Below, piece after piece: positions 1-64,000 of a DNA stretch of 64,000 nucleotides. Position 1 is the stretch's first letter. Each line of letters opens with the position of its first letter. The stretch is taken from assembly GCA_018221105.1 (NCBI GenBank), contig JAAOYA010000001.1:50812-114811 (forward strand), read 5' to 3'. Source of the DNA: Candidatus Woesearchaeota archaeon. GTDB taxonomy: Archaea; Nanobdellota; Nanobdellia; Woesearchaeales; JAAOYA01. A model generated the notes under the pieces. It had not been told where the DNA came from, searched no databases, and saw nothing but the letters and a program-made list of their open reading frames with translations. Made by a program: the position numbers and the translations under genes.

Positions 1-14
1 TAATAATTTTCTTA

Positions 15-3000
15 ATGAGTCTTGCCGTACTCTCGATGAGCGTAAAAGCAGACCATGATACTACTGTTACTATTAGCCCAGACATTGCTAATTGTGAACA
101 AGTAGACCAGACTTACACAGTAACTGTTGGAAATGATGGAGGTTCTTCAAGTAATATTCGAGAGGTAAGAATCTATACCGATTCCGATTATGATGGAGAT
201 CAAGACGAAAATATAGCAAACTTTGATTGTGGTAGCGCGCCTAGCGGATGGACTTTAGATGATAGGACAACGCTATATAATTACTGTCAGTACGAAACAA
301 CACTTAACGGACCTGATGATATTGAGCCAGGACACAGCCTAGATTTCACTTTTGATGCCATTTTTGATAGAATAACTGGATGTGATAACAAGTTTAGAAT
401 TTCAACCATTGATGATGAAGCGCCAATAGGTGATGTTGTTTTCAAAACTCCTGAAGTAAAAATTGATTGTACTGATCCACAAATTATCAAAAACTTAGGA
501 AGCCCAAAAATTTCTTGTGAAAGTCCTGAAACCTGTGATTATTGGATAACACAAAACACTAACATTGAAATCATTGCAAGTGATGATCAAAGCCCTGCAC
601 AATGCGATTTGGGACTTGATTATTGCGAGTATAGAGTAGAAGTTGATGGTAGGGAATTGTTCGATTGGACTGAGATTGAATGGGATAATGTTAATGATCC
701 ACAATACTTTTACGATTTTAAATTTGGAGAAGATAGTGAACACTTTTTAGAAATACAATGTTATGATATTGCAGGTAATATTGCGTATCACAGCCAAACA
801 GACAAGGTTGACACCACGCCGCCAACAACCACTAAAGAAGTTAGCGAGCCTAAAAAAGTAGTTGATGGCGTTGAATGGGTTGACACCACTACTACAATAG
901 AATTCTTTGAAAAAGATGGCGGTAGTATCTGCCACATTGATGGTGTAACAACATACTACTATAATGAAGTGTTTACAGACCCCGATGATTGGACTCCTTG
1001 TTATAACCCAGGTGTTTGTCAAGAGTACGCAGATAGAATGAGCCACGAGGCAGAACTCTGGACAGAGTACCCTGGTGGGCCATTAAACAAAGAACGAGAA
1101 TCGTGTCACGTCTTATACTTTTATAGTGAGGATGCTATTGGCAACGAAGAACCAATACAAACCAATTGTTTCTTTGTAGATAAAACGCCACCAATGATTA
1201 TCAAGGACAATGGTGATGCATTACCTGATGGCGGAGAACCAGTATTTACAAACCTTGATAATCCAGAAGGTGAATTTCACTGGATAACAAAAAGCATGCC
1301 AGTAACTTTTACGTGTGATGATAGTAGTGATGGAACAGCACCTCACCCTTCAGGTGACGAACAGCTTTGTTATAAAGTATCATTTGATGAAGCTCCAGGA
1401 ACACTATCTTATATTACTCAAAGATATTGTGCTGATCCACTAGATGGTGAAGGATACTGTTGTGTTGATGCTAACGTGCAAAGACCTTTCGTGTTTAAAT
1501 TCCTGGAAGAGAGTATGCACAACCTTGAATATTATTGTGTTGACGCAGTAGAAAAGAAAAGTGAAGTGCACACGCAATACTACAAAGTTGATGACACACC
1601 TCCAAGCATGACAAAGGATATGTTCGGATCATTCTTAGGCGATTGTCCAAGCGGAACAGATCTTGAACACGGAGATTGTTATGTAGCTGATAATGGAGAG
1701 AGTGGAGTAACAATGAGAGTCCAAGATGAAGGAGAGATTTGTGCAGTTGGAGTAGACTATTGTACAACTGCAGTTTGGTGGTTTACAGATGAGCAGATGT
1801 GTATAGACAAATATGGTCCAGATGCGTGGAGTGTTGATAAATGCTTAGTTGAGAATATTAGATTCACTGATGAATTAAGTATATACTTCGATGAAGATTC
1901 AACACACAAACTATACACTAATTGTGTTGATAAGCTTGGAAACAGATGGGATGGCTTCGGAGATGTAGAATTTTTCCTAGTTGACTCAACACCGCCAGTA
2001 ACAACAAAAACCTATGGGGAGCCTCATTATCCAGGAGATATAAATGTACCAGGACCTTATCCGCACTGGATAACGATTCAAACACCAATAACGCTTGCTG
2101 CAGAAGATGAAAAAGTTGGTGTAGACCAAATTTACTGGAGATATATCGTTGTTGATAATAGATGGTGTAATAGTGAATTTAGCGGATGTCAAAGTTATGA
2201 CGCACCTATTGATGAACAATTTATTCCTTATGATGATACTGTAAGATTGCCAGAAGAATCATGTCACTTAATTGAATTTTATAGTGTTGATTTATTAGGA
2301 AATGAAGAAGGAATTAAAAGGCAGTGTGTATACGTAGAAAATACGCCTCCAGAGACTAGAAAAGTTATTGGAGAGCCACAAGTAACAATTGGTGATGACT
2401 TATACATTAGTCGACTAACACCTATCACAATGTATTGTGAAGACCTCGGTGAACACCCGGTCGACCACGTAACATTATTCTACAGGACAAGATACGCGGA
2501 CGTGTGCGGTGATTGGACAGCCGATAATTGGGGACCAACACAAGAGTACCGGCACGGACTGCCAAACAACCATGATGTAACTGGCGATAATCCGTTCTTG
2601 TTAGAGTACGTGTTGTACCTTCAAGAGGATTCATGCCACGAACTAGAATACTGGTGTGAAGACGCATTAGGAAATGTTGGGCCAGTCAAGAGCGAGATTG
2701 ATATTGTTGACACACAAGCGCCAAACATTGAAATAGAAGTTGAAGGGCCACAAATACTACAAGCTTGTCCAGGAGAAAGAGATCAAGAATTGTGTTTGTA
2801 CATTGATGGCGTTACCGAATTGATTGTTAACGCCACAGATCCAGAGCCACACCCAGTTAATGAAGTGACTTGTAATTGGGATTATGATGTGTTAGGCGGA
2901 GAAAAGATTGGTAGCGGAGCACAAGATGTTGTACCGCCATTTGTTATAAACTTCCCAGAAGAAAGCGAACACTTACTATGGATTGAGTGTGAAGACAAAC

Positions 3001-4388
3001 TAGGCAATGCAGCATTTGTACGACAAACATACATTGTTGACAAGACACCGCCATTAGTAAGAAAGTGGTACGGGCAACCATGGGTCAATAACGATAGAGG
3101 CGTTGAGTGGATTACTAGCGACACACCGATATTTGCAGAAGCAATAGACCCACAACCGCACCCTTCAGGAGTGCGAGAAGTCTCGTATAGGACAACAAGA
3201 GTTGATGACGAGTATTGTTACAACCAACGAGAACTATGCGAGTCAGCAACAGGAAGTGGAAACTTCACAGCACTAGGTGAATCGTTTAAAATTGACGAGG
3301 ACTCTTGTCACTTAATAGAAATAATGGCAGTTGACAACGTTGAAAAAGAAACAACACACAAGCAATGCGTTTTTGTTGACAACCAAGCGCCAGATCCAGT
3401 AAAAACTGTTGGCGAGCCAAAAAGCACTTGGAATGGCGCTGATGCAAACTTTTACAACATTAGTAACTTGTGCTGGGCTGACGGACCACTAGGTATTGAT
3501 TGTTGGAAAGTAACACTGCTAACTCCACTAAACTTAGCGTGTGAAGACCCGCAACCACACCCAGTAGATCACAACACAGTATGCTTTAAAGTAGAGGTTG
3601 ACGGCGACGACTATACGCAAAATTATTGTGGTGACAGAAGATTAAACGATCAAGGCTACTGTTGTATGGACAGTGAACTGCCAACGTTTACTTTTAGAGA
3701 AGTAAGCGAGCACAACTTAGCATACTATTGTCAAGACGCGCTAGGCAATACTGGACCATTGGATGATGAGAAGTTCAAAGTTGAAGAGACTGCCTTTAGA
3801 ATACAACTCAACAAGAAATGGAACCTCATCAGCACGCCAGTAAAACTATTAGATGATAGCATGGACGAAGTATTTGATGACGTAGCAGAAAGTGTTGTAA
3901 GTGTTTGGGCTTTTGATGGAACAGACTGGTTTGTATACACTCCAAACGGTGATGACACCGACGATAACCTTGATACTATGGTACCAGGGGATGGTTACTG
4001 GGTGCTAGCAGAAGACGATGATATGCTAATCATTGGCGGAAGCTTATTCAGCCCTGCAGTAACACCGCCATCAAAAGATATAGTGCACGGTTGGAACCTG
4101 ATAGGCTATTTTGGAGCTGAGAACGCTCCTGAAATAGATGGCATGCCTGGCTATTACGGGCCTGCTGGTAACGGAAAAGAAGCTGGTTGTGCAATGTATT
4201 CAATTGGAGATAGCATTTGGGATAAAGGCTTTGCTTCACTGTGGAGTTATTGGGAACCATACAATCCAGACTTGTGGCTAGCATTTGATAGGTACAGCAA
4301 CATGGACCCTGGAGCAGGATACTGGGTTTTTGCCACAGAAGAAGGAGAGTATATTCCAACAACAGTATGCGGCGGGTTAATAGTTTAA
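15..4388 (+). CDS. Large secreted, Cys-rich, repetitive Ig-like surface protein (probably 5'-truncated by the window edge)
   Basis: Frame is open to the window start (IIFL precedes M), completing a signal peptide ending SVKA-D. About 9 modules begin with D-x-T/A-P-P/Q-x-x-x-K-x-x-G-x-P and end with E-x-S-x-H-x-L/I-x-Y-x-x-D-x-x-GN. C-terminal domain has LNKKWNLISTP / GYWV / GWNLIG repeats. Confidence 0.8.
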   Translation: MSLAVLSMSVKADHDTTVTISPDIANCEQVDQTYTVTVGNDGGSSSNIREVRIYTDSDYDGDQDENIANFDCGSAPSGWTLDDRTTLYNYCQYETTLNGPDDIEPGHSLDFTFDAIFDRITGCDNKFRISTIDDEAPIGDVVFKTPEVKIDCTDPQIIKNLGSPKISCESPETCDYWITQNTNIEIIASDDQSPAQCDLGLDYCEYRVEVDGRELFDWTEIEWDNVNDPQYFYDFKFGEDSEHFLEIQCYDIAGNIAYHSQTDKVDTTPPTTTKEVSEPKKVVDGVEWVDTTTTIEFFEKDGGSICHIDGVTTYYYNEVFTDPDDWTPCYNPGVCQEYADRMSHEAELWTEYPGGPLNKERESCHVLYFYSEDAIGNEEPIQTNCFFVDKTPPMIIKDNGDALPDGGEPVFTNLDNPEGEFHWITKSMPVTFTCDDSSDGTAPHPSGDEQLCYKVSFDEAPGTLSYITQRYCADPLDGEGYCCVDANVQRPFVFKFLEESMHNLEYYCVDAVEKKSEVHTQYYKVDDTPPSMTKDMFGSFLGDCPSGTDLEHGDCYVADNGESGVTMRVQDEGEICAVGVDYCTTAVWWFTDEQMCIDKYGPDAWSVDKCLVENIRFTDELSIYFDEDSTHKLYTNCVDKLGNRWDGFGDVEFFLVDSTPPVTTKTYGEPHYPGDINVPGPYPHWITIQTPITLAAEDEKVGVDQIYWRYIVVDNRWCNSEFSGCQSYDAPIDEQFIPYDDTVRLPEESCHLIEFYSVDLLGNEEGIKRQCVYVENTPPETRKVIGEPQVTIGDDLYISRLTPITMYCEDLGEHPVDHVTLFYRTRYADVCGDWTADNWGPTQEYRHGLPNNHDVTGDNPFLLEYVLYLQEDSCHELEYWCEDALGNVGPVKSEIDIVDTQAPNIEIEVEGPQILQACPGERDQELCLYIDGVTELIVNATDPEPHPVNEVTCNWDYDVLGGEKIGSGAQDVVPPFVINFPEESEHLLWIECEDKLGNAAFVRQTYIVDKTPPLVRKWYGQPWVNNDRGVEWITSDTPIFAEAIDPQPHPSGVREVSYRTTRVDDEYCYNQRELCESATGSGNFTALGESFKIDEDSCHLIEIMAVDNVEKETTHKQCVFVDNQAPDPVKTVGEPKSTWNGADANFYNISNLCWADGPLGIDCWKVTLLTPLNLACEDPQPHPVDHNTVCFKVEVDGDDYTQNYCGDRRLNDQGYCCMDSELPTFTFREVSEHNLAYYCQDALGNTGPLDDEKFKVEETAFRIQLNKKWNLISTPVKLLDDSMDEVFDDVAESVVSVWAFDGTDWFVYTPNGDDTDDNLDTMVPGDGYWVLAEDDDMLIIGGSLFSPAVTPPSKDIVHGWNLIGYFGAENAPEIDGMPGYYGPAGNGKEAGCAMYSIGDSIWDKGFASLWSYWEPYNPDLWLAFDRYSNMDPGAGYWVFATEEGEYIPTTVCGGLIV

Positions 4389-4452
4389 CCTCCTCTTTTC
4401 TTTTTTTTCATTAAATTTTTATATAACTTTAGTGTAGAAGTCGGCGGTGATA

Positions 4453-5226
4453 ATGATGAATAAGGTTTTTTTGGTAATATTAAGTATGATTCTTCTTGTA
4501 GGTCTTGCAATGGCGCAATCTGCAGTACCTCATCAGTTTAAAGGAAGCGTGACAGTTAACGGACAACCAGCAGCTAATGGGTTGTTAGTAACAGCACAAA
4601 TTGACGGCGTAGAAGTTGGAGCTACAATAACACAAGATGGCGGGTATGGTGCAGCGCCATATATATTTTACATTCGAGATCCTCACAGTGATCGTGCAGG
4701 AGAAACAATAACATTTTATGTTGACGGAGTTCAAGCAGCAACAAGTGTTTTTGCAAACGGTCACAGCACAACACTAAACCTCGCAATAACAAAAGAAACA
4801 ACCAACACTGGCGGTAACGGAGGCTCTGGTGGTGGAGGCGGTGGTGGCGGCTCCGGCGGAGGAGGTGGCGGTACAACCACGCCTGCTGATGATAATGAAT
4901 CACTAGAAACTGGCGAGCTAGAAGTTACAGCACTAGCAGGCTGTGCTCCTGCGTGGAGTTGCTCACAATGGCTTGACTGTGTTAACGGTGTTGAGAAACG
5001 CGTTTGTGCAGACGTCAGTGATTGCGGCACTTTAGCTGGTAGGCCAGCAGTACAGCGCGATTGTGAAATTGAAGAAAAGCCAGAAATCCAAGGAGAAAAA
5101 GGACCATTTAGTTTTATAACAGGAGCTTTCATTGGCGGTGCAGGATCGCCTGTAATGATTGGCTTTGTCTTAATAATCTTTGGTCTTGCAGGATACTTGT
5201 ATTTTAGGCAGCGAAAGAAAAAATAA
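4453..5226 (+). CDS. Membrane-anchored surface protein (PHxFxGxVxxNG domain, poly-Gly linker, Cys-rich WxCxxWxxC module, C-terminal TM)
   Basis: Signal peptide; VPHQFKGSVTVNG domain; GGGGGGG linker; CAPAWSCSQWLDCVNGVEKRVCADVSDCG; TM helix followed by RQRKKK. GTG at 4447 is part of the GGTGA SD, so ATG 4453 or 4456 is the likely start. Confidence 0.75.
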   Translation: MMNKVFLVILSMILLVGLAMAQSAVPHQFKGSVTVNGQPAANGLLVTAQIDGVEVGATITQDGGYGAAPYIFYIRDPHSDRAGETITFYVDGVQAATSVFANGHSTTLNLAITKETTNTGGNGGSGGGGGGGGSGGGGGGTTTPADDNESLETGELEVTALAGCAPAWSCSQWLDCVNGVEKRVCADVSDCGTLAGRPAVQRDCEIEEKPEIQGEKGPFSFITGAFIGGAGSPVMIGFVLIIFGLAGYLYFRQRKKK

Positions 5227-5236
5227 TTTTATTTTT

Positions 5237-5794
5237 TTATTTTAATAATAGCATTGCTGCTTCATATTTTTGTTCTAGCATTTTTTTACTATTTTCAAAG
5301 TGCAATTGATTCCACTTGTTTTCTAGTTTTTCCCTGACTGAGTCTCTTGCTTCATCCTGAGTTTTTTTCTCATAAACAAATGCTGCTTTGAAAAGTCCTG
5401 CTAGATTGTCAAAAGCGCTTATGGTGTCGGCATCAACAAGTATTTGTTCTTCAACACTTTCACGGTTATTGTCTTGTGAACCTCTGTGATTTAATATACA
5501 TTTTTTTACAATATCAATTTTTTCTTGAGGGTAATTGAATTCTGCTAGTTTTTCCTGTGCTATTTTAGCACTTGTAAAATGATGGTCGTCACGACCATAT
5601 TGTATGGATCCAATGTCGTGCAACCAAGCTGCAAGCAACACAATTTCTACGTCAGCGTTCAATTGATTGGCTAATTCTTCACAGTATTTAGCGACAGGGG
5701 TGAAGTGGTTGACGAAAGGCTCGTAGCCATAATTGCTTGTTGGCTTTTTACACTCTTCTTCAACAAAATTTTTTATTTGTTCTACAATACTCAT
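5237..5794 (-). CDS. HD-domain metal-dependent phosphohydrolase
   Basis: H...AAWLHDIG...H...H...DAD motif set; likely start MSIVEQ at 5794. Confidence 0.85.
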   Translation of the reverse strand: MSIVEQIKNFVEEECKKPTSNYGYEPFVNHFTPVAKYCEELANQLNADVEIVLLAAWLHDIGSIQYGRDDHHFTSAKIAQEKLAEFNYPQEKIDIVKKCILNHRGSQDNNRESVEEQILVDADTISAFDNLAGLFKAAFVYEKKTQDEARDSVREKLENKWNQLHFENSKKMLEQKYEAAMLLLK

Positions 5795-5865
5795 AAAAAA
5801 GTGCAAAGAACTCTTTTTAATAAACTTAACGAAAAAAACAGAACACAAGCTTTACTAAATTACTT

Positions 5866-6369
5866 TTATTTCTTAAATATTTTAGTAGATACTTTTCCTC
5901 CTGGACAAATTTTATTAAATTTACATCTAGGACAGAAAAATTTCCATTGTAACATTAAATGAATAATTAAAAGAAGCGCATAAGAAACTAATATGAAGAT
6001 ATTATTATAAAAAAAGAAGACTGGGTAAACGAAATAAATCCCGGTCAATATAGATACTATATGTTCTTTCTTTTTAGAATACTTAAATTTTTTATTCTTA
6101 AAAAACCAAGTTGACATAATATTTGCTAAACCCATACAAAGAATACCTGGACAAAACTTCCCCCTATAAGGACATCCAATACACCAATCTTTTGCTTGAA
6201 AAAATACTAATATAAAATAGAGCAGTATATATCCAATCAAAGCAAAGATTGAATATTTATAACTATAAATTATTGAAATAATAGTAAGAAGAACCCAAGT
6301 TAACAGAACAGTAAAAAAATAAAGAAACTTATCATTATCACTCCACTTAGATACTGTTTTAATTTTCAT
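5866..6369 (-). CDS. Small 4-TM membrane protein with two Cys clusters
   Basis: Hydrophobic helices; CIGCPYRGKFCPG and CPRCKFNKICPG; visibly AT-rich. Confidence 0.65.
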   Translation of the reverse strand: MKIKTVSKWSDNDKFLYFFTVLLTWVLLTIISIIYSYKYSIFALIGYILLYFILVFFQAKDWCIGCPYRGKFCPGILCMGLANIMSTWFFKNKKFKYSKKKEHIVSILTGIYFVYPVFFFYNNIFILVSYALLLIIHLMLQWKFFCPRCKFNKICPGGKVSTKIFKK

Positions 6370-6464
6370 TATAAATAAACTTTAAGAATCATAGCTCTTA
6401 AATAGTTTTCTATTTATTTTTCCCCTTCCATCTCAAGCTAATTTGTTATTTACCATCTTGATAA

Positions 6465-6704
6465 CTAAGCAGCTTCCTTTATTTCTTTTTCGACTACCAT
6501 TTCTAAATTGCTTTTTTTATCATCTGGTTCTTCTGGATAGTCGCAAGCAGGATATTTGTGGAATTTTAGTGTGATAATGCTCCATTTCTTTGAAGCGTAA
6601 ACCATACCTTCATACATATCTCCAGGCTGGATATAATCACAACATCTATCACACCAGTGATCCTTTTGTGCCACAAATGTATATGTTCGAAGTAGCCTAT
6701 CCAT
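6465..6704 (-). CDS. Small putative Zn-binding protein
   Basis: HWCDRCC...H...C motif in a 79-aa ORF; TATA-like sequence upstream. Confidence 0.55.
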   Translation of the reverse strand: MDRLLRTYTFVAQKDHWCDRCCDYIQPGDMYEGMVYASKKWSIITLKFHKYPACDYPEEPDDKKSNLEMVVEKEIKEAA

Positions 6705-6806
6705 AACGTTTAGCGAGATGAGAAAATATATAATATTTTTGATTTACGCGTGAATGTTATAAAGAAAAATCGCTCTAAGCACTCTAAAAAAATGAGGTGA
6801 TAAAGC

Positions 6807-8780
6807 TTAGCTTATCTTGGTGTTGTCAGGCATGTTGCATTGCACGCTTTCAGTTTTTGTTTTTAATTCTTTGTCCTTGTAATAGACTTTGTTGTTTTTT
6901 ACTGTTAGCTTGATTTTTTGAAAAGTTTTGAAATCTATTTGTGCAGTTGAGGGATTTGATCCTTCAATTGTTACTTGGTCTCCTGGTTTTGATTTTGGCG
7001 CTAAAACTAATGATAGTTTTCCGCTTGTTTCTCCTGCTAGTAGCATTCCATTACTTTCAACCCCTCGCAGTTTTGCAGGTTTTAAATTTGTCAAAACAAC
7101 AATGTTTTGACCCTTAAATTCGTCCGCACTCATGTAATCAACAAGTCCACTAACAATTTGGCGTTTTTCAGTGCCCAAATCAATCTGTGCAGTGTAAAGT
7201 TTTTCTGCATTAGGATGAGGTTTCACATCAATTACTTTTGCAACTTTAAGGTTTAATAACTCAATTCCTTCAATTTTTTCTTGTTTTTTAGCTTCTATGC
7301 GCGCAAATAAAGCTGTAGCCTTATTGACTTTTTTATTTTCTAAAAAGCCCCATTTCAAATCTTTAAATGTTGTTAGTTTAAAACTAAATTGCTCGGCAAT
7401 TTTTCTAGCTGTTAGTGGTGTGAATGGTTCAATGTAGTGTGCGATGTATGCTAGTGCATGAGCTGTAGAATTTACTACTGTTGCAAGCTCTGCTGTTTTA
7501 TTGTTTTTTGCTAGCTCCCACGGTTTTTCATCGTTTATGTATTTGTTAACACTTCGAATGTAACCCCATAGTATGTCGAGTGCTTTGTTGAATTCTAGTG
7601 TGTTATAATACTTGTTTAACTCGTTTTGTAGTTTTAGAGCGTCACTTTCTAGTTTTTTGTTAGCACTAGCTTGTGGTATTATGCCATCACAATATTTTGT
7701 TGCTAGCGCGTTTACACGCATCACAAGATTTCCCAAATCATTACCTAATTCGTTGTTGTAACGGTCATTTAGTGCTTTGAAGCTGAAGTTTCCATCAAGG
7801 CCAAATGGCAGTTCGCGTAGTAAAAAATAGCGTAGTGCGTCAGCTCCGTACTCTTCTATTGCTTGATCAAGTATTACAAAATTGCCTTTAGACTTTGACA
7901 TTTTTTCTCCTTCAACAGTCCACCAACCGTGAGAGTAAACCATTTTAGGCAATTCAATACCAGCGCTTAGTAGCATTGCTGGCCAGATAACTTTGTGAAA
8001 CCATGAGATGTCTTTACCAACCAAGTGCACATCACAAGGCCAGAATTCATCAAAGTTTTTGTTTTTGTCTAATGCGCTGATGTAATTAGTCAATGCGTCA
8101 AACCAAACGTAGACAATGTGTTTTGTGTCTAGTGGGAATGGTATTCCCCACTTAAAGCTTGTGCGACTAATTGACAAGTCTTTAAGTCCTTCTTTAACCC
8201 TGTTAATTATTTCTGATTGCCGACTTTTAGGACTGATAAATTCCGGATTCTTTTTGTAATAATCTAATAGTTTATCCTGGTATTTTGATAATCGAAAAAA
8301 ATAACTCTCTTCTTTTAATAATTGCACTACACGTTTGCATTCTGGACAATTACCATCAATTAATTGTAGTTCTGTCCAATAAGTCTCGCATGGAACACAA
8401 TAATAACCTTCGTACTCGCCAAGGTAAATGTCTCCTTTATCATTGACTTTCGTTATAAGTTCTTGAACGTATTTTTTATGGTGCTCGTCAGTAGTTCGAA
8501 TAAAATCATCAAATTCAATTTCTAGTTTTTTCCAGGCCTCACGAAAACGTTTTTCTAATTGGTTAGTAAACTCTAATGGAGTCATTTTTTTTTCTTTTGC
8601 TGCTAACTCAATTTTTTCCCCGTGCTCGTCAGTGCCAGTAAGAAAGAACACTTTTTTGCCAAGCAGTTTATGCCAACGGCTAAGAACATCCGCGGCAATT
8701 GTAGTGTACGCGTGCCCAATGTGCGGAATGTCATTAGGATAGTATATTGGCGTTGTCACATAAAAAGTATTTTTTGTCAT
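6807..8780 (-). CDS. metG: Methionine--tRNA ligase, bacterial (MetRS1-like) catalytic core with C-terminal tRNA-binding OB domain
   Basis: YVTTPIYYPNDIPHIGHAYTT (HIGH), GTDEHG, CVPCE...CPEC knuckle, YVWFDAL, GKDI, KMSKS; C-terminal LKPAKLRGVESNGMLLA. Confidence 0.97.
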   Translation of the reverse strand: MTKNTFYVTTPIYYPNDIPHIGHAYTTIAADVLSRWHKLLGKKVFFLTGTDEHGEKIELAAKEKKMTPLEFTNQLEKRFREAWKKLEIEFDDFIRTTDEHHKKYVQELITKVNDKGDIYLGEYEGYYCVPCETYWTELQLIDGNCPECKRVVQLLKEESYFFRLSKYQDKLLDYYKKNPEFISPKSRQSEIINRVKEGLKDLSISRTSFKWGIPFPLDTKHIVYVWFDALTNYISALDKNKNFDEFWPCDVHLVGKDISWFHKVIWPAMLLSAGIELPKMVYSHGWWTVEGEKMSKSKGNFVILDQAIEEYGADALRYFLLRELPFGLDGNFSFKALNDRYNNELGNDLGNLVMRVNALATKYCDGIIPQASANKKLESDALKLQNELNKYYNTLEFNKALDILWGYIRSVNKYINDEKPWELAKNNKTAELATVVNSTAHALAYIAHYIEPFTPLTARKIAEQFSFKLTTFKDLKWGFLENKKVNKATALFARIEAKKQEKIEGIELLNLKVAKVIDVKPHPNAEKLYTAQIDLGTEKRQIVSGLVDYMSADEFKGQNIVVLTNLKPAKLRGVESNGMLLAGETSGKLSLVLAPKSKPGDQVTIEGSNPSTAQIDFKTFQKIKLTVKNNKVYYKDKELKTKTESVQCNMPDNTKIS

Positions 8781-8803
8781 AGAAATGATTATTCGACGAT
8801 TAT

Positions 8804-9148
8804 TTAAAAATGTTTTGTGCTGGCCTGCACTAAGACTTGATGCAATGCTTTTTCTTCTTCTGTTTCTTTTGGCAGCACATAACCTTTTTTAGTAAGACAA
8901 TTTGCGATATATAACATTACTTCAAGACACTTGTCAGCTGCTAAAACAAAACTGTTTTGTTTTAGTGACGCATACTTTTGAGATGTTTTTTCTAGTATCC
9001 AATAAGCATAAGTATCAGAAACTGTTCCAACTAAAGGTTCTAATTCGCTGATTAATTCTTTAACAGTTATTTTTGGATCAGTAACAATTTTATCTAATGT
9101 GTGTTCGGTTTTTCTTACAGTTTGTAAATCTTTGACTACTGTTAACAT
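8804..9148 (-). CDS. Hypothetical protein
   Basis: 114-aa ORF between metG and the next gene; no recognised motif. Confidence 0.55.
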   Translation of the reverse strand: MLTVVKDLQTVRKTEHTLDKIVTDPKITVKELISELEPLVGTVSDTYAYWILEKTSQKYASLKQNSFVLAADKCLEVMLYIANCLTKKGYVLPKETEEEKALHQVLVQASTKHF

Positions 9149-9182
9149 ATTATAAAAATTTTAGAATTATATAAAAAACTTT

Positions 9183-9584
9183 TTATGGCTTTGTGCGGTA
9201 CTTACTTTCACGTCTTATCCAAAAAAGAAGTCTTGCCCCAAAATCGCATGGGTGTACTTGCCAATCGTTTACTTTTGAAGGGCTGTAATCAAGTCTTGCT
9301 TGCTTTGCTATAACTTCTGGAACATAAATATTTAATTCTTTTAAGAATACGTGACTCTCTAAATCCGCGCCATTAGTTTGAGGATTAAAACTTCCGCTTG
9401 CAGATCGTTTTATCGGGATTGCTATTTTTTGGCCTTCCCACTCGCTTGCCCTGTCAGGCTCTAATCCAGTAGCTATACGCCCTAAATCTATAATATAACA
9501 GTGTTTGCTGTCAGGTCTTAGAACTCTTCTAGAAGTGTGCGTTATTGCTTGTAAAACCCTTACTAGTGAGTCATCTTCTTGCAT
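9183..9584 (-). CDS. Hypothetical protein
   Basis: 133-aa ORF preceded by an AGGAG SD. Confidence 0.55.
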   Translation of the reverse strand: MQEDDSLVRVLQAITHTSRRVLRPDSKHCYIIDLGRIATGLEPDRASEWEGQKIAIPIKRSASGSFNPQTNGADLESHVFLKELNIYVPEVIAKQARLDYSPSKVNDWQVHPCDFGARLLFWIRRESKYRTKP

Positions 9585-9695
9585 GTCGTCTCCTAAAAAC
9601 GTTTAACAGTGTTATTTTGTCATTACTGCTATATATTATTTGTTATAAAAAAAGAAAAAAATAAGATTTTGTGTAAATATCATGTTATTGCGAGC

Positions 9696-9743
9696 TTACT
9701 CGCTGTCTTTTTCGTCTTCATCTTCAAATAAGTGGTATTTCAT
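9696..9743 (-). CDS. Putative 15-aa micropeptide MKYHLFEDEDEKDSE
   Basis: Not in the ORF track. On the minus strand: BRE/TATA-like AAAAAAGTTTTTAAAT (about 9790-9805), GGAGGT SD just before ATG 9743, stop TAA inside a GCGAG-TAAG-CTCGC hairpin. Confidence 0.45.
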   Translation of the reverse strand: MKYHLFEDEDEKDSE

Positions 9744-9839
9744 TTTTTTACCTCCGACTATTTTCTGTTCAAGCCAGTATTATGTTCGCATTTAAAAACT
9801 TTTTTGTCGACGATAAAAGGAGAATATTTGTTGTTTTTT

Positions 9840-9914
9840 GCTTTGTTTTAAACTATTGAACTCTGTAAAGACCTATCAGGGTTTGAAAAGTCTTGTTTTT
9901 TGCTAAAACAAAGC
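9840..9914. repeat. 75-bp element bounded by a perfect 11-bp inverted repeat (MITE-like or hairpin)
   Basis: GCTTTGTTTTA (9840-9850) and TAAAACAAAGC (9904-9914), with a nested AAGAC...GTCTT pair. Confidence 0.45.
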
Positions 9915-9982
9915 TTTTTTTGTGTTGTTAAAGTTGTTTTTTCGAACATTTTAAAAACCATTTATGACTTTTATTTTTTGAG

Positions 9983-10201
9983 GTGATTATCATAAAAGAC
10001 AAACAATTAAGAACCTTAGTAAAATCGATTAGTTGGCGTGTGATTGCAAGTACTGCGACAGCGATAATAGTATTAATTTTGACTGGCAGTTTTAAGTTAA
10101 TGATAGGGGCTGGAATTATGGATGCTACGTCAAAGTTCATGATTTATTACTTGCATGAAAGAATTTGGAATCACGTCAAATGGGGCAAAATAACAACATA
10201 A
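9983..10201 (+). CDS. DUF2061-family small membrane protein
   Basis: RTLVKSISWRVIAS...IYYLHERIWNHVKWG signature. Confidence 0.85.
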   Translation: MIIIKDKQLRTLVKSISWRVIASTATAIIVLILTGSFKLMIGAGIMDATSKFMIYYLHERIWNHVKWGKITT

Positions 10202-10211
10202 AAAAATAAAA

Positions 10212-10613
10212 TTATTTTTTTACTGCTTTCATTTTCTTTGTCACGTCTATTGTTTTGTGACATTTGTCGCACTCAAAGCGTAGTGTTTCTACTCCTTTAA
10301 CTTTTTTTCTTTTGAAAGGAACTTGTTTTTCTGAGTCATTTTTGCAGTGCGGACAAACATAACTAATATTTGCTGTTAGGCCTTCTTCATATTCTTCTTT
10401 TTCTACAGTGTAATGGCATGCTGGGCACTCGTATTCTTTTGCGCGAATTTTTGCCTTGCCAGTTTTTTCATTAACTGGTTTTCCCATTTGTGCTTTGTGA
10501 CACTTTGGACACTCTTGTTTGAAAACCCACAACATTACATTGCCATCATTTTCAAGTTTTCTACGTGTAAAATATACTAAGTCTTCCATACTATCCGGTT
10601 GTTCTATTGCCAT
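10212..10613 (-). CDS. Multi-CxxC zinc-ribbon protein
   Basis: CPKC, CPAC, CPHC, CDKC; basic. Confidence 0.75.
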   Translation of the reverse strand: MAIEQPDSMEDLVYFTRRKLENDGNVMLWVFKQECPKCHKAQMGKPVNEKTGKAKIRAKEYECPACHYTVEKEEYEEGLTANISYVCPHCKNDSEKQVPFKRKKVKGVETLRFECDKCHKTIDVTKKMKAVKK

Positions 10614-11287
10614 TATGTTCTCACCTTTTGAATTTCTTCTGATAATTTTTCATATTCGTCATAGCCTCTAATATCGCCCCAATTATCTTTGAGCATTTGA
10701 TATATTGCTGATATTGCCCATTCACTGATAGCACCTCTTTGTGAAAGGTTTGCGTGTTGAAATCTGACTGTTTGAGCATCAAGAAAAGCTCTTAGTGTTG
10801 CATCAAATTCTTTTCTTGCCTCGTCAAGCTCTCCTACAAGATTTGCTGCTTGTCTGTAATATCTCGCGGCAGTGCCAAACATTTCGACAGTTTTTCTAAC
10901 GTCTGGGTTGCCAATTTCTTTTTTTATAGTTAATAACAATTCGTCAAACTCATAAATTATTATTGCTGCTTGAAATTCTTTTATTGCAGTGTTATAATCT
11001 ACCCCTTCTAATCTTATAACTCCAGAACTTTGCAGTCCTTTCAATAATTGCTCTCCTTTTACTAGTTCTTTTTTGCTTAAACTTCTTTCTTCATGATTTA
11101 ATATCTTGTATAAGTCTATAGCTTCCTGGGCGTGAACGTGAACTTTGTGAGCGATAATTTTAGGGTTAGACAAGTGAACGTAAGTGCCTCCTGCGCCAAC
11201 GAGCACGCTAATACTTATCAGTAATGTGCGAAATAAAGCTCCAAGTTTTCTAGGCGTTCTATACCTTCTTTTCATAAATATTGACAT
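10613..11287 (-). CDS. Hypothetical protein with N-terminal TM anchor
   Basis: Basic N-terminus, then hydrophobic TLLISISVLVGAGG, then a helical domain. Confidence 0.6.
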   Translation of the reverse strand: MSIFMKRRYRTPRKLGALFRTLLISISVLVGAGGTYVHLSNPKIIAHKVHVHAQEAIDLYKILNHEERSLSKKELVKGEQLLKGLQSSGVIRLEGVDYNTAIKEFQAAIIIYEFDELLLTIKKEIGNPDVRKTVEMFGTAARYYRQAANLVGELDEARKEFDATLRAFLDAQTVRFQHANLSQRGAISEWAISAIYQMLKDNWGDIRGYDEYEKLSEEIQKVRT

Positions 11288-11288
11288 T

Positions 11289-12107
11289 TTATTCTTCTCT
11301 TAATCTTTTGATTTCAATGCTTATTGCGTTGTCATTGACTCGAATGTAGCGCGGGCACATTGTGTATTCTAGTTTGTGCGTGTTGCAATAATTTATTATA
11401 TTGTTTTTTTCTTGTTCATTATTATATTTTACTATTACGTTAATACCGTTGGCTTCTGGTTTTAATACGTTAAAATCGTATGCTTTCAAGTCAGCGAGTG
11501 CTTCATTGCGTTTTTTTGACAAGAATGCTAGGCGTTGTGGCAGCATTGTCAAAGCATAATCAATCTTTTCTAGTAATTCTGGTGATGGATTAAAACTTGT
11601 TGAAGCTTTTAAATAATCAAAATATTTTTGGTCACTTGTGGCGATAAAACCTCCACTTCCTGCCTCTACAGGTTTTGCGTTGCCAAAACTTCCTATTATA
11701 ATATCGCCAATTTTTGCGTTGTTTGTTCCAATGCTTGCACTAGCATCATTTACCAATAATGTATTAGTTTCTTTGGCTGCTTTTTGTATTGCTGCCATGT
11801 CTTGCATTGCAAAATAACCAGTCATGCTATTGACGAGTAGCACGCTGTTTTCTCTAACTCCAGCCTCGAAAACATCAACATCGATTAGTCCATAGTCTGT
11901 TTTTAACATTATCACATTCAATCCAAGCTTGTGAGCGTATTGCGGGTAAGTCATCCAACCACCCATATCTTGCAAGTAAACATTTTCAATTCCTTTATGC
12001 TGTGCTAATTGAAAACTTGTGAGCACTGCTATATTGCCACGGCGAGTGAGCAGCACGTACTCTTTACCAGTCAAAGCACGAATCTTAGATAGTACAGCGT
12101 CTAACAT
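11289..12107 (-). CDS. PLP-dependent fold-type I protein (DegT/DnrJ-like, archaeal type)
   Basis: LVNDASASIG...DIIIGSFGNAKPV (Asp and Lys PLP motifs); likely start MLDAV at 12107. Confidence 0.75.
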   Translation of the reverse strand: MLDAVLSKIRALTGKEYVLLTRRGNIAVLTSFQLAQHKGIENVYLQDMGGWMTYPQYAHKLGLNVIMLKTDYGLIDVDVFEAGVRENSVLLVNSMTGYFAMQDMAAIQKAAKETNTLLVNDASASIGTNNAKIGDIIIGSFGNAKPVEAGSGGFIATSDQKYFDYLKASTSFNPSPELLEKIDYALTMLPQRLAFLSKKRNEALADLKAYDFNVLKPEANGINVIVKYNNEQEKNNIINYCNTHKLEYTMCPRYIRVNDNAISIEIKRLREE

Positions 12108-12181
12108 ATTATTATGTAGTGCTTGTTGGTTAATAATGTTTTTGGTAAGCTTAATATAATACTGCAATAGCTAATAATACT

Positions 12182-12664
12182 ATGTCGGAGCACTACTATG
12201 ATATTATCAGTGATTCATATCATGAATTGTACAAAGAAGAACAAGGACAAAAAATTGCTTTAGTGTTGTCAATGGTGAAACTTGAAGGCAGCATTTTAGA
12301 TGTTGGAGCAGGACCATGCTATCTATCAAGCTTTGTTGACAGCAAACACATCGTAGCATTAGATCCTTCAGAAAAACTATTAAAAATGGCCAAGAATTGT
12401 AAAACAGTAGTTGGCTACGCCGAGAGCATTCCTTTTGATGATGACACTTTTGACAATGTTGTCAGTTTTACTGCAATACAAAACTTCAAAGACGTAAAAA
12501 AAGGATTAGAGGAAATGAAACGAGTTGGAAAAAAACAATTCGTGTTCACTTTTGTAAAAGACAGTCCAAAACGTGAAAGAATAATATTTTACGTAAAAGA
12601 ACTATTCAAAGTAGACAGAATAATAGAAGACGACAAAGACGTGATAATAATAGCTAAGAAATAA
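12182..12664 (+). CDS. Class I SAM-dependent methyltransferase
   Basis: ILDVGAGP motif I; AESIPFDDDTFDNVVS. Confidence 0.9.
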   Translation: MSEHYYDIISDSYHELYKEEQGQKIALVLSMVKLEGSILDVGAGPCYLSSFVDSKHIVALDPSEKLLKMAKNCKTVVGYAESIPFDDDTFDNVVSFTAIQNFKDVKKGLEEMKRVGKKQFVFTFVKDSPKRERIIFYVKELFKVDRIIEDDKDVIIIAKK

Positions 12665-13679
12665 CTTCTAAGTATTGTAGTGTGTGATTGTAGACTTGTG
12701 GTGTTTGTCGTGGCAGCATCATTTGGTTGTGAAAGCTTCCTATGCCGAAAACACTGTTGCCTTTTACTACTGTGTTAGTGGCCCACTCTAGTTTTACTGA
12801 TGGCACAGTGATTATTTCGTCTGTGGTGTAGGGTTGGCCGTAGGTTTTACAACAACTGCCTGCGATAGTGTAGTACTCAACATTATTTGTTGGCGTTTGA
12901 TTGTTTAAAATTCTCAAAAACTTGCTTCTGGCGCGCATGTCAGAGCATTCTGGCCCTGGGTGTAAGCGGTCACAAAAACCATCTAGAAAAACTCCTTCAA
13001 AGCCATGATTTGGAGTTCCAATCATCACTAGTTTTCGCACTTTTGAGCCGTCACTTAAAAGTTCTACATAACCACGCGCTACTAGCCCGCCCATTGAATG
13101 TGCTACGATGTCTACTTGTTCTGCTCCTGTTTTGTACAACACTATATCTATTATTCTTTCTAATCGTTGTGAGTAATTAATAATGCGGTCTTGGTCACTA
13201 ACGCCAATTTGCTGGTCTAACAATTCATCGATTGACGTGACATAATAAGTTGTTTTTACGACAACACTTTTCTCGCCAGCCCAAACATTTTTCCTAAGAA
13301 GTGTTTGATTATCAAAAGGCAACAATAACCCTTTACCAACGTAATATTCATCTTCTATAAACTGTTGGTACATTGGATCAATAGTTTCAAGTGACAAGTA
13401 CAAACTGCCAAAACTCCTAGAGCTATGACCATGAAGGATTATTAGAGGCACTTGCGGTGTTTGATTAGTTCCTATAATATCTGCAAATGTGTCAAGTAGT
13501 TCTTCTTGATAGCTTGTAAGGCTTTCTATTAACTTGTTTTCCTTGTTTGTTAGAAAATAATAATCTTGCAAGTAATTAACACTAAAAAAAAGCCCTAACA
13601 CTATTATCACTAAAAAAAAGCTTAGTATTGCAAACAGAGCTATTCTTTTGCCCAGATGCTTTTCTAAACGCTTTTTCAT
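12654..13679 (-). CDS. Membrane-anchored alpha/beta hydrolase (PGAP1/lipase-like)
   Basis: N-terminal TM; LHG oxyanion motif; AHSMGG nucleophile elbow; GTPNHG; D and H downstream. Confidence 0.85.
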   Translation of the reverse strand: MKKRLEKHLGKRIALFAILSFFLVIIVLGLFFSVNYLQDYYFLTNKENKLIESLTSYQEELLDTFADIIGTNQTPQVPLIILHGHSSRSFGSLYLSLETIDPMYQQFIEDEYYVGKGLLLPFDNQTLLRKNVWAGEKSVVVKTTYYVTSIDELLDQQIGVSDQDRIINYSQRLERIIDIVLYKTGAEQVDIVAHSMGGLVARGYVELLSDGSKVRKLVMIGTPNHGFEGVFLDGFCDRLHPGPECSDMRARSKFLRILNNQTPTNNVEYYTIAGSCCKTYGQPYTTDEIITVPSVKLEWATNTVVKGNSVFGIGSFHNQMMLPRQTPQVYNHTLQYLEVIS

Positions 13680-13747
13680 AAAGTGTTAGGTGTTAATGTT
13701 TTATAAAAAACTATAAGTTTAAAAAACTACAATGTTATTAATTAATT

Positions 13748-14167
13748 ATGAAAACACTTTTTGATCAAACAAGCTCCAAGCAAGCCCACTTGTACTCAAA
13801 ACTATGTCTTGTGTTTTCATTTATCTTGCCGCCACTAGCAATATTTTTTGGCGTCAAAGCACTAAAAAAAATGGTACAAGAATATTTTGGAGGAAGAGCG
13901 ATTACTAATGCTGGACTGTTAATTAGCACAATGCCATACCCTATAATCAGCCTTACACTACTATATTATTTTGAAGTTATGAACTCGTGGTCACTACTGT
14001 TTTCTTTTGTTGTGCCAATGATAGTGACAATTTATGCAATAAAACAATTCAATAAATTGCTTTTGAGCGGTCAATGGTCCAGAGCATACGCAATATTTCT
14101 GACAACACTACTAGTTTTAGTAATGCCATTATCAATAGTCACGCTTATTGCTTTCGCACCATTTTAA
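13748..14167 (+). CDS. Small membrane protein (DUF4190-like N-terminus)
   Basis: SKLCLVFSFILPPLAIFFGVKALKKM...GRAITNAGLLIS pattern; 4 TM helices. Confidence 0.6.
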   Translation: MKTLFDQTSSKQAHLYSKLCLVFSFILPPLAIFFGVKALKKMVQEYFGGRAITNAGLLISTMPYPIISLTLLYYFEVMNSWSLLFSFVVPMIVTIYAIKQFNKLLLSGQWSRAYAIFLTTLLVLVMPLSIVTLIAFAPF

Positions 14168-14200
14168 CACTAAAAAATGCTCTTTTTTAACCAATAACTA

Positions 14201-14208
14201 TTTAAATA
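14201..14208 (+). promoter_or_regulatory. TATA box of the rpl7ae operon
   Basis: TTTAAATA about 23 nt upstream of the k-turn leader. Confidence 0.6.
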
Positions 14209-14230
14209 CCCCCAAATTTCCCACTACTTA

Positions 14231-14271
14231 CCCGTGATTAATGACGACCACAAAAAGTGGTTGGAATGAGG
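14231..14271 (+). ncRNA. Tandem double kink-turn in the rpl7ae 5' UTR (putative L7Ae autoregulatory element)
   Basis: CC[CGU]GA UU[AAU]GA CGACCAC-AAAAA-GUGGUUG GA AU GA GG gives two 3-nt bulges, each followed by tandem G.A/A.G pairs; includes a U.U 3b.3n pair. Confidence 0.75.
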
Positions 14272-14316
14272 AAAAAATTCTACTTTTTCCACATCACAAT
14301 ATGGAGGAATAATAAA

Positions 14317-14784
14317 ATGACAGACGCTGATAAAATATATGAAGCGATTGAAGTCGCGCGCTCAACAGGAAAAATAAAAAAAGGCACTAATGAAGTAACA
14401 AAAGCAATGGAGCGTGGAGTCGCAACACTAGTCGCATACGCTGGTGACGTAAACCCGCCAGAAATCACAATGCACTTACCATTAATCGCTAAAGAAAAAG
14501 ACATTCTATGCGTAGAAGTTCCAACAAAAGAAGAACTAGGCGCAGCAGCAGGACTAACAGTTGGCACTTCAGCAGTGGCAATCACTAAAGAAGGAGAAGC
14601 AAAAAAACTTATTGTAGAGCTAAAAAAAGGAGCTCCAAAACCAGAAGCAAAAGTTGAACCTGTAAAAGAAGAAACTCCTAAAGAAGAACCTGTAGAAGAA
14701 GAAAAAGCAGAAGAAGTTAAAGTTGAACCTGACGCAAAAGTTGAGCCAAAAGAAGAAGCTAAAACTAAAGAAGATAAAAAATGA
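14317..14784 (+). CDS. rpl7ae: 50S ribosomal protein L7Ae with Glu/Lys/Pro-rich C-terminal tail
   Basis: [17 protein letters not shown]...DVNPPEI...LGAAAGL; GGAGG SD before ATG 14317. Confidence 0.97.
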
Positions 14785-15080
14785 GCGAAGAACAACAAAA
14801 AACTGACAATAAAAAACCAGTTGCTAAAGAAGAACAAAAAACTAGTGGTGGAGTACAATTTTCTTACGCAGTACCAGCAACAGTCGAAGAGATTATTGGA
14901 CGAACTGGCGCTCGCGGCGAAGCAACACAAGTACGCTGCAAAGTACTCGACGGTCGTGATTCAGGAAAAATCCTGAGGCGCAATGTCAAAGGACCAGTAC
15001 GCTTAGGTGACACATTAATGCTTCGCGAAACAGAAATTGAAGCCAGACCATTAAACAGGGCCGGAAGAGGTAACTCTTAA
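14781..15080 (+). CDS. rps28e: 30S ribosomal protein S28e with N-terminal extension
   Basis: [24 protein letters not shown]...[20 protein letters not shown]. Confidence 0.96.
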
Positions 15081-15081
15081 A

Positions 15082-15276
15082 ATGGCAAAATGCGATTTTT
15101 GCGGCAAAATCATAACTGCTGGAACTGGAAAAAAATACATTAAAAAAGACGGCAAAATACTAGATTTCTGCTCGCTAAAATGCGAAAAAAACATGGTCAA
15201 ACTACGGCGCAAACCACGCGCGACACGCTGGAGTGAACACTACGAAAAACCAGAAGCAGGCCAGAAGAAAAAATGA
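15082..15276 (+). CDS. rpl24e: 50S ribosomal protein L24e
   Basis: CDFCG...GTGKKYIKKDG...FCSLKCEKN. Confidence 0.96.
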   Translation: MAKCDFCGKIITAGTGKKYIKKDGKILDFCSLKCEKNMVKLRRKPRATRWSEHYEKPEAGQKKK

Positions 15277-15761
15277 TTGAAAGAACTTTAGTAATCATAA
15301 AACCTGACGGGATACAAAGAAGTTTGATGGGAAAAATTATCACTCGCTTAGAAGATGCAGGACTGAAAATTATTGGCATGAAAATGCGATGGGTTGACGA
15401 AAAATTCGCTGAAAAACATTATTTTGATGTCAAAGAACGCTATGGGGATAGAATACTAAAAAGTTTGACAGGATATTTAGCAAAAGGTCCTGTGCTTGCA
15501 ATGGTTGTTGAAGGAGTACAAGCAGTTTCGATTATCAGAAAAATTGTTGGTGCAACATACCCTCACGAAGCAGCACCAGGAACAATCAGAGGAGACTTTT
15601 CGCACATATCAAAAGATCATGCCAACAAGCACGAAATACCTGTCAGCAATCTAATACATGCTTCAGCAAAACCAGAAGAAGCAAAATACGAAATCGAATT
15701 ATGGTTTACAAAAGAAGAAATGCACACTTACAAAACAGTACATGATGTGCATGTAATATGA
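15273..15761 (+). CDS. ndk: Nucleoside diphosphate kinase
   Basis: ERTLVIIKPDG...APGTIRGDF...NLIHAS. Confidence 0.97.
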   Translation: MIERTLVIIKPDGIQRSLMGKIITRLEDAGLKIIGMKMRWVDEKFAEKHYFDVKERYGDRILKSLTGYLAKGPVLAMVVEGVQAVSIIRKIVGATYPHEAAPGTIRGDFSHISKDHANKHEIPVSNLIHASAKPEEAKYEIELWFTKEEMHTYKTVHDVHVI

Positions 15762-16120
15762 TGAAAAACTTTCAAGAAGAGATTGGAAAGTTCAACCTTG
15801 AGAGGGGTTGGAACAAAGACTCTCGTTTCATTAAAGACTTCCTCTTAAACCTTTGCGAGGAAGCAACAGAAGCATGGACTGTAATCAAATGGATTGACGA
15901 AGAAAAACAAAAAGAAGTCATCAAAGAACACGTTGACAAATTCGAAGATTTTGTTGGTGACAGCCTATATTTGATATTCAAAATTGCTTGGTTACTGGAC
16001 ATTGACAGTGAACAAGCACTAAAAAACACATTAGAAGAATACGAAAAAAGATTTCCTGCAGACAAAATGAAAGAAGTAAAGCATGGTAACCCTCTTGCAG
16101 GGGGGATTGACAACAAATAA
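15758..16120 (+). CDS. MazG-like NTP pyrophosphohydrolase
   Basis: NLCEEATEAW...EDFVGDSLY (ExxE...ExxD-like helical motif). Confidence 0.75.
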   Translation: MMKNFQEEIGKFNLERGWNKDSRFIKDFLLNLCEEATEAWTVIKWIDEEKQKEVIKEHVDKFEDFVGDSLYLIFKIAWLLDIDSEQALKNTLEEYEKRFPADKMKEVKHGNPLAGGIDNK

Positions 16121-16135
16121 TCAAGGTGAAAATTT

Positions 16136-18313
16136 ATGACTGAAAAAATGGTTGACAGAGTATTTCGGCTTATGAAAGAGCCAACACAAATACGCAATAT
16201 TGGAATCGCTGCACACATTGATCACGGCAAAACAACATTCTCAGACAACCTGTTAGCTGGAGCTGGTATGATGTCAGAAGACCTAGCAGGAAAAGCCTGT
16301 GTTTTAGACTTTCACGCTGACGAGCAAGAACGTGGAATCACAATTGACAGTGCAAGTGTTAGCATGGTGCACGAATTTAAAGAAAAAGAATTCTTAATCA
16401 ACCTAATTGACACTCCAGGACACGTGGATTTTGGCGGTGACGTCACACGCGCAATGAGAGCAGTTGATGGAGCAATAGTGTTGAGTTGTGCATCTGAGGG
16501 TGTCATGCCACAAACAGAAACAGTTCTGCGCCAAGCACTGCGAGAGCGTGTAAAACCAATACTTTTTATCAATAAAGTGGATCGTTTAATCAAAGAATTA
16601 AAATTAACACCTGAAGCAATGCAAGAGCGATTCATAAAAATTATTGATCACGTCAACGAATTAATCAAGAGTATCGCAGAAAAAGAATACGGCAGCAAGT
16701 GGAGTATCAACGTAAACGAAGGTAGTGTTGCTTTTGGAAGCGCTTTTCACAATTGGGCTTTGAGTATACCATACATGAAAGAGAAAGGACTCACTTTCAA
16801 AGATGTCATAGAAGCATACGAAGCAGACGATGAAGATAAAGTCAAAGAACTGGCCAAGAAAGCACCACTGCACGAAGTAGTACTAAACATGGTTATTGAT
16901 CACCACCCAGACCCTGTAGTGGCACAAGAGTACAGAATACCAAAAATTTGGTACGGTGACATAAACTCTGATATTGGAAAATCATTAAAAACATGCGATT
17001 CTAAAGGCAAAATGGCTTTTATCGCAATCAAAATAGTAGTTGACAAGCACGCAGGAGAAGTCGCTATGGGACGATTATTTAGTGGCACTGTAAAACAAGG
17101 TGATGAAGTGTACATGAACGGATTAAAAAAAACTGTTAGAGTACAACAAGTGAACGTGTACAACGGTGCAAAGCGTGAAATGGTTGAAGGTGCTGTAGCT
17201 GGAAACATTGTAGGATTAGTGGGACTTCGAGGAGTTTACAGCGGAGAAACAGTTAGTTCTGAAGAAATGGATCCTTTTGAAGCAATCAAGCACATTTTCG
17301 ATCCTGTTATCACAAAAGCAGTAGAGGCAAAAAGACCAAGTGATTTGCCAAAACTAGTAGAAGTTTTAAAACAAGTATCAAAAGAAGATCCAACAATCAA
17401 AATAGAGATTAACGAAGAAACAGGAGAACACTTAATGAGTGGCATGGGAGAATTGCACTTAGAAGTCGTAGAAAATCGTATTAAAACAGAAAAAGGCGTA
17501 GACCTACACTCAAGTCCTCCAATAGTAGTGTACAGGGAAACTATCACTGCATCATCAACACGTGAAGGTGAAGGAAAAAGTCCGAACAAACACAACAGAC
17601 TATACTTCAAAGTCGAACAATTAGAGCCAGAAATAGCCAAGGCAATAAAAGACGGTAACTTACCAGAAATGCGATTGAGAAAAAAAGACACAGAAGTTAT
17701 GAAAATGATAAAAGAGTTAGGTTATGACTCGAAAGAATCACGTGACGTCAAAGAAATCTATAATGGAAACTTACTGCTTGATCGCTCGCGCGGAATAGTG
17801 CACATTGGCGAGATAATGGAAATGGTACAGGACATGTTCGAAGACGTCATGAGAAGCGGGCCAATAGCCAACGAGCCATGTTTTGGGGTGAAAGTTAGTC
17901 TAATGGACGCAAAATTGCACGAAGACGCAATACATCGTGGACCAGCACAACTTTATCCAGCAGTACGTGAAGGTATCCGTGAAGCAATAAGCATGGCAAA
18001 ACCATTAATTTACGAGCCAATACAAACACTAATGTTTGAAGCACCAGTAGAGTACATGGGAGAAATATCAAAACTAGTCCAAAACAAAAGAGGACAATTA
18101 TTAGACATGCAACAAGAAAGATCAATGGTGACAGTTAAAGCAAAATTACCAGTAGGAGAAATGTTCGGTCTTTCAAGCGAGCTTCGAAGTGCCACAGGAG
18201 GACGCGGAACAAGCTTTGTAGTAGACCAAGCATTCGAGCGATTACCTGATGAATTACAACACAAAATCGTCAGCCAAATACGTTCGCGTAAAGGACTAAA
18301 AACCGAAGAGTAA
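16136..18313 (+). CDS. fusA: Translation elongation factor EF-2
   Basis: AHIDHGKTT, ERGITI, DTPGHVDF, NKVD; diphthamide loop HEDAIHRGPAQ intact. Confidence 0.98.
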   Translation: MTEKMVDRVFRLMKEPTQIRNIGIAAHIDHGKTTFSDNLLAGAGMMSEDLAGKACVLDFHADEQERGITIDSASVSMVHEFKEKEFLINLIDTPGHVDFGGDVTRAMRAVDGAIVLSCASEGVMPQTETVLRQALRERVKPILFINKVDRLIKELKLTPEAMQERFIKIIDHVNELIKSIAEKEYGSKWSINVNEGSVAFGSAFHNWALSIPYMKEKGLTFKDVIEAYEADDEDKVKELAKKAPLHEVVLNMVIDHHPDPVVAQEYRIPKIWYGDINSDIGKSLKTCDSKGKMAFIAIKIVVDKHAGEVAMGRLFSGTVKQGDEVYMNGLKKTVRVQQVNVYNGAKREMVEGAVAGNIVGLVGLRGVYSGETVSSEEMDPFEAIKHIFDPVITKAVEAKRPSDLPKLVEVLKQVSKEDPTIKIEINEETGEHLMSGMGELHLEVVENRIKTEKGVDLHSSPPIVVYRETITASSTREGEGKSPNKHNRLYFKVEQLEPEIAKAIKDGNLPEMRLRKKDTEVMKMIKELGYDSKESRDVKEIYNGNLLLDRSRGIVHIGEIMEMVQDMFEDVMRSGPIANEPCFGVKVSLMDAKLHEDAIHRGPAQLYPAVREGIREAISMAKPLIYEPIQTLMFEAPVEYMGEISKLVQNKRGQLLDMQQERSMVTVKAKLPVGEMFGLSSELRSATGGRGTSFVVDQAFERLPDELQHKIVSQIRSRKGLKTEE

Positions 18314-18331
18314 AAAGAAAGGTTTTTAAAT
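18314..18331 (+). promoter_or_regulatory. BRE/TATA promoter of tuf
   Basis: GAAAGG-TTTTTAAATA upstream of tuf; GGAGGG SD before ATG 18392. Confidence 0.6.
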
Positions 18332-18391
18332 AGGCACTGTTTCCATTGACGACATCCAAATCAACAAAAACCTTTTTGGAGGGAAAATAAG

Positions 18392-19690
18392 ATGAGCAAA
18401 AATAAAGAACACATAAACCTTGTATTCATTGGACACGTAGACCACGGGAAAAGCACCACAGTAGGGCGCTTACTATTTGATACAGGTCACATCGATGAGC
18501 AAGCAATGAGAAAACTTAAAGAAAAAGCAGCTGAACTAGGAAAATCAGGCTTTGAATTCGCATACGTCATGGACAACCTAAAAGAAGAAAGAGAAAGAGG
18601 AGTAACCATTGACTTAGCACACAAAAAGTTCGAAACTGACAAGTTCTACTTTACAATAATTGACGCGCCAGGACACAAAGACTTCGTCAAAAACATGATT
18701 ACAGGCGCAAGCCAAGCAGACGCAGCAGTACTATGTGTTGCAGCAAACGACGGTGTTAACGCTCAAACAAAAGAGCACGTGTTTTTAGCAAAAACACTAG
18801 GCGTAAACCAGTTAGTAGTAGCAGTCAACAAAATGGATATTTCAGGAGTAGACTGGAGCCAAGATCGATTCAACAAAGTAAAAGAAGAAGTCTCAACACT
18901 AATCAAAAGTGTAGGCTACAAACCTGAAGAAGTAGCATTCGTACCAATGGCAAGCTTACTAGGCGACAACGTAGCTAAAAAAACAGAAAAGATGACATGG
19001 TACAGTGGACCAACACTACTTGACGCAATCAACAGCCTAAAAACACCAGAAAAACCAACAGAACTACCACTACGATTACCAATCCAAGATGTGTACAACA
19101 TCACAGGAATTGGAGTAGTGCCAGTAGGCAGAGTTGAAACTGGAGTAATGAAATTAGGCGATAAAATAGTTGTAGTACCAGGACGTGAAGGCAAAGGTGT
19201 AGAAGGAGAAGTAAAAACCATTGAAATGCACCACGAGCAAATGAAAGAAGCACGACCAGGAGACAACATAGGATTCAACGTTAGAGGCATTGGAAAAAAA
19301 GACATTGCACGCGGGGACGTACTAGGAACAACAAGCAATGTTCCAACAGTAGCAGAAGAGTTCACAGCACAAATAGTTGTTTTGAACCATCCAAGCGTTA
19401 TCACCGTAGGATACACACCGGTTTTCCACATCCACACAGCACAAGTTGCATGCCAGTTCATGGCAATTGAGAAAAAACTCAATCCTGCAACAGGTGAAGT
19501 ACTGCAAGAAAACCCGGACTTTATCAAAAACGGTGACAGTGCAATAGTAAAATTAAAGCCAGTGACACCACTAGCCATAGAAAAAATCAAGGAAATACCA
19601 CAAATGGCAAGGTTTGCTATCAGGGACAGCGGCGCAACAGTCGCAGCAGGAATGTGTACAGAACTGAAAGCAAAACCAATGGGCAAGTAA
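18392..19690 (+). CDS. tuf: Translation elongation factor EF-1alpha
   Basis: [30 protein letters not shown]. Confidence 0.98.
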
Positions 19691-19770
19691 GCCCAACCCT
19701 TATTTTTTTATAATGGCATGGTGAAACAACGGTTTTATCATGTGGCACGCCACAACGACCAGAGAAAAAA

Positions 19771-20082
19771 ATGCAAACAGCTAGAATAAAACTAATAAGC
19801 AATGACATAGCCCAAGTCAATAGTACTTGCGAGCAAATAAGCGCTATTGCAGAAAAAACTGGCGTGACAATGAAAGGACCAATACCGCTGCCAACAAAAA
19901 AACTTAAACTTACAACCCGCAAATCACCTGATGGTGAAGGCAAGGCTTCTTGGGATCGTTTTGAAATGCGAATCCACAAACGATTAATTGATTTATCAGT
20001 AGATGAAAGAGCATTACGCCTTATCATGAGAATACCAATACCTAAAGGCCTAAACATTGAAATTGAAATGCTTGAAAGATAA
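19771..20082 (+). CDS. rps10: 30S ribosomal protein S10
   Basis: [22 protein letters not shown]...[12 protein letters not shown]. Confidence 0.97.
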
Positions 20083-20085
20083 TCA

Positions 20086-20565
20086 TTATTCCTTCTTCTT
20101 CATGACATATCCTGGAGCGTCTACTTTATTTTCTCTCAGATCAAGAACTGGCATACATGATCCTAGTCCAACAGGAAGACCTAAAAGCTTTAAGATATCG
20201 CTAATAGCCTCGCCTTGTTCAACTAAACGATCAATACTTAAATCATGCTCTTCATCAACAACACATTGTCCATCTTTATACTCAGAATAACCATGATTTA
20301 ACAGTGTTCCTTTATGATCAAAAGTGTAAATGTCAATATATTTATCATTTCCTTTCTCTTCAATCATATGGACAATTACAGGTAAAACTTTTGAACTAAT
20401 ATTGGAACTGTTAGGCTTTAACGATGTTCTAATAATATTAAACATTAGACTATGATTTGGAGAAAACTGGTGATTTGCATAAATTTGAAACAGTGAAGCA
20501 TCACTTTGGTTAACTTGCACTTCAAGACTTTCGATTTCAAAAGGTTTATTTTCTTGTGAGGACAT
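20086..20565 (-). CDS. Hypothetical protein
   Basis: 159-aa orphan, convergent with rps10. Confidence 0.55.
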   Translation of the reverse strand: MSSQENKPFEIESLEVQVNQSDASLFQIYANHQFSPNHSLMFNIIRTSLKPNSSNISSKVLPVIVHMIEEKGNDKYIDIYTFDHKGTLLNHGYSEYKDGQCVVDEEHDLSIDRLVEQGEAISDILKLLGLPVGLGSCMPVLDLRENKVDAPGYVMKKKE

Positions 20566-20608
20566 GGTGCTTTTGATGATAAGTTATATTTAATTCTTAT
20601 GCAAAATT

Positions 20609-20630
20609 TGCCAAAAACTTTATTAAATAA
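20609..20630 (+). repeat. 22-bp direct repeat, copy 1 (BRE+TATA)
   Basis: TGCCAAAAACTTTATTAAATAA, identical to 21232-21253. Confidence 0.85.
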
Positions 20631-20648
20631 GAATATTAAGTATGGATT

Positions 20649-21230
20649 ATGACTAACAGAATTTTTATAGTTCACTGTTGGGACGGAAGTCCTAACGACG
20701 GGTGGTATCCTTGGCTAAAAAAAGAATTAGAAACTAATGGCTTTGAAGTGCAAGTTTTACAAATGCCAGAGCCAGAAGAACCAAAAATTGAGACTTGGGT
20801 GTCATATTTACAAGAAGCAGTCGGAGTAGTTGATGAGAACACATACTTTGTCGGTCATTCTATAGGCGCTCAAACAATCATGAGATATTTAGAAGGATTA
20901 GTTGAAGGCTCCAAAGTTGGCGGCGTAGTATTTGTTGGAGGATGGTTCAACTTATTATCCGAGGCAGTTGATGACGAAGAATCACAAGAAATAGCAAAAC
21001 CGTGGCTAACAAAAAAAATAGACTTTGAGAAAGTCAAAAACACAACCGACAAGTTTATAGCAATATTTTCTGACGATGACTACTTCGTGCCATTAACAGA
21101 CAAAGAATTATTCGAAGAGCGTTTAGGCGCGAAAACAATGGTTGAAGTAAAAAAAGGACATTTTAGCGAAGATGACGGAGTTAAAGAATTGCCAATAGTA
21201 TTAGATTCTGTTTTAGAATTATCTAACTAA
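20649..21230 (+). CDS. RBBP9/YdeN-family alpha/beta hydrolase
   Basis: IVHCWDGSPNDGWYPWL, VGHSIGA (GxSxG), SDDDYFVP, GHF. Confidence 0.9.
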   Translation: MTNRIFIVHCWDGSPNDGWYPWLKKELETNGFEVQVLQMPEPEEPKIETWVSYLQEAVGVVDENTYFVGHSIGAQTIMRYLEGLVEGSKVGGVVFVGGWFNLLSEAVDDEESQEIAKPWLTKKIDFEKVKNTTDKFIAIFSDDDYFVPLTDKELFEERLGAKTMVEVKKGHFSEDDGVKELPIVLDSVLELSN

Positions 21231-21231
21231 C

Positions 21232-21253
21232 TGCCAAAAACTTTATTAAATAA
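21232..21253 (+). repeat. 22-bp direct repeat, copy 2 (tRNA-Ser promoter)
   Basis: Identical to 20609-20630; ends 21 nt before the tRNA 5' end. Confidence 0.85.
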
Positions 21254-21274
21254 TCAGAATTCTAACAGTTTAAT

Positions 21275-21398
21275 GCCAGCGTCGCATAGCCTGGAAACGA
21301 CAAAAATAGAGTTTTGCCTGTTTTGTTGTTGGGCAATATTGCGCAAGATTGGAAATCTTGTCCCTTTGGGATCCCCGGTTCAAATCCGGGCGCTGGCG
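21275..21398 (+). tRNA. tRNA-Ser(GGA) with a 42-nt non-canonical D-loop intron (21295-21336)
   Basis: Acceptor GCCAGCG/CGCTGGC; anticodon arm CAAGA-TTGGAAA-TCTTG; variable arm TCCC-TTT-GGGA; T arm CCCGG-TTCAAAT-CCGGG. BHB-like motif: GCCT/GGGC helix with GGA and AAT bulges. Splicing restores the D-loop AGCCTGGTA. CCA is not encoded. Confidence 0.92.
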
Positions 21399-21444
21399 TT
21401 ATTTAGTAAGCTTTATATATTAAACTGGAATTCTCGACTTTATC

Positions 21445-21738
21445 ATGGTACAAAGAGTTGGTGGAGCACGCCGTAAGACGCGCACCAAAATGAAAAAGCC
21501 TATCCGTAAAAAAGGCAAAATAAGTATTTCAAAATATTTTGCAGTGTACAAAGAAGGCGAAAAAGTATTATTGAATGCTGAGCCTGCAGTACAAAAAGGC
21601 ATATATAGTCTGCGAGAGCACGGAAGACTAGGCGTTATCACAGGCAAGCGAGGAGCTTGTTATTTAGTAGACGTCAAAGTCGGAAACACTAAAACAAAAC
21701 AATTCATTGTGCACCCAGTGCACCTAAAAAAAGCGTGA
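21445..21738 (+). CDS. rpl21e: 50S ribosomal protein L21e
   Basis: RRKTRTKMKK...EPAVQKG...GVITGKRG...VHPVHLK. Confidence 0.96.
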   Translation: MVQRVGGARRKTRTKMKKPIRKKGKISISKYFAVYKEGEKVLLNAEPAVQKGIYSLREHGRLGVITGKRGACYLVDVKVGNTKTKQFIVHPVHLKKA

Positions 21739-21743
21739 TTAAA

Positions 21744-22088
21744 ATGAGCAAACCACAAGTACTATCGGAAAAACCAGTAAGCCTATCACAAACTAACAGT
21801 GAAATAAGCAAGATAAAAAAGCGTGATGAAGGACTAAACTTTAGAGCGCAAAAAGTTGAAGAGTACTTGCAACAATCAAAACCATTAAGCACAAAAAAAG
21901 CTGATGATTTAGTAAAAGCTCTTGAAAAGCTTGACATTCCAAGATTAAAAGAAATTCACATCATAAAAATTGTTGATTTACTGCCACAAAAAATTGAGGA
22001 TTTGAAAGTAATACTTCAAGGTTACGTGCAAACAATTAACGCTGACAACATGAAAAAAATCATAGAAGTTGTCTCAAAGCAAGCATAA
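21744..22088 (+). CDS. rpoF: RNA polymerase subunit Rpo4 (RpoF)
   Basis: LNFRAQKVEEYLQ...IKIVDLLPQKIEDLKVIL; conserved position after rpl21e; ATG 21744. Confidence 0.9.
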   Translation: MSKPQVLSEKPVSLSQTNSEISKIKKRDEGLNFRAQKVEEYLQQSKPLSTKKADDLVKALEKLDIPRLKEIHIIKIVDLLPQKIEDLKVILQGYVQTINADNMKKIIEVVSKQA

Positions 22089-22154
22089 ACTTTTTTTCTT
22101 TACAAAAAACTTATAAATATTCATGACACAATAATATGAACTAAGGGTTGGCCA

Positions 22155-22718
22155 ATGGAAACAATAAGAAAAACTCGCGAAGAAACAGCTATAGTGCTAG
22201 ACTACCTGCCAAACGGCTATTCTTTTGACAAAAGGCCAAGCCACAAAAAAACAGCTATAGCGCAAGTTATTGGAAAACAACGTTTCAGCCTTTTAGAAGT
22301 GGTTCCAAAAAAAGAAATCATGCTGCAACCGAACGAAGAAGTCTATATAGGTGACGGCAAAAGAGAAAAAATCCATCACGTACTAGGAAAACTACCTTAT
22401 ACAAAACTAACCAATAGTGCGAAAGCGGAAGTTGAATATATAGTGAAAGATTTGGTTGAAGCAAACCAAGCACAATTCATAAATTTTTTTAACAATTCAC
22501 AAGCATTATCAACAAGGATGCACCAATTAGAATTATTGCCAGGGCTTGGGAAAAAACACATGTGGGAAATACTTGATGAGCGCAAAGAACAAGAATTCTC
22601 AACCTTTGAAGACTTAAAAAGTCGTGTAAAACTAATGCCTGACCCTAAAAAAGCAATTATTAAAAGAATAATATTAGAATTAGAAGGCAACGAAAAATAT
22701 CGTTTGTTCACAGAATAA
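22155..22718 (+). CDS. DUF655 family putative RNA-binding protein
   Basis: VLDYLPNGY...FSLLEV...RMHQLELLPGLGKKHMWEILDER; conserved position after rpoF. Confidence 0.92.
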   Translation: METIRKTREETAIVLDYLPNGYSFDKRPSHKKTAIAQVIGKQRFSLLEVVPKKEIMLQPNEEVYIGDGKREKIHHVLGKLPYTKLTNSAKAEVEYIVKDLVEANQAQFINFFNNSQALSTRMHQLELLPGLGKKHMWEILDERKEQEFSTFEDLKSRVKLMPDPKKAIIKRIILELEGNEKYRLFTE

Positions 22719-22719
22719 A

Positions 22720-23292
22720 ATGCAATGGAGAAAAGTATTACAATCGAATGACGTGCTGATTTTTGAGAAGAAAAAATCAGAGTTCACAATCAGAATAGAG
22801 GCACGACTAGTTGAGGGTGAGTGGGAAGTAATAAAAAAATATTATGGCAATGTGAATTTTTCTGAAGAATATTATGCTGATACAAAAAAAGAAACATTAC
22901 AGTTAATAACACAATTAAAAAGTGAAAAAGACCTGCAAACAAAAGACATCGAGAGAATCAAGAAATTACGCTCGAAAAATTTGCGCATAAACGCAAAAAG
23001 AGCTTACAAAGATACAAGCGTTGAAAAATGGTACATTTATATCAACAACAAAGAAAGTGGGTTTGCAATCATTCGCTATGATGATCAAACACTAATAGAT
23101 GTTGTAGTGCAAGAAAAATATCGTTATTTAGAAGACAAAATACTTGATGAATTAACAAAAATTTTAGGTCTTGACGATGTGGCTTATGAAATAGTGCAAA
23201 ATGTTTACTTTTACAACAAAAGCACTAATTACACTACTGAAACTGTCAAAAGCATCTCCTTAGAAGAGTTGGATTTTGACGAAGCAGAATAA
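22720..23292 (+). CDS. Hypothetical protein
   Basis: 190-aa ORF starting 1 nt after the DUF655 stop. Confidence 0.65.
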   Translation: MQWRKVLQSNDVLIFEKKKSEFTIRIEARLVEGEWEVIKKYYGNVNFSEEYYADTKKETLQLITQLKSEKDLQTKDIERIKKLRSKNLRINAKRAYKDTSVEKWYIYINNKESGFAIIRYDDQTLIDVVVQEKYRYLEDKILDELTKILGLDDVAYEIVQNVYFYNKSTNYTTETVKSISLEELDFDEAE

Positions 23293-23330
23293 CAATACCT
23301 TTTTTAAATAATCACTTAATTCTACAAACT

Positions 23331-23984
23331 ATGAAAACAGTCTTTATAGAAGCTAAAGCTAAAGTGAAAGTAGATTTTAGTAGTGTGCTGGAACAATTAC
23401 CAAAAAAATTGGTTCTTGCGACAACAGTACAATTTATAGACCAATTAGACAGTATGAAAAAACAATTAATTGATGCTGGCATCAATGTTAGTTTACTAAA
23501 AGGCACTCGTCAAACAACACTTGGCCACATGCTAGGATGCACTAAAACAAATAATACTGGACCTTTTTTATATGTTGGTGATGGATTGTTTCACCCAAAA
23601 CAATTATTGTATCAAACAAAAGCAGAAGTTATTGTTTTCAACCCTTACAATGAGCAACTAACAATATTGGATCAAAAAATTGTTGAGTCAATGAATAAAA
23701 AAGTAAAAGCAGGACTTGTAAAATTTTACTCTGCAAAAAATGTTGGAATACTCGTGAGCACAAAACCAGGCCAGAATGAATTAAAAAAAGCTATTGAACT
23801 AAAAAAAACAATAGAGGAAAAAGACAAGTCAGCCTATATTTTAATCGATGATACATTTGATTTTGACAGTTTAGAAAATTTTAATTTTATTGACGTATTT
23901 GTCAATACTGCTTGTGTTAGAGTGGGTGTTGATGACAGTATTCGATTGCCAAAACCAGTTCTTAACATTGAAGATTTAAAATGA
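23331..23984 (+). CDS. dph2: Diphthamide synthesis protein Dph2, short form lacking the N-terminal domain
   Basis: TTVQF, GHMLGC, YVGDGLFHP, GILVSTKPGQ, FVNTACVRV; only 217 aa. Confidence 0.85.
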   Translation: MKTVFIEAKAKVKVDFSSVLEQLPKKLVLATTVQFIDQLDSMKKQLIDAGINVSLLKGTRQTTLGHMLGCTKTNNTGPFLYVGDGLFHPKQLLYQTKAEVIVFNPYNEQLTILDQKIVESMNKKVKAGLVKFYSAKNVGILVSTKPGQNELKKAIELKKTIEEKDKSAYILIDDTFDFDSLENFNFIDVFVNTACVRVGVDDSIRLPKPVLNIEDLK

Positions 23985-25183
23985 GAAAGCCAGAACTTTT
24001 AGCGCCAGTAGGCAGCATTGAATCATTGCAAGCAGCAATTGATGGCGGGGCTGACGCAGTATACTTTGGAGTTAAAGAGTTAAACATGCGCGCAAACGCT
24101 AAAAACTTTGAAGTCGGACAATTAAAAAAAATCGTAAAACTTTGCCATGATAACAATGTAAAAGCATTCTTGACACTCAACACAATAATCTATGACGATG
24201 AACTAACAAAAGCAAAAAAAGTATTACAAGAAGCAAAAAACGCAAAAGTTGACGCGATAATTTGTTGGGATCAAAGCATAATAAAACTGGCTCGCGAGCT
24301 AGGCTTAGAGATTCACATTTCAACACAAGCATCAATTGCAAACAGTCAAGCAGCAATTCAATACGAACAATTAGGCGCTAAAAGAATCATTTTAGCTCGC
24401 GAGTGCACATTAGAACAAATAAAAAAAATCAAAAAAAATACAAGCGTACAGGTTGAAGTTTTTGTTCACGGAGCAATGTGTGTGGCAGTCAGCGGTCGTT
24501 GTTTTACAAGCCAATTCTTGTACAATCGCAGCGCAAATCGTGGTGATTGCTTGCAGCCTTGCAGGCGAGAATACAAAATTATAGATTTAGAAGAAGATCA
24601 CGAATTAATCCTGGACAAAGGTTTTGTCATGAGCCCAAAAGACTTGTGCACAATAGAAATACTTGACAAAATAATTGATAGTGGTGTTGACTCACTAAAA
24701 ATTGAAGGACGAATGAGAGGACCAGAATACACAAAAACAGTTGTTAGCGCTTACCGCAAAGCCATTGACGCTCACGCAAAAGGAAAGCTTGACAAAAAAC
24801 TGAAAACTCAATTGTTAAAACAATTAAAAACAGTTTATAATCGTGGGTTATCAACTGGGTTTTACAATGGAATGCCAATTGACGAGTGGGCTGGAGTTTA
24901 TGGCAGCAAAGCAACAACAAAAAAAGAATACATTGGACTTGTCAAGAATTTTTATAAAAAAATTAGTGTTGCAGAAATAAAAATCGAAGCAGGAAAACTA
25001 CAAACTGGAGATGAAATGCTAATAACAGGTGTGACTACGGGAGCACACTATTTTACTGCAAATCAATTGCAAGTGGATAATAAAACAGTTAAAACAGCAA
25101 AAAAAGGAGAACGTGTCGGAGTCAAACTACCATTTAGCACTAGAACCAATGATAAAGTATTCAAAATTTCGAAAACTTTATAA
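23981..25183 (+). CDS. U32 'peptidase' family Fe-S protein (TrhP/RlhA-like RNA hydroxylase)
   Basis: PELLAPVGS, GADAVYFG, HGAMCVAVSGRC, NRGDCLQPCRR, SLKIEGR; C-terminal beta-barrel. Confidence 0.9.
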   Translation: MRKPELLAPVGSIESLQAAIDGGADAVYFGVKELNMRANAKNFEVGQLKKIVKLCHDNNVKAFLTLNTIIYDDELTKAKKVLQEAKNAKVDAIICWDQSIIKLARELGLEIHISTQASIANSQAAIQYEQLGAKRIILARECTLEQIKKIKKNTSVQVEVFVHGAMCVAVSGRCFTSQFLYNRSANRGDCLQPCRREYKIIDLEEDHELILDKGFVMSPKDLCTIEILDKIIDSGVDSLKIEGRMRGPEYTKTVVSAYRKAIDAHAKGKLDKKLKTQLLKQLKTVYNRGLSTGFYNGMPIDEWAGVYGSKATTKKEYIGLVKNFYKKISVAEIKIEAGKLQTGDEMLITGVTTGAHYFTANQLQVDNKTVKTAKKGERVGVKLPFSTRTNDKVFKISKTL

Positions 25184-25255
25184 ATAATACCAGGTTTTCT
25201 AAGGTTTAACAGGTGATATTTATTCTCGACAAAATAATAAGAGATCGTGATTTTA

Positions 25256-25915
25256 ATGGAAAAAGAAATTAAAGACAAGATTCACAAGACAGGAACAACA
25301 ACACTAGTGATAAAATGCGCCGATGGCATAGTTGTTGGAGCTGACATGCGTCGAACACTAGGCGGTCAAATAAGAGCTGGTAAAGTAGAAAAAATTCATT
25401 ATTTAACAGATAATGTAATAACAACTTGGGCCGGCAATGTTTCGGACATACAATTACTTACAAAACTAATAAAAGCAGAATTACGATTAAAAGAATTAAG
25501 AACTAATAACCAGGCAACAATGAAAGAAATAGCAAATCTTGTTGCAGGAATAGTTTACCAACATATTAGAACTCCTGCAATGTGGCTTGCAGTAACAAGT
25601 TTTTCAGTTGCAGGCTTTGACGCTAAAGGTTACAGTGCATACGAAATTGGAATTGACGGCAGTGTTAGCGAAATTGATACTTTTGACGCTGGCGGCAGTG
25701 GAATGTTCTTTGTAATGGGCTCACTAGAAAAAGAATACCACGACTCTTTAACAACAGAACAAGGCATTAAACTTGCAGAAAAAGCATTACAGTCAAGTAT
25801 TGGTCGTGACGTTGCTTCAGGCGACGGTTACATAATTTACACTGTAAAACAAGATACTATCAAAAAAGTCTTTGAAAAAGAATACAAAGAGACCATTGTA
25901 GAAAAAACTAAGTGA
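25256..25915 (+). CDS. psmB: Proteasome beta subunit
   Basis: Propeptide ending KTG then TTT (catalytic Thr1), GADMR, GSG; adjacent to aCPSF1 as in many archaea. Confidence 0.93.
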   Translation: MEKEIKDKIHKTGTTTLVIKCADGIVVGADMRRTLGGQIRAGKVEKIHYLTDNVITTWAGNVSDIQLLTKLIKAELRLKELRTNNQATMKEIANLVAGIVYQHIRTPAMWLAVTSFSVAGFDAKGYSAYEIGIDGSVSEIDTFDAGGSGMFFVMGSLEKEYHDSLTTEQGIKLAEKALQSSIGRDVASGDGYIIYTVKQDTIKKVFEKEYKETIVEKTK

Positions 25916-25972
25916 TTCTAAAAAAATCCTTTTCAAAAACACTATTCTGAAAATTCAAATAAGGAAAAGACA

Positions 25973-27877
25973 ATGACTAGTGAAATAATAAAAGAAATAC
26001 TAAAAACTATTCCTGATGGAAAAATTAGTGAAGCAACCTTTGAAGGTGCAAACATCGTACTTTACACTAAAGATAGAAAATTCTTTTTAGATGATGAAGG
26101 TTTGATCAAAAGTATAGTTGATAAAATAAAAAAACGTATAGAACTGCGACCTGACACTAGTATTTGTATAGAGTCAGAAAAAGCAGAAGAAGAAATAAGA
26201 AAATTAATACCTAAAGAAGCAGGTGTTGACAACTTAATTTTTGACGCTCGACGTTCAATAGTAATTATTGAAGCTGAAAAGCCAGGAATGACTATTGGAA
26301 AGCAAGGCAGTATACTAAAAGATATTAAAGAAAAAACTTTTTGGGTTCCAGTAATCAAAAGAACTCCCCCTATACGTTCAAAAATTGTTGAAGATATTAG
26401 AGCAGTGCTTTACGAGAACAGTGATGAGAGAAGAAATTTTTTAGCAAACACTGGAAAACGGGTGTATAACGGTTGGATTCGTGGCAAAAAGCATGAGTGG
26501 ATTCGATTAACACAATTAGGTGGTGGCCGCCAAGTTGGTCGCTCAAGTATTTTATTGCAAACTCCTGAATCAAGAATTTTGATAGATTGTGGTGTTAACG
26601 TAGCAGCAAATGATGATAGTGCGTACCCGCACCTTGAAGCACCTGACTTTAGAATTGACGAGTTAGACGCTGTAATTATTAGTCATTCGCATTTGGATCA
26701 TTGTGGTTTTTTGCCGTACTTGTTCAAGTATGGTTACAAAGGGCCTGTTTATTGTACTGCTCCAACACGTGACGTGATGAGCCTATTACTTTTAGATTAT
26801 GTCAAAATCATGCGCTCTGAGGGCGTTAAAGAACCTATTTTTTCAACAGATGATATTAAAGAAATGGTAAAACACACTATCCCGCTAGAGTACGGAGAAG
26901 TATCTGATATCACGCCAGACGTTAGGATCACATTATATAATGCAGGACACATTTTGGGTAGTAGTTTAGTGCACGTTCACATTGGCAACGGACTTCATAA
27001 TTTTGTGTACACTGGCGATTTCAAATATCAAAGAAGTCAATTGTTAGATTCTGCAAATAACAAATTTCCACGAGTTGAAACATTGATGATTGAAGCAACT
27101 TACGGTGGCAAAGATAACAATTTACCTTCACGTCAAGCTAATGAGGAATACCTTGCAAAAATTATTATGGATACCACAAAGCGTGGCGGTAAAGTATTAA
27201 TTCCTGTTTTGGGTGTTGGGCGTGCTCAGGAAGTGATGATGATAGTGCACCAATTAGTAAAAAATAAGAAGATGGATCCAATGCCGATTCACATTGATGG
27301 AATGGTTTGGGATATCACAGCAATTCACACTGCGTACCCTGAATTTTTAAATGCTGGCGTTCGTAAAATGATTTTTCACAAAGACCAAAATCCTTTTTTG
27401 GACCCGATGTTCACACGTGTCGGCAGTGTTAAGGAGAGAAAACAATTATTAGAAGATACTGGCCCTGCCGTTATAATGGCAACTAGTGGAATGCTTGTTG
27501 GCGGACCATCGGTTGAATACTTGAAATACTTAGCAGATAATAAAAAGAACAGTTTAGTTTTCGTGTCATTTCAAGGAGAAGGAAGTCTTGGGCGACGTAT
27601 TCAGCGTGGCGAGCGAGAAATAATGATGTCTCTTGGCGGCAACAAGACTGAGACTATGAAAATCAATATTGAAATTCATACTATTGAAGGTTTCACAGGT
27701 CACGCAGGCAGGCAAGAGCTCACTGCTTACGTTCACCGTTGTGACCCAAAACCTAAAAAAGTTATTATTAATCATGGTGAGAGCAGCAAATGTATTGATT
27801 TAGCGTCAACAATTCATAAAAGCATGCGCATTGAAACTATTGCTCCAAGAAACCTAGAAACAATCAGGTTAAAGTAG
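25973..27877 (+). CDS. aCPSF1 beta-CASP ribonuclease with N-terminal KH domains
   Basis: KH-containing N-terminus; SHSHLDHCG, NAGHILGS, YTGD, EATYG, FTGH. Confidence 0.96.
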   Translation: MTSEIIKEILKTIPDGKISEATFEGANIVLYTKDRKFFLDDEGLIKSIVDKIKKRIELRPDTSICIESEKAEEEIRKLIPKEAGVDNLIFDARRSIVIIEAEKPGMTIGKQGSILKDIKEKTFWVPVIKRTPPIRSKIVEDIRAVLYENSDERRNFLANTGKRVYNGWIRGKKHEWIRLTQLGGGRQVGRSSILLQTPESRILIDCGVNVAANDDSAYPHLEAPDFRIDELDAVIISHSHLDHCGFLPYLFKYGYKGPVYCTAPTRDVMSLLLLDYVKIMRSEGVKEPIFSTDDIKEMVKHTIPLEYGEVSDITPDVRITLYNAGHILGSSLVHVHIGNGLHNFVYTGDFKYQRSQLLDSANNKFPRVETLMIEATYGGKDNNLPSRQANEEYLAKIIMDTTKRGGKVLIPVLGVGRAQEVMMIVHQLVKNKKMDPMPIHIDGMVWDITAIHTAYPEFLNAGVRKMIFHKDQNPFLDPMFTRVGSVKERKQLLEDTGPAVIMATSGMLVGGPSVEYLKYLADNKKNSLVFVSFQGEGSLGRRIQRGEREIMMSLGGNKTETMKINIEIHTIEGFTGHAGRQELTAYVHRCDPKPKKVIINHGESSKCIDLASTIHKSMRIETIAPRNLETIRLK

Positions 27878-27912
27878 ATACTTTTTTAAAATAATTAATT
27901 CTTTGTTGTTTT

Positions 27913-28794
27913 ATGGAGGGATTTGAAGATTTTATTAAAGCTGGCAATGTTGCAGCACAAGCTTTAGAGTATGGTCGCAAACTAATCAAGGTTGACGCTA
28001 AAATGTTAGATGTTTGTGATGCAATAGAAAAAAAGATTTTCGAGCTTGGTGGCAAACCAGCATTTCCAGTACAAATCAACCTTAATCAAATAGCAGCACA
28101 TTATTGTCCGACAGACGATGACGCCACAGTTTTTAAAGAAGGTGACGTTGTAAAATTAGATGTTGGAGCGCATGTTGACGGTGCTGTTGGCGATAACGCG
28201 TGCACAGTAGATTTGGGAAATAATTCTGAATTAGTCAAGGCATCGCTTAATGCACTAAACGCTGCAATAAAACTAGCTACTCCTGGCACTACTCTTGGCA
28301 GTATTGGCCAAGCGATAAATAGTGAGATTGAGAGTTCGGGATTCAAGCCAATAGTTAATTTGTCAGGTCATGGCATTGGACGCTTTATCATTCACGGCCC
28401 ACCAACAATTCCAAATTTTGACACTGGAGATAAGACCGAATTAAAAGAAAACCAGACTATTGCTATTGAACCTTTCGCAACTACTGGTGCTGGAAGAGTT
28501 TATGAGAGTGGTCACCCGACAATTTTCATGGTTAAAGCTAAAAAGCCTGCGCGTGGCCCTTTTGCAAGGCAAGTTTTGGCAGAAATTGAAGGTTTTGATG
28601 GACTGCCTTTTGCTAGTAGGTGGGTTAGCGGCAAATTGGGTGTTGGCAGAGCAAAGTTTGGCATTAATGAGCTTGTAAAGCTTGGCGTTCTTCACGGTTT
28701 TCCGCCATTGCCTGAGGAGAAAGGCGGTCTTGTAAGCCAAGCAGAACACAGCATAATAGTAAACGATAAGCCGAAAATAACAACCAAATTATAA
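27913..28794 (+). CDS. map: Methionine aminopeptidase type II
   Basis: AFPVQ, AAHY, KLDVGAHVDGAVGDNA, LSGHG, IEPFAT, QAEH. Confidence 0.96.
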   Translation: MEGFEDFIKAGNVAAQALEYGRKLIKVDAKMLDVCDAIEKKIFELGGKPAFPVQINLNQIAAHYCPTDDDATVFKEGDVVKLDVGAHVDGAVGDNACTVDLGNNSELVKASLNALNAAIKLATPGTTLGSIGQAINSEIESSGFKPIVNLSGHGIGRFIIHGPPTIPNFDTGDKTELKENQTIAIEPFATTGAGRVYESGHPTIFMVKAKKPARGPFARQVLAEIEGFDGLPFASRWVSGKLGVGRAKFGINELVKLGVLHGFPPLPEEKGGLVSQAEHSIIVNDKPKITTKL

Positions 28795-28799
28795 AAAAG

Positions 28800-28941
28800 G
28801 CTTTTAATATAGATTATCATATATTAATATAGTTCTAGCAGTGTATTCTGAAATACTTTATTAGCTTTTAATATATTAAATTGTATATTGAAATACTTTA
28901 TTGATTAAGAATTAAGAGTATTTTAGTATATTAATATAGTT
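28800..28941. repeat. AT-rich intergenic tract with three pairs of short direct repeats
   Basis: TGAAATACTTTATT (28849, 28889); GCTTTTAATATA (28800, 28864); ATATTAATATAGTT (about 28821 and 28929). Confidence 0.55.
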
Positions 28942-28950
28942 TAAGGTATT

Positions 28951-31935
28951 CTATTTGTCTTTTTTGACTCTTTTTAATTCTGTTTCAACTGTTTTTTTAT
29001 CCCAACCAACACTCAACAATTTCTTGCGAATCTGCTCATCAGTATGACCATTAGCACGAACATGTTCAATGTACACGTCAACTTTTTCCATTGGCCGACT
29101 GCGACCATTAACTACCTTTTTAACACCACCATCTTTTCTAGCAACAACTACAACAATAATCACTATGATGACTGCTAAAGAGATACCGGCGCTAAGTAAT
29201 ATAAACATTAACATTGATGACTCTCCAACTACAAGTTCTTGTGAGGTTCCAACATTTAACGGAACACCCCCTGTAGTAACATCACTAAGACTCTCATTAG
29301 GCGCAATGTCACTTGTTGGAACAACAGGAAAAATGCTGCCAGTATCAATTGTTGAAGTACTTGTTAGATTATCGTTAGCTGAAGGCCCGTCATCATCATC
29401 AGAAGAGCTTCCGCCTCCTCCTCCACCACCGCCGCCTCCGCCGGTGTTGGAGCAGCCAGAGTTGTCAATGGTGCAACTACCAGTACATGTTAATGATCCT
29501 GTATTAAAACCGTATGATGAACAAGTAAAAGGGCCAAAGTCAGTTCCGTCGCACTGGTCAGTTCCGTCACGCACGCCATTGCTGCAGTATGGTCCTTCAA
29601 TGATGGTATACTCGCTAAAGCCTGTCACATTACAAGTGAAAGTGTTAGCAGTGCCATTATATATTCTGCTAGTGCAAATGCTGCTAGAACAATTACTGCC
29701 ATCACGATAAACTTGTGGGTTGACAAAACTAATGTTTTGAAATGTTAGTTTTGCAGGCCTGTTAAATTCTGGAATAATACTACTGTTAATGTAGATTCTT
29801 CTTGCAAAAACCCTGACTTTTCCAATAAGTGTTCGCTCAGTGTTTAAAATTAAAGGATTTGAAAATTCTATTTTTCCGTTATTGTTTGAAAACCTTGCAC
29901 CGCTAAGATTTGTTAGCTCTATTGTGTTATAAGCTGAAAAATTAGTAGTGGTGTTATCCCAGTGATTCCAATCCATAAAAAAACGCATTTGTGCCTTGCT
30001 AGTTTGCGCTGAAGTTCCAACACCATAAACCGCAAAGTGTCCTGGGTGTGCACCGTCATTTGCAAAAACCCACAACGCCCTGCCGTTTTGAGCGGCTTTT
30101 GACACGTCAAAAGAAGTACTAACTCCCGCACTTGTAGGCGTTGACCAATCTAAAACATTATACCAGTTAGGATTGCCAGTGTGAAGTGGCGCTAAAAAGT
30201 ACAGTTCGCTAACATCAACAAAATTATCGGCCACAATACTGCTTGTTTGATGACGACTTCCAACATCAGTAACACTGGCGTTGTAATAAGTATAATTTGC
30301 AACAGTGTAAGGACTCATTGTCGCCATTAACATCCTATCAATTATTGAAAGATTAATTTGGGTGTTTGAAATATCAGTTTGCGCAATGTAGGGTCGTAAC
30401 TGATTTAATATACTATAAATTTCATAATAACCTTGACTGCTTGTTGGACTATCACCGGTTGGTCGAGTATCAAAACCCGGCAAGCTATTAAAGCTTGAAG
30501 GGTGACCAACATAAAATAACCTGTCCTTGTAAGGATAATTGACAAAAGAATGTGCAAGCTCGTGCAAAACAACATTTAATAATAATTCGCTGTCCCAATT
30601 GTAAAGATTTGTTTTTGGGTTAGAATCGCTAAAACCGTTAACATAAATTCTGTTGATTAATCCATCAGTTTCGCGATGAGTTGTGATCATATTGCTAGCG
30701 TTAGCTGCAGGGTAATAATCGTGAACATCTAAAATAATTACAATGTTAGCGCTAGAGTTGTCCATAAGAGGTGCAAAAGATTCGAGCGCTTCACCAGTGT
30801 AATTGTTTTCTCCCATGTTGTATGTTGGTATTTTTACAGGGCTTGTATACACTGTGAAATTTAGGGGAAGTTTTCCGTCAGTTAAAGAATCCCAAGAACT
30901 AACTAGCGAATCGTTTATTAGATTTAATCTTGTTCTTTGATTGGCTGATAAACTTGGACTGTCATCGTTTGCAATAAATGGCACAACGTAAACGTTCGGC
31001 ATGTAACCATAAAAATACTCAACACTAGTCAAGCTTAAATTAGGTGTGATGTCAACATGATAATCGCTGCCAGCATCAGTTATTGTAATTATTGCAGGAT
31101 TGCCTGCAGGCACAACACTAAAATCAGTAAATGATAAATTACCCGCGGTATCTGTGCTAACACTCACTGTGACATTGCATGGTAGACCACAACCTGAAAG
31201 TTCAGAGTTAATTATGTCGACCATATCAGGATTTGTCACTCGCTCGCTAATATTAAAATTAGTTTGATTTGCTTGGCGTGCCAAATGAGTATCGTTTAAC
31301 GCTTGAACAATTGTCAGATTACAACTGCTTGTCAAAACCAAATCATGATTGCTATTACAATAATAAGTGCTACCGCCTTTTGCAATATAAAAGTCAGCCC
31401 TGCCGCTAATAGGGTCCATTGCAGGCAAAAAAGCGTGAACAGTTTTAGTATCAGTAACTATTGAAATTGTTTGAGCATCAAAATCATAAACAGTAGTGAA
31501 CCCCAGTGTTCCGCTGAACTGATTGCTTGCAGGATAGAATATGTTTGTGTCAACGTAACCAAAACTATCTCCATAATCGCTTTCATTCATATCACTAACA
31601 ATCCACAAACGATCAGTATCAATAATATTAGAGTAAGCTGTCAACACTTGGTTAGCACTCTCAATATCATATGAATGGTAAACTTCCCAAATCCACTCAT
31701 CACTACCATCATCAGCAATATCTACTGTGATGTTTGAAGGAGTATTACTATTGTATAGCTCTCCAGTAATATTAAATGAAAAACCGCTAATTTGGCCCAC
31801 TGTAAAACTCATCTCAAAAGTCTGAGTTGAGCCAGAACTGAATAATAATTCCTGATCGCTGACAGCGAAAGCTGAAACTACAAAAAACAGCGTTAAAATG
31901 CTGAAAACTAGTGTTTTTCGCGCTAAAAACCCCAT
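28951..31935 (-). CDS. Large membrane-anchored surface protein with HExxH zinc-metalloprotease motif
   Basis: Signal peptide (likely start MGFLARK, 31935); VVLHELAHSF; Cys-rich module and poly-Gly linker; C-terminal TM; cytoplasmic GHTDEQIRKKLLSVGW. Confidence 0.8.
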   Translation of the reverse strand: MGFLARKTLVFSILTLFFVVSAFAVSDQELLFSSGSTQTFEMSFTVGQISGFSFNITGELYNSNTPSNITVDIADDGSDEWIWEVYHSYDIESANQVLTAYSNIIDTDRLWIVSDMNESDYGDSFGYVDTNIFYPASNQFSGTLGFTTVYDFDAQTISIVTDTKTVHAFLPAMDPISGRADFYIAKGGSTYYCNSNHDLVLTSSCNLTIVQALNDTHLARQANQTNFNISERVTNPDMVDIINSELSGCGLPCNVTVSVSTDTAGNLSFTDFSVVPAGNPAIITITDAGSDYHVDITPNLSLTSVEYFYGYMPNVYVVPFIANDDSPSLSANQRTRLNLINDSLVSSWDSLTDGKLPLNFTVYTSPVKIPTYNMGENNYTGEALESFAPLMDNSSANIVIILDVHDYYPAANASNMITTHRETDGLINRIYVNGFSDSNPKTNLYNWDSELLLNVVLHELAHSFVNYPYKDRLFYVGHPSSFNSLPGFDTRPTGDSPTSSQGYYEIYSILNQLRPYIAQTDISNTQINLSIIDRMLMATMSPYTVANYTYYNASVTDVGSRHQTSSIVADNFVDVSELYFLAPLHTGNPNWYNVLDWSTPTSAGVSTSFDVSKAAQNGRALWVFANDGAHPGHFAVYGVGTSAQTSKAQMRFFMDWNHWDNTTTNFSAYNTIELTNLSGARFSNNNGKIEFSNPLILNTERTLIGKVRVFARRIYINSSIIPEFNRPAKLTFQNISFVNPQVYRDGSNCSSSICTSRIYNGTANTFTCNVTGFSEYTIIEGPYCSNGVRDGTDQCDGTDFGPFTCSSYGFNTGSLTCTGSCTIDNSGCSNTGGGGGGGGGGGSSSDDDDGPSANDNLTSTSTIDTGSIFPVVPTSDIAPNESLSDVTTGGVPLNVGTSQELVVGESSMLMFILLSAGISLAVIIVIIVVVVARKDGGVKKVVNGRSRPMEKVDVYIEHVRANGHTDEQIRKKLLSVGWDKKTVETELKRVKKDK

Positions 31936-32060
31936 TTCGTGCACAACCAATTCTTTATATTTAAAACTATGCTTCACGTCAATAAAAGAATGATTTCTTT
32001 ATAAATAATTGTGAAGTTTTATAAATACTAGTTCAATTCCTGCACAAACTCGCAAATACC

Positions 32061-33773
32061 ATGAAGTTTTCCAAAAAAGCTAAACAAATAGGTTCGGCAA
32101 TCACTTTACCGCTTCTTTTAGGTAGTCTTTTGAATCTTACAAAACCACAAGAAACAGAAGCTGCCAGTCTTAATATGAGTTGGGGCCAAGTATTTACTTA
32201 TGAAGGTGGCGCAGCAATAAGCAGTACAGACGAACCGAACATTGACTATCAAATATACAGACAAGAATATACTATTGATGGCGAACAACCACCAGTGATC
32301 GGCCCCAACATTGATCACACTGTCGGCATTAGAAAAACAGGCACAAGTCTTTCAATACCTGAAGATAACGATCAAGTTTTATGGGTCACTACTATACTAA
32401 ATGGTAAAGAGTCTAAAGATTCAAACTATCTCAGTTTTCACTATTCAAACGGTCCACCAGATCCTTTAGACATTGACGGCGACGGTTATTCATATGAATA
32501 TGATTGTGATGATAATGATGAGTTCAAACATACTTGGAGCACAGCATATCACGATGCTGACGGTGATGGTTACAGTTTTTCAGAACCAGAACTAGCTTGT
32601 ATTGGAACAGGAGCCCTGCCATATGGGTATTTCGCTTCTCCCACACTGCCTGTTGATTGCAATGATACAGATCCTAATCTCCACACAACAATGGCAGGGT
32701 TTGCGGATTTTGATGGTGACGGTGTTGGCGTTGAAGATTTTCAACTACTTTGTACTGGCGGATCACTACCTACTGGCATGGCAGTTGCTGGCGGCGATTG
32801 TAATGATGCTGATTCAAATGTTTATGTAACAAGTACTGGTTATGATGATTTGGATCATGATGGTTATGGCAGTGGAGCGAGAAAAACATATTGTATTAGT
32901 GCAACCTACCCTCCAGGAGTTGTAACTAATGATAATGATTGTGATGATAGTAACGAAAACGTTAATCCAGCGATAGCAGAAATTCCGTATAATGGATTAG
33001 ATGATGATTGTAATATTGCAACACTTGATGATGATTTAGACCGAGACAATTTCTTAGCAGCCAATGATTGCGATGATAATAATGCAAGTGTTTACCCAGG
33101 CGCTTCAGAAATCTGTAGCGATGGAATAGACAATGATTGTAGCGGCTCTGACTACGCATGCGCTCCAGAGCCAACTACAGATTATGATGGTGACGGTGTA
33201 GCAGATGTTTTCGATTGCGCTCCAGAAGACCCAACACGAGATCGTGAAAGAATTTATTACGTGGACGTCGATGGAGACCATTATGTAGGTGGAGGCCCAC
33301 AATACTTTTGCGTAGGGAATAGCACATTACCGCCAACAGGATTCGGTGTTTTTAACAATGGAAACGATTGCAATGATGACATTGCTTCAATAAATCCTGG
33401 AGTTGAAGAAGTTTGCGCTGATGGAATTGATAATGATTGTAACAATTTTGTTGATGAAGAAGAGCTTGCTTGCATACAGCCAGAACCTAATACTGAAGCT
33501 TATGCTAGCGGCGGTGGCGGTGGTGGTTGTTTTATTGCAACAGCAGCGTACTCTGATGTCGGAGGCTATAATGCGCCAGAAGTTAAAACTCTTAGGCGTT
33601 TTCGTGATGAAGTGCTTTTAGAGTCAGAGATTGGCCAAGTTTTTGTGGATTTTTATTATGAGCACGGTCCAAAAGCTGCTAAGTGGTTAAACGAGCACCC
33701 ACAATTCAAGCCAGCAGTTCGTAAAACTTTAGAAACATTGCTTGTTGAACCTTTAGAGAGAAAAAATAAATAG
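32061..33773 (+). CDS. Secreted protein with MopE-like / DxDxDG metal-binding repeats and C-terminal CFI-box-CTERM domain
   Basis: Repeated DxDxDG and DCDDNNASVYPGASEICSDGIDNDC; GGGGGGCFIATAAY...LRRFRDEVL...FYYEHGP. Confidence 0.85.
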   Translation: MKFSKKAKQIGSAITLPLLLGSLLNLTKPQETEAASLNMSWGQVFTYEGGAAISSTDEPNIDYQIYRQEYTIDGEQPPVIGPNIDHTVGIRKTGTSLSIPEDNDQVLWVTTILNGKESKDSNYLSFHYSNGPPDPLDIDGDGYSYEYDCDDNDEFKHTWSTAYHDADGDGYSFSEPELACIGTGALPYGYFASPTLPVDCNDTDPNLHTTMAGFADFDGDGVGVEDFQLLCTGGSLPTGMAVAGGDCNDADSNVYVTSTGYDDLDHDGYGSGARKTYCISATYPPGVVTNDNDCDDSNENVNPAIAEIPYNGLDDDCNIATLDDDLDRDNFLAANDCDDNNASVYPGASEICSDGIDNDCSGSDYACAPEPTTDYDGDGVADVFDCAPEDPTRDRERIYYVDVDGDHYVGGGPQYFCVGNSTLPPTGFGVFNNGNDCNDDIASINPGVEEVCADGIDNDCNNFVDEEELACIQPEPNTEAYASGGGGGGCFIATAAYSDVGGYNAPEVKTLRRFRDEVLLESEIGQVFVDFYYEHGPKAAKWLNEHPQFKPAVRKTLETLLVEPLERKNK

Positions 33774-34880
33774 TTATAATCGTTCTTTGATTTTTTGAAA
33801 TAGTGTTTTTGGCTTGTCAAGTTTTGAAAGTTTTTCAAGTAATTCTTTTTGTTCACGATTTAGTTTTTTAGGAGTTTCAACAATCACCCTGACAAACTGA
33901 TCGCCCTTGCCTGAATGACGCAAATGTTCTATGCCATGATTTTTTAATCGAAACAATGTGTGCGTTTGAGTGCCTGCAGGTATTGCAAGTTTTGCACTAC
34001 CCTCAAGTGTTGGTACTTCAATTTCAGTGCCTAGTGATGCTTGTGAAATGCTTATCGGGTGGTCTAAGTAAATATCATCGCCGTCGCGCACGAAATGTTT
34101 GTGCTCTGCAACGTGTACTACAACATATAAATCTCCTGATGGTCCTCTACTGTCACTTGCTTGTCCTTCACCGCTGACTCGCAAGCTCATACCATCATTG
34201 ATGCCTGCTGGAATATCGACTGTTATTTTTTTAGAAGTTTTAACTCTTCCTTGACCGTGACATTCATGGCATTTGTGCTTGATTGTTTGGCCGACACCTT
34301 TGCACGTTGAACAAGTCAAAGTTTGTGCAAACATTCCAAAAGGAGTCCGTTGGGCTCGCTGCTCAACTCCTGTTCCTTGGCATGTTGGACAAACTTCTAC
34401 ATCACTTGGTTTTTCTGCTCCGCTGCCTTTGCAATGCTCGCAAACGTCGAACTTTCGAAGACTGACTGTTTTGTCAATTCCAAAAGCTGCGTCTTCTAAT
34501 TCAATAACAATTTCTGTTTGCAAGTCACTGCCTTTTCTTGGGCCTCGAGAACGAGCTCCGCCGCCGCCAAATAATGAATCAAAAATGTCTCCAAAATCAA
34601 ATCCGCCTCCAAAGTTTGAAAAGTCAAAACCGCTGAAGTCAGAACCTGCCCCGCCAAAACTAGGCCCTTCACTTCCGAACTGGTCGTACTGCTGGCGTTT
34701 TTTTTCATCGCCCAGGACTGCTGCTGCTTCGTTGACTTCTTTGAATTTTGTTTCAGAATCGGGAGTTTCTTTGTTTAGGTCTGGATGATATTTTTTTGCT
34801 AGTTTTTTGTAAGCTTTTTTTATCTCTTCTTTTGTGGCATTCTTGTCCACTCCTAGAACTTTATAATAGTCTTTTGTCAT
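33774..34880 (-). CDS. dnaJ: Chaperone DnaJ
   Basis: J-domain HPD, G/F-rich region, four CxxCxGxG repeats. Confidence 0.98.
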
Positions 34881-34908
34881 ATTAAAAAAATAATTTGGAT
34901 GAGTTTAA

Positions 34909-36768
34909 CTATTTTTTCTTTTTAGTCTCATCCTTTTTTTCTTCTTTGATGTCTGCGTCAACTATTGTCTCATCACTCTTTTTTTTGCTTTTGTCTTTGA
35001 CTTCTGTCTCTGTTTTAGCTTGCTCTTTTGCTGCTTTTTGGTAGAGTTCTGTTGATAGTTCTTGGACTTTTTTGTTGACTTGCTCTAATTTTGCTTTTAG
35101 TTTTTCAATGTCTTTGTCTTTTGGCTCTAAAAGTTTTTTTAGCTCTTCGATTTCTTTTTTGACATCTTCTAATTTTTTCGCGTCAACTTTGTCTTTGAAC
35201 TCATCAAAGAGTTTTTCAGTGCTGTAAACTACTGCGTCTGCTTGGTTGATTGTTTCAGCTGCCTCTTTTCGTTTTTGATCGTCGCCAGCGTGACTTTCTG
35301 CGTCTTTTTGCATTTTTTCAACTTCTTCGTCGCTTAAATTGCTTGAAGCTGTTATTGTTATCTTTTGCTCTTTTTGTGTTCCCATGTCTTTAGCGCTAAC
35401 ATTGACTATTCCGTTGGCGTCTATGTCAAAAGTGACTTCTATTTGTGGAATGCCGCGTGGTGCTGGTGGTAGCCCTACAAGATCGAACTGTCCTAGTGTT
35501 TTGTTATCTTCAAACATAGGTCTTTCACCTTGTGCTACTCTAATGGTTACTGCTGGTTGATTGTCTGCTGCTGTTGAGAACACTTGACTTTTCTTTGTTG
35601 GAATTGTTGTGTTGCGCTCTATTAATTGTGTGAACACGCCTCCTAATGTTTCAATGCCAAGGCTTAATGGTGTCACATCTAACAGTAGTACGTCTTTGAC
35701 GTCGCCTGCTAGTATTCCTGCTTGTATTGCAGCGCCTAAAGCTACTGCTTCATCAGGGTTAACACTTTTGTCGCCAGTTTTGCCTGTGATATCAGTTACT
35801 AGTTTTTCAACTGCTGGAATCCGCGTTGACCCACCAACAAATATTACTTTATCAAGTTGATCTTTTGACAGTTTAGCATCTTTTATTGCTTGTTCTGTTG
35901 GCCCTTTTAGTTTTTCTAGTATGTCTTTTATCATCACTTCAAACTTTGCGCGTGAGAGTTCGGTGTTTAAGTGTTTTGGTCCTTTGTCATCTGCTGTCAC
36001 AAAAGGTATGTTGATTGTTGTAGTTGTCTTGCTTGAGAGTTCTATTTTGGCTTTTTCTGCTGCTTCTTTTAATCGTTGCAGTGCTGTTTTGTCTTCTCGC
36101 AGGTCAATGCCTTGTTCTTTTTTGAACTCGTCGGCTAACCAATCAATTATTAGGTCGTCTATGTCATCGCCTCCTAAGTGGTTGTTCCCGCTTGTGGCTT
36201 TAACTTCAAATACGCCGTCGCCTAATTCTAGGATACTAACATCGAATGTTCCGCCTCCAAAGTCAAAGACTAGAATGGTGTGCTCTTTTGATTTTTCTAA
36301 ACCATAAGCTAGACTTGATGCTGTTGGCTCGTTGACAATTCTTAGAACTTCTAATCCCGCGATTTTTCCTGCGTCTTTGGTGGCTTGTCGTTGACTGTCT
36401 TCAAAGTATGCTGGTACTGTGATGACTGCCTTTGTGACTTTTTGTCCAAGGTACGCTTCTGCGTCACTTTTTAGTTTTGCTAGTATCATCGCAGCGATTT
36501 CTTGCGGGGTGTAATCTTTGTCTTCTATGGTTACTTTGAAGTCTTCTCCCATGTGACGTTTTATTGAGCGCACTGTGTGTTCTGGGTTGGTGATTGCTTG
36601 GTTGCGCGCTACTTGTCCTACTAGTCGTTCTCCTTCTTTTGTAACGCTTACAACTGATGGTGTTGTTCGCGCGCCTTCTGCGTTTGGTATTATTGTTGGT
36701 TTGCTTCCTTCTAGTACTGCTACTGCACTAAAGGTTGTTCCTAGGTCGATTCCTATAACTTTGCTCAT
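34909..36768 (-). CDS. dnaK: Chaperone DnaK (Hsp70)
   Basis: [37 protein letters not shown]. Confidence 0.98.
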
Positions 36769-37304
36769 TTTATTATTTCCTCCTTGAGTTCTCTTGTTAT
36801 TTCAACGTGTTCTAGCATTGCCTTTAAAGTGTCTTCGTGTGGCACTAGTTCGGCAAGCGATCCACCCATTATTGTCGGGTGGGTTTTTAGTTTGATTGCC
36901 CACTCGCGAATGCTTTGCGGGTCTTCTGTGTTTACGAAATGGTTTAGCATGTACCACTCGTTTAATTTGCTGGCGTGCTCGTGACAACCGCCGATTTTGC
37001 AATGTAGTGGTTTTGCTGGTTGTATCAAACAGTTTTTTTTGTGTAAAAAAATGCAGTTTCCGTATGGCAGACCGTCTTTTTTTTCTATTTTGAAGCGATA
37101 TGCTGTTGTATTGTAAATTTTTTGTTCGTCTAAGAATTTTTTTTTGAATTCTTCAACTGTGATGTTTAAGTATTTTGCCAGCACTGGTATTTCTTTTTCT
37201 AATACAAAGCCTGCTCCTTTTTGGCAGCACTCACCGCACTTTTTACAGTCGCTGGTTCCTAACTCTAAGGCTTTTTGTTTGCTTAAGTATTTGGTTATTT
37301 TCAT
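36765..37304 (-). CDS. YkgJ-family CxxCxxCC zinc/iron-chelating protein
   Basis: CKKCGECC...CIFL...[11 protein letters not shown]; ATGA overlaps with both grpE and dnaK. Confidence 0.85.
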
Positions 37305-37747
37305 TTTGCTACTTTTACTTTTGAGTGACGTAATACTTTTTCACCTATTAGGTATCCGCTTTGAAATTCTTCAATTATTGTGTTGCTTTCTTTTTTGCTT
37401 TCTACCATCATCATTGCTTCGTGCAGTTTCGGATCGAACTTTACGTTTTTCGTATTGATTTTTTTAATGTTGTATTCTTCTAGAACACTAACTAGTTGTG
37501 CGTATAATAGTTCTATTCCTTTGATGAATGGATCGTCGTTGCTTGTTTTGTTTTTTAGTGCTAGCTCGAAATTGTCGATTATCGGTAAGAATTTTTTTGC
37601 AAAGTCTCCTATTAAGTATTGTTGTGTTTGTAACTTGTTGTTTTCTTCGCGTTTTTTGTAGTTTTCAAATTCTGCTTGTAATCGTTGCAGTGATTCTGTT
37701 AACGCTTTGCTGTCTTTAGTGATTTTTTTGGTTTTTTTCGCTGTCAT
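37301..37747 (-). CDS. grpE: Nucleotide exchange factor GrpE
   Basis: RLQAEFENYKKR, LPIIDNFELAL, FDPKLHEAM, GYLIGEKVLRHSKVKV. Confidence 0.96.
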   Translation of the reverse strand: MTAKKTKKITKDSKALTESLQRLQAEFENYKKREENNKLQTQQYLIGDFAKKFLPIIDNFELALKNKTSNDDPFIKGIELLYAQLVSVLEEYNIKKINTKNVKFDPKLHEAMMMVESKKESNTIIEEFQSGYLIGEKVLRHSKVKVAK

Positions 37748-37748
37748 T

Positions 37749-37883
37749 TTATGTCATTGCTGTCTCTTTTGTACTCTTGTGATATTTTCCTGGTTCTACT
37801 TCTGGAATGTCTAAGAATAGTCTTGTGTCTGTTTTTGAACGTCTTTTTTTGCGCATTGGCCCGAATTTTGCTTCTTCTTCCAT
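37749..37883 (-). CDS. Unannotated 44-aa basic small protein leading the chaperone operon
   Basis: MEEEAKFGPMRKKRRSKTDTRLFLDIPEVEPGKYHKSTKETAMT; strong AGGAGGTG SD; stop lies 1 nt before the grpE ATG. Confidence 0.65.
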   Translation of the reverse strand: MEEEAKFGPMRKKRRSKTDTRLFLDIPEVEPGKYHKSTKETAMT

Positions 37884-37898
37884 AAAAACACACCTCCT

Positions 37899-37950
37899 GT
37901 TGATTTAAAGTCAACGAAGTAGACGTAGGTTGAACTCATATATAAATGTT
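37899..37950 (-). promoter_or_regulatory. Chaperone-operon promoter (TATA) with alternating TCAAC/GTTGA dyads in the leader
   Basis: Minus strand AAACATTTATATAT, then TCAAC-N13-GTTGA-N7-TCAAC before the SD. Confidence 0.5.
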
Positions 37951-37952
37951 TC

Positions 37953-37961
37953 TAAAAATTG
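37953..37961. repeat. 9-bp target-site duplication, left
   Basis: TAAAAATTG, identical to 44166-44174, abutting the TIR. Confidence 0.85.
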
Positions 37962-37973
37962 GGCTTTGCAGAT

Positions 37974-39074
37974 TTAATCGCCCTGGTTTGTCGATAAATT
38001 GTTTTTGTCGATAAAATCAATATCTAGATTGAGTTCGAAGACCTCGTGACATAGGACTATTAAGTTGTGTAAGAGGCATTTTACAAGAATTTCGTTGGTT
38101 TGGTTTGTTTCTCCTTTGGCTCGCAGTTTATGTCCTATTTTACGCTTAATCATACTGTATGTTGATTCCACGTTGCTTCTGAGGTGATAGTACTTCTTAA
38201 ACTCTGAATTGTTGTGTTTGAAGAAGAAGTATGCCCTTCTCCAAAACAGTTTTCCTCTTGCTCTACCTCTTGAATTTGCCTTGAAAGGAATTAAAGGAAT
38301 AGCGCCAATTTTGTAAATAACTTCTAAGTTATATCCTGAAAGATATGCTTTGTCTGCGCTTACATAGTCTATCTTGAAGTTTTTATTAGTTGTGCGGATG
38401 AGTTCAGGTAAGAATTTAGCGTCATGTTCATACCCTTCTGTGACTTTAACTGCTGTGATAATATTAGTCTTAGCTCCTGATGTTATATGGGCTTTCTTCC
38501 AAAGCCTAAGATTTGTTTCTCTTCCGTATTTTATATCGAACCATCTTTTGTATTGGCTTGTAGAAAATCCTGAAGAGTCAACACTGAAATGATTTTCAAC
38601 TTCTGCTAGTGGAATTGAGCTTAGTTCTATTAATTGTTTTAGCAACTCTGTGAGTTTAGGATTTTCATAGAATTTTAGAAGTGTTGAGAAGTGAAGTTTT
38701 TGAAACAAGTAATGTTTATCGTATGCTTCAGTTAACTCACAGGTTGTTCGCCTTGAACTCTTGCCGCAATATTGGTGGACGCACATGGCAAAGATTTGGT
38801 CTCTGATAGGAATGGGAGGTCTGCCTTTGCCAGTGCTTCTTTCTTCGTTAATCTGTGCTACAAGTTCGTCAAGAATCCGCATTATGAAGTGTTTTTCCGA
38901 GGTCTGAGCTTTATTATAGGCAGACCAGTTTTGCGGGTATGTCAAGCGAAGTTTTTTTGGAATTTCAACTGGTTCTTCGACTTGTTCTTTGACAATCGGC
39001 TCAAAAGTGCATTGTCCGCTATCTGTCGGGTACAGTTCTATAACTTTATCTTTGGCTGTTTCTATCATTTTCAT
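37974..39074 (-). CDS. DDE transposase, IS5/IS903-like
   Basis: N-terminal NWSAYNKAQ; D in SVDSSG; WKKAH; D in SADKAY; YHLRSNVESTYSMIK (YREK). The stop codon lies inside the left TIR. Confidence 0.92.
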   Translation of the reverse strand: MKMIETAKDKVIELYPTDSGQCTFEPIVKEQVEEPVEIPKKLRLTYPQNWSAYNKAQTSEKHFIMRILDELVAQINEERSTGKGRPPIPIRDQIFAMCVHQYCGKSSRRTTCELTEAYDKHYLFQKLHFSTLLKFYENPKLTELLKQLIELSSIPLAEVENHFSVDSSGFSTSQYKRWFDIKYGRETNLRLWKKAHITSGAKTNIITAVKVTEGYEHDAKFLPELIRTTNKNFKIDYVSADKAYLSGYNLEVIYKIGAIPLIPFKANSRGRARGKLFWRRAYFFFKHNNSEFKKYYHLRSNVESTYSMIKRKIGHKLRAKGETNQTNEILVKCLLHNLIVLCHEVFELNLDIDFIDKNNLSTNQGD

Positions 39075-39091
39075 ATTATCTATTATGAATA

Positions 39092-39197
39092 ATTAGTACT
39101 AATATATCATACTTATATATAAAACTTATGGTTTTTTAGACCTAATTCAACATTATTAGGTCTTATTTTTTCAGATAAATTTATATATTAGGTCTAA
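39092..39197. promoter_or_regulatory. Divergent promoter region with operator-like repeats
   Basis: AGACCTAAT-N8-ATTAGGTCT (39138-39163); third half-site ATTAGGTCTAA (39187-39197); palindrome ATTAGTACTAAT (39092-39103); back-to-back TATA boxes near 39112-39122 and 39178-39188. Confidence 0.7.
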
Positions 39198-39211
39198 CTA
39201 TACATATATAT

Positions 39212-39496
39212 ATGCCTAGTAGAAAAATTTCAAAAGAGGACAAACTAGAAATTGATGATATATTAAAAGAAAAAATTCAACCAGAAGATGAAATATTTAA
39301 AGTTCCCATCATAGTGAGTAAAACTGCGTTGAATGGAAAAGAACACAAGCAATTTAAATTAAATGTGCCTAAGAAACCAGCAGATATAATCGGTCTCAAC
39401 AAAGAAGATTTTGAAGCAATCTTTATCATAAAAAAAGAGAAAGAATCTCCTTTTGAAAAGAAGTTAATTGTTGAATTTGTCAAGAAAAATGGCTAA
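39212..39496 (+). CDS. Putative AbrB/SpoVT-like DNA-binding protein
   Basis: QFKLNVPKKPADIIGL resembles the swapped-hairpin motif. Confidence 0.55.
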   Translation: MPSRKISKEDKLEIDDILKEKIQPEDEIFKVPIIVSKTALNGKEHKQFKLNVPKKPADIIGLNKEDFEAIFIIKKEKESPFEKKLIVEFVKKNG

Positions 39497-39725
39497 ATTT
39501 GTAAACTCGCAAAAAAGAATAATCAAGGCATTATATAAACTTAGTAGAGCGGCTTCCATAAATGAAGTAGCTAAAAAAGCCGAAATTTCATGGAATACAG
39601 CCGAAAAACATTTAAAACTTCTTAAAAAAAGAAAAATAGTAGAATCAACTAGTAGTGATAGATTTTGGGAACTTTCCGCAGAAGCAACCTACAAAGAACA
39701 CAAAAAAGAAAGAACTAAAGAATAA
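39489..39725 (+). CDS. Winged helix-turn-helix regulator
   Basis: RIIKALYK...SINEVAKKAEISWNTAEKHLKLLKKRKIVE; ATG 39489 overlaps the previous stop. Confidence 0.85.
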   Translation: MAKFVNSQKRIIKALYKLSRAASINEVAKKAEISWNTAEKHLKLLKKRKIVESTSSDRFWELSAEATYKEHKKERTKE

Positions 39726-39742
39726 AAAGATAATAAGAAAAA

Positions 39743-42400
39743 ATGAAGAATTTATTTTGTGAAAAAGAACTATTGAAAGATGAAAGTGATGTCGAAAATT
39801 TATTTACAAGAAGATTGTTAGAATTTTTTGGTTATACTGATAGCTTAATTAAAACAAAGAAATCTTTAAATGTTTTAGTTATTGGTAAAGGTTCAAAAAA
39901 AGAGAATTACAAACCAGACTATGTATGTTTTCAAGATAAAAAACCAAAAATAGTAATTGACGCAAAATCTCCGACTGAAAATATAGATAATTATACTTAT
40001 CAAATCTCGGGTTATTCTTTAGGGTTAAATAGAAAATTTAAAGGTAAGAATCCTATTAGATTTGCAGCCTTAACAAACGGACTCTATTTTAAACTTTATA
40101 ATTGGGATGAAGAAGAACCGATTTTAGTTTTGAAATTTGAAGATTTCGTTAAAGGAAATAAAAAATTTGAAAGATTAGAAAGTCTGATAAGTTTAGAAAG
40201 CATTAAGAAGCAAACTGGAAAAGATGAGATTTTAGTAGACAACTTTTTAGCTAAACCTTCTGTTGAAGAAGTTAAATCTGCCTTTAACAAATGTCATAAC
40301 GTTATTTGGAAAAAAGAAAAGATAAGCCCCACAGATGCTTTTTATGAATTTTCAAAAATAATTTTTGTTAAACTAAATGAAGATAAAAGGATAAGGGATA
40401 TAATTGAATCTGGAAAATCATTAAAGAGAACAGATTTTAAGTTTTCTATTGAATGGTTGAATGAAAGAGAAAGTGAAACAGAAAGCCCATTAAGTTCTAT
40501 TCTTTTCGCTGAACTACAAAATAAACTACAAGATGAAATTGAAAAGAATAAGAAAAAACCTATTTTTAATAAAGGAGAGGGTATCGAACTTAAAGCACCA
40601 ACTATTAAGGAAGTAGTTAAGATTTTACAGAATTATGACTTATACACTATCGATGAAGATTTGAATGGAAGGATGTTTGAAACATTCTTAAACGCGACAA
40701 TTAGGGGAAGAGAGTTAGGTCAATATTTTACTCCAAGAAAAGTTGTTAAGTTTATGACTAAACTGGCAAATATACAAATAAAAAGACAAAATGGAGAAAT
40801 AAAAGTTGATTCTGTTTTGGACGCTTGTTGTGGAAGTGGCGGTTTTCTAATTGACACTATGGCGGATTTAATCGAGAAGGTTAAGAAAAACTCATCGTTG
40901 AAACCCTATTTAGAAGAAACAATGGAAAAGATAAGAACAGAAGCTATTTTTGGTATAGAAGCTAATCCGAAAATTTCTCGTATAGCAAGAATGAATATGT
41001 ATGTACATGGAGACGGCGGAAGTAGAATTTACTGTGCTGATTCTCTTGATAAAGAAGTTTCGATATGGAGAGGAACAAATAAAGGAATCAAAAAAGAGCT
41101 AGAAGAACTTAAAGGACTATTAGTTGAACAAAAAAAGAAATTCGATGTTGTTTTAACGAATCCGCCTTTTAGCATGGCTTACAAGAGCAAAGACAAAGAC
41201 GAAAAAGTAATATTAGAACAATATGCCGATACTGAAGAAAGAAAAAATATTTCTTATGAAAAAGGAAAAAACATATTAAAAAGCTCTGTGAAGTCAAATG
41301 TTTTGTTTATCGCAAGATATTGTGATTTGCTTAAAAATGGTGGAAGAATGTTTATTATTTTAGATAATTCTGTCCTTAATAGTTATACACATAAAGACTA
41401 CAGAAATTTTATAAGAAAAAATTTCATTATCAAAGCTGTTTTTCAATTACCAACTCATACTTTTGTGAATCAGGAAGCTGGAGGAATTACCTCAATTTTA
41501 TATTTAGAAAAAAGAAAAAGTACAGAACAAGAACAGTCTCCAATTTTTGCTAGAATAATAAATAGGGTTGGTCATGGAACTTCTGGAAAGGAAGAAAACG
41601 AAGATGATTTTGATAATGTTTTAAAAGAATATCTAAAATTTGAAGAGAAAGGAAAACCTTATTTACACGGAGAAAAAGAGATTAAGGATTTTGAAAATGA
41701 TGATTTATTTTTGATTAATAATGATATGATAAATGACAGATTAGATTTCTTTTATTATCAACCGAGTTATCACAAACTTTTAGAAAATTTGAGAAAAAAA
41801 GAAAAAGAAGGCAAATGTAATTTAAAGAAATTAGATGATTATACTCGTGTTGAAGGTATGAATGATGAAGAAAAAACAAAATTAGAAGAATCTGGAGAAA
41901 ATCCACGATATAAATATATTGGCATAAGCGCAATAGATAGGGAAAGAGGTTTTGTTATGTCAGGTGAATGGCAGGAAGGAACTAAAAAAGATTTACCTGC
42001 AAGGGCAAAATTATTTCTAAACACAAATGATGTTTTATTTTCAAAACCATTTAGGTCATTACAAAAAGTAATGATTGTACCAGAAGAACTAAACAATCAA
42101 TTGGGAAGTAGTGGATTTTGGGGAATAAGACCTAAAGATTATGATGAGGCATGTTTATTATGGAGCATTTTTAGGTCAAAACTTATTCAAAAGCAATTGA
42201 TTCATTTGGCAAGTGGCTATACTCAAAGAGAACTTAATGATGAGTATTTAAAAAAATATTTGATTATTCCAATTCCTAATGATGGCACAAAATCTTCTAA
42301 ATTCATAGCTGAGAATATAGAAAAAGCAAAAAAGTCAAGAATTAATGAGTTAGAAGCAATAAATAACATTTTAACCGAACCAATAGAAGCAATAAAATAA
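39743..42400 (+). CDS. Single-chain restriction-modification enzyme: HsdR-N-type nuclease + N6-adenine MTase + single TRD (type IIG / type I-like)
   Basis: PDYV...IVIDAKS, ALTNG; GQYFTPR, VLDACCGSGGFL, NPPF; C-terminal PARAK...NDVLFS...STG-like TRD. Confidence 0.88.
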   Translation: MKNLFCEKELLKDESDVENLFTRRLLEFFGYTDSLIKTKKSLNVLVIGKGSKKENYKPDYVCFQDKKPKIVIDAKSPTENIDNYTYQISGYSLGLNRKFKGKNPIRFAALTNGLYFKLYNWDEEEPILVLKFEDFVKGNKKFERLESLISLESIKKQTGKDEILVDNFLAKPSVEEVKSAFNKCHNVIWKKEKISPTDAFYEFSKIIFVKLNEDKRIRDIIESGKSLKRTDFKFSIEWLNERESETESPLSSILFAELQNKLQDEIEKNKKKPIFNKGEGIELKAPTIKEVVKILQNYDLYTIDEDLNGRMFETFLNATIRGRELGQYFTPRKVVKFMTKLANIQIKRQNGEIKVDSVLDACCGSGGFLIDTMADLIEKVKKNSSLKPYLEETMEKIRTEAIFGIEANPKISRIARMNMYVHGDGGSRIYCADSLDKEVSIWRGTNKGIKKELEELKGLLVEQKKKFDVVLTNPPFSMAYKSKDKDEKVILEQYADTEERKNISYEKGKNILKSSVKSNVLFIARYCDLLKNGGRMFIILDNSVLNSYTHKDYRNFIRKNFIIKAVFQLPTHTFVNQEAGGITSILYLEKRKSTEQEQSPIFARIINRVGHGTSGKEENEDDFDNVLKEYLKFEEKGKPYLHGEKEIKDFENDDLFLINNDMINDRLDFFYYQPSYHKLLENLRKKEKEGKCNLKKLDDYTRVEGMNDEEKTKLEESGENPRYKYIGISAIDRERGFVMSGEWQEGTKKDLPARAKLFLNTNDVLFSKPFRSLQKVMIVPEELNNQLGSSGFWGIRPKDYDEACLLWSIFRSKLIQKQLIHLASGYTQRELNDEYLKKYLIIPIPNDGTKSSKFIAENIEKAKKSRINELEAINNILTEPIEAIK

Positions 42401-42510
42401 AAATTTGTTTAGTCTAGAAAACAATTTGTAAAAATCCTTCGACCTTATATATACTATACAATAGTGACTTTATTGCTTTAAATTATTTAAAGATTTACTG
42501 ATAAAAAAAG

Positions 42511-43050
42511 TTAATCTTGTTGAGTATACTTTGAGATAGCCATATTTAAAAAAGATTTTAAAAGTGGCGTGGACTTGTCCATAAGCTTCTCTTGTTTTGG
42601 TATTATGCCTTTCCTACCATGAAATAAATTACATCTTATGGTGTATAGACATTCTAAAGCAGTCTGTAAGAGCTGACTTTCATTTTTAGTATCTTTTCGA
42701 TTTTTCATTGAACATAAGTCATTTTTAAGTTGCAGAATCAAATTTTCCTTTTTTCTATTTTGTAAATGAAAAATAAACTCTCTATTTGGTTTTAAACAGT
42801 TATAAAAATTTTTTATAAGTTTATGATTATCAGGTGTCAAAACAAGCAACTTATTTACTGCTAAAGCATTCTTTTTATTTTCATGTAAGTTTGCATTTTC
42901 ATTTTTTGATTTTGCATACAAGTTATAGAACATATTATATGCTATAAACAATGAGATAAACTTATCAAACTTATCTTTTGCGCTATCGGATTTTGAAATC
43001 CAAGCGTTTATCCTGCTCAAATTCATTTCTTCAATTTGTTCATCAACCAT
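42511..43050 (-). CDS. HEPN-domain putative ribonuclease
   Basis: FISLFIAYNMFY helix and LYTIRCNLFHGRK (R-X4-H). Confidence 0.8.
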   Translation of the reverse strand: MVDEQIEEMNLSRINAWISKSDSAKDKFDKFISLFIAYNMFYNLYAKSKNENANLHENKKNALAVNKLLVLTPDNHKLIKNFYNCLKPNREFIFHLQNRKKENLILQLKNDLCSMKNRKDTKNESQLLQTALECLYTIRCNLFHGRKGIIPKQEKLMDKSTPLLKSFLNMAISKYTQQD

Positions 43051-43699
43051 TTTTTCTTTTTTTTATGTTAATACTCCCATAACTGAATTTGCTTTGGTAA
43101 TCTTTTTGAATATTGTATAGTTTTAACAATTTTTTGTCGATTTTTATTGAGTTTTCCTCGAGTTTTAAGAAATTGATTGTTATTATTCGTAATGTTTGCA
43201 TAAATTCTGATTCGTAAGCTCTTTCCCAATTTTCTCCTTTAGTCACTTCTGATTTACTATTTAACCACGTTAATAGTTCTTTAATCATCTCTGGAAAATC
43301 AATAAGAATATAATCATACTTTTTTTCAACAAAATGTTTACATTCTTCTCTTTCTTCAGGTTTTATTGGCGGCATAACCATTATTTTTGAAAAATTATTG
43401 TGACCGAAAAACTTCTTTGCTTCTTTTAGTTCATCTTTTTGGAAAATTTTCCATTCTCTTTCAAACTTATCTTTGTTTTTCAATTGTTTTAGCGTGGTTG
43501 TTGCTGATTGCCAGCCTTTCACTGTTGCTATTGCATACTTTCCATACTTTCCTTTTTTTGGGTGAATCATAATAAGGTCTATATCTGCAGGACCAGCACC
43601 ACCTCCGTCTCCTGATTTTTTAAAATAATGATTAGTGTTGACTACGTAACCGTGAATGTTTTCAAAATACGCTTCAGCAATTTTTTCATTTACGTCCAT
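43043..43699 (-). CDS. PD-(D/E)xK-superfamily putative nuclease
   Basis: NEKIAEAYF...GY.V..N...ADIDLI...ATVKGW; GGTGG SD; 8-nt overlap with the HEPN gene. Confidence 0.65.
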   Translation of the reverse strand: MDVNEKIAEAYFENIHGYVVNTNHYFKKSGDGGGAGPADIDLIMIHPKKGKYGKYAIATVKGWQSATTTLKQLKNKDKFEREWKIFQKDELKEAKKFFGHNNFSKIMVMPPIKPEEREECKHFVEKKYDYILIDFPEMIKELLTWLNSKSEVTKGENWERAYESEFMQTLRIITINFLKLEENSIKIDKKLLKLYNIQKDYQSKFSYGSINIKKRKNG

Positions 43700-43717
43700 A
43701 AAACCACCTTTTGTTAG

Positions 43718-44029
43718 TTATATTGTGCATATAAGAGTACCAATTATTGTGCTTATGACGCCAACAATTCCTATTCCGATACCAACATTTCTCCAGAATC
43801 GTTCTTTTTTGTTTTTTTCTAGTAATTGATTGATTTTTTTGTCGCTGGCTTTTAGTGTCTCTTCTAAAACTCTGTCGCGAAGAGCTAACTCTTGCTTTAG
43901 CGAATTTATTTCGTGGCTTCGTAACTCGATATTTTTATGTTTTTGAAAGTGCTTATAGAACCTTCTAGCCTCTGGAGGAAGTTCGTCCATTAAAGTATCG
44001 GTAAGCGCCACAAACAATTTATCATCCAT
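43718..44029 (-). CDS. Coiled-coil protein with C-terminal TM helix
   Basis: EINSLKQELALRDRVLEETLK heptads; FWRNVGIGIGIVGVISTIIGTLICTI. Confidence 0.65.
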   Translation of the reverse strand: MDDKLFVALTDTLMDELPPEARRFYKHFQKHKNIELRSHEINSLKQELALRDRVLEETLKASDKKINQLLEKNKKERFWRNVGIGIGIVGVISTIIGTLICTI

Positions 44030-44165
44030 GATTATTTTCAGAAACTTTGTTTTTTAAATATTCAACGGTTTCAAGAGTTTTTACACAGAACGCTTTTTTG
44101 TAAATTTATTCTTTTATCGACAAAAACAGCTGTTAAACCGACAAAACGGTTAAAACGGCAAAGCC

Positions 44166-44174
44166 TAAAAATTG
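44166..44174. repeat. 9-bp target-site duplication, right
   Basis: TAAAAATTG immediately after CAAAGCC. Confidence 0.85.
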
Positions 44175-44197
44175 GGCTTTGTGTAAAAAGCTGTTTG

Positions 44198-44632
44198 TTA
44201 GTGGTATTTGCTGTGTTGTTTCATTGTGAGGTACAATTCAACAATGTTCTCGCGACTCTTAACATCATGAATCCTGCCACGATACTTTAATAACGCTTCT
44301 AAGTTCTCTTCACATATGACTCTGTCAGGTTCAAAGACGCCTCTTTTAATGTAAGAACTAATAACTTCTACAACTTTGAAGAAGCGATCTGCATTAGCTT
44401 GCAGTCGAACTTCATCAAAAGATTTTGCAGCATTAAATACTGTGATAGGTCCTGCTGTTAAATGATAAAATATTTGATCTAACTTGTCATTAAGACAACT
44501 ATCATGACACACTCCATTAGTGTTAGGAGGGCAAACATCGGAACAACCCTGCATGAAAGCAAGTCCTTCAGTGTTTAAAACATCTTGCAAACCTTCAAGA
44601 ATAAAAAACTCTTGTTCTACTTCTGCTTGCAT
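44198..44632 (-). CDS. Hypothetical protein
   Basis: 144-aa orphan. Confidence 0.55.
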   Translation of the reverse strand: MQAEVEQEFFILEGLQDVLNTEGLAFMQGCSDVCPPNTNGVCHDSCLNDKLDQIFYHLTAGPITVFNAAKSFDEVRLQANADRFFKVVEVISSYIKRGVFEPDRVICEENLEALLKYRGRIHDVKSRENIVELYLTMKQHSKYH

Positions 44633-44705
44633 GTACTATTCTTTTATAACTATTATAAAAGTTTTTTCAATTAGCTTTTTATAACATTGTACAATCACTA
44701 ATACT

Positions 44706-44909
44706 ATGCCAAAAAAGAAATTGCCAAGAATTCTTGAAGAATATTGTATTGGATGCTCACACTGTGTCATGGCTTGCACTCCTAAAACACTAAAAATGGT
44801 TGATGGAAAAGCAAAAATTGTCAATGCAACTGTCTGTGATAGTGAAGGGCGCTGCGTCGCAGCATGCCCTGTTGGCGCAATACCACTTCTTGAAGATAAG
44901 GAATACTAG
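44706..44909 (+). CDS. Ferredoxin (4Fe-4S dicluster type)
   Basis: CIGCSHCVMAC and CDSEGRCVAACPVGAI. Confidence 0.9.
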   Translation: MPKKKLPRILEEYCIGCSHCVMACTPKTLKMVDGKAKIVNATVCDSEGRCVAACPVGAIPLLEDKEY

Positions 44910-44953
44910 AAAAGTAGTAAGCTTTATAAAGGAATATCTTCATTTTATCGTCT

Positions 44954-45736
44954 ATGAAGAAAAAAGGGGCGGTCAAAAAGAAGAGTTTGCAAACCAAAAA
45001 GAAAAACTTTGTTCCGGCCGGCATAAAAGTCTTGATTGGCTACACTTCATTTCTTGGAATTTTTTATTTAACATATTTGATTTTTGGCGCTTATGTTCCA
45101 ACAACAGTTTTGTTCGGTAAAATCATTGAAGGCTCGCTAGCAGTACTAATAAACATGGTTTATTTGACTGCATTATTAGTGCTACTATACGGTTTAATTA
45201 AGCGAAAGCGTTGGGGTTGGGAGCTAGCTTTAGGATGGTATATTTTTGGAATTATTGATTCTATAATATCCACCATCATAATCAAAGCCAATAATTTTTC
45301 AATACTAGCAAGCTTTGTACAATTATCTTCTTTAGGAATTATTTTTATGAATGTAGTGGCATTGTGGTATTTAATCTCAAAAAAAGATTATTTTCTGGGG
45401 CGCAAATTTGACAGACACTTTCACGTTGAAGACCAAATTTTTGTTACAATGACTGTGATATTCTTATCGATTATGCTAGTGTTAATTGTTGGAGCTGCAA
45501 AAACCTATTATGACACCACAAAAACATTAACTGCTAGTGCCATTGATGACTTGAGCGGCAAAACACTTTTTAATTCAATACTAACATGCGAGCAAAAATT
45601 TGGCGAGTTTCGCGACAGCTGCTATTTGGTAACAGTAATAATGCATGAAAACGCAGAGAAAGTTACACTACAAGACGTGTGTGACAGAATACAATCAACG
45701 TTTTTCAAGTTCACTTGCATGAGGGCAATAACATGA
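44954..45736 (+). CDS. Multi-TM membrane protein with C-terminal Cys module
   Basis: About 5 TM helices; C-terminal CEQ...DSCYL...CDRI...C; ATGA overlap with the next gene. Confidence 0.7.
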   Translation: MKKKGAVKKKSLQTKKKNFVPAGIKVLIGYTSFLGIFYLTYLIFGAYVPTTVLFGKIIEGSLAVLINMVYLTALLVLLYGLIKRKRWGWELALGWYIFGIIDSIISTIIIKANNFSILASFVQLSSLGIIFMNVVALWYLISKKDYFLGRKFDRHFHVEDQIFVTMTVIFLSIMLVLIVGAAKTYYDTTKTLTASAIDDLSGKTLFNSILTCEQKFGEFRDSCYLVTVIMHENAEKVTLQDVCDRIQSTFFKFTCMRAIT

Positions 45737-48051
45737 ACAAAAGAGGACAATTAACAGTTTTCATAATAATTGGAATAATACTGATAGTCTCCACTGCACT
45801 AATATTTTTCATACGATCACAAATCACTGATTCTCAAAAGTTTGAAGAGCCAACACTTGAAACAGTGCCAACAGAATACCAACCATTACAACAATTCATC
45901 ACGCAATGCTTACAAACAACCTCAAAAGAAGCAATAATCAAGATTGGAATGCAAGGAGGCTACATTAGTACTAGTGTGCAAGATATTGACTTGACAGGAG
46001 GACAAGTATTTCGTGCCAGCGTTACTGACCCGACAAGTGCTGGAATGGAATCTGTGCAGTACAGCCCAAACAATAATTTGAAAGTTCCTTACTGGTGGTA
46101 TTTAGATTCATCAAACACTTGCAATACTCCTTGCCAGTTTGACTCTAAAATGCCGCCTCTTAGAAAAACTGATGAAGCATTAATTATTAGTACTCAGTCA
46201 GCTATAGAAGTACAAATAGAACGCTATGTAGAGCAGCAATTGCCAGTTTGCCTTGGGGGTTTCGAACAATTCAAAACACAAGGTTTTAGTGTAGAAGTAA
46301 ATGATAACCCTGAAGTGACAGCTCATATTGCGCGATTGGATACTGCTGTTGCTTTGAAGTATCCGCTTGAGTTGAAACGTGAAGGTTTAAGAAGTACTAA
46401 AATAGAAAATTTTATTGTACGCCACGATGTAAACTTGCAACGAGCCTATGACGCTGCACAAACAGTCTTACTCTCTAATGTTCAAAACGAGTATTTTGAA
46501 AGGCCAATAATACAAGCTATTGCAGCATTTAGTGGTGTTGATGAGAACAAATTGCCTCCAATGGCAAGTTATGGTTATGGTGACACTCCTGTAGTGACAT
46601 GGCAAAAAAGCGCTGTAGAAGAGCCGCTAACAGATTTGTTAGCGATACACACTCCACTATACCAAGTTGTTGGAACAAACAATTATCAACTGAGATCTTT
46701 TGATAGCGAACTACAAACTGGCTTGTACAAGAGCTTTAACATGCCAATAGCTAGTATGTCAGCAGAAGATTATTCTGAGTTGAATATTAATTTTGTGTAC
46801 TATGATTGGTGGCCAATATACTATGATATAACAGGCGAGAACAGTGATCAAACATTTGTTAGGCCAACAATTATTCCAGGACTGCGCTCAATACTGCCTT
46901 TTATTCCTGCTGGAATGGATGTTTTAGACACAGTGCTGCCAACAAGCTATATCTTCAACTATGACCTATCATATCCTATGATAGTTACTATTAATGATCC
47001 GACAGCTTTCAATGGTGAAGGCTACACATTTCAGTACGCACTTGAGGTAAACATTCGAAACAATTATCCATTAAACGGTTCAATTGATGATTTGTTAAAT
47101 CCGACACGCGGCGAATTATCTGACTTGTTTCACAACCCATTGCAGCGCAATAGTGGCAATATAACAATACGTGTTAGTGATAAGCAAACAGGCGAGCCAG
47201 TACTTAAGCCTAGCATTACTTTTGTTTGTGGCAGGCAACGGTTACAACTTGACAGTTCAACATTATATGCTGAAGATTCCGATGGCACGGTAATAACTCG
47301 TTTGCCGGTTTGTCTTGGTGGCAAATTACTCGTCAGCGCAAAAGATTATTTTAGCCCGCCAATAAATTTAAGCACGGAAATTGGCCGCGCTACAACAGTA
47401 AGGGCTAAACTGCGGCCTATAAGAACGCTTAATTTAACAGTGAAAATACAAAATTTGACAAAGCAATCAACTAGTGCTCGCTACAAGAGTGGTTGGTACT
47501 TGGACAAATCACTTTCAACTATTGGAACAACACAAACAGTATTAGTTTCTTTAGAGCGAAAACCGCAAGTTTATGGCGAGCAACCATTTAACATCATCGC
47601 TTCTTTTGATGTTAACAATCAAGTGTTGCCAGTAAAAATAATTCCTGGAGAGTACAAGGCAAGTATTACAACAACTTATGAACTGCCATCAACAGTCATA
47701 GAAGAGTTAGTAATTCCAGAAGATAGAATTTGTGTCAAAAGAAATTTTTTAGGACAGTGCACTAAACGTGAAACAATTCCCCAAATAGTGTTTAATGAAA
47801 CAATAGCACAAGGCAGTCTGAACTTCGAGTTCGAAGTTAGTGATTGGTCAATAGAAGACGCTAACACAATGACAGTTTACACAATAGTCGCGCCGGGAGA
47901 CCTTGGATATTATGAGTTAGAAGTCACCAACGATTTAGGACAAGTCACAAAACCGAACGCGCTAAAGCATGATGACCTAAATATTTTGGGAGAGTCAGAA
48001 GAATTAGTTGAAGAGTTCCAAAGACCTTACTTGGAGCCAACGTATGAATAA
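45733..48051 (+). CDS. Large pilin-like protein with class III-type signal (KRG/Q), paralog 1
   Basis: MNKRGQLTVFIIIGIILIV; shares GG(Y/W)I, PYW, CLxxF and F.YD..YP..VTI.D motifs with 55656-57671. Confidence 0.75.
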   Translation: MNKRGQLTVFIIIGIILIVSTALIFFIRSQITDSQKFEEPTLETVPTEYQPLQQFITQCLQTTSKEAIIKIGMQGGYISTSVQDIDLTGGQVFRASVTDPTSAGMESVQYSPNNNLKVPYWWYLDSSNTCNTPCQFDSKMPPLRKTDEALIISTQSAIEVQIERYVEQQLPVCLGGFEQFKTQGFSVEVNDNPEVTAHIARLDTAVALKYPLELKREGLRSTKIENFIVRHDVNLQRAYDAAQTVLLSNVQNEYFERPIIQAIAAFSGVDENKLPPMASYGYGDTPVVTWQKSAVEEPLTDLLAIHTPLYQVVGTNNYQLRSFDSELQTGLYKSFNMPIASMSAEDYSELNINFVYYDWWPIYYDITGENSDQTFVRPTIIPGLRSILPFIPAGMDVLDTVLPTSYIFNYDLSYPMIVTINDPTAFNGEGYTFQYALEVNIRNNYPLNGSIDDLLNPTRGELSDLFHNPLQRNSGNITIRVSDKQTGEPVLKPSITFVCGRQRLQLDSSTLYAEDSDGTVITRLPVCLGGKLLVSAKDYFSPPINLSTEIGRATTVRAKLRPIRTLNLTVKIQNLTKQSTSARYKSGWYLDKSLSTIGTTQTVLVSLERKPQVYGEQPFNIIASFDVNNQVLPVKIIPGEYKASITTTYELPSTVIEELVIPEDRICVKRNFLGQCTKRETIPQIVFNETIAQGSLNFEFEVSDWSIEDANTMTVYTIVAPGDLGYYELEVTNDLGQVTKPNALKHDDLNILGESEELVEEFQRPYLEPTYE

Positions 48052-48074
48052 AAATAAAAAGCAGTAATAAAACA

Positions 48075-51000
48075 ATGATTAAAGTGAGAAAAACAAACGC
48101 AGTGCTTATGATATTATTAATAGTTTTACTGCCAGTATACAGTGCTCAAGTTTTTGCTGCTAGCATAACAATAAATTCTATAACAGGAAGTGAAGGTGTT
48201 GACTGGATTAGAAAAAGCGATGATACAACAGCACTTGACGTTACAATATTTGATGATGGACTGCCAGTAGAAGCCAGTGACGTCACTTACGAGAGACCTT
48301 ACAAGGCAAGCACAGCATTTAGTCAATGCACAGATGGCGGAGGAGGATACTACACTTGCACTGCAACAGAAACAGATACCCTGCCAGGCGGCAAACTAAC
48401 TTATACTGTGGTTTTTGGCAGTGAAAGTCGCGGTGCTCAAATACTAATTGATGACTTCGCACCATATACTAACGCGCTAAACATTTACTCAGATTACGTC
48501 AATGCAACTCCAACAATCAACTTTGAAGTCAGCGACATACCATCAAGTGGCTCAAGCGATCTATGCAGTGGTTTCAAAGCAGTAAAAGTTTTCGAGCGCA
48601 GCACCCGACAAGAACTATCAACCAACACTTTAGAAATTAGTGCTTGCTCATACGATGGCGGCGCAAGCGTAGATTTATCAACACTATCAGCAGGAGAGCA
48701 CGTCATTTGCTTGTTGGCGGTGGATCGAGCTGGAAACTTTGATAGCGCTTGGCTTGCAACAAACACCATTTGCAAAGAAGTAAACATTGACAACACAAAA
48801 CCACAAGTTAGCAGTGTAGCATTGACAAGCAATGGAGAGCAAGTACATTATTTGGCGCCAGCAGGAAAATTCGTTTACCTAAATATTAGTGTGACAACAG
48901 ACACAGCGCCAATAAGCGCTACTGAATCTTGGGCAGATTTATCAAATATTGCTGGCAATGACGCTCTTGACAAAGTGCCGCCATTATGCGAAATATTAGA
49001 AGAAACAAATACTTCAACAACTTATAATTGTTATTGGTATTTTAGAGCAAAAATTGCTGACAGTGGAAGCATTAGCGTACCTTACAACATTGTTGACGAG
49101 GCAGGAAACTTCAACACAAACACTAAAAGCTTCTCATTAAGCTTAGATGTTAACCCGCCAACAATAACAGAAGTAGTAACAAATCACGTTTACGATTCTG
49201 TAAGCTATGTAGGCTACAACAACACATTCATAGTACGATTATCTGATGGTGCTAGCGGCAGTGGCTTTAGTGAAGAACAAGTATTTCTGAACAATTTAAT
49301 AGCTGACGAGTGCAGTGGTCAAAGCGGTGATTGGAATTGTTATTGGTATAACATCATACCTCCAACAAGCACTGGTAGCAATTTAGCATTACAAGTTGAG
49401 GCATTTGATGACACAGGACAACAAAACACTTTTAGCACAACACTGCCAACAGATTTCACACCGCCTGTTGTTAATAACATCACATTGCACAACGATGATG
49501 CCATAATTTTAGAAGATGAAACAATAATATTCAAAGTACGACTCTACGACGCGCAAAGCGGAATAAAAAGCGATGATGGAAGTTACAACGCTTACGCCAA
49601 CTTTGAAAACATTAACGGTGAGTCAATGGTACAAGCAAGCCAATGCTACAATGAAAACGACAATTTTTGGCTTTGTGAATTTCAAGCAACAAGAGTATGG
49701 GCAGGACCAGTGAGTGCAAGTTTTACAATTTATGACACAGCAGAAAACAAAGAAGAAGTTGCCACTAATAGTCAATTCTACTACAATGGTGGCGGAGCAT
49801 ACATAAACAACGAATTCAACAGTTACAGAGTTTACCGCTCTGACACTGCAACAGTAGCACGCGATTATTGGACTATCGAAGTATTAGATCACACGCCAAG
49901 AGCTGTTGACCGTGAGATTACTGACTTTTTGAGTGTTCCAGTAACATTCACACTAGAATTAAAAGGTTCAAGCAGTGGAATAAAACCATTATTATTAGAG
50001 TTCAGAGGATGCGAGGGAACACAAAACAGTCAATATTATGACGCTTACACAAAAGACGGTCATGAAAACCTGATAATGAACGGGTTCGCACCAGCAGGCC
50101 CGTCGCCTTACACTTTTGATTTTCAATTCTTTTTAGTGGATGACACAATGCCTGATGAGGCAAGCTTGAATTTTACTTGTGAGTTTTCAACAATAACACA
50201 GCGCGGCACAATGGCAACAAACGCAGAACTCGATTTAGTAAACATTAGTGTTCCATTATACAATTATCCTTTAGGCGAGCTTTCACAAAACGTGGAAAAC
50301 AAAATCGACAATATCAAAGACTCTTGGATTGTAAGCGCAGAATGGATAGGAAGCCTGCAAGAAATACTAGATTACGGCCAAAGAATATGTTCAATGATTA
50401 AAATATATCATAAACTAGCAGTGTTGATAGCTTGGATAAAAGACGGCCTTAAAGGCTGTCCTATGTGCAAACCTGCAGAAAAAGCAGCCGGCGGAATGGT
50501 CTTTGCAATAGAAGATCTGGCAGGCTCTGTATGGAAAAAATATGCTAATTACATGTGCGCCGCGCTAGAGTGCAGATTGTGGAATGAAATAATTGCTCAT
50601 AACGAAGATGGTGATAGTGGAAAATTCACAAATTTCTTTGGAGATATTGAAGAGTGGGTTGACGATCCACTAGCATTGAAAAAAGCTTGCGGCGAACCAG
50701 GAACAGATGCTTATACTGAATGTGTTAAGAACTTAGGAGACGTTGGATTTGACACAAAAGAAAGCTTGATTTGGAGCACTTTAACATTATGCGTTCCAGG
50801 AGTAGTTTATAACTTACAAAAAGCTAGGGTTTTAGAGTGCAACAAGATAAGTTGTTATCAGCAAACAGCTGATCAAACATACACAGTTGACGAGTGCGAA
50901 AAACAATATTCTTATGGAATGTGCAAATATGTTTACGGACAAATATTCAATTTGATACCATTATCAAAACTAACAAGCAATTTTGTAAAAGCAGTAGGTA

Positions 51001-51239
51001 ACGTATTAAAAGATCCTGTAGCACTAACGACTTTTGCAATAAAATGGGTTTGTGCAGTAAGTACTTGTGGCGGAGAAAAGGGTAGTTGTGGTGCTTGTAC
51101 TGTAGTATCGCAAGTTGATTGGCTAGCGTCACTTGCTTGTGATTTAGGAGCTGGTGATTGCCCAGGACTCTGGGATGATAGTGATACAACAGTTGATGAT
51201 AGTATTTGTGAAGAAGTACTGGACGAGGATGATGAATAA
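48075..51239 (+). CDS. Giant secreted Ig-like repeat + Cys-rich helical protein, paralog 1
   Basis: Signal peptide LLPVYSA; repeated D-x-x-P-P / D-x-AGN Ig-like units; Cys-rich C-terminus. Confidence 0.75.
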   Translation: MIKVRKTNAVLMILLIVLLPVYSAQVFAASITINSITGSEGVDWIRKSDDTTALDVTIFDDGLPVEASDVTYERPYKASTAFSQCTDGGGGYYTCTATETDTLPGGKLTYTVVFGSESRGAQILIDDFAPYTNALNIYSDYVNATPTINFEVSDIPSSGSSDLCSGFKAVKVFERSTRQELSTNTLEISACSYDGGASVDLSTLSAGEHVICLLAVDRAGNFDSAWLATNTICKEVNIDNTKPQVSSVALTSNGEQVHYLAPAGKFVYLNISVTTDTAPISATESWADLSNIAGNDALDKVPPLCEILEETNTSTTYNCYWYFRAKIADSGSISVPYNIVDEAGNFNTNTKSFSLSLDVNPPTITEVVTNHVYDSVSYVGYNNTFIVRLSDGASGSGFSEEQVFLNNLIADECSGQSGDWNCYWYNIIPPTSTGSNLALQVEAFDDTGQQNTFSTTLPTDFTPPVVNNITLHNDDAIILEDETIIFKVRLYDAQSGIKSDDGSYNAYANFENINGESMVQASQCYNENDNFWLCEFQATRVWAGPVSASFTIYDTAENKEEVATNSQFYYNGGGAYINNEFNSYRVYRSDTATVARDYWTIEVLDHTPRAVDREITDFLSVPVTFTLELKGSSSGIKPLLLEFRGCEGTQNSQYYDAYTKDGHENLIMNGFAPAGPSPYTFDFQFFLVDDTMPDEASLNFTCEFSTITQRGTMATNAELDLVNISVPLYNYPLGELSQNVENKIDNIKDSWIVSAEWIGSLQEILDYGQRICSMIKIYHKLAVLIAWIKDGLKGCPMCKPAEKAAGGMVFAIEDLAGSVWKKYANYMCAALECRLWNEIIAHNEDGDSGKFTNFFGDIEEWVDDPLALKKACGEPGTDAYTECVKNLGDVGFDTKESLIWSTLTLCVPGVVYNLQKARVLECNKISCYQQTADQTYTVDECEKQYSYGMCKYVYGQIFNLIPLSKLTSNFVKAVGNVLKDPVALTTFAIKWVCAVSTCGGEKGSCGACTVVSQVDWLASLACDLGAGDCPGLWDDSDTTVDDSICEEVLDEDDE

Positions 51240-52596
51240 AATGTTACGACCAAGCCAACCCGCGCAATGGCCAACACAGCAAGCTAGTCAATACTATCAA
51301 AGCGATCCGCAAGCTTACGCTCAAAACCAACAATACAGTGTTAACGGTCAGAATTATCATCCTTCACAACCAATACCAGGGCAACCAACACAACACCACC
51401 TACTAATTTGGGGGGTAATAATATTTTTTACATTGTTATTAGTAGGCTCTGGAACAATCATTTACTTGTATAATAAAACTCCAAGCGAGCCACCATATTT
51501 TATTCCAACAACAGAACCAACAACACCAATTGTCAAGACAGGTCTGCGTGTGGAACAAGCAGTGTTCGCGTCAAACGTTGACACAAGCGGAGCGTATTAC
51601 ACGTACACTGTGCAGCCAAACGCAGAGTACGAAATAGGTAGTTACGCATACTTATACGTCAAAGTCAAAGGTTTTGATTCAAGACTAACAAACGGCAAGT
51701 CAGAAGTTCACGTAGTAGAAGACATAAAAGTCTTAGGACCAGATGGCAGAACAGTTAGAGACTTGAACTTGCCAGCGATCGCAGAGTACAAAGAAACAAT
51801 CCAAAACCTTCACGAGTACGTAGACTTTTCTGCAAAGATTCCACTGTGGAATGATTTGCCACAAGGGCGATACACTGCAGTGATAACATTGCATGATATG
51901 ATAGGAGGTGAGAGTGTCAGCGAACAGTATAAGTTTACATTATCACAGCCTGACAAGAGTGCACTAATAGAGCAAGACTTTTCAAAACTAACAGGAGAAG
52001 TAACAGTTCAAATAAAATTCTTTGACCCTCAAGGACAAGAAATTACTGCACTAGCACAACAAAAAACTGTCAGTTCAACAAACCCATTAGATTACGAGCC
52101 CACAATACCGCATTATTTTATTGCAGGAGAGTACTCTGCACAAATAATTTTCACCGATGCTGATGGCAACACTGAAACAAAAACAGTCACACTAGAAGAA
52201 AAAGACGAATTACTAATTGACAATTTAGACTTTGCAAGCAAAGTAATGACTAATTATGACTACTTACAACAAGCAGGCGCGATGTACAACGCAGGAGACA
52301 TAATATACATTTACTTCGAAGTCAAAGACTTCGAACAAGACAGCGCAGGCAAAGTAGCATTTGTAGAAGACATTGTGACAACAGGACCTGACGGTAAAAT
52401 TGTTGACAGTTTAAGCGCCGACAATCTTTACTCTGTTGATGATGAATATAGTTCAACACAAGCAATGTTTCAAGTAAAAAACACCTTACCAACAAGCACC
52501 AATTATCAAAAAGGAGAATACACAACAACAATAACTATTACTGATAGGTTAAGCGGTCAATCAACAACTAAGAAAGGAGTGTTCACACTAAAATGA
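51232..52596 (+). CDS. Single-pass membrane protein: P/Q-rich cytoplasmic N-terminus, duplicated extracellular Ig-like domain
   Basis: Q/P-rich segment, then TM, then two copies of Y.Y..VK.F...VEDI...GPDG; start uncertain (51229, 51232 or 51241). Confidence 0.7.
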   Translation: MNKMLRPSQPAQWPTQQASQYYQSDPQAYAQNQQYSVNGQNYHPSQPIPGQPTQHHLLIWGVIIFFTLLLVGSGTIIYLYNKTPSEPPYFIPTTEPTTPIVKTGLRVEQAVFASNVDTSGAYYTYTVQPNAEYEIGSYAYLYVKVKGFDSRLTNGKSEVHVVEDIKVLGPDGRTVRDLNLPAIAEYKETIQNLHEYVDFSAKIPLWNDLPQGRYTAVITLHDMIGGESVSEQYKFTLSQPDKSALIEQDFSKLTGEVTVQIKFFDPQGQEITALAQQKTVSSTNPLDYEPTIPHYFIAGEYSAQIIFTDADGNTETKTVTLEEKDELLIDNLDFASKVMTNYDYLQQAGAMYNAGDIIYIYFEVKDFEQDSAGKVAFVEDIVTTGPDGKIVDSLSADNLYSVDDEYSSTQAMFQVKNTLPTSTNYQKGEYTTTITITDRLSGQSTTKKGVFTLK

Positions 52597-53102
52597 AAAA
52601 ACTAACAATTGCAATAACATTATTGTTGACAATTATAGTTTTACAAACTGTCATTGCTTTTGACGAGCCAAGCATTGGAGAAGCACAACTAATAGCTGAC
52701 GATGTTGATCCAACAACAGAACCAGAACTCTATGATAAATTATACGCTGCGGCAAGCAGTGAAAATGTCGACTACACCCCAGCACAACAAGCAAGAATAG
52801 AAGAAATAAGAGCAAACGCTAGAACATTTGGAACAAGCACGACAACACAACCAGAAGAAGATGAAGGCGGAGTTGTTGAAACTATTGTAGGATTTTGGAA
52901 CGCGATAAACCCTTTTGGTCCAGACGAAGCAGAAGCAGGCGAGGTCAGCGCTGATGGACAAAACGTTGAAGCTACACCAACAGTTGACACTGGAATATTA
53001 AGTATTGAACAAATAATAGAACAATCAAACGCAGGGCAACAAACAGTTCAAACAACAGAGCCTGTAACAACAACAAGTTGTAGTGACAGGCCTGCTAGCT
53101 AA
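52593..53102 (+). CDS. Secreted acidic hypothetical protein
   Basis: Signal peptide MKKLTIAITLLLTIIVLQTVIA. Confidence 0.65.
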   Translation: MKKLTIAITLLLTIIVLQTVIAFDEPSIGEAQLIADDVDPTTEPELYDKLYAAASSENVDYTPAQQARIEEIRANARTFGTSTTTQPEEDEGGVVETIVGFWNAINPFGPDEAEAGEVSADGQNVEATPTVDTGILSIEQIIEQSNAGQQTVQTTEPVTTTSCSDRPAS

Positions 53103-53103
53103 A

Positions 53104-54900
53104 ATGACAAACCAAAATAATATTATTTTGAAAAGCTTTTTGTTAGTGATAAGTATATTATTATTGACCGCTTCAGTGCTGAGCTGTGATGGTCATAGCA
53201 CGCCTAGCGATTTATCTGCAGAGCAACGACAACAATATGAATCGGTAGAAAATTATTATGCTGATCATAATGTTCCACTAGAAGATGTGATAGGACAACT
53301 ACAAATCACTAACAGTCCTAATTCTGTTGAAATACTGCAAGCTTACATCACTAATAAGATTGATTTGTTACCTACATACCAACAACAAGCGCTTAGGGAT
53401 TCATTGCAAGAACAAGCAGCAACAAACACAAAACTTGCTGTTTTAGTAGATCACATTGATGAAAATTCAAAAGTTGTTGGTTCAACAGGAGTTACACTTG
53501 ACACTCCGGCTACAACACCCCTACCACCACCTGCTGGAACTGTTGATGTTGACGGCGTAACTGTTAACCCTTCTGGCACTTACTTATACGAAGTGATTCC
53601 CGGGTGGAGTACTATGAATATTCAAGAACGTGAAAGTGTTGCTAGAGATTTAGGTTTTCCAGAAGACCAAATAGCAAACCTTGGAGATGCTGGGGCGAAT
53701 ACTCAATTATTAAACCTTGCGCTACAAAAAGCAAGCGAGCAACAAAGTAGCACGCCTCAAGAAGGAAGTGTAGTCATAGACACTACAGAAGAACCTCTGC
53801 TTGTTGACCCTAATACTATTGCTGATATTGAAGAGTTTGAACAACAACTTAACGCACAAAATGAACCTGAAGAATTGGGTTCTGTTGATGATTGGAGTTT
53901 TGTTGTTGGAGGTCCTCACGAAACACTAGTTTGCGTTAATGTTCAAGGATGTGGTGATTACAGCGTTGGAGAATCAGTAAATGCTATTACAGCTTCAATT
54001 AATCATGAAGAATTTTATACTACTGTTTATACACAACATCAGAACTATCAAAATTTTGGCGCATTGATTGATTATAATTATAAAACTGTTGATGGAGTGA
54101 CAGTTATTGAATGCGAAAGTAAGTGTCCTGAATATTTTAGCACTTGCGGTGGTAACACTTGTACTCAAAAACAATTAGCTAATGCTATTGGAGCGAACAA
54201 TGCAGAGTATGTGTTTAGTACTCGCGAGCGTTTGCGTGTTGGCACAGCACACTATGCTACTTTTTTAGCACAGAGCACTCAATTATTGGAGGGTTATGAG
54301 GGTATTAACGCGATGTTTGGCAAGCCTGATGATGATTTTATTTATGATGAGTTGGACTTGTGGATGCAAGAAGCATTGGGCGGTATTGACGGTTGGAGTG
54401 CTGGAATGTGTCGCAGGATGAGAGATTTTGAACCATCAGTGAGTGATGGTTACGTGATTGGTGAAAATATTGGCACTAGCGCTCACGTGAGCGCACAAAA
54501 AACACCTATAGTAAATGTTAACGGCACTAACAGTTTTGTCTATAAGCTTGGCTGGGCTGTTCACCTTGGTGATTGTGAGGAGTTCAAAATTAATGTGGAG
54601 TTAACACCTAACACTAAAAAATTATACACTAGTGCTAAAACAGTCACAGGTAGTATTAACGAGTTTTTTGTTATAGAAAGCGTTAATGATTATACAAAGA
54701 TTTGCATAAATTTTAAAGATGTGCCAAACGGTTGTTTTGCAGGAAAAGACGATGATTTTAAAACTTGCAATGAGGTAGTATTAGTTGATGATAGTTTTAG
54801 CGGGCAAGCAATAAGTGATGCTGTCAACACTGGCACTACAACTACTGACTCTGGTACAACAACCGATAGTGAAGGAGCTACTATTGATTTAGACATTTAG
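53104..54900 (+). CDS. Secreted hypothetical protein
   Basis: Signal peptide KSFLLVISILLLTASVLS-C; start ATG 53104. Confidence 0.7.
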   Translation: MTNQNNIILKSFLLVISILLLTASVLSCDGHSTPSDLSAEQRQQYESVENYYADHNVPLEDVIGQLQITNSPNSVEILQAYITNKIDLLPTYQQQALRDSLQEQAATNTKLAVLVDHIDENSKVVGSTGVTLDTPATTPLPPPAGTVDVDGVTVNPSGTYLYEVIPGWSTMNIQERESVARDLGFPEDQIANLGDAGANTQLLNLALQKASEQQSSTPQEGSVVIDTTEEPLLVDPNTIADIEEFEQQLNAQNEPEELGSVDDWSFVVGGPHETLVCVNVQGCGDYSVGESVNAITASINHEEFYTTVYTQHQNYQNFGALIDYNYKTVDGVTVIECESKCPEYFSTCGGNTCTQKQLANAIGANNAEYVFSTRERLRVGTAHYATFLAQSTQLLEGYEGINAMFGKPDDDFIYDELDLWMQEALGGIDGWSAGMCRRMRDFEPSVSDGYVIGENIGTSAHVSAQKTPIVNVNGTNSFVYKLGWAVHLGDCEEFKINVELTPNTKKLYTSAKTVTGSINEFFVIESVNDYTKICINFKDVPNGCFAGKDDDFKTCNEVVLVDDSFSGQAISDAVNTGTTTTDSGTTTDSEGATIDLDI

Positions 54901-54903
54901 AAA

Positions 54904-55659
54904 ATGAAAAAAATAAACAATTATTTTGGCAAAGAATTGCAAGCCATCAAGGCTTCAATGACTGGTGGTCAGCGCTACATTAAAATTTTGTTTGTTGACG
55001 CAGCGTTTATTTTACTCAGCATTCTAGTATCATTTATGATTAGTGGACTCTTGGCTTTTATCACACGATTATTTCCTGATTTTGAAATGATTATGAACAC
55101 TCCAATAGAACAATTACAAGCCACTTTAGACGTCGGGCAAGCGCTTGCGAGCAGTAAGGCTGGATTGTTTTTGGTAATCATTACTTTGATGGCAGGTTTT
55201 ATCCTGATGCTAGCACTAACAGGCTTTTTTAGCAGTCTAAGTCTTTTTATAGCCCAGAAAACTAAACCCTCAAAAAAATTGTTGCAACAAGGTTTGATTC
55301 TTGGAAGTGTTTGGATTGGACTGACACAATTATTATTGTTTGGTATTAGTGCTATAACAAAACTTAACGCTTTTATCATAATGATTGTTGGATTAATATC
55401 AATTTTCTATTTTGCACTGGCAGTTTTGAATTTAGCAAAAACAAAAGATATTCTTTTGGCAGTACAAAAAAGTTTTCAAACACGTGTTTTATACTATCTT
55501 GCAAGCATTGGACTTTTCGTGCTAGTGTTTATTGTTTTAAACATGCTCGCTTACCCACTACAATTTTTGAGTTTTTTCGGAATTGTACTGACAGTAATAA
55601 TTTTTGAAACATTTATAATATGGAGTCGCGTATACTTAGCAGAAATACACAAAAAATGA
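54904..55659 (+). CDS. Multi-TM membrane protein
   Basis: About 6 TM helices; ATGA overlap with the next gene. Confidence 0.7.
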   Translation: MKKINNYFGKELQAIKASMTGGQRYIKILFVDAAFILLSILVSFMISGLLAFITRLFPDFEMIMNTPIEQLQATLDVGQALASSKAGLFLVIITLMAGFILMLALTGFFSSLSLFIAQKTKPSKKLLQQGLILGSVWIGLTQLLLFGISAITKLNAFIIMIVGLISIFYFALAVLNLAKTKDILLAVQKSFQTRVLYYLASIGLFVLVFIVLNMLAYPLQFLSFFGIVLTVIIFETFIIWSRVYLAEIHKK

Positions 55660-57671
55660 CTAAAAGAGGACAAATAACATTGTTTATCATCATTGGCATA
55701 GTGCTAGTTTTGAGCGCTGCACTACTAATTTATTTGATGAGTCCTCTATCATTTCAGGAGACTAAAGTGTTGCCTGAAAATGTTAAGCCAGTAACTGGCT
55801 TTGTAGAAGAGTGCACTGCGATAGTTGGCGAGACCGCGATCAGACAGTTAGCAGCTGGAGGCGGCTGGATTAATGTACCACAAGGTTTTCTTTTAGAGCC
55901 TTCAAGTTATTTGTCCCTTGACAAGTTTAACTTGCAAAAACTTCCTTATTGGTATTATGATGGTAAAGATTATGCTCCGACACTACAAGTTATGGAGGAA
56001 GAACTAGAAAATTACATTGCACAAAATGTTGAAACTTGCTTGGACGAATTCACTGTTTTTGATGATCACTTTAAAGTCCGCGTTTATGACGATCCAACTG
56101 CAAAGGTTGAAATACAAAAAAATAATGTTTTAATAACTTTAGATTACCCAATAAAAATTGACACTCTTGATTCTCGCGAGACAGCTAAAAGGCGCGAGTT
56201 CACAACATTACTTGACGCTAATCTGCGTGAGATTCACGAGTTTGCAACAGACTTGTTAGAAAGTGAGAACGAGCAAGAACACTTTGAGCGAATAACAATG
56301 GACTTGGTAAGCCAAAACCCTGACATTCCACTGACAGGTTTTGATTTTGATTGTGGTGCTCCAAAAAACTGGTATTTGCCAACAGTTAAACAACAATTAC
56401 AAGAACAATTATTTTATAATCTGCCAAGAATTCGTTTCAAAAACACTGCTTACGTGCCATTTATCGCGCCAGAACAAAACTATGAGCGTTTAAAAGAAAA
56501 GTATCCTGCTAGCGAGATTTTTGCTGGCAACACTCCAGAACCAGGCGAGAAACCTGAGGACGCTTATGAATACTTTCACTATTTTTTAGATGTTAGCGAT
56601 GTTGATTACCCTCGCTTGACAGCTGCTGCTAGGTACTTGCCAAACTGGGGAATGGATTTTATAGTAACGCCTAGTGATGGACCTTACCTAAAAGCCGATC
56701 GTGGCACTGGACCAAAAAAATTCTTAAGATTTTTGTGCATTCAAACATATCACTTCACCTACGACATTATTTATCCGTTGATGGTGACTATTACTGACCA
56801 ACAAAGTTTTGAAGGTCAAGGATTATCTTTCAATTATGCGATTCCGATAATCATCACTGACAATCAAGGTGATAGATCACCTTATGCTATGAGATCTTTT
56901 AGCCCTCAAAACCCTGACACTAGCGTGTGTTCAGATTATAACACTGACCGTGTTATTGATGTTAGGGCTGTTGGAGCTTTTGATTACACTGGCATTAAAG
57001 AACCATTGAATGGTGTTAACATTAGTTATGAGTGTTTTACACATCTTTGTGCTCTTGGCAAGACAACTGCACAAGGTGGAGTTTATCGCTTTAGCACTTT
57101 TGAGCCAGGATTTTGCGCTAATGGTTATCTAATAGCGCAAAAAGATGGTTATTTAGAAGGGCGAACACAATTAACGAGTGCTAGTGATACTGTGCAGATT
57201 GAAATGAAAAAATTACGAGAGTTAGACTACGATGTAGTGCCAATAGACAGTCGTGATTTAACAGTTGATGACGATTTTGAGCCTGACGAGCAAGTATTAA
57301 TTCATATTACTGAAACAAACACAGGCTATGAAATCTACAAAACCTATCCTGCGAACACTGTGATGACTGATAGTGATTACCAATCATTGTTTGGCAGTTT
57401 AGAATTGCCACAAGACACTACTATTGAATTATTAGAAGACAATGCAAACTATGAACTAGACCTTTTGTTAATTGAAGGCAATAATATTGTTGGCGGCTAC
57501 AAAGCAGAGTGGAACGTTAAATTTGTAGATATTATTGATGAAAACAACATGACATTTTACGTCATAAGAAAACACCCTCCAGTGCTTGATGATATTCAAA
57601 AGCAAGCAGAACTGTTTGACTACATAGAAAACGGCAATTATTCACTGACGGTAAAACCAACATTTAAATAG
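55656..57671 (+). CDS. Large pilin-like protein with class III-type signal (KRG/Q), paralog 2
   Basis: MTKRGQITLFIIIGIVLVL; homologous to 45733-48051. Confidence 0.75.
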   Translation: MTKRGQITLFIIIGIVLVLSAALLIYLMSPLSFQETKVLPENVKPVTGFVEECTAIVGETAIRQLAAGGGWINVPQGFLLEPSSYLSLDKFNLQKLPYWYYDGKDYAPTLQVMEEELENYIAQNVETCLDEFTVFDDHFKVRVYDDPTAKVEIQKNNVLITLDYPIKIDTLDSRETAKRREFTTLLDANLREIHEFATDLLESENEQEHFERITMDLVSQNPDIPLTGFDFDCGAPKNWYLPTVKQQLQEQLFYNLPRIRFKNTAYVPFIAPEQNYERLKEKYPASEIFAGNTPEPGEKPEDAYEYFHYFLDVSDVDYPRLTAAARYLPNWGMDFIVTPSDGPYLKADRGTGPKKFLRFLCIQTYHFTYDIIYPLMVTITDQQSFEGQGLSFNYAIPIIITDNQGDRSPYAMRSFSPQNPDTSVCSDYNTDRVIDVRAVGAFDYTGIKEPLNGVNISYECFTHLCALGKTTAQGGVYRFSTFEPGFCANGYLIAQKDGYLEGRTQLTSASDTVQIEMKKLRELDYDVVPIDSRDLTVDDDFEPDEQVLIHITETNTGYEIYKTYPANTVMTDSDYQSLFGSLELPQDTTIELLEDNANYELDLLLIEGNNIVGGYKAEWNVKFVDIIDENNMTFYVIRKHPPVLDDIQKQAELFDYIENGNYSLTVKPTFK

Positions 57672-57675
57672 GACT

Positions 57676-60600
57676 ATGAACGCAAAAACTATTGTGAAAA
57701 CAAAAAAAAGCATCAGTTTATTGATGACTTACCTGATAATATTATTGCCAGTTTATTCTGCAGTAGCCTTCGCAGCGCCAAGCGCGACATTAACAACAGG
57801 TGCTACAGGCCTAAACACTGCTATTAACAAACAATACCGCATCAAAATAGAGTGGGACGCTGTTACTAGTTCATCATTTAATCATTATATGATACTGCGA
57901 AATAATGTTTTTTTAGAAAATAGGACAGTGCCATACTTTGACGATTACAATGTAGTGGCTGACACAACTTACAATTATCAAATAATACTGGTTGATAATA
58001 ATGGTGACACAAGTCCTTCGATTTCGTGGAGTGTTAGAACGCCAGAAGTCGATACTGAACCGCCAGAGTTAGACATGACAGTTGTGGAGTACACAAATCA
58101 ACAATACTTGGTGCTCAGTGGCAGCACAGAAACTGATACTGTGGTAACATTGTATGTTAACGGTAATTTCTTTGATGATGTTGACACACGAGATTTTGGA
58201 ACCTACAGTTTCAGCGGGATATTATTAAATCAAGGCAGCAATACTTTGCGCTTTGAGGCAGTAGACTATTTTAACAACAGCGCAGAATACACATTCGATG
58301 TTGTAAGTGACACAATACCGCCAGACTTAACTTTTGATGAAGTTCTTGCAGCTTCAACAAGCACCACAATAACACTAACAGGCGATGCGTCAGAGGACAT
58401 GACTGTTGACTGGTATATAACAGACTCATTAGATGTAACAGCTCCATCTAAAGTATTACAATTAAAAACCACCACAGTAGAGCAAAACACAGTGCGACTA
58501 GAGTGGGATATTCTTGAAGTTGATGATTTTGACGAATACATAATATATCGCTCAGATGTAGGAGCACTAGCTAAGACTCCAAACAACGAATACACTGATG
58601 ACGAAGTAAGTAGTGATATAACATACACTTATACTGTAGCAGCAATGGACCAAAATAATAATATTGGAGAAGAGTCAGATGACTTAACTGTTACAACACT
58701 TTCTGACGGCATCGACAAAGATGTGCCGGAAGCAGTACTAGTTGTAGAGCCTGATAATAATTGGGACTTAGTAGCAGGAAGTTTCAGTGAAACAATAACA
58801 ATACTCGACGGGACAGTATCAACAGTTCAATACATTGCAACAGACTTAGCAGACAACACTGCAGAAGAAACCTTTAGCATAGCTCATGATAGTGAAGCGC
58901 CATATTTTATAGAGCCAGTATCGATTGATAGTTACAGTCCATCATATGATAGGCTAGTGGACATTAAAGGCCAAGTAAGCGAAAAAGCAACAATATTAGC
59001 ATATGTTAACGGTGATTTGAAAGATAATGTTTCAACTGACGAGTTCGGCTTTTTTAGCATTGATTTAGAACTAACACGCGACATAGAAGCAGATGACTCG
59101 TATAGTGCTGGCAGTGGCACAATCAGTATATCGCGTGGCCCGTGGATTAACAACATTCGACTAGTAGCAATTGACGCGATAGGACAACAAAACGTTTTAG
59201 AAGGCGTTATCGATTACACATTGTGTGGCAGTGGCACTTGGTGGGATGTTGACATGAGCGAAGTATACCCAAACATTTTGACTCCCAGACTATTACTGTT
59301 AGGTGTTGAACAAATAGGCTTTGATATAGAACTAGACTGGCGTGGCACTTTAGACAGTCCAACAATTAGTAGTTCTCGCGTTAGCAGGGTTATGATTAGC
59401 CCTGCAGAAGAAGAAGATTACGATCATGACTGGGTGCAACCGCCAGTAAACACTTGGAGCACCACCAACAAACGAGGCTACATACAAATACCATTCGTTC
59501 GCGACCCACTAAGCTTAGATGATGAAAACATGACATCATTTGAAAAAGAAACAAACATATCAGAGCACCGCGAAAACAGTTGTTTGCTGCCAGGATTTGG
59601 ATGTATAAAGTTGTTCTTAGAATTAGAGATTAATTTTGCGGACACTACAGGAACAAACCCTCGAAATCAAGGAATGAGAACACAAAAAGAATGCATTCCA
59701 ATAGAAATAGTAATTGACAAAAGACTCAACCCAGACATCATACCAGACAAGTTTTTGGAACGTTCAATTGAATTTTTAGAAAACAGTGTAGACCTAATAG
59801 ACACAGTGCTGCCAAGACTACAAAACCTCAAAGTATGGTTATTTTGGACTTGTACAGTAAGCTGGGTAGGAGAATGGTTTTTAGCAATCAATGAAAAATA
59901 CGCCTGTGAATTCGCAAACTTTGCAGCAAACCCTGATGAAAAATTCAATAAAGCTGTTGCAAAAAGAGGCGTTGGTGCATGTAGTGAAGCTTATAAAGAA
60001 AACTCTGGCGCTTGTGAGACTTGTGCCGAGTCAATACAAAAACGGGAGAGCTATGTTTACAATACTGATTGGGTGTGCCAACGGATTTATTGTTCTAATG
60101 CTCCAACATTACAAAACTATGTAAAAGAAGCACAAGATGATAAGAAAACAGATTTTGTTGATGGAGTTGACATTAATACTGCTTGCGCAGTGTATAATAC
60201 TGCTGACTTGAAATATGATAGTTTAGAAACAGTTTACCAAAAATATGATGATGACAAAGATCTTTACGCTAAATGTTTTGAAGGTTCAGCAAATGAGCGC
60301 AACGCTGCTGAATGTTGTATTTATGAATACATGCGTGAATGGGATAGTGCTTGTGTTTTAATGGATGAAGCAGAGCAAAGTGTTTGCTTGCAAGCACAAG
60401 CAGAAGGTCAAACAAGACCAGGTTGTAATCGCTTGTGGAATAGTGTCGCAGGCTTTTGCGAGCCAACAGGAGAGCCAAAAGCACAATTAGTAATGAGTGG
60501 ATTGCGGTATAGTGATTTTTTCAAAGATGCAACAGAAGCTAGCAGGCTTGGACACCCTCAACTGGGTTATGCTAGTGATTGGCAAACATCAAGCAATTCT

Positions 60601-63162
60601 ATTGCTTACGAGTGCGTTGGCACTTATGGTTGTGGCAATTATCAGAAAGGAGCAAAAATACAAGAAAGTGGTTCACAACAAACTCTATTTTATTGGATTG
60701 CACAAACAAAAGCGGAAGGCGGCAACGCAGCAGGAGGTACTTGCATTGGAACAACAAGAGTCAACGAGTTAACAAATCCTACGATTATTTACTCAATTGA
60801 TTATGGAACTCCTGACGATCCTACTAATCCTGCTATAAGAAGAGGCTATGTTACTCAAACAATTGCCGGTGCAGAAAAAATCAACGGTGAATTTTCCATA
60901 CAGTCAGACACGCATTTCATACCTGCAAGTGATGACTTAAATTTAGACTTTAGTGAAGACTGTGATGGAGAAAATGGAGAATTTGAAAAAATAAGAACTG
61001 AGTTCAACAATAATTGTCCATCAACTCAAGATCGAGAAATGACTCGCGCGCAAGCAATAAAACTATGCGAAAATATCAGAACAGAAGCAGGCATTAGTGA
61101 TAAAGAATACATCGTAGACCCTGCTTCATCACTACTGCGCTCAATACAATGTGCTTGCCTTCCAGCGTTGACTTCATACTTGTCTTTTATGCGCAACATG
61201 TTCAACGCAGTAAAAACATGCTTTGAAACAATACTATTAACAGGCGATGGTAGTGAAGGAGCATGTCAAGCAGTACTAACACAATACATCTGCGACCTAA
61301 TCTATGATTTAATTGCTTGTTTTACACAAAAATATTCTGTTAACACCGTAGGCAACGCTGGAGCAATGGGTGATGGCGGAAGATTCATCGGAGCACTAAC
61401 TAGCGCTGGAGCGTCAGTAGGAGAGCGCGTTCGCGGCAAGTATGGTGACAATGTTATTTACGAAGAAATATTTAGTCAGCGAAAGCTAGCTCACGCAGTA
61501 TGCTTATTCGCGTTCACAGGGGACTGGATTTTTGATGTTGCGGGAATGTTAGAAACAGAATATACTATTCCAATAGAATCAGAAGCATTACTTTACCCAG
61601 CAACGCGAAAGTTCGTTTCAGCAAACCCTTTAACTAACCCTCCAGGACTAGCAACACACTTGTACCATTTAGGAATTGGTTTAGTATCAGGAGCAGACCT
61701 AGATTATGAAATATACTTACAATGTTCTAACACATTAGACTGTCCAGAATTTGAAGGCGGAAGATGCGATTGTGCAAACCTGCCAGACCCTTTGAAAAGA
61801 TCGCTCTCAGGCGGTCGCTTAACAGCTGGAGATATTCTAGGAACTGGACTTGAAGGAGACCAATACCATACATTAGTAGGTGAGAGCGTGCGCTATGACA
61901 CAGCAGTAATCGAGTGGGAGTGGGACAACAAAGACGGCGAGCGCATCACTAGCAAAAAAGAAACACATATCAGCCAAACAGGCGGTGACCCGCCGGCATA
62001 CTGTGAATTCGATATATTTGAAGGAATGTTCCGTTGTAGTTATGATATTGGAGAAGGAAGCTTTGCGTACTTTTCAGATGTTGACACTGAACAAAGCGAT
62101 GGCAAATACTCAACTGGCGAAAGGCTGGCTTTTGATATTGGTGTTAAACAACAAATTCCTGAAGAGAGCGCTAGTTGTTCAACGCAAAACTGCGAGCACA
62201 CAAAATACTTGAGCGTGCGCGTATTCAACCAAAACAGAGCACTAGTCTATGACAACGCAGAAGGCTTCAAACCATTAAACTATAATGGTGAGCGGACCTA
62301 TGAATTGCCTGAAAACTTTATCATCACAGAAGATCACTTCAACCAAAATCCTGCAACAGCAGGAAGAGTACAATGTAGTGTTTTCAAAAGAGAAGGTGCC
62401 AGTATAAGCTTCGACCCTACAATATATTGCGCTGAAAGCATGAAAATAAGTTATAATCACGGCAACACAAACGCCTTGTTTACTTATCAGTTAGGAACAT
62501 TCAGTGCAGGCGATAATCCGCAATTTACTGCTTCTAGCTCGCCGTTTTTATGCGTTTACCAAAATAACATTGCAAAATGCGGCGTTACAGAACTAAAAAT
62601 TAACAGTCTTCCAAGTTCCTCGGCAAGTATTACGATAAAAAAAGAAGGACAAGCGTCCAACGATCCTCGCGGTTGCCAGAGCGCTGCTGGTGGCGCAACT
62701 TGGCAGGCAGAACTAACACTTTATGATGCTCGCGAGACCGGCAGCAATAATTGGGAGCGTGGCGACACTATCACAGTGTATCAGAGTGCACAACAAGAAG
62801 AAACTGTTAGTTTCACAGCAACATGTAAGAGTACTAGTGAAGTATGTGACACTTCAGGACAGCGCCCTGCGGGAAGCAGTGGATGTAATTGTATTAGTGG
62901 CAGTGCTTCAGCTGTTTGCGATGCTAACAAGTATTGTTGGACTGGAACTGATAGTGTTAGTTGTGAAGATGGGAGAAAAGACTTGAGTGCTAGTGGTTCT
63001 GGAGTATCGGGTCTAGAAAACCAACCATGTGGTAGTAATCAGGGGATGTGTCGAGCTCCAAATGGTGTTAATTGTCCTGACGGATTATTTTTTGTTGATG
63101 GGACAAATGATAGTACTAAACAATCTGACTGTGTTGGCGGATTATTTTGTTGTGAGAATTGA
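57676..63162 (+). CDS. Giant secreted FN3/Ig-like + Cys-rich protein, paralog 2 (1828 aa)
   Basis: Signal peptide LLPVYSA; two FN3 units (W...Y.I.R...Y.Y.V/I...D..GN); Ig-like units; long Cys-rich helical and C-terminal regions. Confidence 0.78.
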   Translation: MNAKTIVKTKKSISLLMTYLIILLPVYSAVAFAAPSATLTTGATGLNTAINKQYRIKIEWDAVTSSSFNHYMILRNNVFLENRTVPYFDDYNVVADTTYNYQIILVDNNGDTSPSISWSVRTPEVDTEPPELDMTVVEYTNQQYLVLSGSTETDTVVTLYVNGNFFDDVDTRDFGTYSFSGILLNQGSNTLRFEAVDYFNNSAEYTFDVVSDTIPPDLTFDEVLAASTSTTITLTGDASEDMTVDWYITDSLDVTAPSKVLQLKTTTVEQNTVRLEWDILEVDDFDEYIIYRSDVGALAKTPNNEYTDDEVSSDITYTYTVAAMDQNNNIGEESDDLTVTTLSDGIDKDVPEAVLVVEPDNNWDLVAGSFSETITILDGTVSTVQYIATDLADNTAEETFSIAHDSEAPYFIEPVSIDSYSPSYDRLVDIKGQVSEKATILAYVNGDLKDNVSTDEFGFFSIDLELTRDIEADDSYSAGSGTISISRGPWINNIRLVAIDAIGQQNVLEGVIDYTLCGSGTWWDVDMSEVYPNILTPRLLLLGVEQIGFDIELDWRGTLDSPTISSSRVSRVMISPAEEEDYDHDWVQPPVNTWSTTNKRGYIQIPFVRDPLSLDDENMTSFEKETNISEHRENSCLLPGFGCIKLFLELEINFADTTGTNPRNQGMRTQKECIPIEIVIDKRLNPDIIPDKFLERSIEFLENSVDLIDTVLPRLQNLKVWLFWTCTVSWVGEWFLAINEKYACEFANFAANPDEKFNKAVAKRGVGACSEAYKENSGACETCAESIQKRESYVYNTDWVCQRIYCSNAPTLQNYVKEAQDDKKTDFVDGVDINTACAVYNTADLKYDSLETVYQKYDDDKDLYAKCFEGSANERNAAECCIYEYMREWDSACVLMDEAEQSVCLQAQAEGQTRPGCNRLWNSVAGFCEPTGEPKAQLVMSGLRYSDFFKDATEASRLGHPQLGYASDWQTSSNSIAYECVGTYGCGNYQKGAKIQESGSQQTLFYWIAQTKAEGGNAAGGTCIGTTRVNELTNPTIIYSIDYGTPDDPTNPAIRRGYVTQTIAGAEKINGEFSIQSDTHFIPASDDLNLDFSEDCDGENGEFEKIRTEFNNNCPSTQDREMTRAQAIKLCENIRTEAGISDKEYIVDPASSLLRSIQCACLPALTSYLSFMRNMFNAVKTCFETILLTGDGSEGACQAVLTQYICDLIYDLIACFTQKYSVNTVGNAGAMGDGGRFIGALTSAGASVGERVRGKYGDNVIYEEIFSQRKLAHAVCLFAFTGDWIFDVAGMLETEYTIPIESEALLYPATRKFVSANPLTNPPGLATHLYHLGIGLVSGADLDYEIYLQCSNTLDCPEFEGGRCDCANLPDPLKRSLSGGRLTAGDILGTGLEGDQYHTLVGESVRYDTAVIEWEWDNKDGERITSKKETHISQTGGDPPAYCEFDIFEGMFRCSYDIGEGSFAYFSDVDTEQSDGKYSTGERLAFDIGVKQQIPEESASCSTQNCEHTKYLSVRVFNQNRALVYDNAEGFKPLNYNGERTYELPENFIITEDHFNQNPATAGRVQCSVFKREGASISFDPTIYCAESMKISYNHGNTNALFTYQLGTFSAGDNPQFTASSSPFLCVYQNNIAKCGVTELKINSLPSSSASITIKKEGQASNDPRGCQSAAGGATWQAELTLYDARETGSNNWERGDTITVYQSAQQEETVSFTATCKSTSEVCDTSGQRPAGSSGCNCISGSASAVCDANKYCWTGTDSVSCEDGRKDLSASGSGVSGLENQPCGSNQGMCRAPNGVNCPDGLFFVDGTNDSTKQSDCVGGLFCCEN

Positions 63163-63173
63163 AAATATTATTT

Positions 63174-63671
63174 TTATTTTTGACTGCTTTTGAACTCTTC
63201 TTTTAATTTTTTTGCGTCTAAATTTTGATTGTTGATCATATATGTCCAGTATAATTCTCTTACTAGTTTTTCATCATTTGGTTTTTGTTCTAGCTGTGCT
63301 TCCAATTCACTAATTTTTGTTTTTAATTCAACACTATTCAATGGAGCGCTTTTACTCTTAGATGCTTGTGTTGGTTTTAAAGGAAAATAAATTGTTTGCG
63401 GAGGACCTCCAGGCTTTAAATCTTTAGCAGTACCATAAACTTCACCAGTCTCTAAATCAAAATAAGTAATACTAGCGCCAGGCTCTTCACAAGTGATGCT
63501 TTGTGCTGGGTTGGTTGGTGTTTTTAGTGGTTCTTGAGCATAAACAGGACTAGCTGAAACTATTGCGTAAACTAGCGCAGTGCCAGCTAATGTGGTTGCT
63601 GCCTTTGGCAAGAAACCAACAGTTTTCTCCAAACCATCAAGGCTTTTCTCGTCGATAACATATCCTTCCAT
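63174..63671 (-). CDS. Hypothetical exported protein
   Basis: Hydrophobic TTLAGTALVYAIVSASPVYA segment; helical TPR-like tail; BRE/TATA GAAAGGTTTTTATA upstream. Confidence 0.6.
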   Translation of the reverse strand: MEGYVIDEKSLDGLEKTVGFLPKAATTLAGTALVYAIVSASPVYAQEPLKTPTNPAQSITCEEPGASITYFDLETGEVYGTAKDLKPGGPPQTIYFPLKPTQASKSKSAPLNSVELKTKISELEAQLEQKPNDEKLVRELYWTYMINNQNLDAKKLKEEFKSSQK

Positions 63672-63768
63672 TGTACTAAAAGAGTTGTTTTACTAGTATA
63701 AAAACCTTTCGGAAAAACGTCACTGAAGAGTGGTTAAAAAGTGAGTTATGCGGACTTGGCAAAAAGCC

Positions 63769-63999
63769 CTACTTATTCTTAACATCTGCTTTAATCATTT
63801 TTACTATTTCTGGAAATGTTGATATGTTAAAATGGCCGTTCTTGCTCTTATAAATGATTATCTTGGCATTCTTTAGTTTTTGTTTATACTTTTCAGCGTG
63901 TGAGACTGGAACAACATCGTCATCTTTTGAAAACATTAAAGTAGTGTTTTTAGAGTTTTTTTCAATCATTGAAAGGTCTGATTTTAGCTTGAAGCCACC
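63769..63999 (-). CDS. RBBP9/YdeN-family hydrolase, C-terminal part (5'-truncated by the window edge)
   Basis: Frame open to the window end; FSKDDDVVP...GHF. Confidence 0.7.
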   Translation of the reverse strand, partial: GGFKLKSDLSMIEKNSKNTTLMFSKDDDVVPVSHAEKYKQKLKNAKIIIYKSKNGHFNISTFPEIVKMIKADVKNK

Positions 64000-64000
64000 G

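Follow-up and report, generated by a model that had tools for sequence, protein, structure and literature searches.

A probable IS903-like transporter insertion sequence that targets promoters and carries a restriction-modification enzyme

INTRODUCTION

IS903, of the IS5 family, duplicates 9 bp of its target (PMC12670165), as do the element described here and its siblings. The concept of a transporter IS, in which one IS-type transposase and passenger genes lie within one pair of inverted repeats bounded by a target duplication, is established (PMC9330008, PMC6305408). In 2010, Furuta, Abe and Kobayashi described restriction-modification genes, including type IIG fusions, in structures that resemble transposons, framed by imperfect inverted repeats and short duplications; their cases are bacterial, have 8-bp duplications and mostly lack an identifiable transposase, and no archaeal case survived their screen (PMC2853133).

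Here, we analyze a locus in a 64-kb window (the whole stretch of DNA under study). We propose, with a probability of roughly 0.85, that positions 37962-44165 form one mobile unit: a promoter-targeting, IS903-like transporter IS of the IS5 family with a restriction-modification passenger.

RESULTS

One transposase between two matching ends

The element is 6,204 bp long and, as read from the window, consists of one transposase gene and six further ORFs (Table 1). A perfect 9-bp duplication, TAAAAATTG, flanks it on both sides. The two ends are imperfect inverted copies of each other that share the tip GGCTTTGC and can be aligned over ~55 bp. Their terminal 19 bp agree at 16 positions (GGCTTTGCAGATTTAATCG from 37962 on the plus strand, GGCTTTGCCGTTTTAACCG from 44165 on the minus strand), and both contain the 17-bp box TGTTTTTGTCGATAAAA without a mismatch (38000-38016 on the plus strand, 44112-44128 on the minus strand), of which the window has no further exact copy. 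These features had been reported in a preliminary description of the locus, and each was recovered where it had been placed, as was the stop codon of the transposase gene inside one end, which falls within the terminal 19 bp. A degenerate form of the terminal 19-mer has two matches in the window, both at the element's ends, and two matches occurred in none of 100 shuffles of the window. Subterminal TTTGTCG boxes are repeated in the ends and are also found in the two closest relatives (L168 and L169). No second transposase-like sequence and no second copy of the element were detected in the 64-kb window. A composite transposon was rejected, given the single transposase and an IS body that is not repeated in the window.

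Table 1. Positions of the element's parts and of adjoining features in the window
Feature	Position	Strand	Remarks
Palindrome TTGATTTAAAGTCAA	37900-37914		38 bp away from the duplication; follows the TATA box and precedes the first ORF of the grpE-dnaK operon
Target promoter	37939-37952	−	BRE-like GAAACA (37952-37947), then TATA box TTTATATA (37946-37939); abuts the duplication
Target duplication, transposase side	37953-37961		TAAAAATTG, same as 44166-44174; abuts the end
Transposase-proximal inverted repeat	37962-38016	+	Terminal GGCTTTGCAGATTTAATCG; boxes TTTGTCGATAAA (37987-37998) and TGTTTTTGTCGATAAAA (38000-38016)
DDE transposase, 366 aa	37974-39074	−	Pfam DDE_Tnp_1 (PF01609), E 2.6e-19
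Divergent promoter region between transposase and cargo operon	39075-39211		TATA boxes on both strands; inverted repeat I7
94-aa ORF	39212-39496	+	Without family match
Winged-helix DNA-binding protein	39468-39725	+	85 aa with a TTG start; 78 aa if begun at ATG 39489
Single-chain restriction-modification-specificity enzyme, 885 aa	39743-42400	+	Pfam, NCBIfam and PDB matches
179-aa all-helical protein	42511-43050	−	RCNLFH motif (RxxxxH)
218-aa protein	43043-43699	−	Possible PD-(D/E)xK-like fold
103-aa protein	43718-44029	−	C-terminal hydrophobic anchor (translation)
Cargo-side inverted repeat	44111-44165	−	GGCTTTGCCGTTTTAACCG; boxes TTTTGTCGG and TGTTTTTGTCGATAAAA
Target duplication, cargo side	44166-44174		TAAAAATTG
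Solo outward-facing end-like sequence	44175-44193	+	GGCTTTGTGTAAAAAGCTG; abuts the duplication

The base composition of the element is uneven. The interior (39.0-43.5 kb) has a G+C content of 26-31%, compared with 33-45% in the flanks, which bears out the earlier remark that the cargo is more AT-rich than its surroundings; the transposase gene (36-38%) and the 103-aa ORF (36%) resemble each other and are unlike the rest of the cargo. Such host-like values at both ends of a far more AT-rich interior would fit an ordinary IS of ~1.2 kb beside an unrelated genomic island, with the far end and its 9-bp repeat being coincidental or derived from another, decayed copy in a composite or accidental arrangement, and the presence of a solo end-like sequence at 44175 would fit it too. 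However, the far end combines the perfect 17-bp box, the 16 of 19 matching terminal bases and then the same 9-mer, and neither an end-like sequence nor a subterminal box occurs across 38017-44111, so that the nearer right end at about 39100, named earlier as the observation that would speak against a long element, was not found. Moreover, the ~80 relatives are all long, single-transposase elements, with no short ones among them. We therefore consider an IS beside an island to be extremely improbable.

Transposase and relatives

The catalytic residues of the transposase are D166, D241 and E303, and its signature is Y296-x2-R299-x3-E303-x6-K310 (Y-2-R-3-E-6-K), in agreement with the YREK motif of IS903-group type that had been noticed before. 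All of these residues (D166, D241, E303, Y296, R299 and K310) are invariant in the transposase alignment (A1). The score against NCBIfam IS5_2 (138.6 bits) is just below the cut-off of 140, and the best named matches (ISRhba5, ISVa2, IS17, ISEcl3 and ISAs4) belong to the IS5 family but have a low identity of 22-32%; both values weigh against the proposed assignment. The DDE_Tnp_1 domain with its signature, the 9-bp duplication and the GGCTTTG-type ends are features of the IS903 group, but the element's 6,204 bp and seven ORFs exceed the size typical of that group (~0.95-1.15 kb, a single ORF). The IS903 terminus starts with GGCTTTG, and the ends of several relatives (GGCTTTGTTTAATAAGT) are close to that terminus as well. 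With one transposase and its passengers inside one pair of inverted repeats and a single duplication outside, the locus has the layout of a unit transposon. We judge the element to be an IS903-type transporter IS whose targeting of promoters is unusually precise.

The comparison set comprised about 200 related loci. Bounded relatives number 67 in contigs of genomes, metagenomes and Logan, and a further 14 in IMG/VR. The ends of these ~80 elements all begin with (A/G)GCTTTG, and each element is flanked by a 9-bp duplication that is perfect with few exceptions. Their lengths range over 2.2-11.4 kb (the smallest has 2,167 bp, and none is IS-sized). Each contains one transposase, which in the archaeal members is located at one end. 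The long single-transposase layout is the rule for the whole clade, across archaea and bacteria, and the family is widespread and apparently undescribed so far. Neither this clade-wide layout nor the fixed distance of the archaeal members from promoters had been noticed in the preliminary description.

A search for siblings and for an empty site had been suggested earlier. Siblings with different cargo were found: the close relatives L004 (5,681 bp), L005 (3,188 bp) and L002 (6,733 bp) carry unrelated cargo. Neither an empty site nor a second copy was found for the window element, and the case for the mobility of this copy is built on its duplication and on the sibling elements. The siblings and the lack of a nearer end support the core of the previous reading, namely, a recently inserted, non-composite IS903-like element with a single transposase and a cargo that includes defence genes. 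Relatives were found in metagenome-assembled genomes of Woesearchaeota and Nanoarchaeota, and promoters of the archaeal BRE/TATA type occur in the window; a DPANN host is plausible.

Restriction-modification enzyme and other cargo

The previously reported restriction-modification fusion is present as an 885-aa protein with nuclease, methyltransferase and specificity parts. Its N terminus is an HSDR_N-like PD-(D/E)xK nuclease (Pfam HSDR_N, 4.6e-5). The middle is a gamma-class N6-adenine methyltransferase with the motifs LDACCGSGGF and NPPF (N6_Mtase, 1.1e-36; Eco57I, 2.5e-13), and the C terminus is an S-subunit-like target-recognition domain that matches type I S subunits in PDB over residues 721-846. 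The best solved relative in the PDB search is RM.BsaXI (1.3e-23, residues 13-598). Judged by its sequence, the chain has the parts expected of a type IIG/IIB fusion: a nuclease, methyltransferase motifs I and IV and a target-recognition domain. Assignment to MADS (methylation-associated defence system) was rejected because NCBIfam scores are far below the cut-offs (MAD2, 6e-62, 210 bits versus 720; MAD5, 5e-11, 42 versus 400) and the other genes of the MAD1-MAD8 set are absent. Its domains suggest that the enzyme would methylate the host genome and cut unmodified incoming DNA, and such activity would protect the cell and also penalize loss of the element.

The family most frequently carries genes for DNA methyltransferases or restriction. 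Such genes are present in 16 of the 21 elements analyzed first, and 105 further cargo ORFs include 13 methyltransferases as well as NgoPII, HinP1I, GmrSD, AIPR and PD-(D/E)xK proteins. This prevalence is what one would expect if the restriction-modification cargo were an addiction module that serves the transposon, with antiviral defence as a by-product. The same idea is supported by the selfish and mobile behavior of restriction-modification genes, which in bacteria are found within units of inverted repeats and duplications (PMC2853133). Our data do not separate a transposon-serving from a host-serving role, and the two roles are compatible. Methylase and nuclease joined in one polypeptide would give weaker post-segregational killing than separate enzymes, which counts against the addiction module. 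We regard this role as a tentative possibility, somewhat short of an even chance.

Functions are supported for the restriction-modification fusion and for the winged-helix protein that accompanies it, two ORFs of the six in the cargo. The winged-helix protein matches Pfam DUF7342 (E 1.3e-7) and several helix-turn-helix families, as well as Csa3/CasR-type helix-turn-helix models in PADLOC, and its position suggests that it is probably a controller of the restriction-modification gene downstream. The region between the transposase gene and the cargo operon contains probable operator sites, namely, the sequence ATTAGGTCT/AGACCTAAT in three copies (39137-39198). The 94-aa ORF has no match in Pfam, NCBIfam or PADLOC and no relative in the cargo of 20 sibling elements. 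The two regulators claimed before are reduced to one protein with a DNA-binding domain match.

The labels "HEPN" (179 aa) and "nuclease" (218 aa) are likewise unproven. The 179-aa protein, which has one homologue in 5.8 billion proteins, has the RxxxxH motif and a weak PADLOC match to DzbB (E 3.8e-4), lacks a Pfam HEPN match and gave an AlphaFold model with a pLDDT of 49 and no fold match. The 218-aa protein has three homologues that share GPADIDLI...VKGWQS, a motif of the form D..D...(T/S)VK in which the acidic residue of (D/E)xK is absent. Its model (pLDDT 67.5) possibly has a PD-(D/E)xK-like fold, although its resemblance to restriction enzymes in Foldseek is non-significant (E 0.013-0.08; EcoT38I restriction endonuclease best at 0.013, and also Nt.BspD6I). 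The 103-aa protein, which had been called a TM protein, has a hydrophobic anchor but no family match in Pfam, PADLOC or NCBIfam.

A fixed distance from promoters

The target promoter of the window element belongs to the grpE-dnaK heat-shock operon. In nearly all archaeal elements, six bases separate the duplication from a TATA box, and the BRE begins immediately downstream of the duplication; the promoter may be at either end of the element. Of 25 archaeal elements, 22 have a TATA box at offset 5-7 in one flank, versus 0 of 18 bacterial ones, against a background of 1.4% per position. Among 62 sites, 22 have the exact outward sequence TTTWWAWA at offset 6, and this sequence is nearly absent elsewhere in offsets 0-36; the 6-mer between the duplication and the TATA box is BRE-like (RAAAMN). 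At nearly every site with sufficient flank, an outward ORF starts 6-103 bp beyond the TATA box (21 such ORFs). No strong consensus was seen in the duplication or in the far flank. By this reading of the flanks, in which the archaeal relatives nearly always keep the same promoter spacing, the insertion point is non-random.

Selection against disruptive insertions could contribute to the association with promoters. If insertion itself were random, the promoter position would arise from selective loss elsewhere in compact genomes: archaeal intergenic regions are short and largely promoter, and only survivors would be observable. Yet selection is expected to produce a boundary and not a spike like the one at offset 6 (22 sites with an exact TATA box and practically none at 9-36), the same 9 bp have been reused by independent elements (L066, L051, L084, L111, L115, L005 and the window element), and the bacterial members do not have the promoter pattern. 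Random insertion is thus unlikely.

Reuse of one site is visible at the window element itself. The solo sequence GGCTTTGTGTAAAAAGCTG resembles the ends of the relative L132 (GGCTTTGTGTAAGAAAGGC), has no partner end in the window and is probably left over from an element that used this site before. L005 shows the same arrangement with a solo end, and L066, L051, L084, L111 and L115 are tandem elements or have abutting ends; in L066, one 9-mer is present in three copies.

Promoters with the heat-shock palindrome are occupied by five independent close relatives, the window element included (four at grpE and one at hsp20), and 4 of the 7 other relatives with at least 54% identity and contigs that were read lie at a heat-shock promoter of this kind. 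The palindrome TTGATTTAAAGTCAA, probably a heat-shock operator, has a single copy in the window, adjoins four other close relatives and is absent elsewhere in 1.8 Mb of loci.

A shared position could also mean common descent: the element would be a long-standing resident upstream of grpE, passed on vertically and possibly domesticated, and not an insertion that is recent or still mobile. The window element, L004, L005 and L170 all turn their transposase end toward grpE, the terminal GGC of L170 is altered to TGT, and the transposase identity (54-60%) is near that of GrpE (42-53%), so that insertions of old, inherited origin retain a certain plausibility. However, the window element, L004 and L005 have perfect duplications whose 9-mer differs by lineage, and their cargo is unrelated. 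L006 is at an hsp20 promoter, the solo ends beside the window element and L005 point to repeated occupation of the site, and the transposase is intact with all invariant residues kept. We judge an inherited resident to be quite improbable and favor targeting of the promoter.

DISCUSSION

We suggest that the transposase would bind the TTTGTCG boxes and that a 9-bp staggered cut would give the duplication. All sequence between the ends travels with the transposase, including the passenger block of a regulator, the restriction enzyme and four more ORFs. The transposase or a promoter-bound host factor would position the strand-transfer complex next to the BRE and TATA box, and such positioning would spare the promoter and the neighboring genes. 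It may be guided by the sequence or shape of the DNA or by contact with TBP/TFB. Repeated use of one 9-bp site would yield tandem elements and solo ends, which may offer a route of cargo exchange.

Insertion directed to a site or promoter is known for Ty3 and Tf1 of yeasts, the P element at Hsp70 and Tn7 at attTn7. The IS1202 group targets dif sites (PMC10132070). Like all of these, the element inserts at a point that is set with respect to a functional DNA site and where genes are spared, and the preference of one sub-clade for heat-shock promoters recalls Tf1 and the P element. It differs from them in its unrelated transposase family, in having no evident accessory targeting protein and in the use of both orientations across its family.

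The 885-aa enzyme shares with RM.BsaXI (type IIB) the order of a nuclease followed by a gamma-class N6A methyltransferase, but BsaXI has a separate S subunit, whereas here the specificity domain is fused into the chain. Unlike the restriction-modification units of Furuta and colleagues, the family has a defined transposase.

ISArsp12, ISPst2 and ISNCY elements are examples of transporter IS or unit transposons with the same layout. In comparison with these, cargo is the rule and not the exception, being present in ~80 of 80 bounded elements; the cargo of this clade is dominated by restriction-modification genes, and the clade spans archaea and bacteria. The likeness to IS903 and IS102 lies in the DDE_Tnp_1 transposase with its Y-2-R-3-E-6-K signature and in a transposase gene that reaches one end. 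In contrast to IS903, which has 1,057 bp and one ORF, the element has 6,204 bp, seven ORFs, ends of ~55 bp with repeated subterminal boxes and a site tied to archaeal promoters, and its transposase is only 22-32% identical to named transposases of the IS5 family.

Boundaries of the element and affiliation of its transposase

The preliminary description of this locus had proposed a 6.2-kb IS903-like transposon with a single transposase and a defense cargo, and the proposed boundaries hold. The 9-bp duplication is present at both flanks, the inverted ends GGCTTTGCAGATTTAATCG (plus strand) and GGCTTTGCCGTTTTAACCG (minus strand) lie directly inward of it, and the perfect 17-bp box TGTTTTTGTCGATAAAA is found 39 to 55 bases in from each tip. 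A degenerate pattern of the terminal 19-mer with up to three mismatches matches just twice in the 64 kb, at the two element ends (0 of 100 shuffles gave two matches), and the window's two exact copies of the 17-mer are both at these ends. The coordinates are collected in the table.

Coordinates of features in the window and in related loci (L-numbered loci encode relatives of the window's transposase; percentages are transposase identities)
Feature	Position	Strand	Remarks
44-codon ORF	37757-37891	minus	between heat-shock promoter and grpE
Palindrome TTGAYYTWARRTCAA	37900-37914		single copy in the window
grpE promoter segment	37926-37958		outside the element
Duplication, transposase side	37953-37961		TAAAAATTG
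Element proper	37962-44165		6,204 bp
Transposase ORF	37974-39074	minus	single; stop codon within the terminal 19 bp
Cargo-operon repeats	39137-39198		three copies of ATTAGGTCT/AGACCTAAT around the cargo-operon TATA box
Cargo promoter segment	39168-39200
Restriction-modification fusion	39743-42400		885 aa
Duplication, cargo side	44166-44174		TAAAAATTG
Solo end-like sequence	44175-44193		GGCTTTGTGTAAAAAGCTG; faces outward, abuts the cargo-side duplication, resembles L132 ends
L002 element			6,733 bp; 62% identity
L004 element			5,681 bp; 54% identity; duplication CCCTTTTCC
L004 left end, duplication-matched	5477
L004 second inward-facing end	6351		GGCTTTGCACTTACTTATAAG...
L005 element			3,188 bp; 60% identity; duplication TATAAAACC
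L005 contig start	1-20		TGCACAAAGCC + TATAAAACC, then left end of the element
L066 tandem	2779-12116		two different elements, 2788-6822 and 6832-12107
L168 tRNA gene	165-239		tRNA-Ser, anticodon ACT (ARAGORN)

Inside these boundaries, one intact DDE transposase is accompanied by six ORFs, and tblastn and self-blastn show one transposase copy in the window, as had been claimed. The interior is indeed AT-rich (26-31% G+C at 39.0-43.5 kb versus 33-45% in the flanks; transposase, 36-38%). An end closer to the transposase, near position 39100, is excluded: no end-like or box-like sequence occurs at 38017-44111 (three mismatches allowed, plus a loose regular expression for ends), and the 137 bp that separate the transposase from the following ORF contain repeats resembling promoters and operators but no end. 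Rfam and tRNA scans of the window gave no RNA genes in or beside the element. No empty site was found by exact-protein look-ups of GrpE and of the 144-aa protein of the right flank, which returned the same genome or nothing; the one other record of the element's proteins comes from the same genome and one sequencing run.

The transposase matches Pfam DDE_Tnp_1 and scores 138.6 bits against NCBIfam IS5_2, slightly below the cut-off of 140. In an alignment of 15 relatives, residues D166, D241, and E303 and the signature Y296-x2-R299-x3-E303-x6-K310 do not vary. Among the named insertion sequences of the plasmid collection, the nearest belong to the IS5 family (ISRhba5, ISVa2, IS17, ISEcl3, and ISAs4; 22-32% identity). 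Many transposases of the wider family (~400-490 aa; P0018, P0032, P0035, and other homologues) carry a SWIM zinc-finger domain (PF04434), which the window's 366-aa transposase lacks. The IS903 terminus begins GGCTTTG. IS903 itself is 1,057 bp long and makes a 9-bp duplication (PMC12670165). The IS903-like designation stands for the chemistry, the end type, and the duplication length, which both share, but not for the size and the single ORF, and the sequence kinship is distant. The most fitting label is transporter IS, or unit transposon, within an IS903-like clade, and the notion of a transporter IS is itself established (PMC9330008, PMC6305408). A Klebsiella plasmid match between ISCR1 and armA, tried as a check on IS903, has no GGCTTTG ends and so says nothing on IS903.

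Cargo-bearing elements are the normal form of the clade

The search at E ≤ 1e-10 returned 2,486 relatives of the transposase, and those with a named source come from Woesearchaeota, Nanoarchaeota, or unclassified archaea. The host taxon of the window is deduced from such relatives and from its promoter type. About 200 loci encoding such relatives were collected, and elements were delimited by scanning for (A/G)G(C/T)TTTG ends flanked by matching 9-bp direct repeats. Bounded elements were recovered at 67 loci and in 14 further IMG/VR contigs; they are 2,167-11,371 bp long, and none is IS-sized. The transposase lies at one end in archaeal elements and further inside in several bacterial ones. 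Sibling elements with different cargo, which the preliminary description had proposed to seek, do exist, and the closest relatives on sufficiently long contigs have the same architecture. In close relatives whose contig ends inside the element, no far end was found within the available 0.5-2.5 kb. With about 80 long, cargo-carrying siblings, single-transposase elements bearing cargo are the normal form of this clade, and the window's element is a typical member.

The ends share one anatomy: GGCTT, followed by an 8-12-bp box that recurs subterminally in two or three repeats. The box sequence varies by transposase clade: the window and relatives at 66-72% identity have TTTGTCG, the group at 54-62% has TGCACATAAA, and other members have TGTTTAATAAGT. 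The repetition of these boxes would fit multiple transposase-binding sites.

Several loci have unusual surroundings. Twenty-six predicted viral or proviral IMG/VR contigs (L175-L200) encode family members, and the bounded elements in 14 of them are 3.1-6.1 kb long; these contigs are mostly of high G+C and hence presumably bacterial, and they may represent viruses or proviruses as carriers or misclassified host flanks. In four loci (L007, L008, L037, and L138), the whole contig consists of the element and 54-55 bp of flank per side. Such flanks match a k=55 assembly graph and would be consistent with the inserted branch of a presence/absence polymorphism or with repeated flanks; these insertions may still be polymorphic in their communities. 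The closest relative, L168 (72% identity), has a tRNA gene 300 bp upstream of its transposase; no left end separates the two, and the tRNA gene may be cargo.

Restriction-modification genes predominate in the cargo

The largest protein of the window's element, of 885 aa, bears out the claim of a restriction-modification fusion, as its domain matches join nuclease, methyltransferase, and specificity parts. An HSDR_N-like nuclease region at the N terminus is followed by an N6-adenine methyltransferase (motifs LDACCGSGGF and NPPF) and by a C-terminal domain resembling type I specificity subunits (residues 721-846 match S subunits). The best solved relative is RM.BsaXI (E = 1.3e-23, residues 13-598). 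Scores far below the cut-offs of the MADS and BREX models rule out membership in those systems. Directly upstream of the fusion gene is an 85-aa winged-helix protein (DUF7342), which, together with the three ATTAGGTCT copies in the operon promoter, can reasonably be read as a controller-protein arrangement. The cargo promoter segment is 79% identical over 33 nt to the grpE promoter outside the element, in inverted orientation (repeat I2), and this likeness may be due to chance, a common promoter consensus, or history.

The matches of the remaining cargo ORFs give no assignment. Neither the 94-aa ORF nor the 103-aa membrane-anchored ORF has a family match. The homologue search returned three homologues of the 218-aa ORF and one of the 179-aa ORF, in genomic contexts that are not conserved. 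The 218-aa ORF has a model of moderate quality (pLDDT 67.5), whose best Foldseek matches are restriction endonucleases at nonsignificant E values (0.013-0.08); the 179-aa ORF has a poor model and no Foldseek match, and the support for a HEPN identity is limited to an RxxxxH motif and a weak DzbB match.

DNA methyltransferase or restriction genes are present in 16 of the first 21 bounded elements. The cargo of this set includes type IIG-like fusions with HSDR_N and TaqI_C domains, type I-like M and S pairs, C5 methylases (one with a Bsp6I-like endonuclease partner), N4/N6 methylases fused or paired to Mrr-like nucleases, D12 methylases, and a PLD-type endonuclease. Scanning a pool of 105 further cargo ORFs (41 elements) added 13 methyltransferases, as well as NgoPII, HinP1I, GmrSD, AIPR, PD-(D/E)xK, and UvrD-like proteins. 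Family cargo further includes a MORC-like ATPase, DprA, a NosD-like beta-helix protein, and a DUF6036 nucleotidyltransferase. In most elements, G+C is lower in the cargo than in the transposase and lower in the whole element than in the flanks. Bacterial restriction-modification units within inverted repeats and short duplications have been described, with no archaeal case among them (PMC2853133). The sibling cargo protein most similar to the window's fusion (45.5% identity over 549 residues) belongs to a bacterial element, L053 from an Acidobacteriaceae MAG, which hints that cargo or whole elements have been exchanged between domains.

Archaeal insertions lie at a fixed distance from TATA boxes

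In the reconstructed empty sites, the duplication is followed on one side by six bases and then by a TATA box that reads away from the element, a pattern that the preliminary description does not mention. Of 62 non-redundant sites, 22 have an exact TTTWWAWA at offset 6, in 10 cases beside the cargo end and in 12 beside the transposase end; no site has it on both sides, and it is almost never seen at other offsets between 0 and 36. Loci were assigned to archaea or bacteria by source annotation and, for close relatives without one, by context. When a match of 7 or more of the 8 positions at offset 5-7 counts as a TATA box, the box is present in 22 of 25 archaeal elements, compared to 0 of 18 bacterial elements and a background of 1.4% per position at other offsets; the analysis rests partly on simple custom scripts for end finding and TATA scoring. 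Where the flank is long enough for the test, almost every site has an outward ORF (50 codons or more) that begins 6-103 bp beyond the TATA box (21 ORFs), which argues that these are genuine promoters.

At promoter-aligned sites, the six intervening bases read RAAAMN, which is BRE-like, and the duplicated 9 bp and the far flank have no strong consensus. Because the consensus is confined to the promoter side, the target determinant is one-sided and is used in both orientations; a palindromic DNA target of the kind reported for IS903 is therefore ruled out for the archaeal sites. Selection alone would be expected to produce a boundary, whereas we observed a spike at one offset and repeated use of the same 9 bp by elements; the promoter position is thus hard to explain by selection alone. 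Two independent bacterial insertions (L021 and L111) have a common cargo-side flank, CTTGCATAATTAT, adjoining the duplication; a bacterial sub-clade may have a sequence-specific target of a different kind.

A heat-shock promoter is a recurrent site in the window's sub-clade

On the minus strand of the window, the duplication is followed by GAAACA, TTTATATA, 24 bp, the palindrome TTGACTTTAAATCAA, a Shine-Dalgarno-like AGGAGGTG, a 44-codon ORF, grpE, and dnaK. The Shine-Dalgarno-like sequence of this small ORF is strong, and its stop codon overlaps the grpE start (TAAAATG); L004 lacks the ORF, and its grpE follows the promoter directly. The palindrome TTGAYYTWARRTCAA recurs 28-38 bp past the transposase-side duplication upstream of grpE in L004, L005, and L170/L171, and likewise upstream of hsp20 in L006. 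It is absent elsewhere in the 1.8 Mb of collected loci, is seen in these data only beside elements of the window's sub-clade, and, in grpE or hsp20 operons, falls after the TATA box and before the start codon. We consider it a candidate heat-shock operator in these archaea; it resembles the CTAAC-N5-GTTAG type of archaeal heat-shock operator.

Among seven other relatives of at least 54% identity whose contigs were read, four occupy a heat-shock promoter site like the window's element, and all five have the transposase end toward the promoter; L002, L168, and L169, the remaining three, lie elsewhere. This common position could possibly have been inherited from one ancestral insertion, given that transposase and GrpE identities are similar. 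However, the duplications are perfect within each lineage and different between lineages, the cargoes are unrelated, one site is at hsp20 and not grpE, and solo ends mark prior occupants of the site.

The same 9 bp are used repeatedly

In L066, the 9-mer GTTGGACCG occurs in three copies: before, between, and after two tandem elements. Here the second insertion went into the duplicated target of the first. A neighboring end also adjoins the duplication in L051, L084, L111, and L115, and a solo end does so in L005 and in the window (GGCTTTGTGTAAAAAGC at 44175). The latter looks like a solo end that a previous occupant left at this 9-bp site; in the window, it has no partner (no third TAAAAATTG beside an end) and no accompanying transposase remnant, and the adjacent 144-aa ORF has no family match.

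Two siblings show further end arrangements. In L005, only 20 bases precede the left end of the element; they hold another end and the duplication, and this order of end, duplication, and end could represent a tandem neighbor, a solo end, or the junction of a circle or dimer. The extra end of L004 lies 874 bp inside its duplication-matched left end and suggests cargo accretion through an alternative outer end.

Proposed mechanism and comparison with known systems

We tentatively propose, with a probability of roughly one in three (about 0.35), that target choice in the archaeal branch depends on recognition of the site of transcription pre-initiation, through the BRE/TATA DNA or through the TBP/TFB complex bent onto that DNA, and that integration follows in the 9 bp directly upstream, with a heat-shock bias in the window's sub-clade. 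Where successive elements enter the same 9 bp, tandem arrays would form and solo ends would remain, and restriction-modification and other defense cargo would be shuffled across archaea and bacteria by recombination or end-skipping among them. TBP introduces a sharp bend into TATA DNA and TFB contacts the BRE, and the DNA just upstream would thereby be left exposed. The transposase would bind the terminal and subterminal boxes, and promoter DNA or bound TBP/TFB would position the transpososome, a placement that would spare the promoter and the neighboring genes. Loss or skipping of inner ends after tandem insertion could yield new cargo combinations, for which the extra L004 end offers a possible parallel, and the restriction-modification gene would both protect the host and stabilize the element.

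Should these findings hold, a large archaeal and bacterial family of single-transposase elements usually carries restriction-modification or other defense genes, and it would be a concrete vehicle for the spread of such genes in small-genome DPANN archaea and beyond. It would also follow a precise archaeal target rule, insertion six bases upstream of a TATA box, that could mark promoters in uncultured archaea and could underlie a position-specific insertion tool for archaeal genetics.

In the open-access literature, we found no IS903-like clade with universal, mostly restriction-modification cargo, no archaeal transposon with fixed TATA-box spacing, and no archaeal promoter-targeting IS. Transporter ISs, mobile restriction-modification units, and site-directed transposons are already known, and the element belongs to the first of these classes. 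If the proposed target reading is true, the archaeal branch would be a prokaryotic counterpart of the promoter tethering of Ty3 and Tf1.

Follow-up and report, generated by a model that had tools for sequence, protein, structure and literature searches.

Which structure is encoded by a run of nine closely packed genes, all on the + strand, in the chromosome of a Candidatus Woesearchaeota archaeon? The cluster covers positions 44954-63162 of the stretch of DNA that was analysed here, 64,000 nucleotides in length and called the window. The preliminary description had proposed a surface appendage, in which oversized minor pilins display giant adhesins.

Table 1. Genes and putative signals of the cluster, numbered from the first nucleotide of the window
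Feature	Position	Strand	Description
TATA-like box, archaeal, TTTATAAA	44923..44930	+	~24 nt 5' of the g1 start codon (ATG); read from the sequence
g1	44954..45736	+	260 aa, 5 predicted TM helices, 4-Cys tail at the C-terminus
g2 (A family)	45733..48051	+	772 aa, N-terminus MNKRG|QLTVFIIIG...
g3	48075..51239	+	1054 aa, acidic, secreted; Sec signal peptide ...LLPVYSA
g4	about 51229/51241..52596	+	about 455 aa, single-pass membrane protein; TM at residues 58-76
g5	52593..53102	+	169 aa, signal peptide, secreted, very acidic, low-complexity
g6	53104..54900	+	about 598 aa, 12 Cys, secreted or lipoprotein-like
g7 (TMa family)	54904..55659	+	251 aa, 6 TM helices
g8 (B family)	55656..57671	+	671 aa, N-terminus MTKRG|QITLFIIIG...
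g9	57676..63162	+	1828 aa, 58 Cys, acidic, secreted; Sec signal peptide ...LLPVYSA
T-rich stretch TTATTTTTATTTTT	63166..63185	+	directly 3' of the g9 stop codon; read from the sequence

Layout and conservation of the cluster

The junctions between the nine genes are 4-nt overlaps or gaps of 1-23 nt, and ATGA overlaps were read directly from the sequence for g1/g2 (45733-45736) and g7/g8 (55656-55659). The close co-directional packing, the two ATGA-coupled pairs of a multi-TM gene with a gene for a protein starting KRGQ, and the two giant secreted proteins with a common LLPVYSA had been claimed before, and all three were found. A signal peptide or TM helices are present in all nine products, and a scan with Pfam and for TM helices and signals detected no cytoplasmic enzyme or ATPase among them. 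Searches of Pfam, NCBIfam, PHROGs and PDB returned nothing beyond Ig/FN3 repeats for the nine products, and their families are undescribed. The box TTTATAAA is likely to act as promoter of the operon, whose transcript would then be leaderless or have a short leader. The T-rich stretch TTATTTTTATTTTT is a possible oligo-T terminator, common to g9 and the convergent gene at 63174-63671 on the - strand.

Relatives of the KRGQ proteins were found in at least 189 species genomes. The 73 g8 homologs that were retrieved are without exception hypothetical proteins of Woesearchaeota or Nanoarchaeota, and B-type relatives formed 2364 clusters at 50% identity (E <= 1e-30). In 72 of 74 loci the g8-like gene is followed by a g9-like gene; the two overlap in 43 of 69 pairs, and their median spacing is -4 nt. 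The median from A to g3 is likewise -4 nt (overlap in 21 of 27 pairs), and such tight spacing is expected of stoichiometric partners. An A-family gene was present upstream of the cluster in 25 of the 32 loci with enough flank to be counted. The order A-g3-g6-TMa-B-g9-TMb is found again in distant relatives, where the stop codon of one gene overlaps the start codon of the next, so the arrangement is more than chance. Conservation of the module in relatives had been set as a test beforehand, and the cluster is indeed kept across Woesearchaeota-type genomes.

Each of the loci examined has one cluster, surrounded by housekeeping genes such as those for MetRS and SAM synthetase. Its GC content matches the rest of the chromosome and it is absent from the phage and IMG/VR collections; the cluster is chromosomal, not viral. 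The best reading of this distribution is a core rather than an accessory trait. Conservation of this kind, near-universal, single-copy and amid housekeeping genes, would fit host attachment no better than a core component of the envelope.

Anchors, giants and membrane partners

The g2 protein has a single TM helix followed by a large ectodomain. Its orthologs in three related loci (L001-L003) measure 704-748 aa, and no match was obtained in Pfam, NCBIfam or PHROGs. For g8, an AF2 model (pLDDT 87) showed a TM helix at residues 2-28, a flexible linker and four folded ectodomains, namely an alpha/beta domain (~41-410) and three beta-sandwich domains (~425-640). The linker is variable, contains Pro and was modelled with low confidence. 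When the model was compared by Foldseek, matches were limited to the beta-sandwich domains and no pilin-like fold was recovered; the alpha/beta domain is novel. With 25% identity over ~470 aa (E 8e-32) and the common motif F.YD..YP..VTI.D...F.G.G..F.YA, g2 and g8 are paralogs, which agrees with the earlier claim and the motif quoted for it.

The N-termini were compared in 91 sequences of the A and B families. Position -1 is G in 73 and A in 18 and nothing else, and +1 is Q in 91/91; T or S occupies +3, G occupies +9, and F is found at +5 in 90/91. The residues at +1, +3 and +5 thereby show the i, i+2, i+4 spacing of the QxSxE motif in EppA-type (DUF361) substrates (PMC2910488). The Pfam Class_IIIsignal model did not match the A/B N-termini, and the motif was seen in no other ORF of the related loci (~1.3 Mb). 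The assignment of the KRGQ N-termini to the archaeal class III pattern was borne out in these 91 sequences: an invariant G/A at -1 with Q at +1 exceeds what a passive anchor should need and hints at type IV filament-style handling. Such N-termini are also carried by envelope proteins that form no filament, among them the bindosome proteins of Sulfolobus and further FlaFind hits (PMC2910488), and the monotopic FlaF, which is reported to bind the S-layer (PMC4425475). These non-filament precedents support the reading of A and B as anchors.

In the giant g3, Ig-like repeats are combined with a helical, Cys-rich region at the C-terminus; most of the 33 Cys are invariant in the family, 20 of them throughout the family alignment. 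Orthologs are present in L001-L003, and Pfam and PDB gave weak Ig matches and nothing else. In g9 (272 D+E against 130 K+R) an FN3/Ig array up to about residue 500 is followed by a conserved Cys-rich core of ~1000 aa (~505-1470) with many invariant Cys, and by a variable, beta-rich, Cys-knotted C-terminus. Among its homologs (P0074-P0086) the core is constant, flanked by a variable N-terminal part of 104-783 aa and a variable C-terminal part of 1-1020 aa. The core contains semi-hydrophobic helices (720-738, 1153-1171, 1199-1217 and 1274-1292; Kyte-Doolittle 1.1-1.5), and equivalent ones are found in the g3 core. PDB profile matches of g9 were confined to FN3/Ig. Its AF2 model was poor (pLDDT 55) and contained low-confidence helices as long as ~60 residues, and Foldseek with this model gave no match to TraN/TraG-, fusexin- or toxin-like folds. 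Strongly acidic, bearing Ig/FN3 arrays and lacking a membrane anchor of their own, both giants look secreted; N-glycosylation sequons are few (6-7 per giant). S-layer proteins are usually Cys-poor, in contrast to the Cys content of g3 and g9, which counts against a coat.

By BLASTP, g3 and g9 match in their signal peptides only (LLPVYSA, E 4e-6). Their family profiles aligned with a probability of 97% (hhalign, E 1.2e-10), and a 60-residue Cys/helix motif is common to g3 893-950 and g9 1148-1215; the giants are distant paralogs. Anchors and giants were duplicated together, which supports a paired complex.

The preliminary description had a three-gene module duplicated as a whole. This held for the KRGQ genes and the giants and failed for the multi-TM genes: g1 and g7 share no similarity detectable by BLASTP or profiles (g1 was also compared with the TMa and TMb profiles), so the duplication comprises two genes only, and g1/g7 was rejected as a duplicate pair. 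The g7 protein matched a TMa HMM built without it (E 2.6e-19), and TMa is related to TMb (hhalign probability 99.2%), a paralog family encoded 3' of g9 in most relatives. The 56 members of the g7 family matched nothing in Pfam or PDB, and their conservation profile contained no conserved polar or catalytic residues; g7 is probably a membrane platform or assembly partner. TMb is absent downstream of g9 in this genome, so the putative platform role is not essential to every lineage.

Homologs of g1 occur in only 2 of 84 loci, among them those of the closest relatives, L002 (= L016) and L064, and Pfam offered no family; g1 is an accessory gene restricted to its lineage and is not paralogous to g7. 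The g4 gene, with an ambiguous start codon (51229, 51232 or 51241), encodes a protein with a single TM helix, a cytoplasmic N-terminus rich in Q and P, and Ig-like ectodomains (DUF4625 E 3e-7, Big_13 E 1.5e-6). It is a variable accessory gene with homologs in only 4 loci. A window-specific accessory gene is g5, which has no homolog in the 84 loci and no family match. The N-terminal hydrophobic segment of g6 ends in ...SVLSC, and its Cys-containing C-terminal domain is conserved in the family alignment. An iterated profile found g6 homologs of variable length in 50 loci, 30 of 44 loci have a g6-type gene upstream of the g8-like gene, and PDB and Pfam gave no match; g6 is a conserved member of the cluster.

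Readings of the complex

The explanation we favour, at about an even chance, is a lineage-wide, chromosomally fixed operon of Woesearchaeota-type DPANN for a Sec-exported cell-envelope complex without a machine of its own. The monotopic paralogs A (g2) and B (g8) would insert N-in/C-out via their prepilin-type N-terminus. Cleavage behind the G/A at -1 is probably the work of a class III signal peptidase whose gene lies elsewhere, and the N-terminal hydrophobic helix would keep A and B tethered to the membrane. Each anchor would be produced at a constant ratio to a disulfide-rich giant partner and would hold it at the cell surface, A with g3 and B with g9. The paralogous proteins with 6 TM helices, g7/TMa and in relatives also TMb, may serve together with the g6-family protein as membrane platform or assembly partners. 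The Cys-rich cores would be the structural body of the complex, perhaps as a coat or a spike, and the variable Ig/FN3 arrays and C-terminal extensions its exposed, fast-evolving face, in contact with the surroundings and possibly with host cells. We take the cluster as a probable core element of the cell surface that has yet to be described, and not as a proven pilus or machine for host attachment.

A two-dimensional S-layer would be a special case of this arrangement, with g9, with or without g3, as crystalline canopy and B/A as SlaB-like stalks; we consider it unlikely. It would account for an anchor gene that, like the one in slaAB, adjoins and is translationally coupled to the gene of an acidic, secreted giant, for the Ig-like arrays and for the near-universal cluster in housekeeping surroundings. 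In a metatranscriptome from a lake, S-layer genes of a family that is not stated also rank with the most highly expressed genes of Woesearchaeota (PMC11606122). However, no similarity to solved S-layer proteins was found, the PDB profile searches having given FN3/Ig only, and the anchor is N-terminal instead of a C-terminal TM helix with coiled coil. The 33-58 conserved Cys and the helical core are atypical, the sequons are few, and seven to nine genes are far above what a lattice requires.

Somewhat less probable still is a type IV pilus-like appendage. In this reading A and B would be oversized pilins, either minor ones or tip pilins, cleaved by a prepilin peptidase and lifted into a filament by an ATPase and platform encoded elsewhere, and the filament would display g3 and g9 as adhesins. 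The strict class III-type motif and its EppA/DUF361-like spacing (PMC2910488) argue for it. Modular large pilins are known (PMC8179133), and Thermoproteales T4P loci include two large proteins and conserved Cys in nearly all components (PMC4858521). Woesearchaeota express archaellins (PMC11606122), so class III peptidases exist in the group. The genomic surroundings speak against a pilus. In line with the preliminary description, the window showed no pilus ATPase, platform or prepilin peptidase, and it showed no small major pilin; the ten largest other ORFs were searched against Pfam and the remainder judged by length and TM count. Nor did the recurrent families within ~10 kb in ~80 genomes include a secretion ATPase, a platform of the TadC/PilC type, an A24 peptidase or a small pilin. 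Within the ~1.3 Mb of related loci the motif is restricted to A and B, Pfam, PDB and Foldseek gave no pilin match, and in the g8 model the TM helix stops at residue 28 before the Pro-containing linker, where a pilin would show an unbroken alpha-1 helix lying against its globular domain. These observations lend no support to the designation as oversized minor pilins.

We regard a host-membrane-active contact device as improbable. Here the buried hydrophobic helices of the g9/g3 core would insert into a host membrane and form a pore or fusion bridge, and A/B with the 6-TM proteins would anchor the device in the symbiont. Consistent with this are the semi-hydrophobic core helices, the helix lengths in the low-confidence g9 model and the variable periphery, as host-facing parts would show; cultivated DPANN are also reported to require cell contact with a host. 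Yet no segment reaches TM-level hydrophobicity, and the core is conserved over hundreds of species with presumably different partners. That unrelated surface-protein genes lie side by side by accident is hardly credible: g1, g4 and g5 are poorly conserved or window-specific and a minority of genomes (e.g. L007, L010, L041, L056) lack the linkage between A-g3 and B-g9, but the recurring gene order and the paralogous pairs inside the cluster contradict it.

Comparison with known systems

The N-terminal arrays of g3 and g9 resemble bacterial giant repeat adhesins (Bap/LapA, Big- and FN3-array), with weak to moderate matches to Big_3, FN3, the Bap B-region, Glucodextran_B and a Ca-tandemer repeat. 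In contrast to these adhesins, T1SS, sortase and autotransporter signals are absent from the giants, and what is conserved in them is a Cys-rich core of ~1000 aa that has no repeats and no known relative. Thermoproteales T4P loci likewise place large Cys-rich secreted or anchored proteins beside class III-signal proteins (Makarova et al. 2016, PMC4858521), but they carry a secretion ATPase, TadC and small pilins, all three of which the cluster lacks.

The EppA-type DUF361 pilins of Methanococcus (QxSxExxxL, Q at +1) share with A/B a short basic stretch, G/A at -1, ~20 hydrophobic residues and the conserved +1, +3, +5 spacing (PMC2910488). A and B differ in having F, not E, at +5. Compared with these small pilins they are 650-770 aa long, with four ectodomains, a linker after the helix and no assembly genes nearby. 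The Sulfolobus bindosome and ArlF/FlaF also bear large or non-pilin ectodomains on a prepilin-type membrane N-terminus (PMC2910488, PMC4425475). No sequence or fold relationship with A/B was detected, and each A/B anchor is paired with a giant secreted protein, unlike in these systems. The bindosome requires the BasEF ATPase/platform, whereas no BasEF-type genes are linked to the cluster. In SlaA/SlaB of the Sulfolobales, a stalk gene with beta-sandwich domains adjoins the gene of a much larger secreted outer protein, as in the cluster. The two systems are not homologous: A and B are anchored by their N-terminus rather than the C-terminus, and the cluster has two paralogous pairs together with polytopic membrane proteins, and giants with Cys-rich helical cores.

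Layout and conservation of the operon

The region from 44954 to 63162 is filled by nine plus-strand open reading frames, g1 to g9, which are joined by 4-nt overlaps or by gaps of 1-23 nt. Direct reading of the sequence placed ATGA overlaps at the g1/g2 and g7/g8 junctions, a TATA-like box in front of g1 and a T-run behind g9. The ORFs, spacing and overlaps of the nine-gene layout in the preliminary description were thus confirmed. None of the nine products was predicted to be cytoplasmic.

The window is archaeal chromosome and encodes aEF-2, aEF-1alpha, the termination factor FttA/aCPSF1, MetRS, DnaK/DnaJ and one tRNA-Ser. The GC content of 0.35-0.41 across the operon is like that of the core-gene regions. 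A viral or mobile origin was rejected, since no relatives were found in INPHARED phages or IMG/VR, the GC content is chromosome-like and the flanks carry housekeeping genes. Immediately 5' of the operon lies an AT-rich segment that could represent a defence island or have been acquired.

Genes and sequence signals of the operon and of other loci in the window
Feature	Position	Strand	Length (aa)	Characteristics
Cys-rich giant	15-4388	+	1457	54 Cys, no Pfam family
Next gene after the giant	4447-5226		259	secreted
Signal-peptide protein	28951-31977	-	1008	no known domain; divergent from the MopE-type gene
MopE-type protein	32061-33773	+	570	secreted; three putative metal-binding motifs of MopE type (E 3e-27); 19 Cys
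AT-rich segment	39743-44632			GC ~0.29; fused N6-methylase/Eco57I-type restriction-modification protein (885 aa); four small minus-strand ORFs
Small ORF	44707-44910	+	67	directly upstream of the operon promoter; two Cys clusters, 4Fe-4S ferredoxin-like (sequence reading only)
TATA-like box	~24 nt upstream of g1 ATG			TTTATAAA
g1	44954-45736	+		five predicted TM helices
g1/g2 overlap	45733-45736			ATGA
g2	45733-48051	+	772	A family
g3	48075-51239	+	1054	33 Cys
g4	~51229/51241-52596	+		predicted single-pass, Ig-like ectodomains (DUF4625, Big_13)
g5	52593-53102	+		N-terminal signal or anchor segment
g6	53104-54900	+		N-terminal signal or anchor segment
g6 N-terminus	53104-53190			hydrophobic, ends ...LLTASVLSC, lipobox-like Cys
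g7	54904-55659	+		six predicted TM helices (TMa)
g7/g8 overlap	55656-55659			ATGA
g8	55656-57671	+	671	B family
g9	57676-63162	+	1828	58 Cys
T-run	directly 3' of g9 stop			
Convergent gene	63174-63671	-	165	signal-like segment ending ...SPVYAQ

Homologs of the operon proteins all came from metagenome genomes of the Woesearchaeota or Nanoarchaeota type. In a pattern scan with one genome per species, a g8 relative was encoded in at least 189 stretches. When 1.8 billion representative proteins were searched exhaustively with a g8-family profile, 9505 clusters matched at E <= 1e-3, of which 2364 reached E <= 1e-30, so public data hold over 2,300 sequence clusters of this one family. The recurrent order in 80 related loci was A (g2 and its orthologs, ~715-750 aa), a g3-like gene (~1000-1100 aa), a g6-like gene (350-1480 aa), TMa (the 6-TM family of g7, ~250-300 aa), B (g8 and its orthologs, ~650 aa), a g9-like gene (1250-2500 aa) and TMb (a related 6-TM family, ~262-290 aa). 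The expected conservation of the module in relatives was therefore borne out. When flank length was considered, the g9-like gene followed B in 72 of 74 loci and was itself followed by TMb in 35 of 44, and upstream of B were found TMa (39/62), g6 (30/44), g3 (29/38) and A (25/32). The median spacing was -4 nt both from B to g9, where 43 of 69 pairs overlap, and from A to g3, where 21 of 27 do. The accessory genes g1 and g4 were present in 2 of 84 loci and in 4 loci, respectively, and g5 in none.

The flanks were housekeeping genes such as nucleotidyltransferases, SAM synthetase and, in four loci, MetRS, which lies upstream of the cluster in several. In one sub-lineage (loci L020, L021, L022, L027, L037 and L077) TMb is followed by a fixed string of genes for a ZPR1-like zinc-finger protein, an MTAP-like phosphorylase, a phosphoribosyltransferase-like protein and an HTH protein, which is useful as a synteny anchor. 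The record titles of the loci L005-L084 (e.g. L043, DATILO010000010.1, and L039, JACQIC010000029.1) show many genomes with the Woesearchaeota-type cluster under 'uncultured Methanosarcinales archaeon'; 'Candidatus Binatia bacterium' and 'Aenigmatarchaeota' were each used for one. Such off-lineage labels probably reflect mislabelling or contaminated bins.

Few uncultured archaea are as widespread as Woesearchaeota, and we know of no account of their envelope or of how they contact their partners. With seven conserved genes, all for membrane or secreted proteins of unannotated families, the cluster is a near-universal candidate for these functions. Its proteins can be targeted in enrichment cultures by metaproteomics, antibodies, cryo-ET and structure prediction. 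The products of the divergent MopE-type and signal-peptide genes are predicted to be further uncharacterised surface proteins in the window.

The anchor proteins g2 and g8

The two anchor proteins begin with MNKRG/QLTVFIIIGIILIV (g2) and MTKRG/QITLFIIIGIVLVL (g8), where the slash marks the putative cleavage site, and continue with a strongly hydrophobic helix. They align with an E value of 8e-32 and 25% identity over ~470 residues, including the motif quoted in the preliminary description, which had rightly taken them for clear paralogs. In some relatives (L001, at 1-1720, and L045) a third A-family paralog, ~850 aa long in L001, lies 5' of the cluster beyond a minus-strand gene, indicating that the anchor family is further expanded in some lineages.

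Both N-termini show the FlaFind-type class III pattern, with K or R at -2, G or A at -1, the cleavage site and about 20 uncharged hydrophobic residues. Among 91 N-termini of the A and B families, K/R was found at -2 and -1', and the residue at the cleavage site (-1) was G in 73 and A in 18. Q at +1 was invariant (91/91), followed by T/S at +3, F at +5 in 90 of the 91, G at +9 and Y at +21. The alternate-residue spacing equals that of the QxSxE motif in the DUF361 substrates of the Methanococcus peptidase EppA (PMC2910488). Conservation of this degree is more than a passive anchor would readily account for, and a class III peptidase is therefore likely to process A and B. Woesearchaeota express archaellins (PMC11606122), so peptidases of this class are present in the group. 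Class III signals are also known from non-pilin proteins, namely binding proteins, proteases and the bindosome (PMC2910488). The strict prepilin-type signal on proteins of 650-770 aa that are unlinked to pilus machinery bears on archaeal class III use outside filaments.

When g2 and g8 were compared with Pfam and NCBIfam (E <= 0.1), they matched no family at all, and thus no pilin, archaellin or Class_IIIsignal (DUF361) model. The AF2 model of g8 (pLDDT 87) has a transmembrane helix at 2-28, a low-confidence coil linker at 30-37, an alpha/beta domain at ~41-410 (370 aa, mostly >90) and then three beta-sandwich domains. Foldseek searches of PDB and BFVD with the full-length model matched the beta-sandwich domains alone, for example to a transthyretin-like domain (probability 0.99), with TM-scores <0.2. 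The alpha/beta domain was without a match in either database, and in PDB no pilin was found beyond generic Ig-like matches.

The giant proteins and the membrane proteins

The giants g3 and g9 are both very acidic and have Sec-type signal peptides ending in LLPVYSA. The convergent gene behind g9 encodes a signal-like segment with an ending close to this LPVYSA, and 'PVY-x-A' may therefore be a general signal-peptidase preference of the organism that is not specific to the cluster. By BLASTP the match between g3 and g9 was confined to the signal peptide; the profiles of their orthologs aligned with a probability of 97% (E 1.2e-10). Confidence in that alignment was confined to the signal peptide, to the Ig region and to a Cys/helix motif of 60 residues (g3 893-950, g9 1148-1215), which alone, with the Ig parts removed, gave E values of 1e-4 to 1e-6. 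These alignments suggest that g3 and g9 are probably distant paralogs. The Cys-rich giant at the start of the window had no match to the g3/g9 HMMs and was rejected as a family member; the next gene after it also encodes a secreted protein.

The g9 family has a core of ~1000 residues with dozens of invariant cysteines, an N-terminal array of 104-783 residues and a C-terminal extension of 1-1020 residues. The core helices are semi-hydrophobic and below transmembrane grade. Because few members were recovered by the word-indexed homolog search, the alignment behind the AF2 model of the core had only 13 sequences, and the model is poor (pLDDT 55, pTM 0.38). Foldseek searches of PDB with this model, meant for comparison with fusexins, TraN/TraG-like conjugation proteins and pore-forming toxins, gave beta-sandwich matches only (best E 0.019) and are uninformative at this model quality.

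The g7 protein matched a TMa HMM that was built without it (E 2.6e-19), and TMa is homologous to TMb with a probability of 99.2%. TMb is absent downstream of g9 in this organism; in a separate assembly of the same locus, g9 is followed by a convergent gene, a serine hydrolase and a radical-SAM gene. The g1 protein matched neither TMa nor TMb and is no paralog of g7. The duplication of a three-gene module, as first proposed, thus stands clearly for g2/g8 and probably for g3/g9, but not for the unrelated g1 and g7. Both g1 and g7 were rejected as A24 prepilin peptidases, since the 56 TMa/TMb members gave no Pfam match, Peptidase_A24 included, and the two conserved catalytic Asp of such a peptidase (GxGD-type motif) are lacking. 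In TMa and TMb no polar residue, acidic or other, is conserved, which argues against an enzyme such as this peptidase. A weak Peptidase_C39_2 match in g6 recurred in none of the 36 family members. From its N-terminus, g6 could be an archaeal lipoprotein.

Searches of Pfam, NCBIfam and PHROGs with the nine proteins returned only weak Ig/FN3-type matches. Multihaem and metalloprotease roles were rejected, as CxxCH and HExxH motifs are absent. The 56 TMa/TMb, 36 g6-, 33 g3- and 13 g9-family members had no family or PDB match other than Ig/FN3-type repeats, and the profiles of B, g9, TMa/TMb, g3 and g6 against all PDB chains gave FN3/Ig or nothing. No paper describing the cluster was found in literature searches. 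The cluster would encode an archaeal surface assembly with prepilin-type anchors, built wholly from undescribed families.

Proposed function and comparison with known systems

We give about an even chance to the cluster encoding an envelope complex that is exported by Sec and self-assembles. A and B would be membrane-tethered stalks, each co-produced with a giant disulfide-rich secreted partner that it would bind and retain at the surface. TMa/TMb and g6 would be partners on the membrane side, and the variable Ig/FN3 arrays would form the exposed face. The observed basis of this model is the topology signals, the pairing, the paralogy, the conservation and the lack of linked machinery; class III processing, binding and role are inferred.

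A two-dimensional S-layer would be a sub-case of this anchor-plus-giant model, not an additional one, and is rather unlikely. It is favoured by the adjacent, translationally coupled pairs A-g3 and B-g9, which would correspond, in architecture only, to the SlaA/SlaB arrangement of an anchored stalk and a larger secreted partner, but the profiles of B, g9, g6 and g3 against PDB and the Foldseek searches revealed no homology to known S-layer proteins. Equally doubtful is a previously unseen, self-contained surface machine specific to Woesearchaeota-type DPANN, in which A/B anchors and 6-TM platforms would hold disulfide-locked giants with helical cores. These would touch partner cells physically and possibly form a membrane bridge or pore with them, and no dedicated ATPase would be needed to build the assembly.

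A type IV pilus-like appendage with A and B as tip or minor pilins is less probable still. The strictly conserved class III-type motif speaks for it, but no secretion ATPase, PilC/TadC/ArlJ platform or A24 prepilin peptidase was seen in the 64-kb window, and neither such components of type IV filaments among the recurrent families flanking ~80 loci nor a small pilin nearby in ~80 genomes. No further ORF with the motif turned up in the window or across 1.3 Mb of related loci. In the g8 model, moreover, the N-terminal helix is predicted to be neither continuous with nor packed on a compact globular domain, as it is in a pilin. A contact device acting on host membranes is improbable. A chance neighbourhood is very improbable beside the gene order recurring among the 80 loci. 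Of the earlier interpretation, an apparatus for host attachment, the class III-like signal holds, as do the conservation and the novelty of the families. The reading of minor pilins that display adhesins for a putative host attachment is unsupported and partly contradicted by the missing linked machinery and small pilin and by the discontinuous helix.

The cluster was also compared with described archaeal systems. The putative secretion system associated with arCOG01314 (Makarova et al. 2015) comprises a DUF4350 membrane protein, a MoxR ATPase, a vWA protein and pfam07760 proteins (PMC5898192). These domains are absent from g1-g9 and from the recurrent families of flanking ORFs, and identity with this system was rejected, as was identity with the DPANN NEQ255 family context, whose defining domains are absent. 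The cluster resembles the Thermoproteales pilus loci, which have two large proteins and many conserved cysteines, but lacks their ATPase and TadC (PMC4858521). By sequence and predicted fold, the cluster falls outside the bindosome/FlaF, SlaA/SlaB and Thermoproteales pilus families. In conclusion, it would work most like the bindosome proteins and FlaF, which are prepilin-type anchors outside filaments, combined with a stalk-and-canopy gene pair like SlaA/SlaB.
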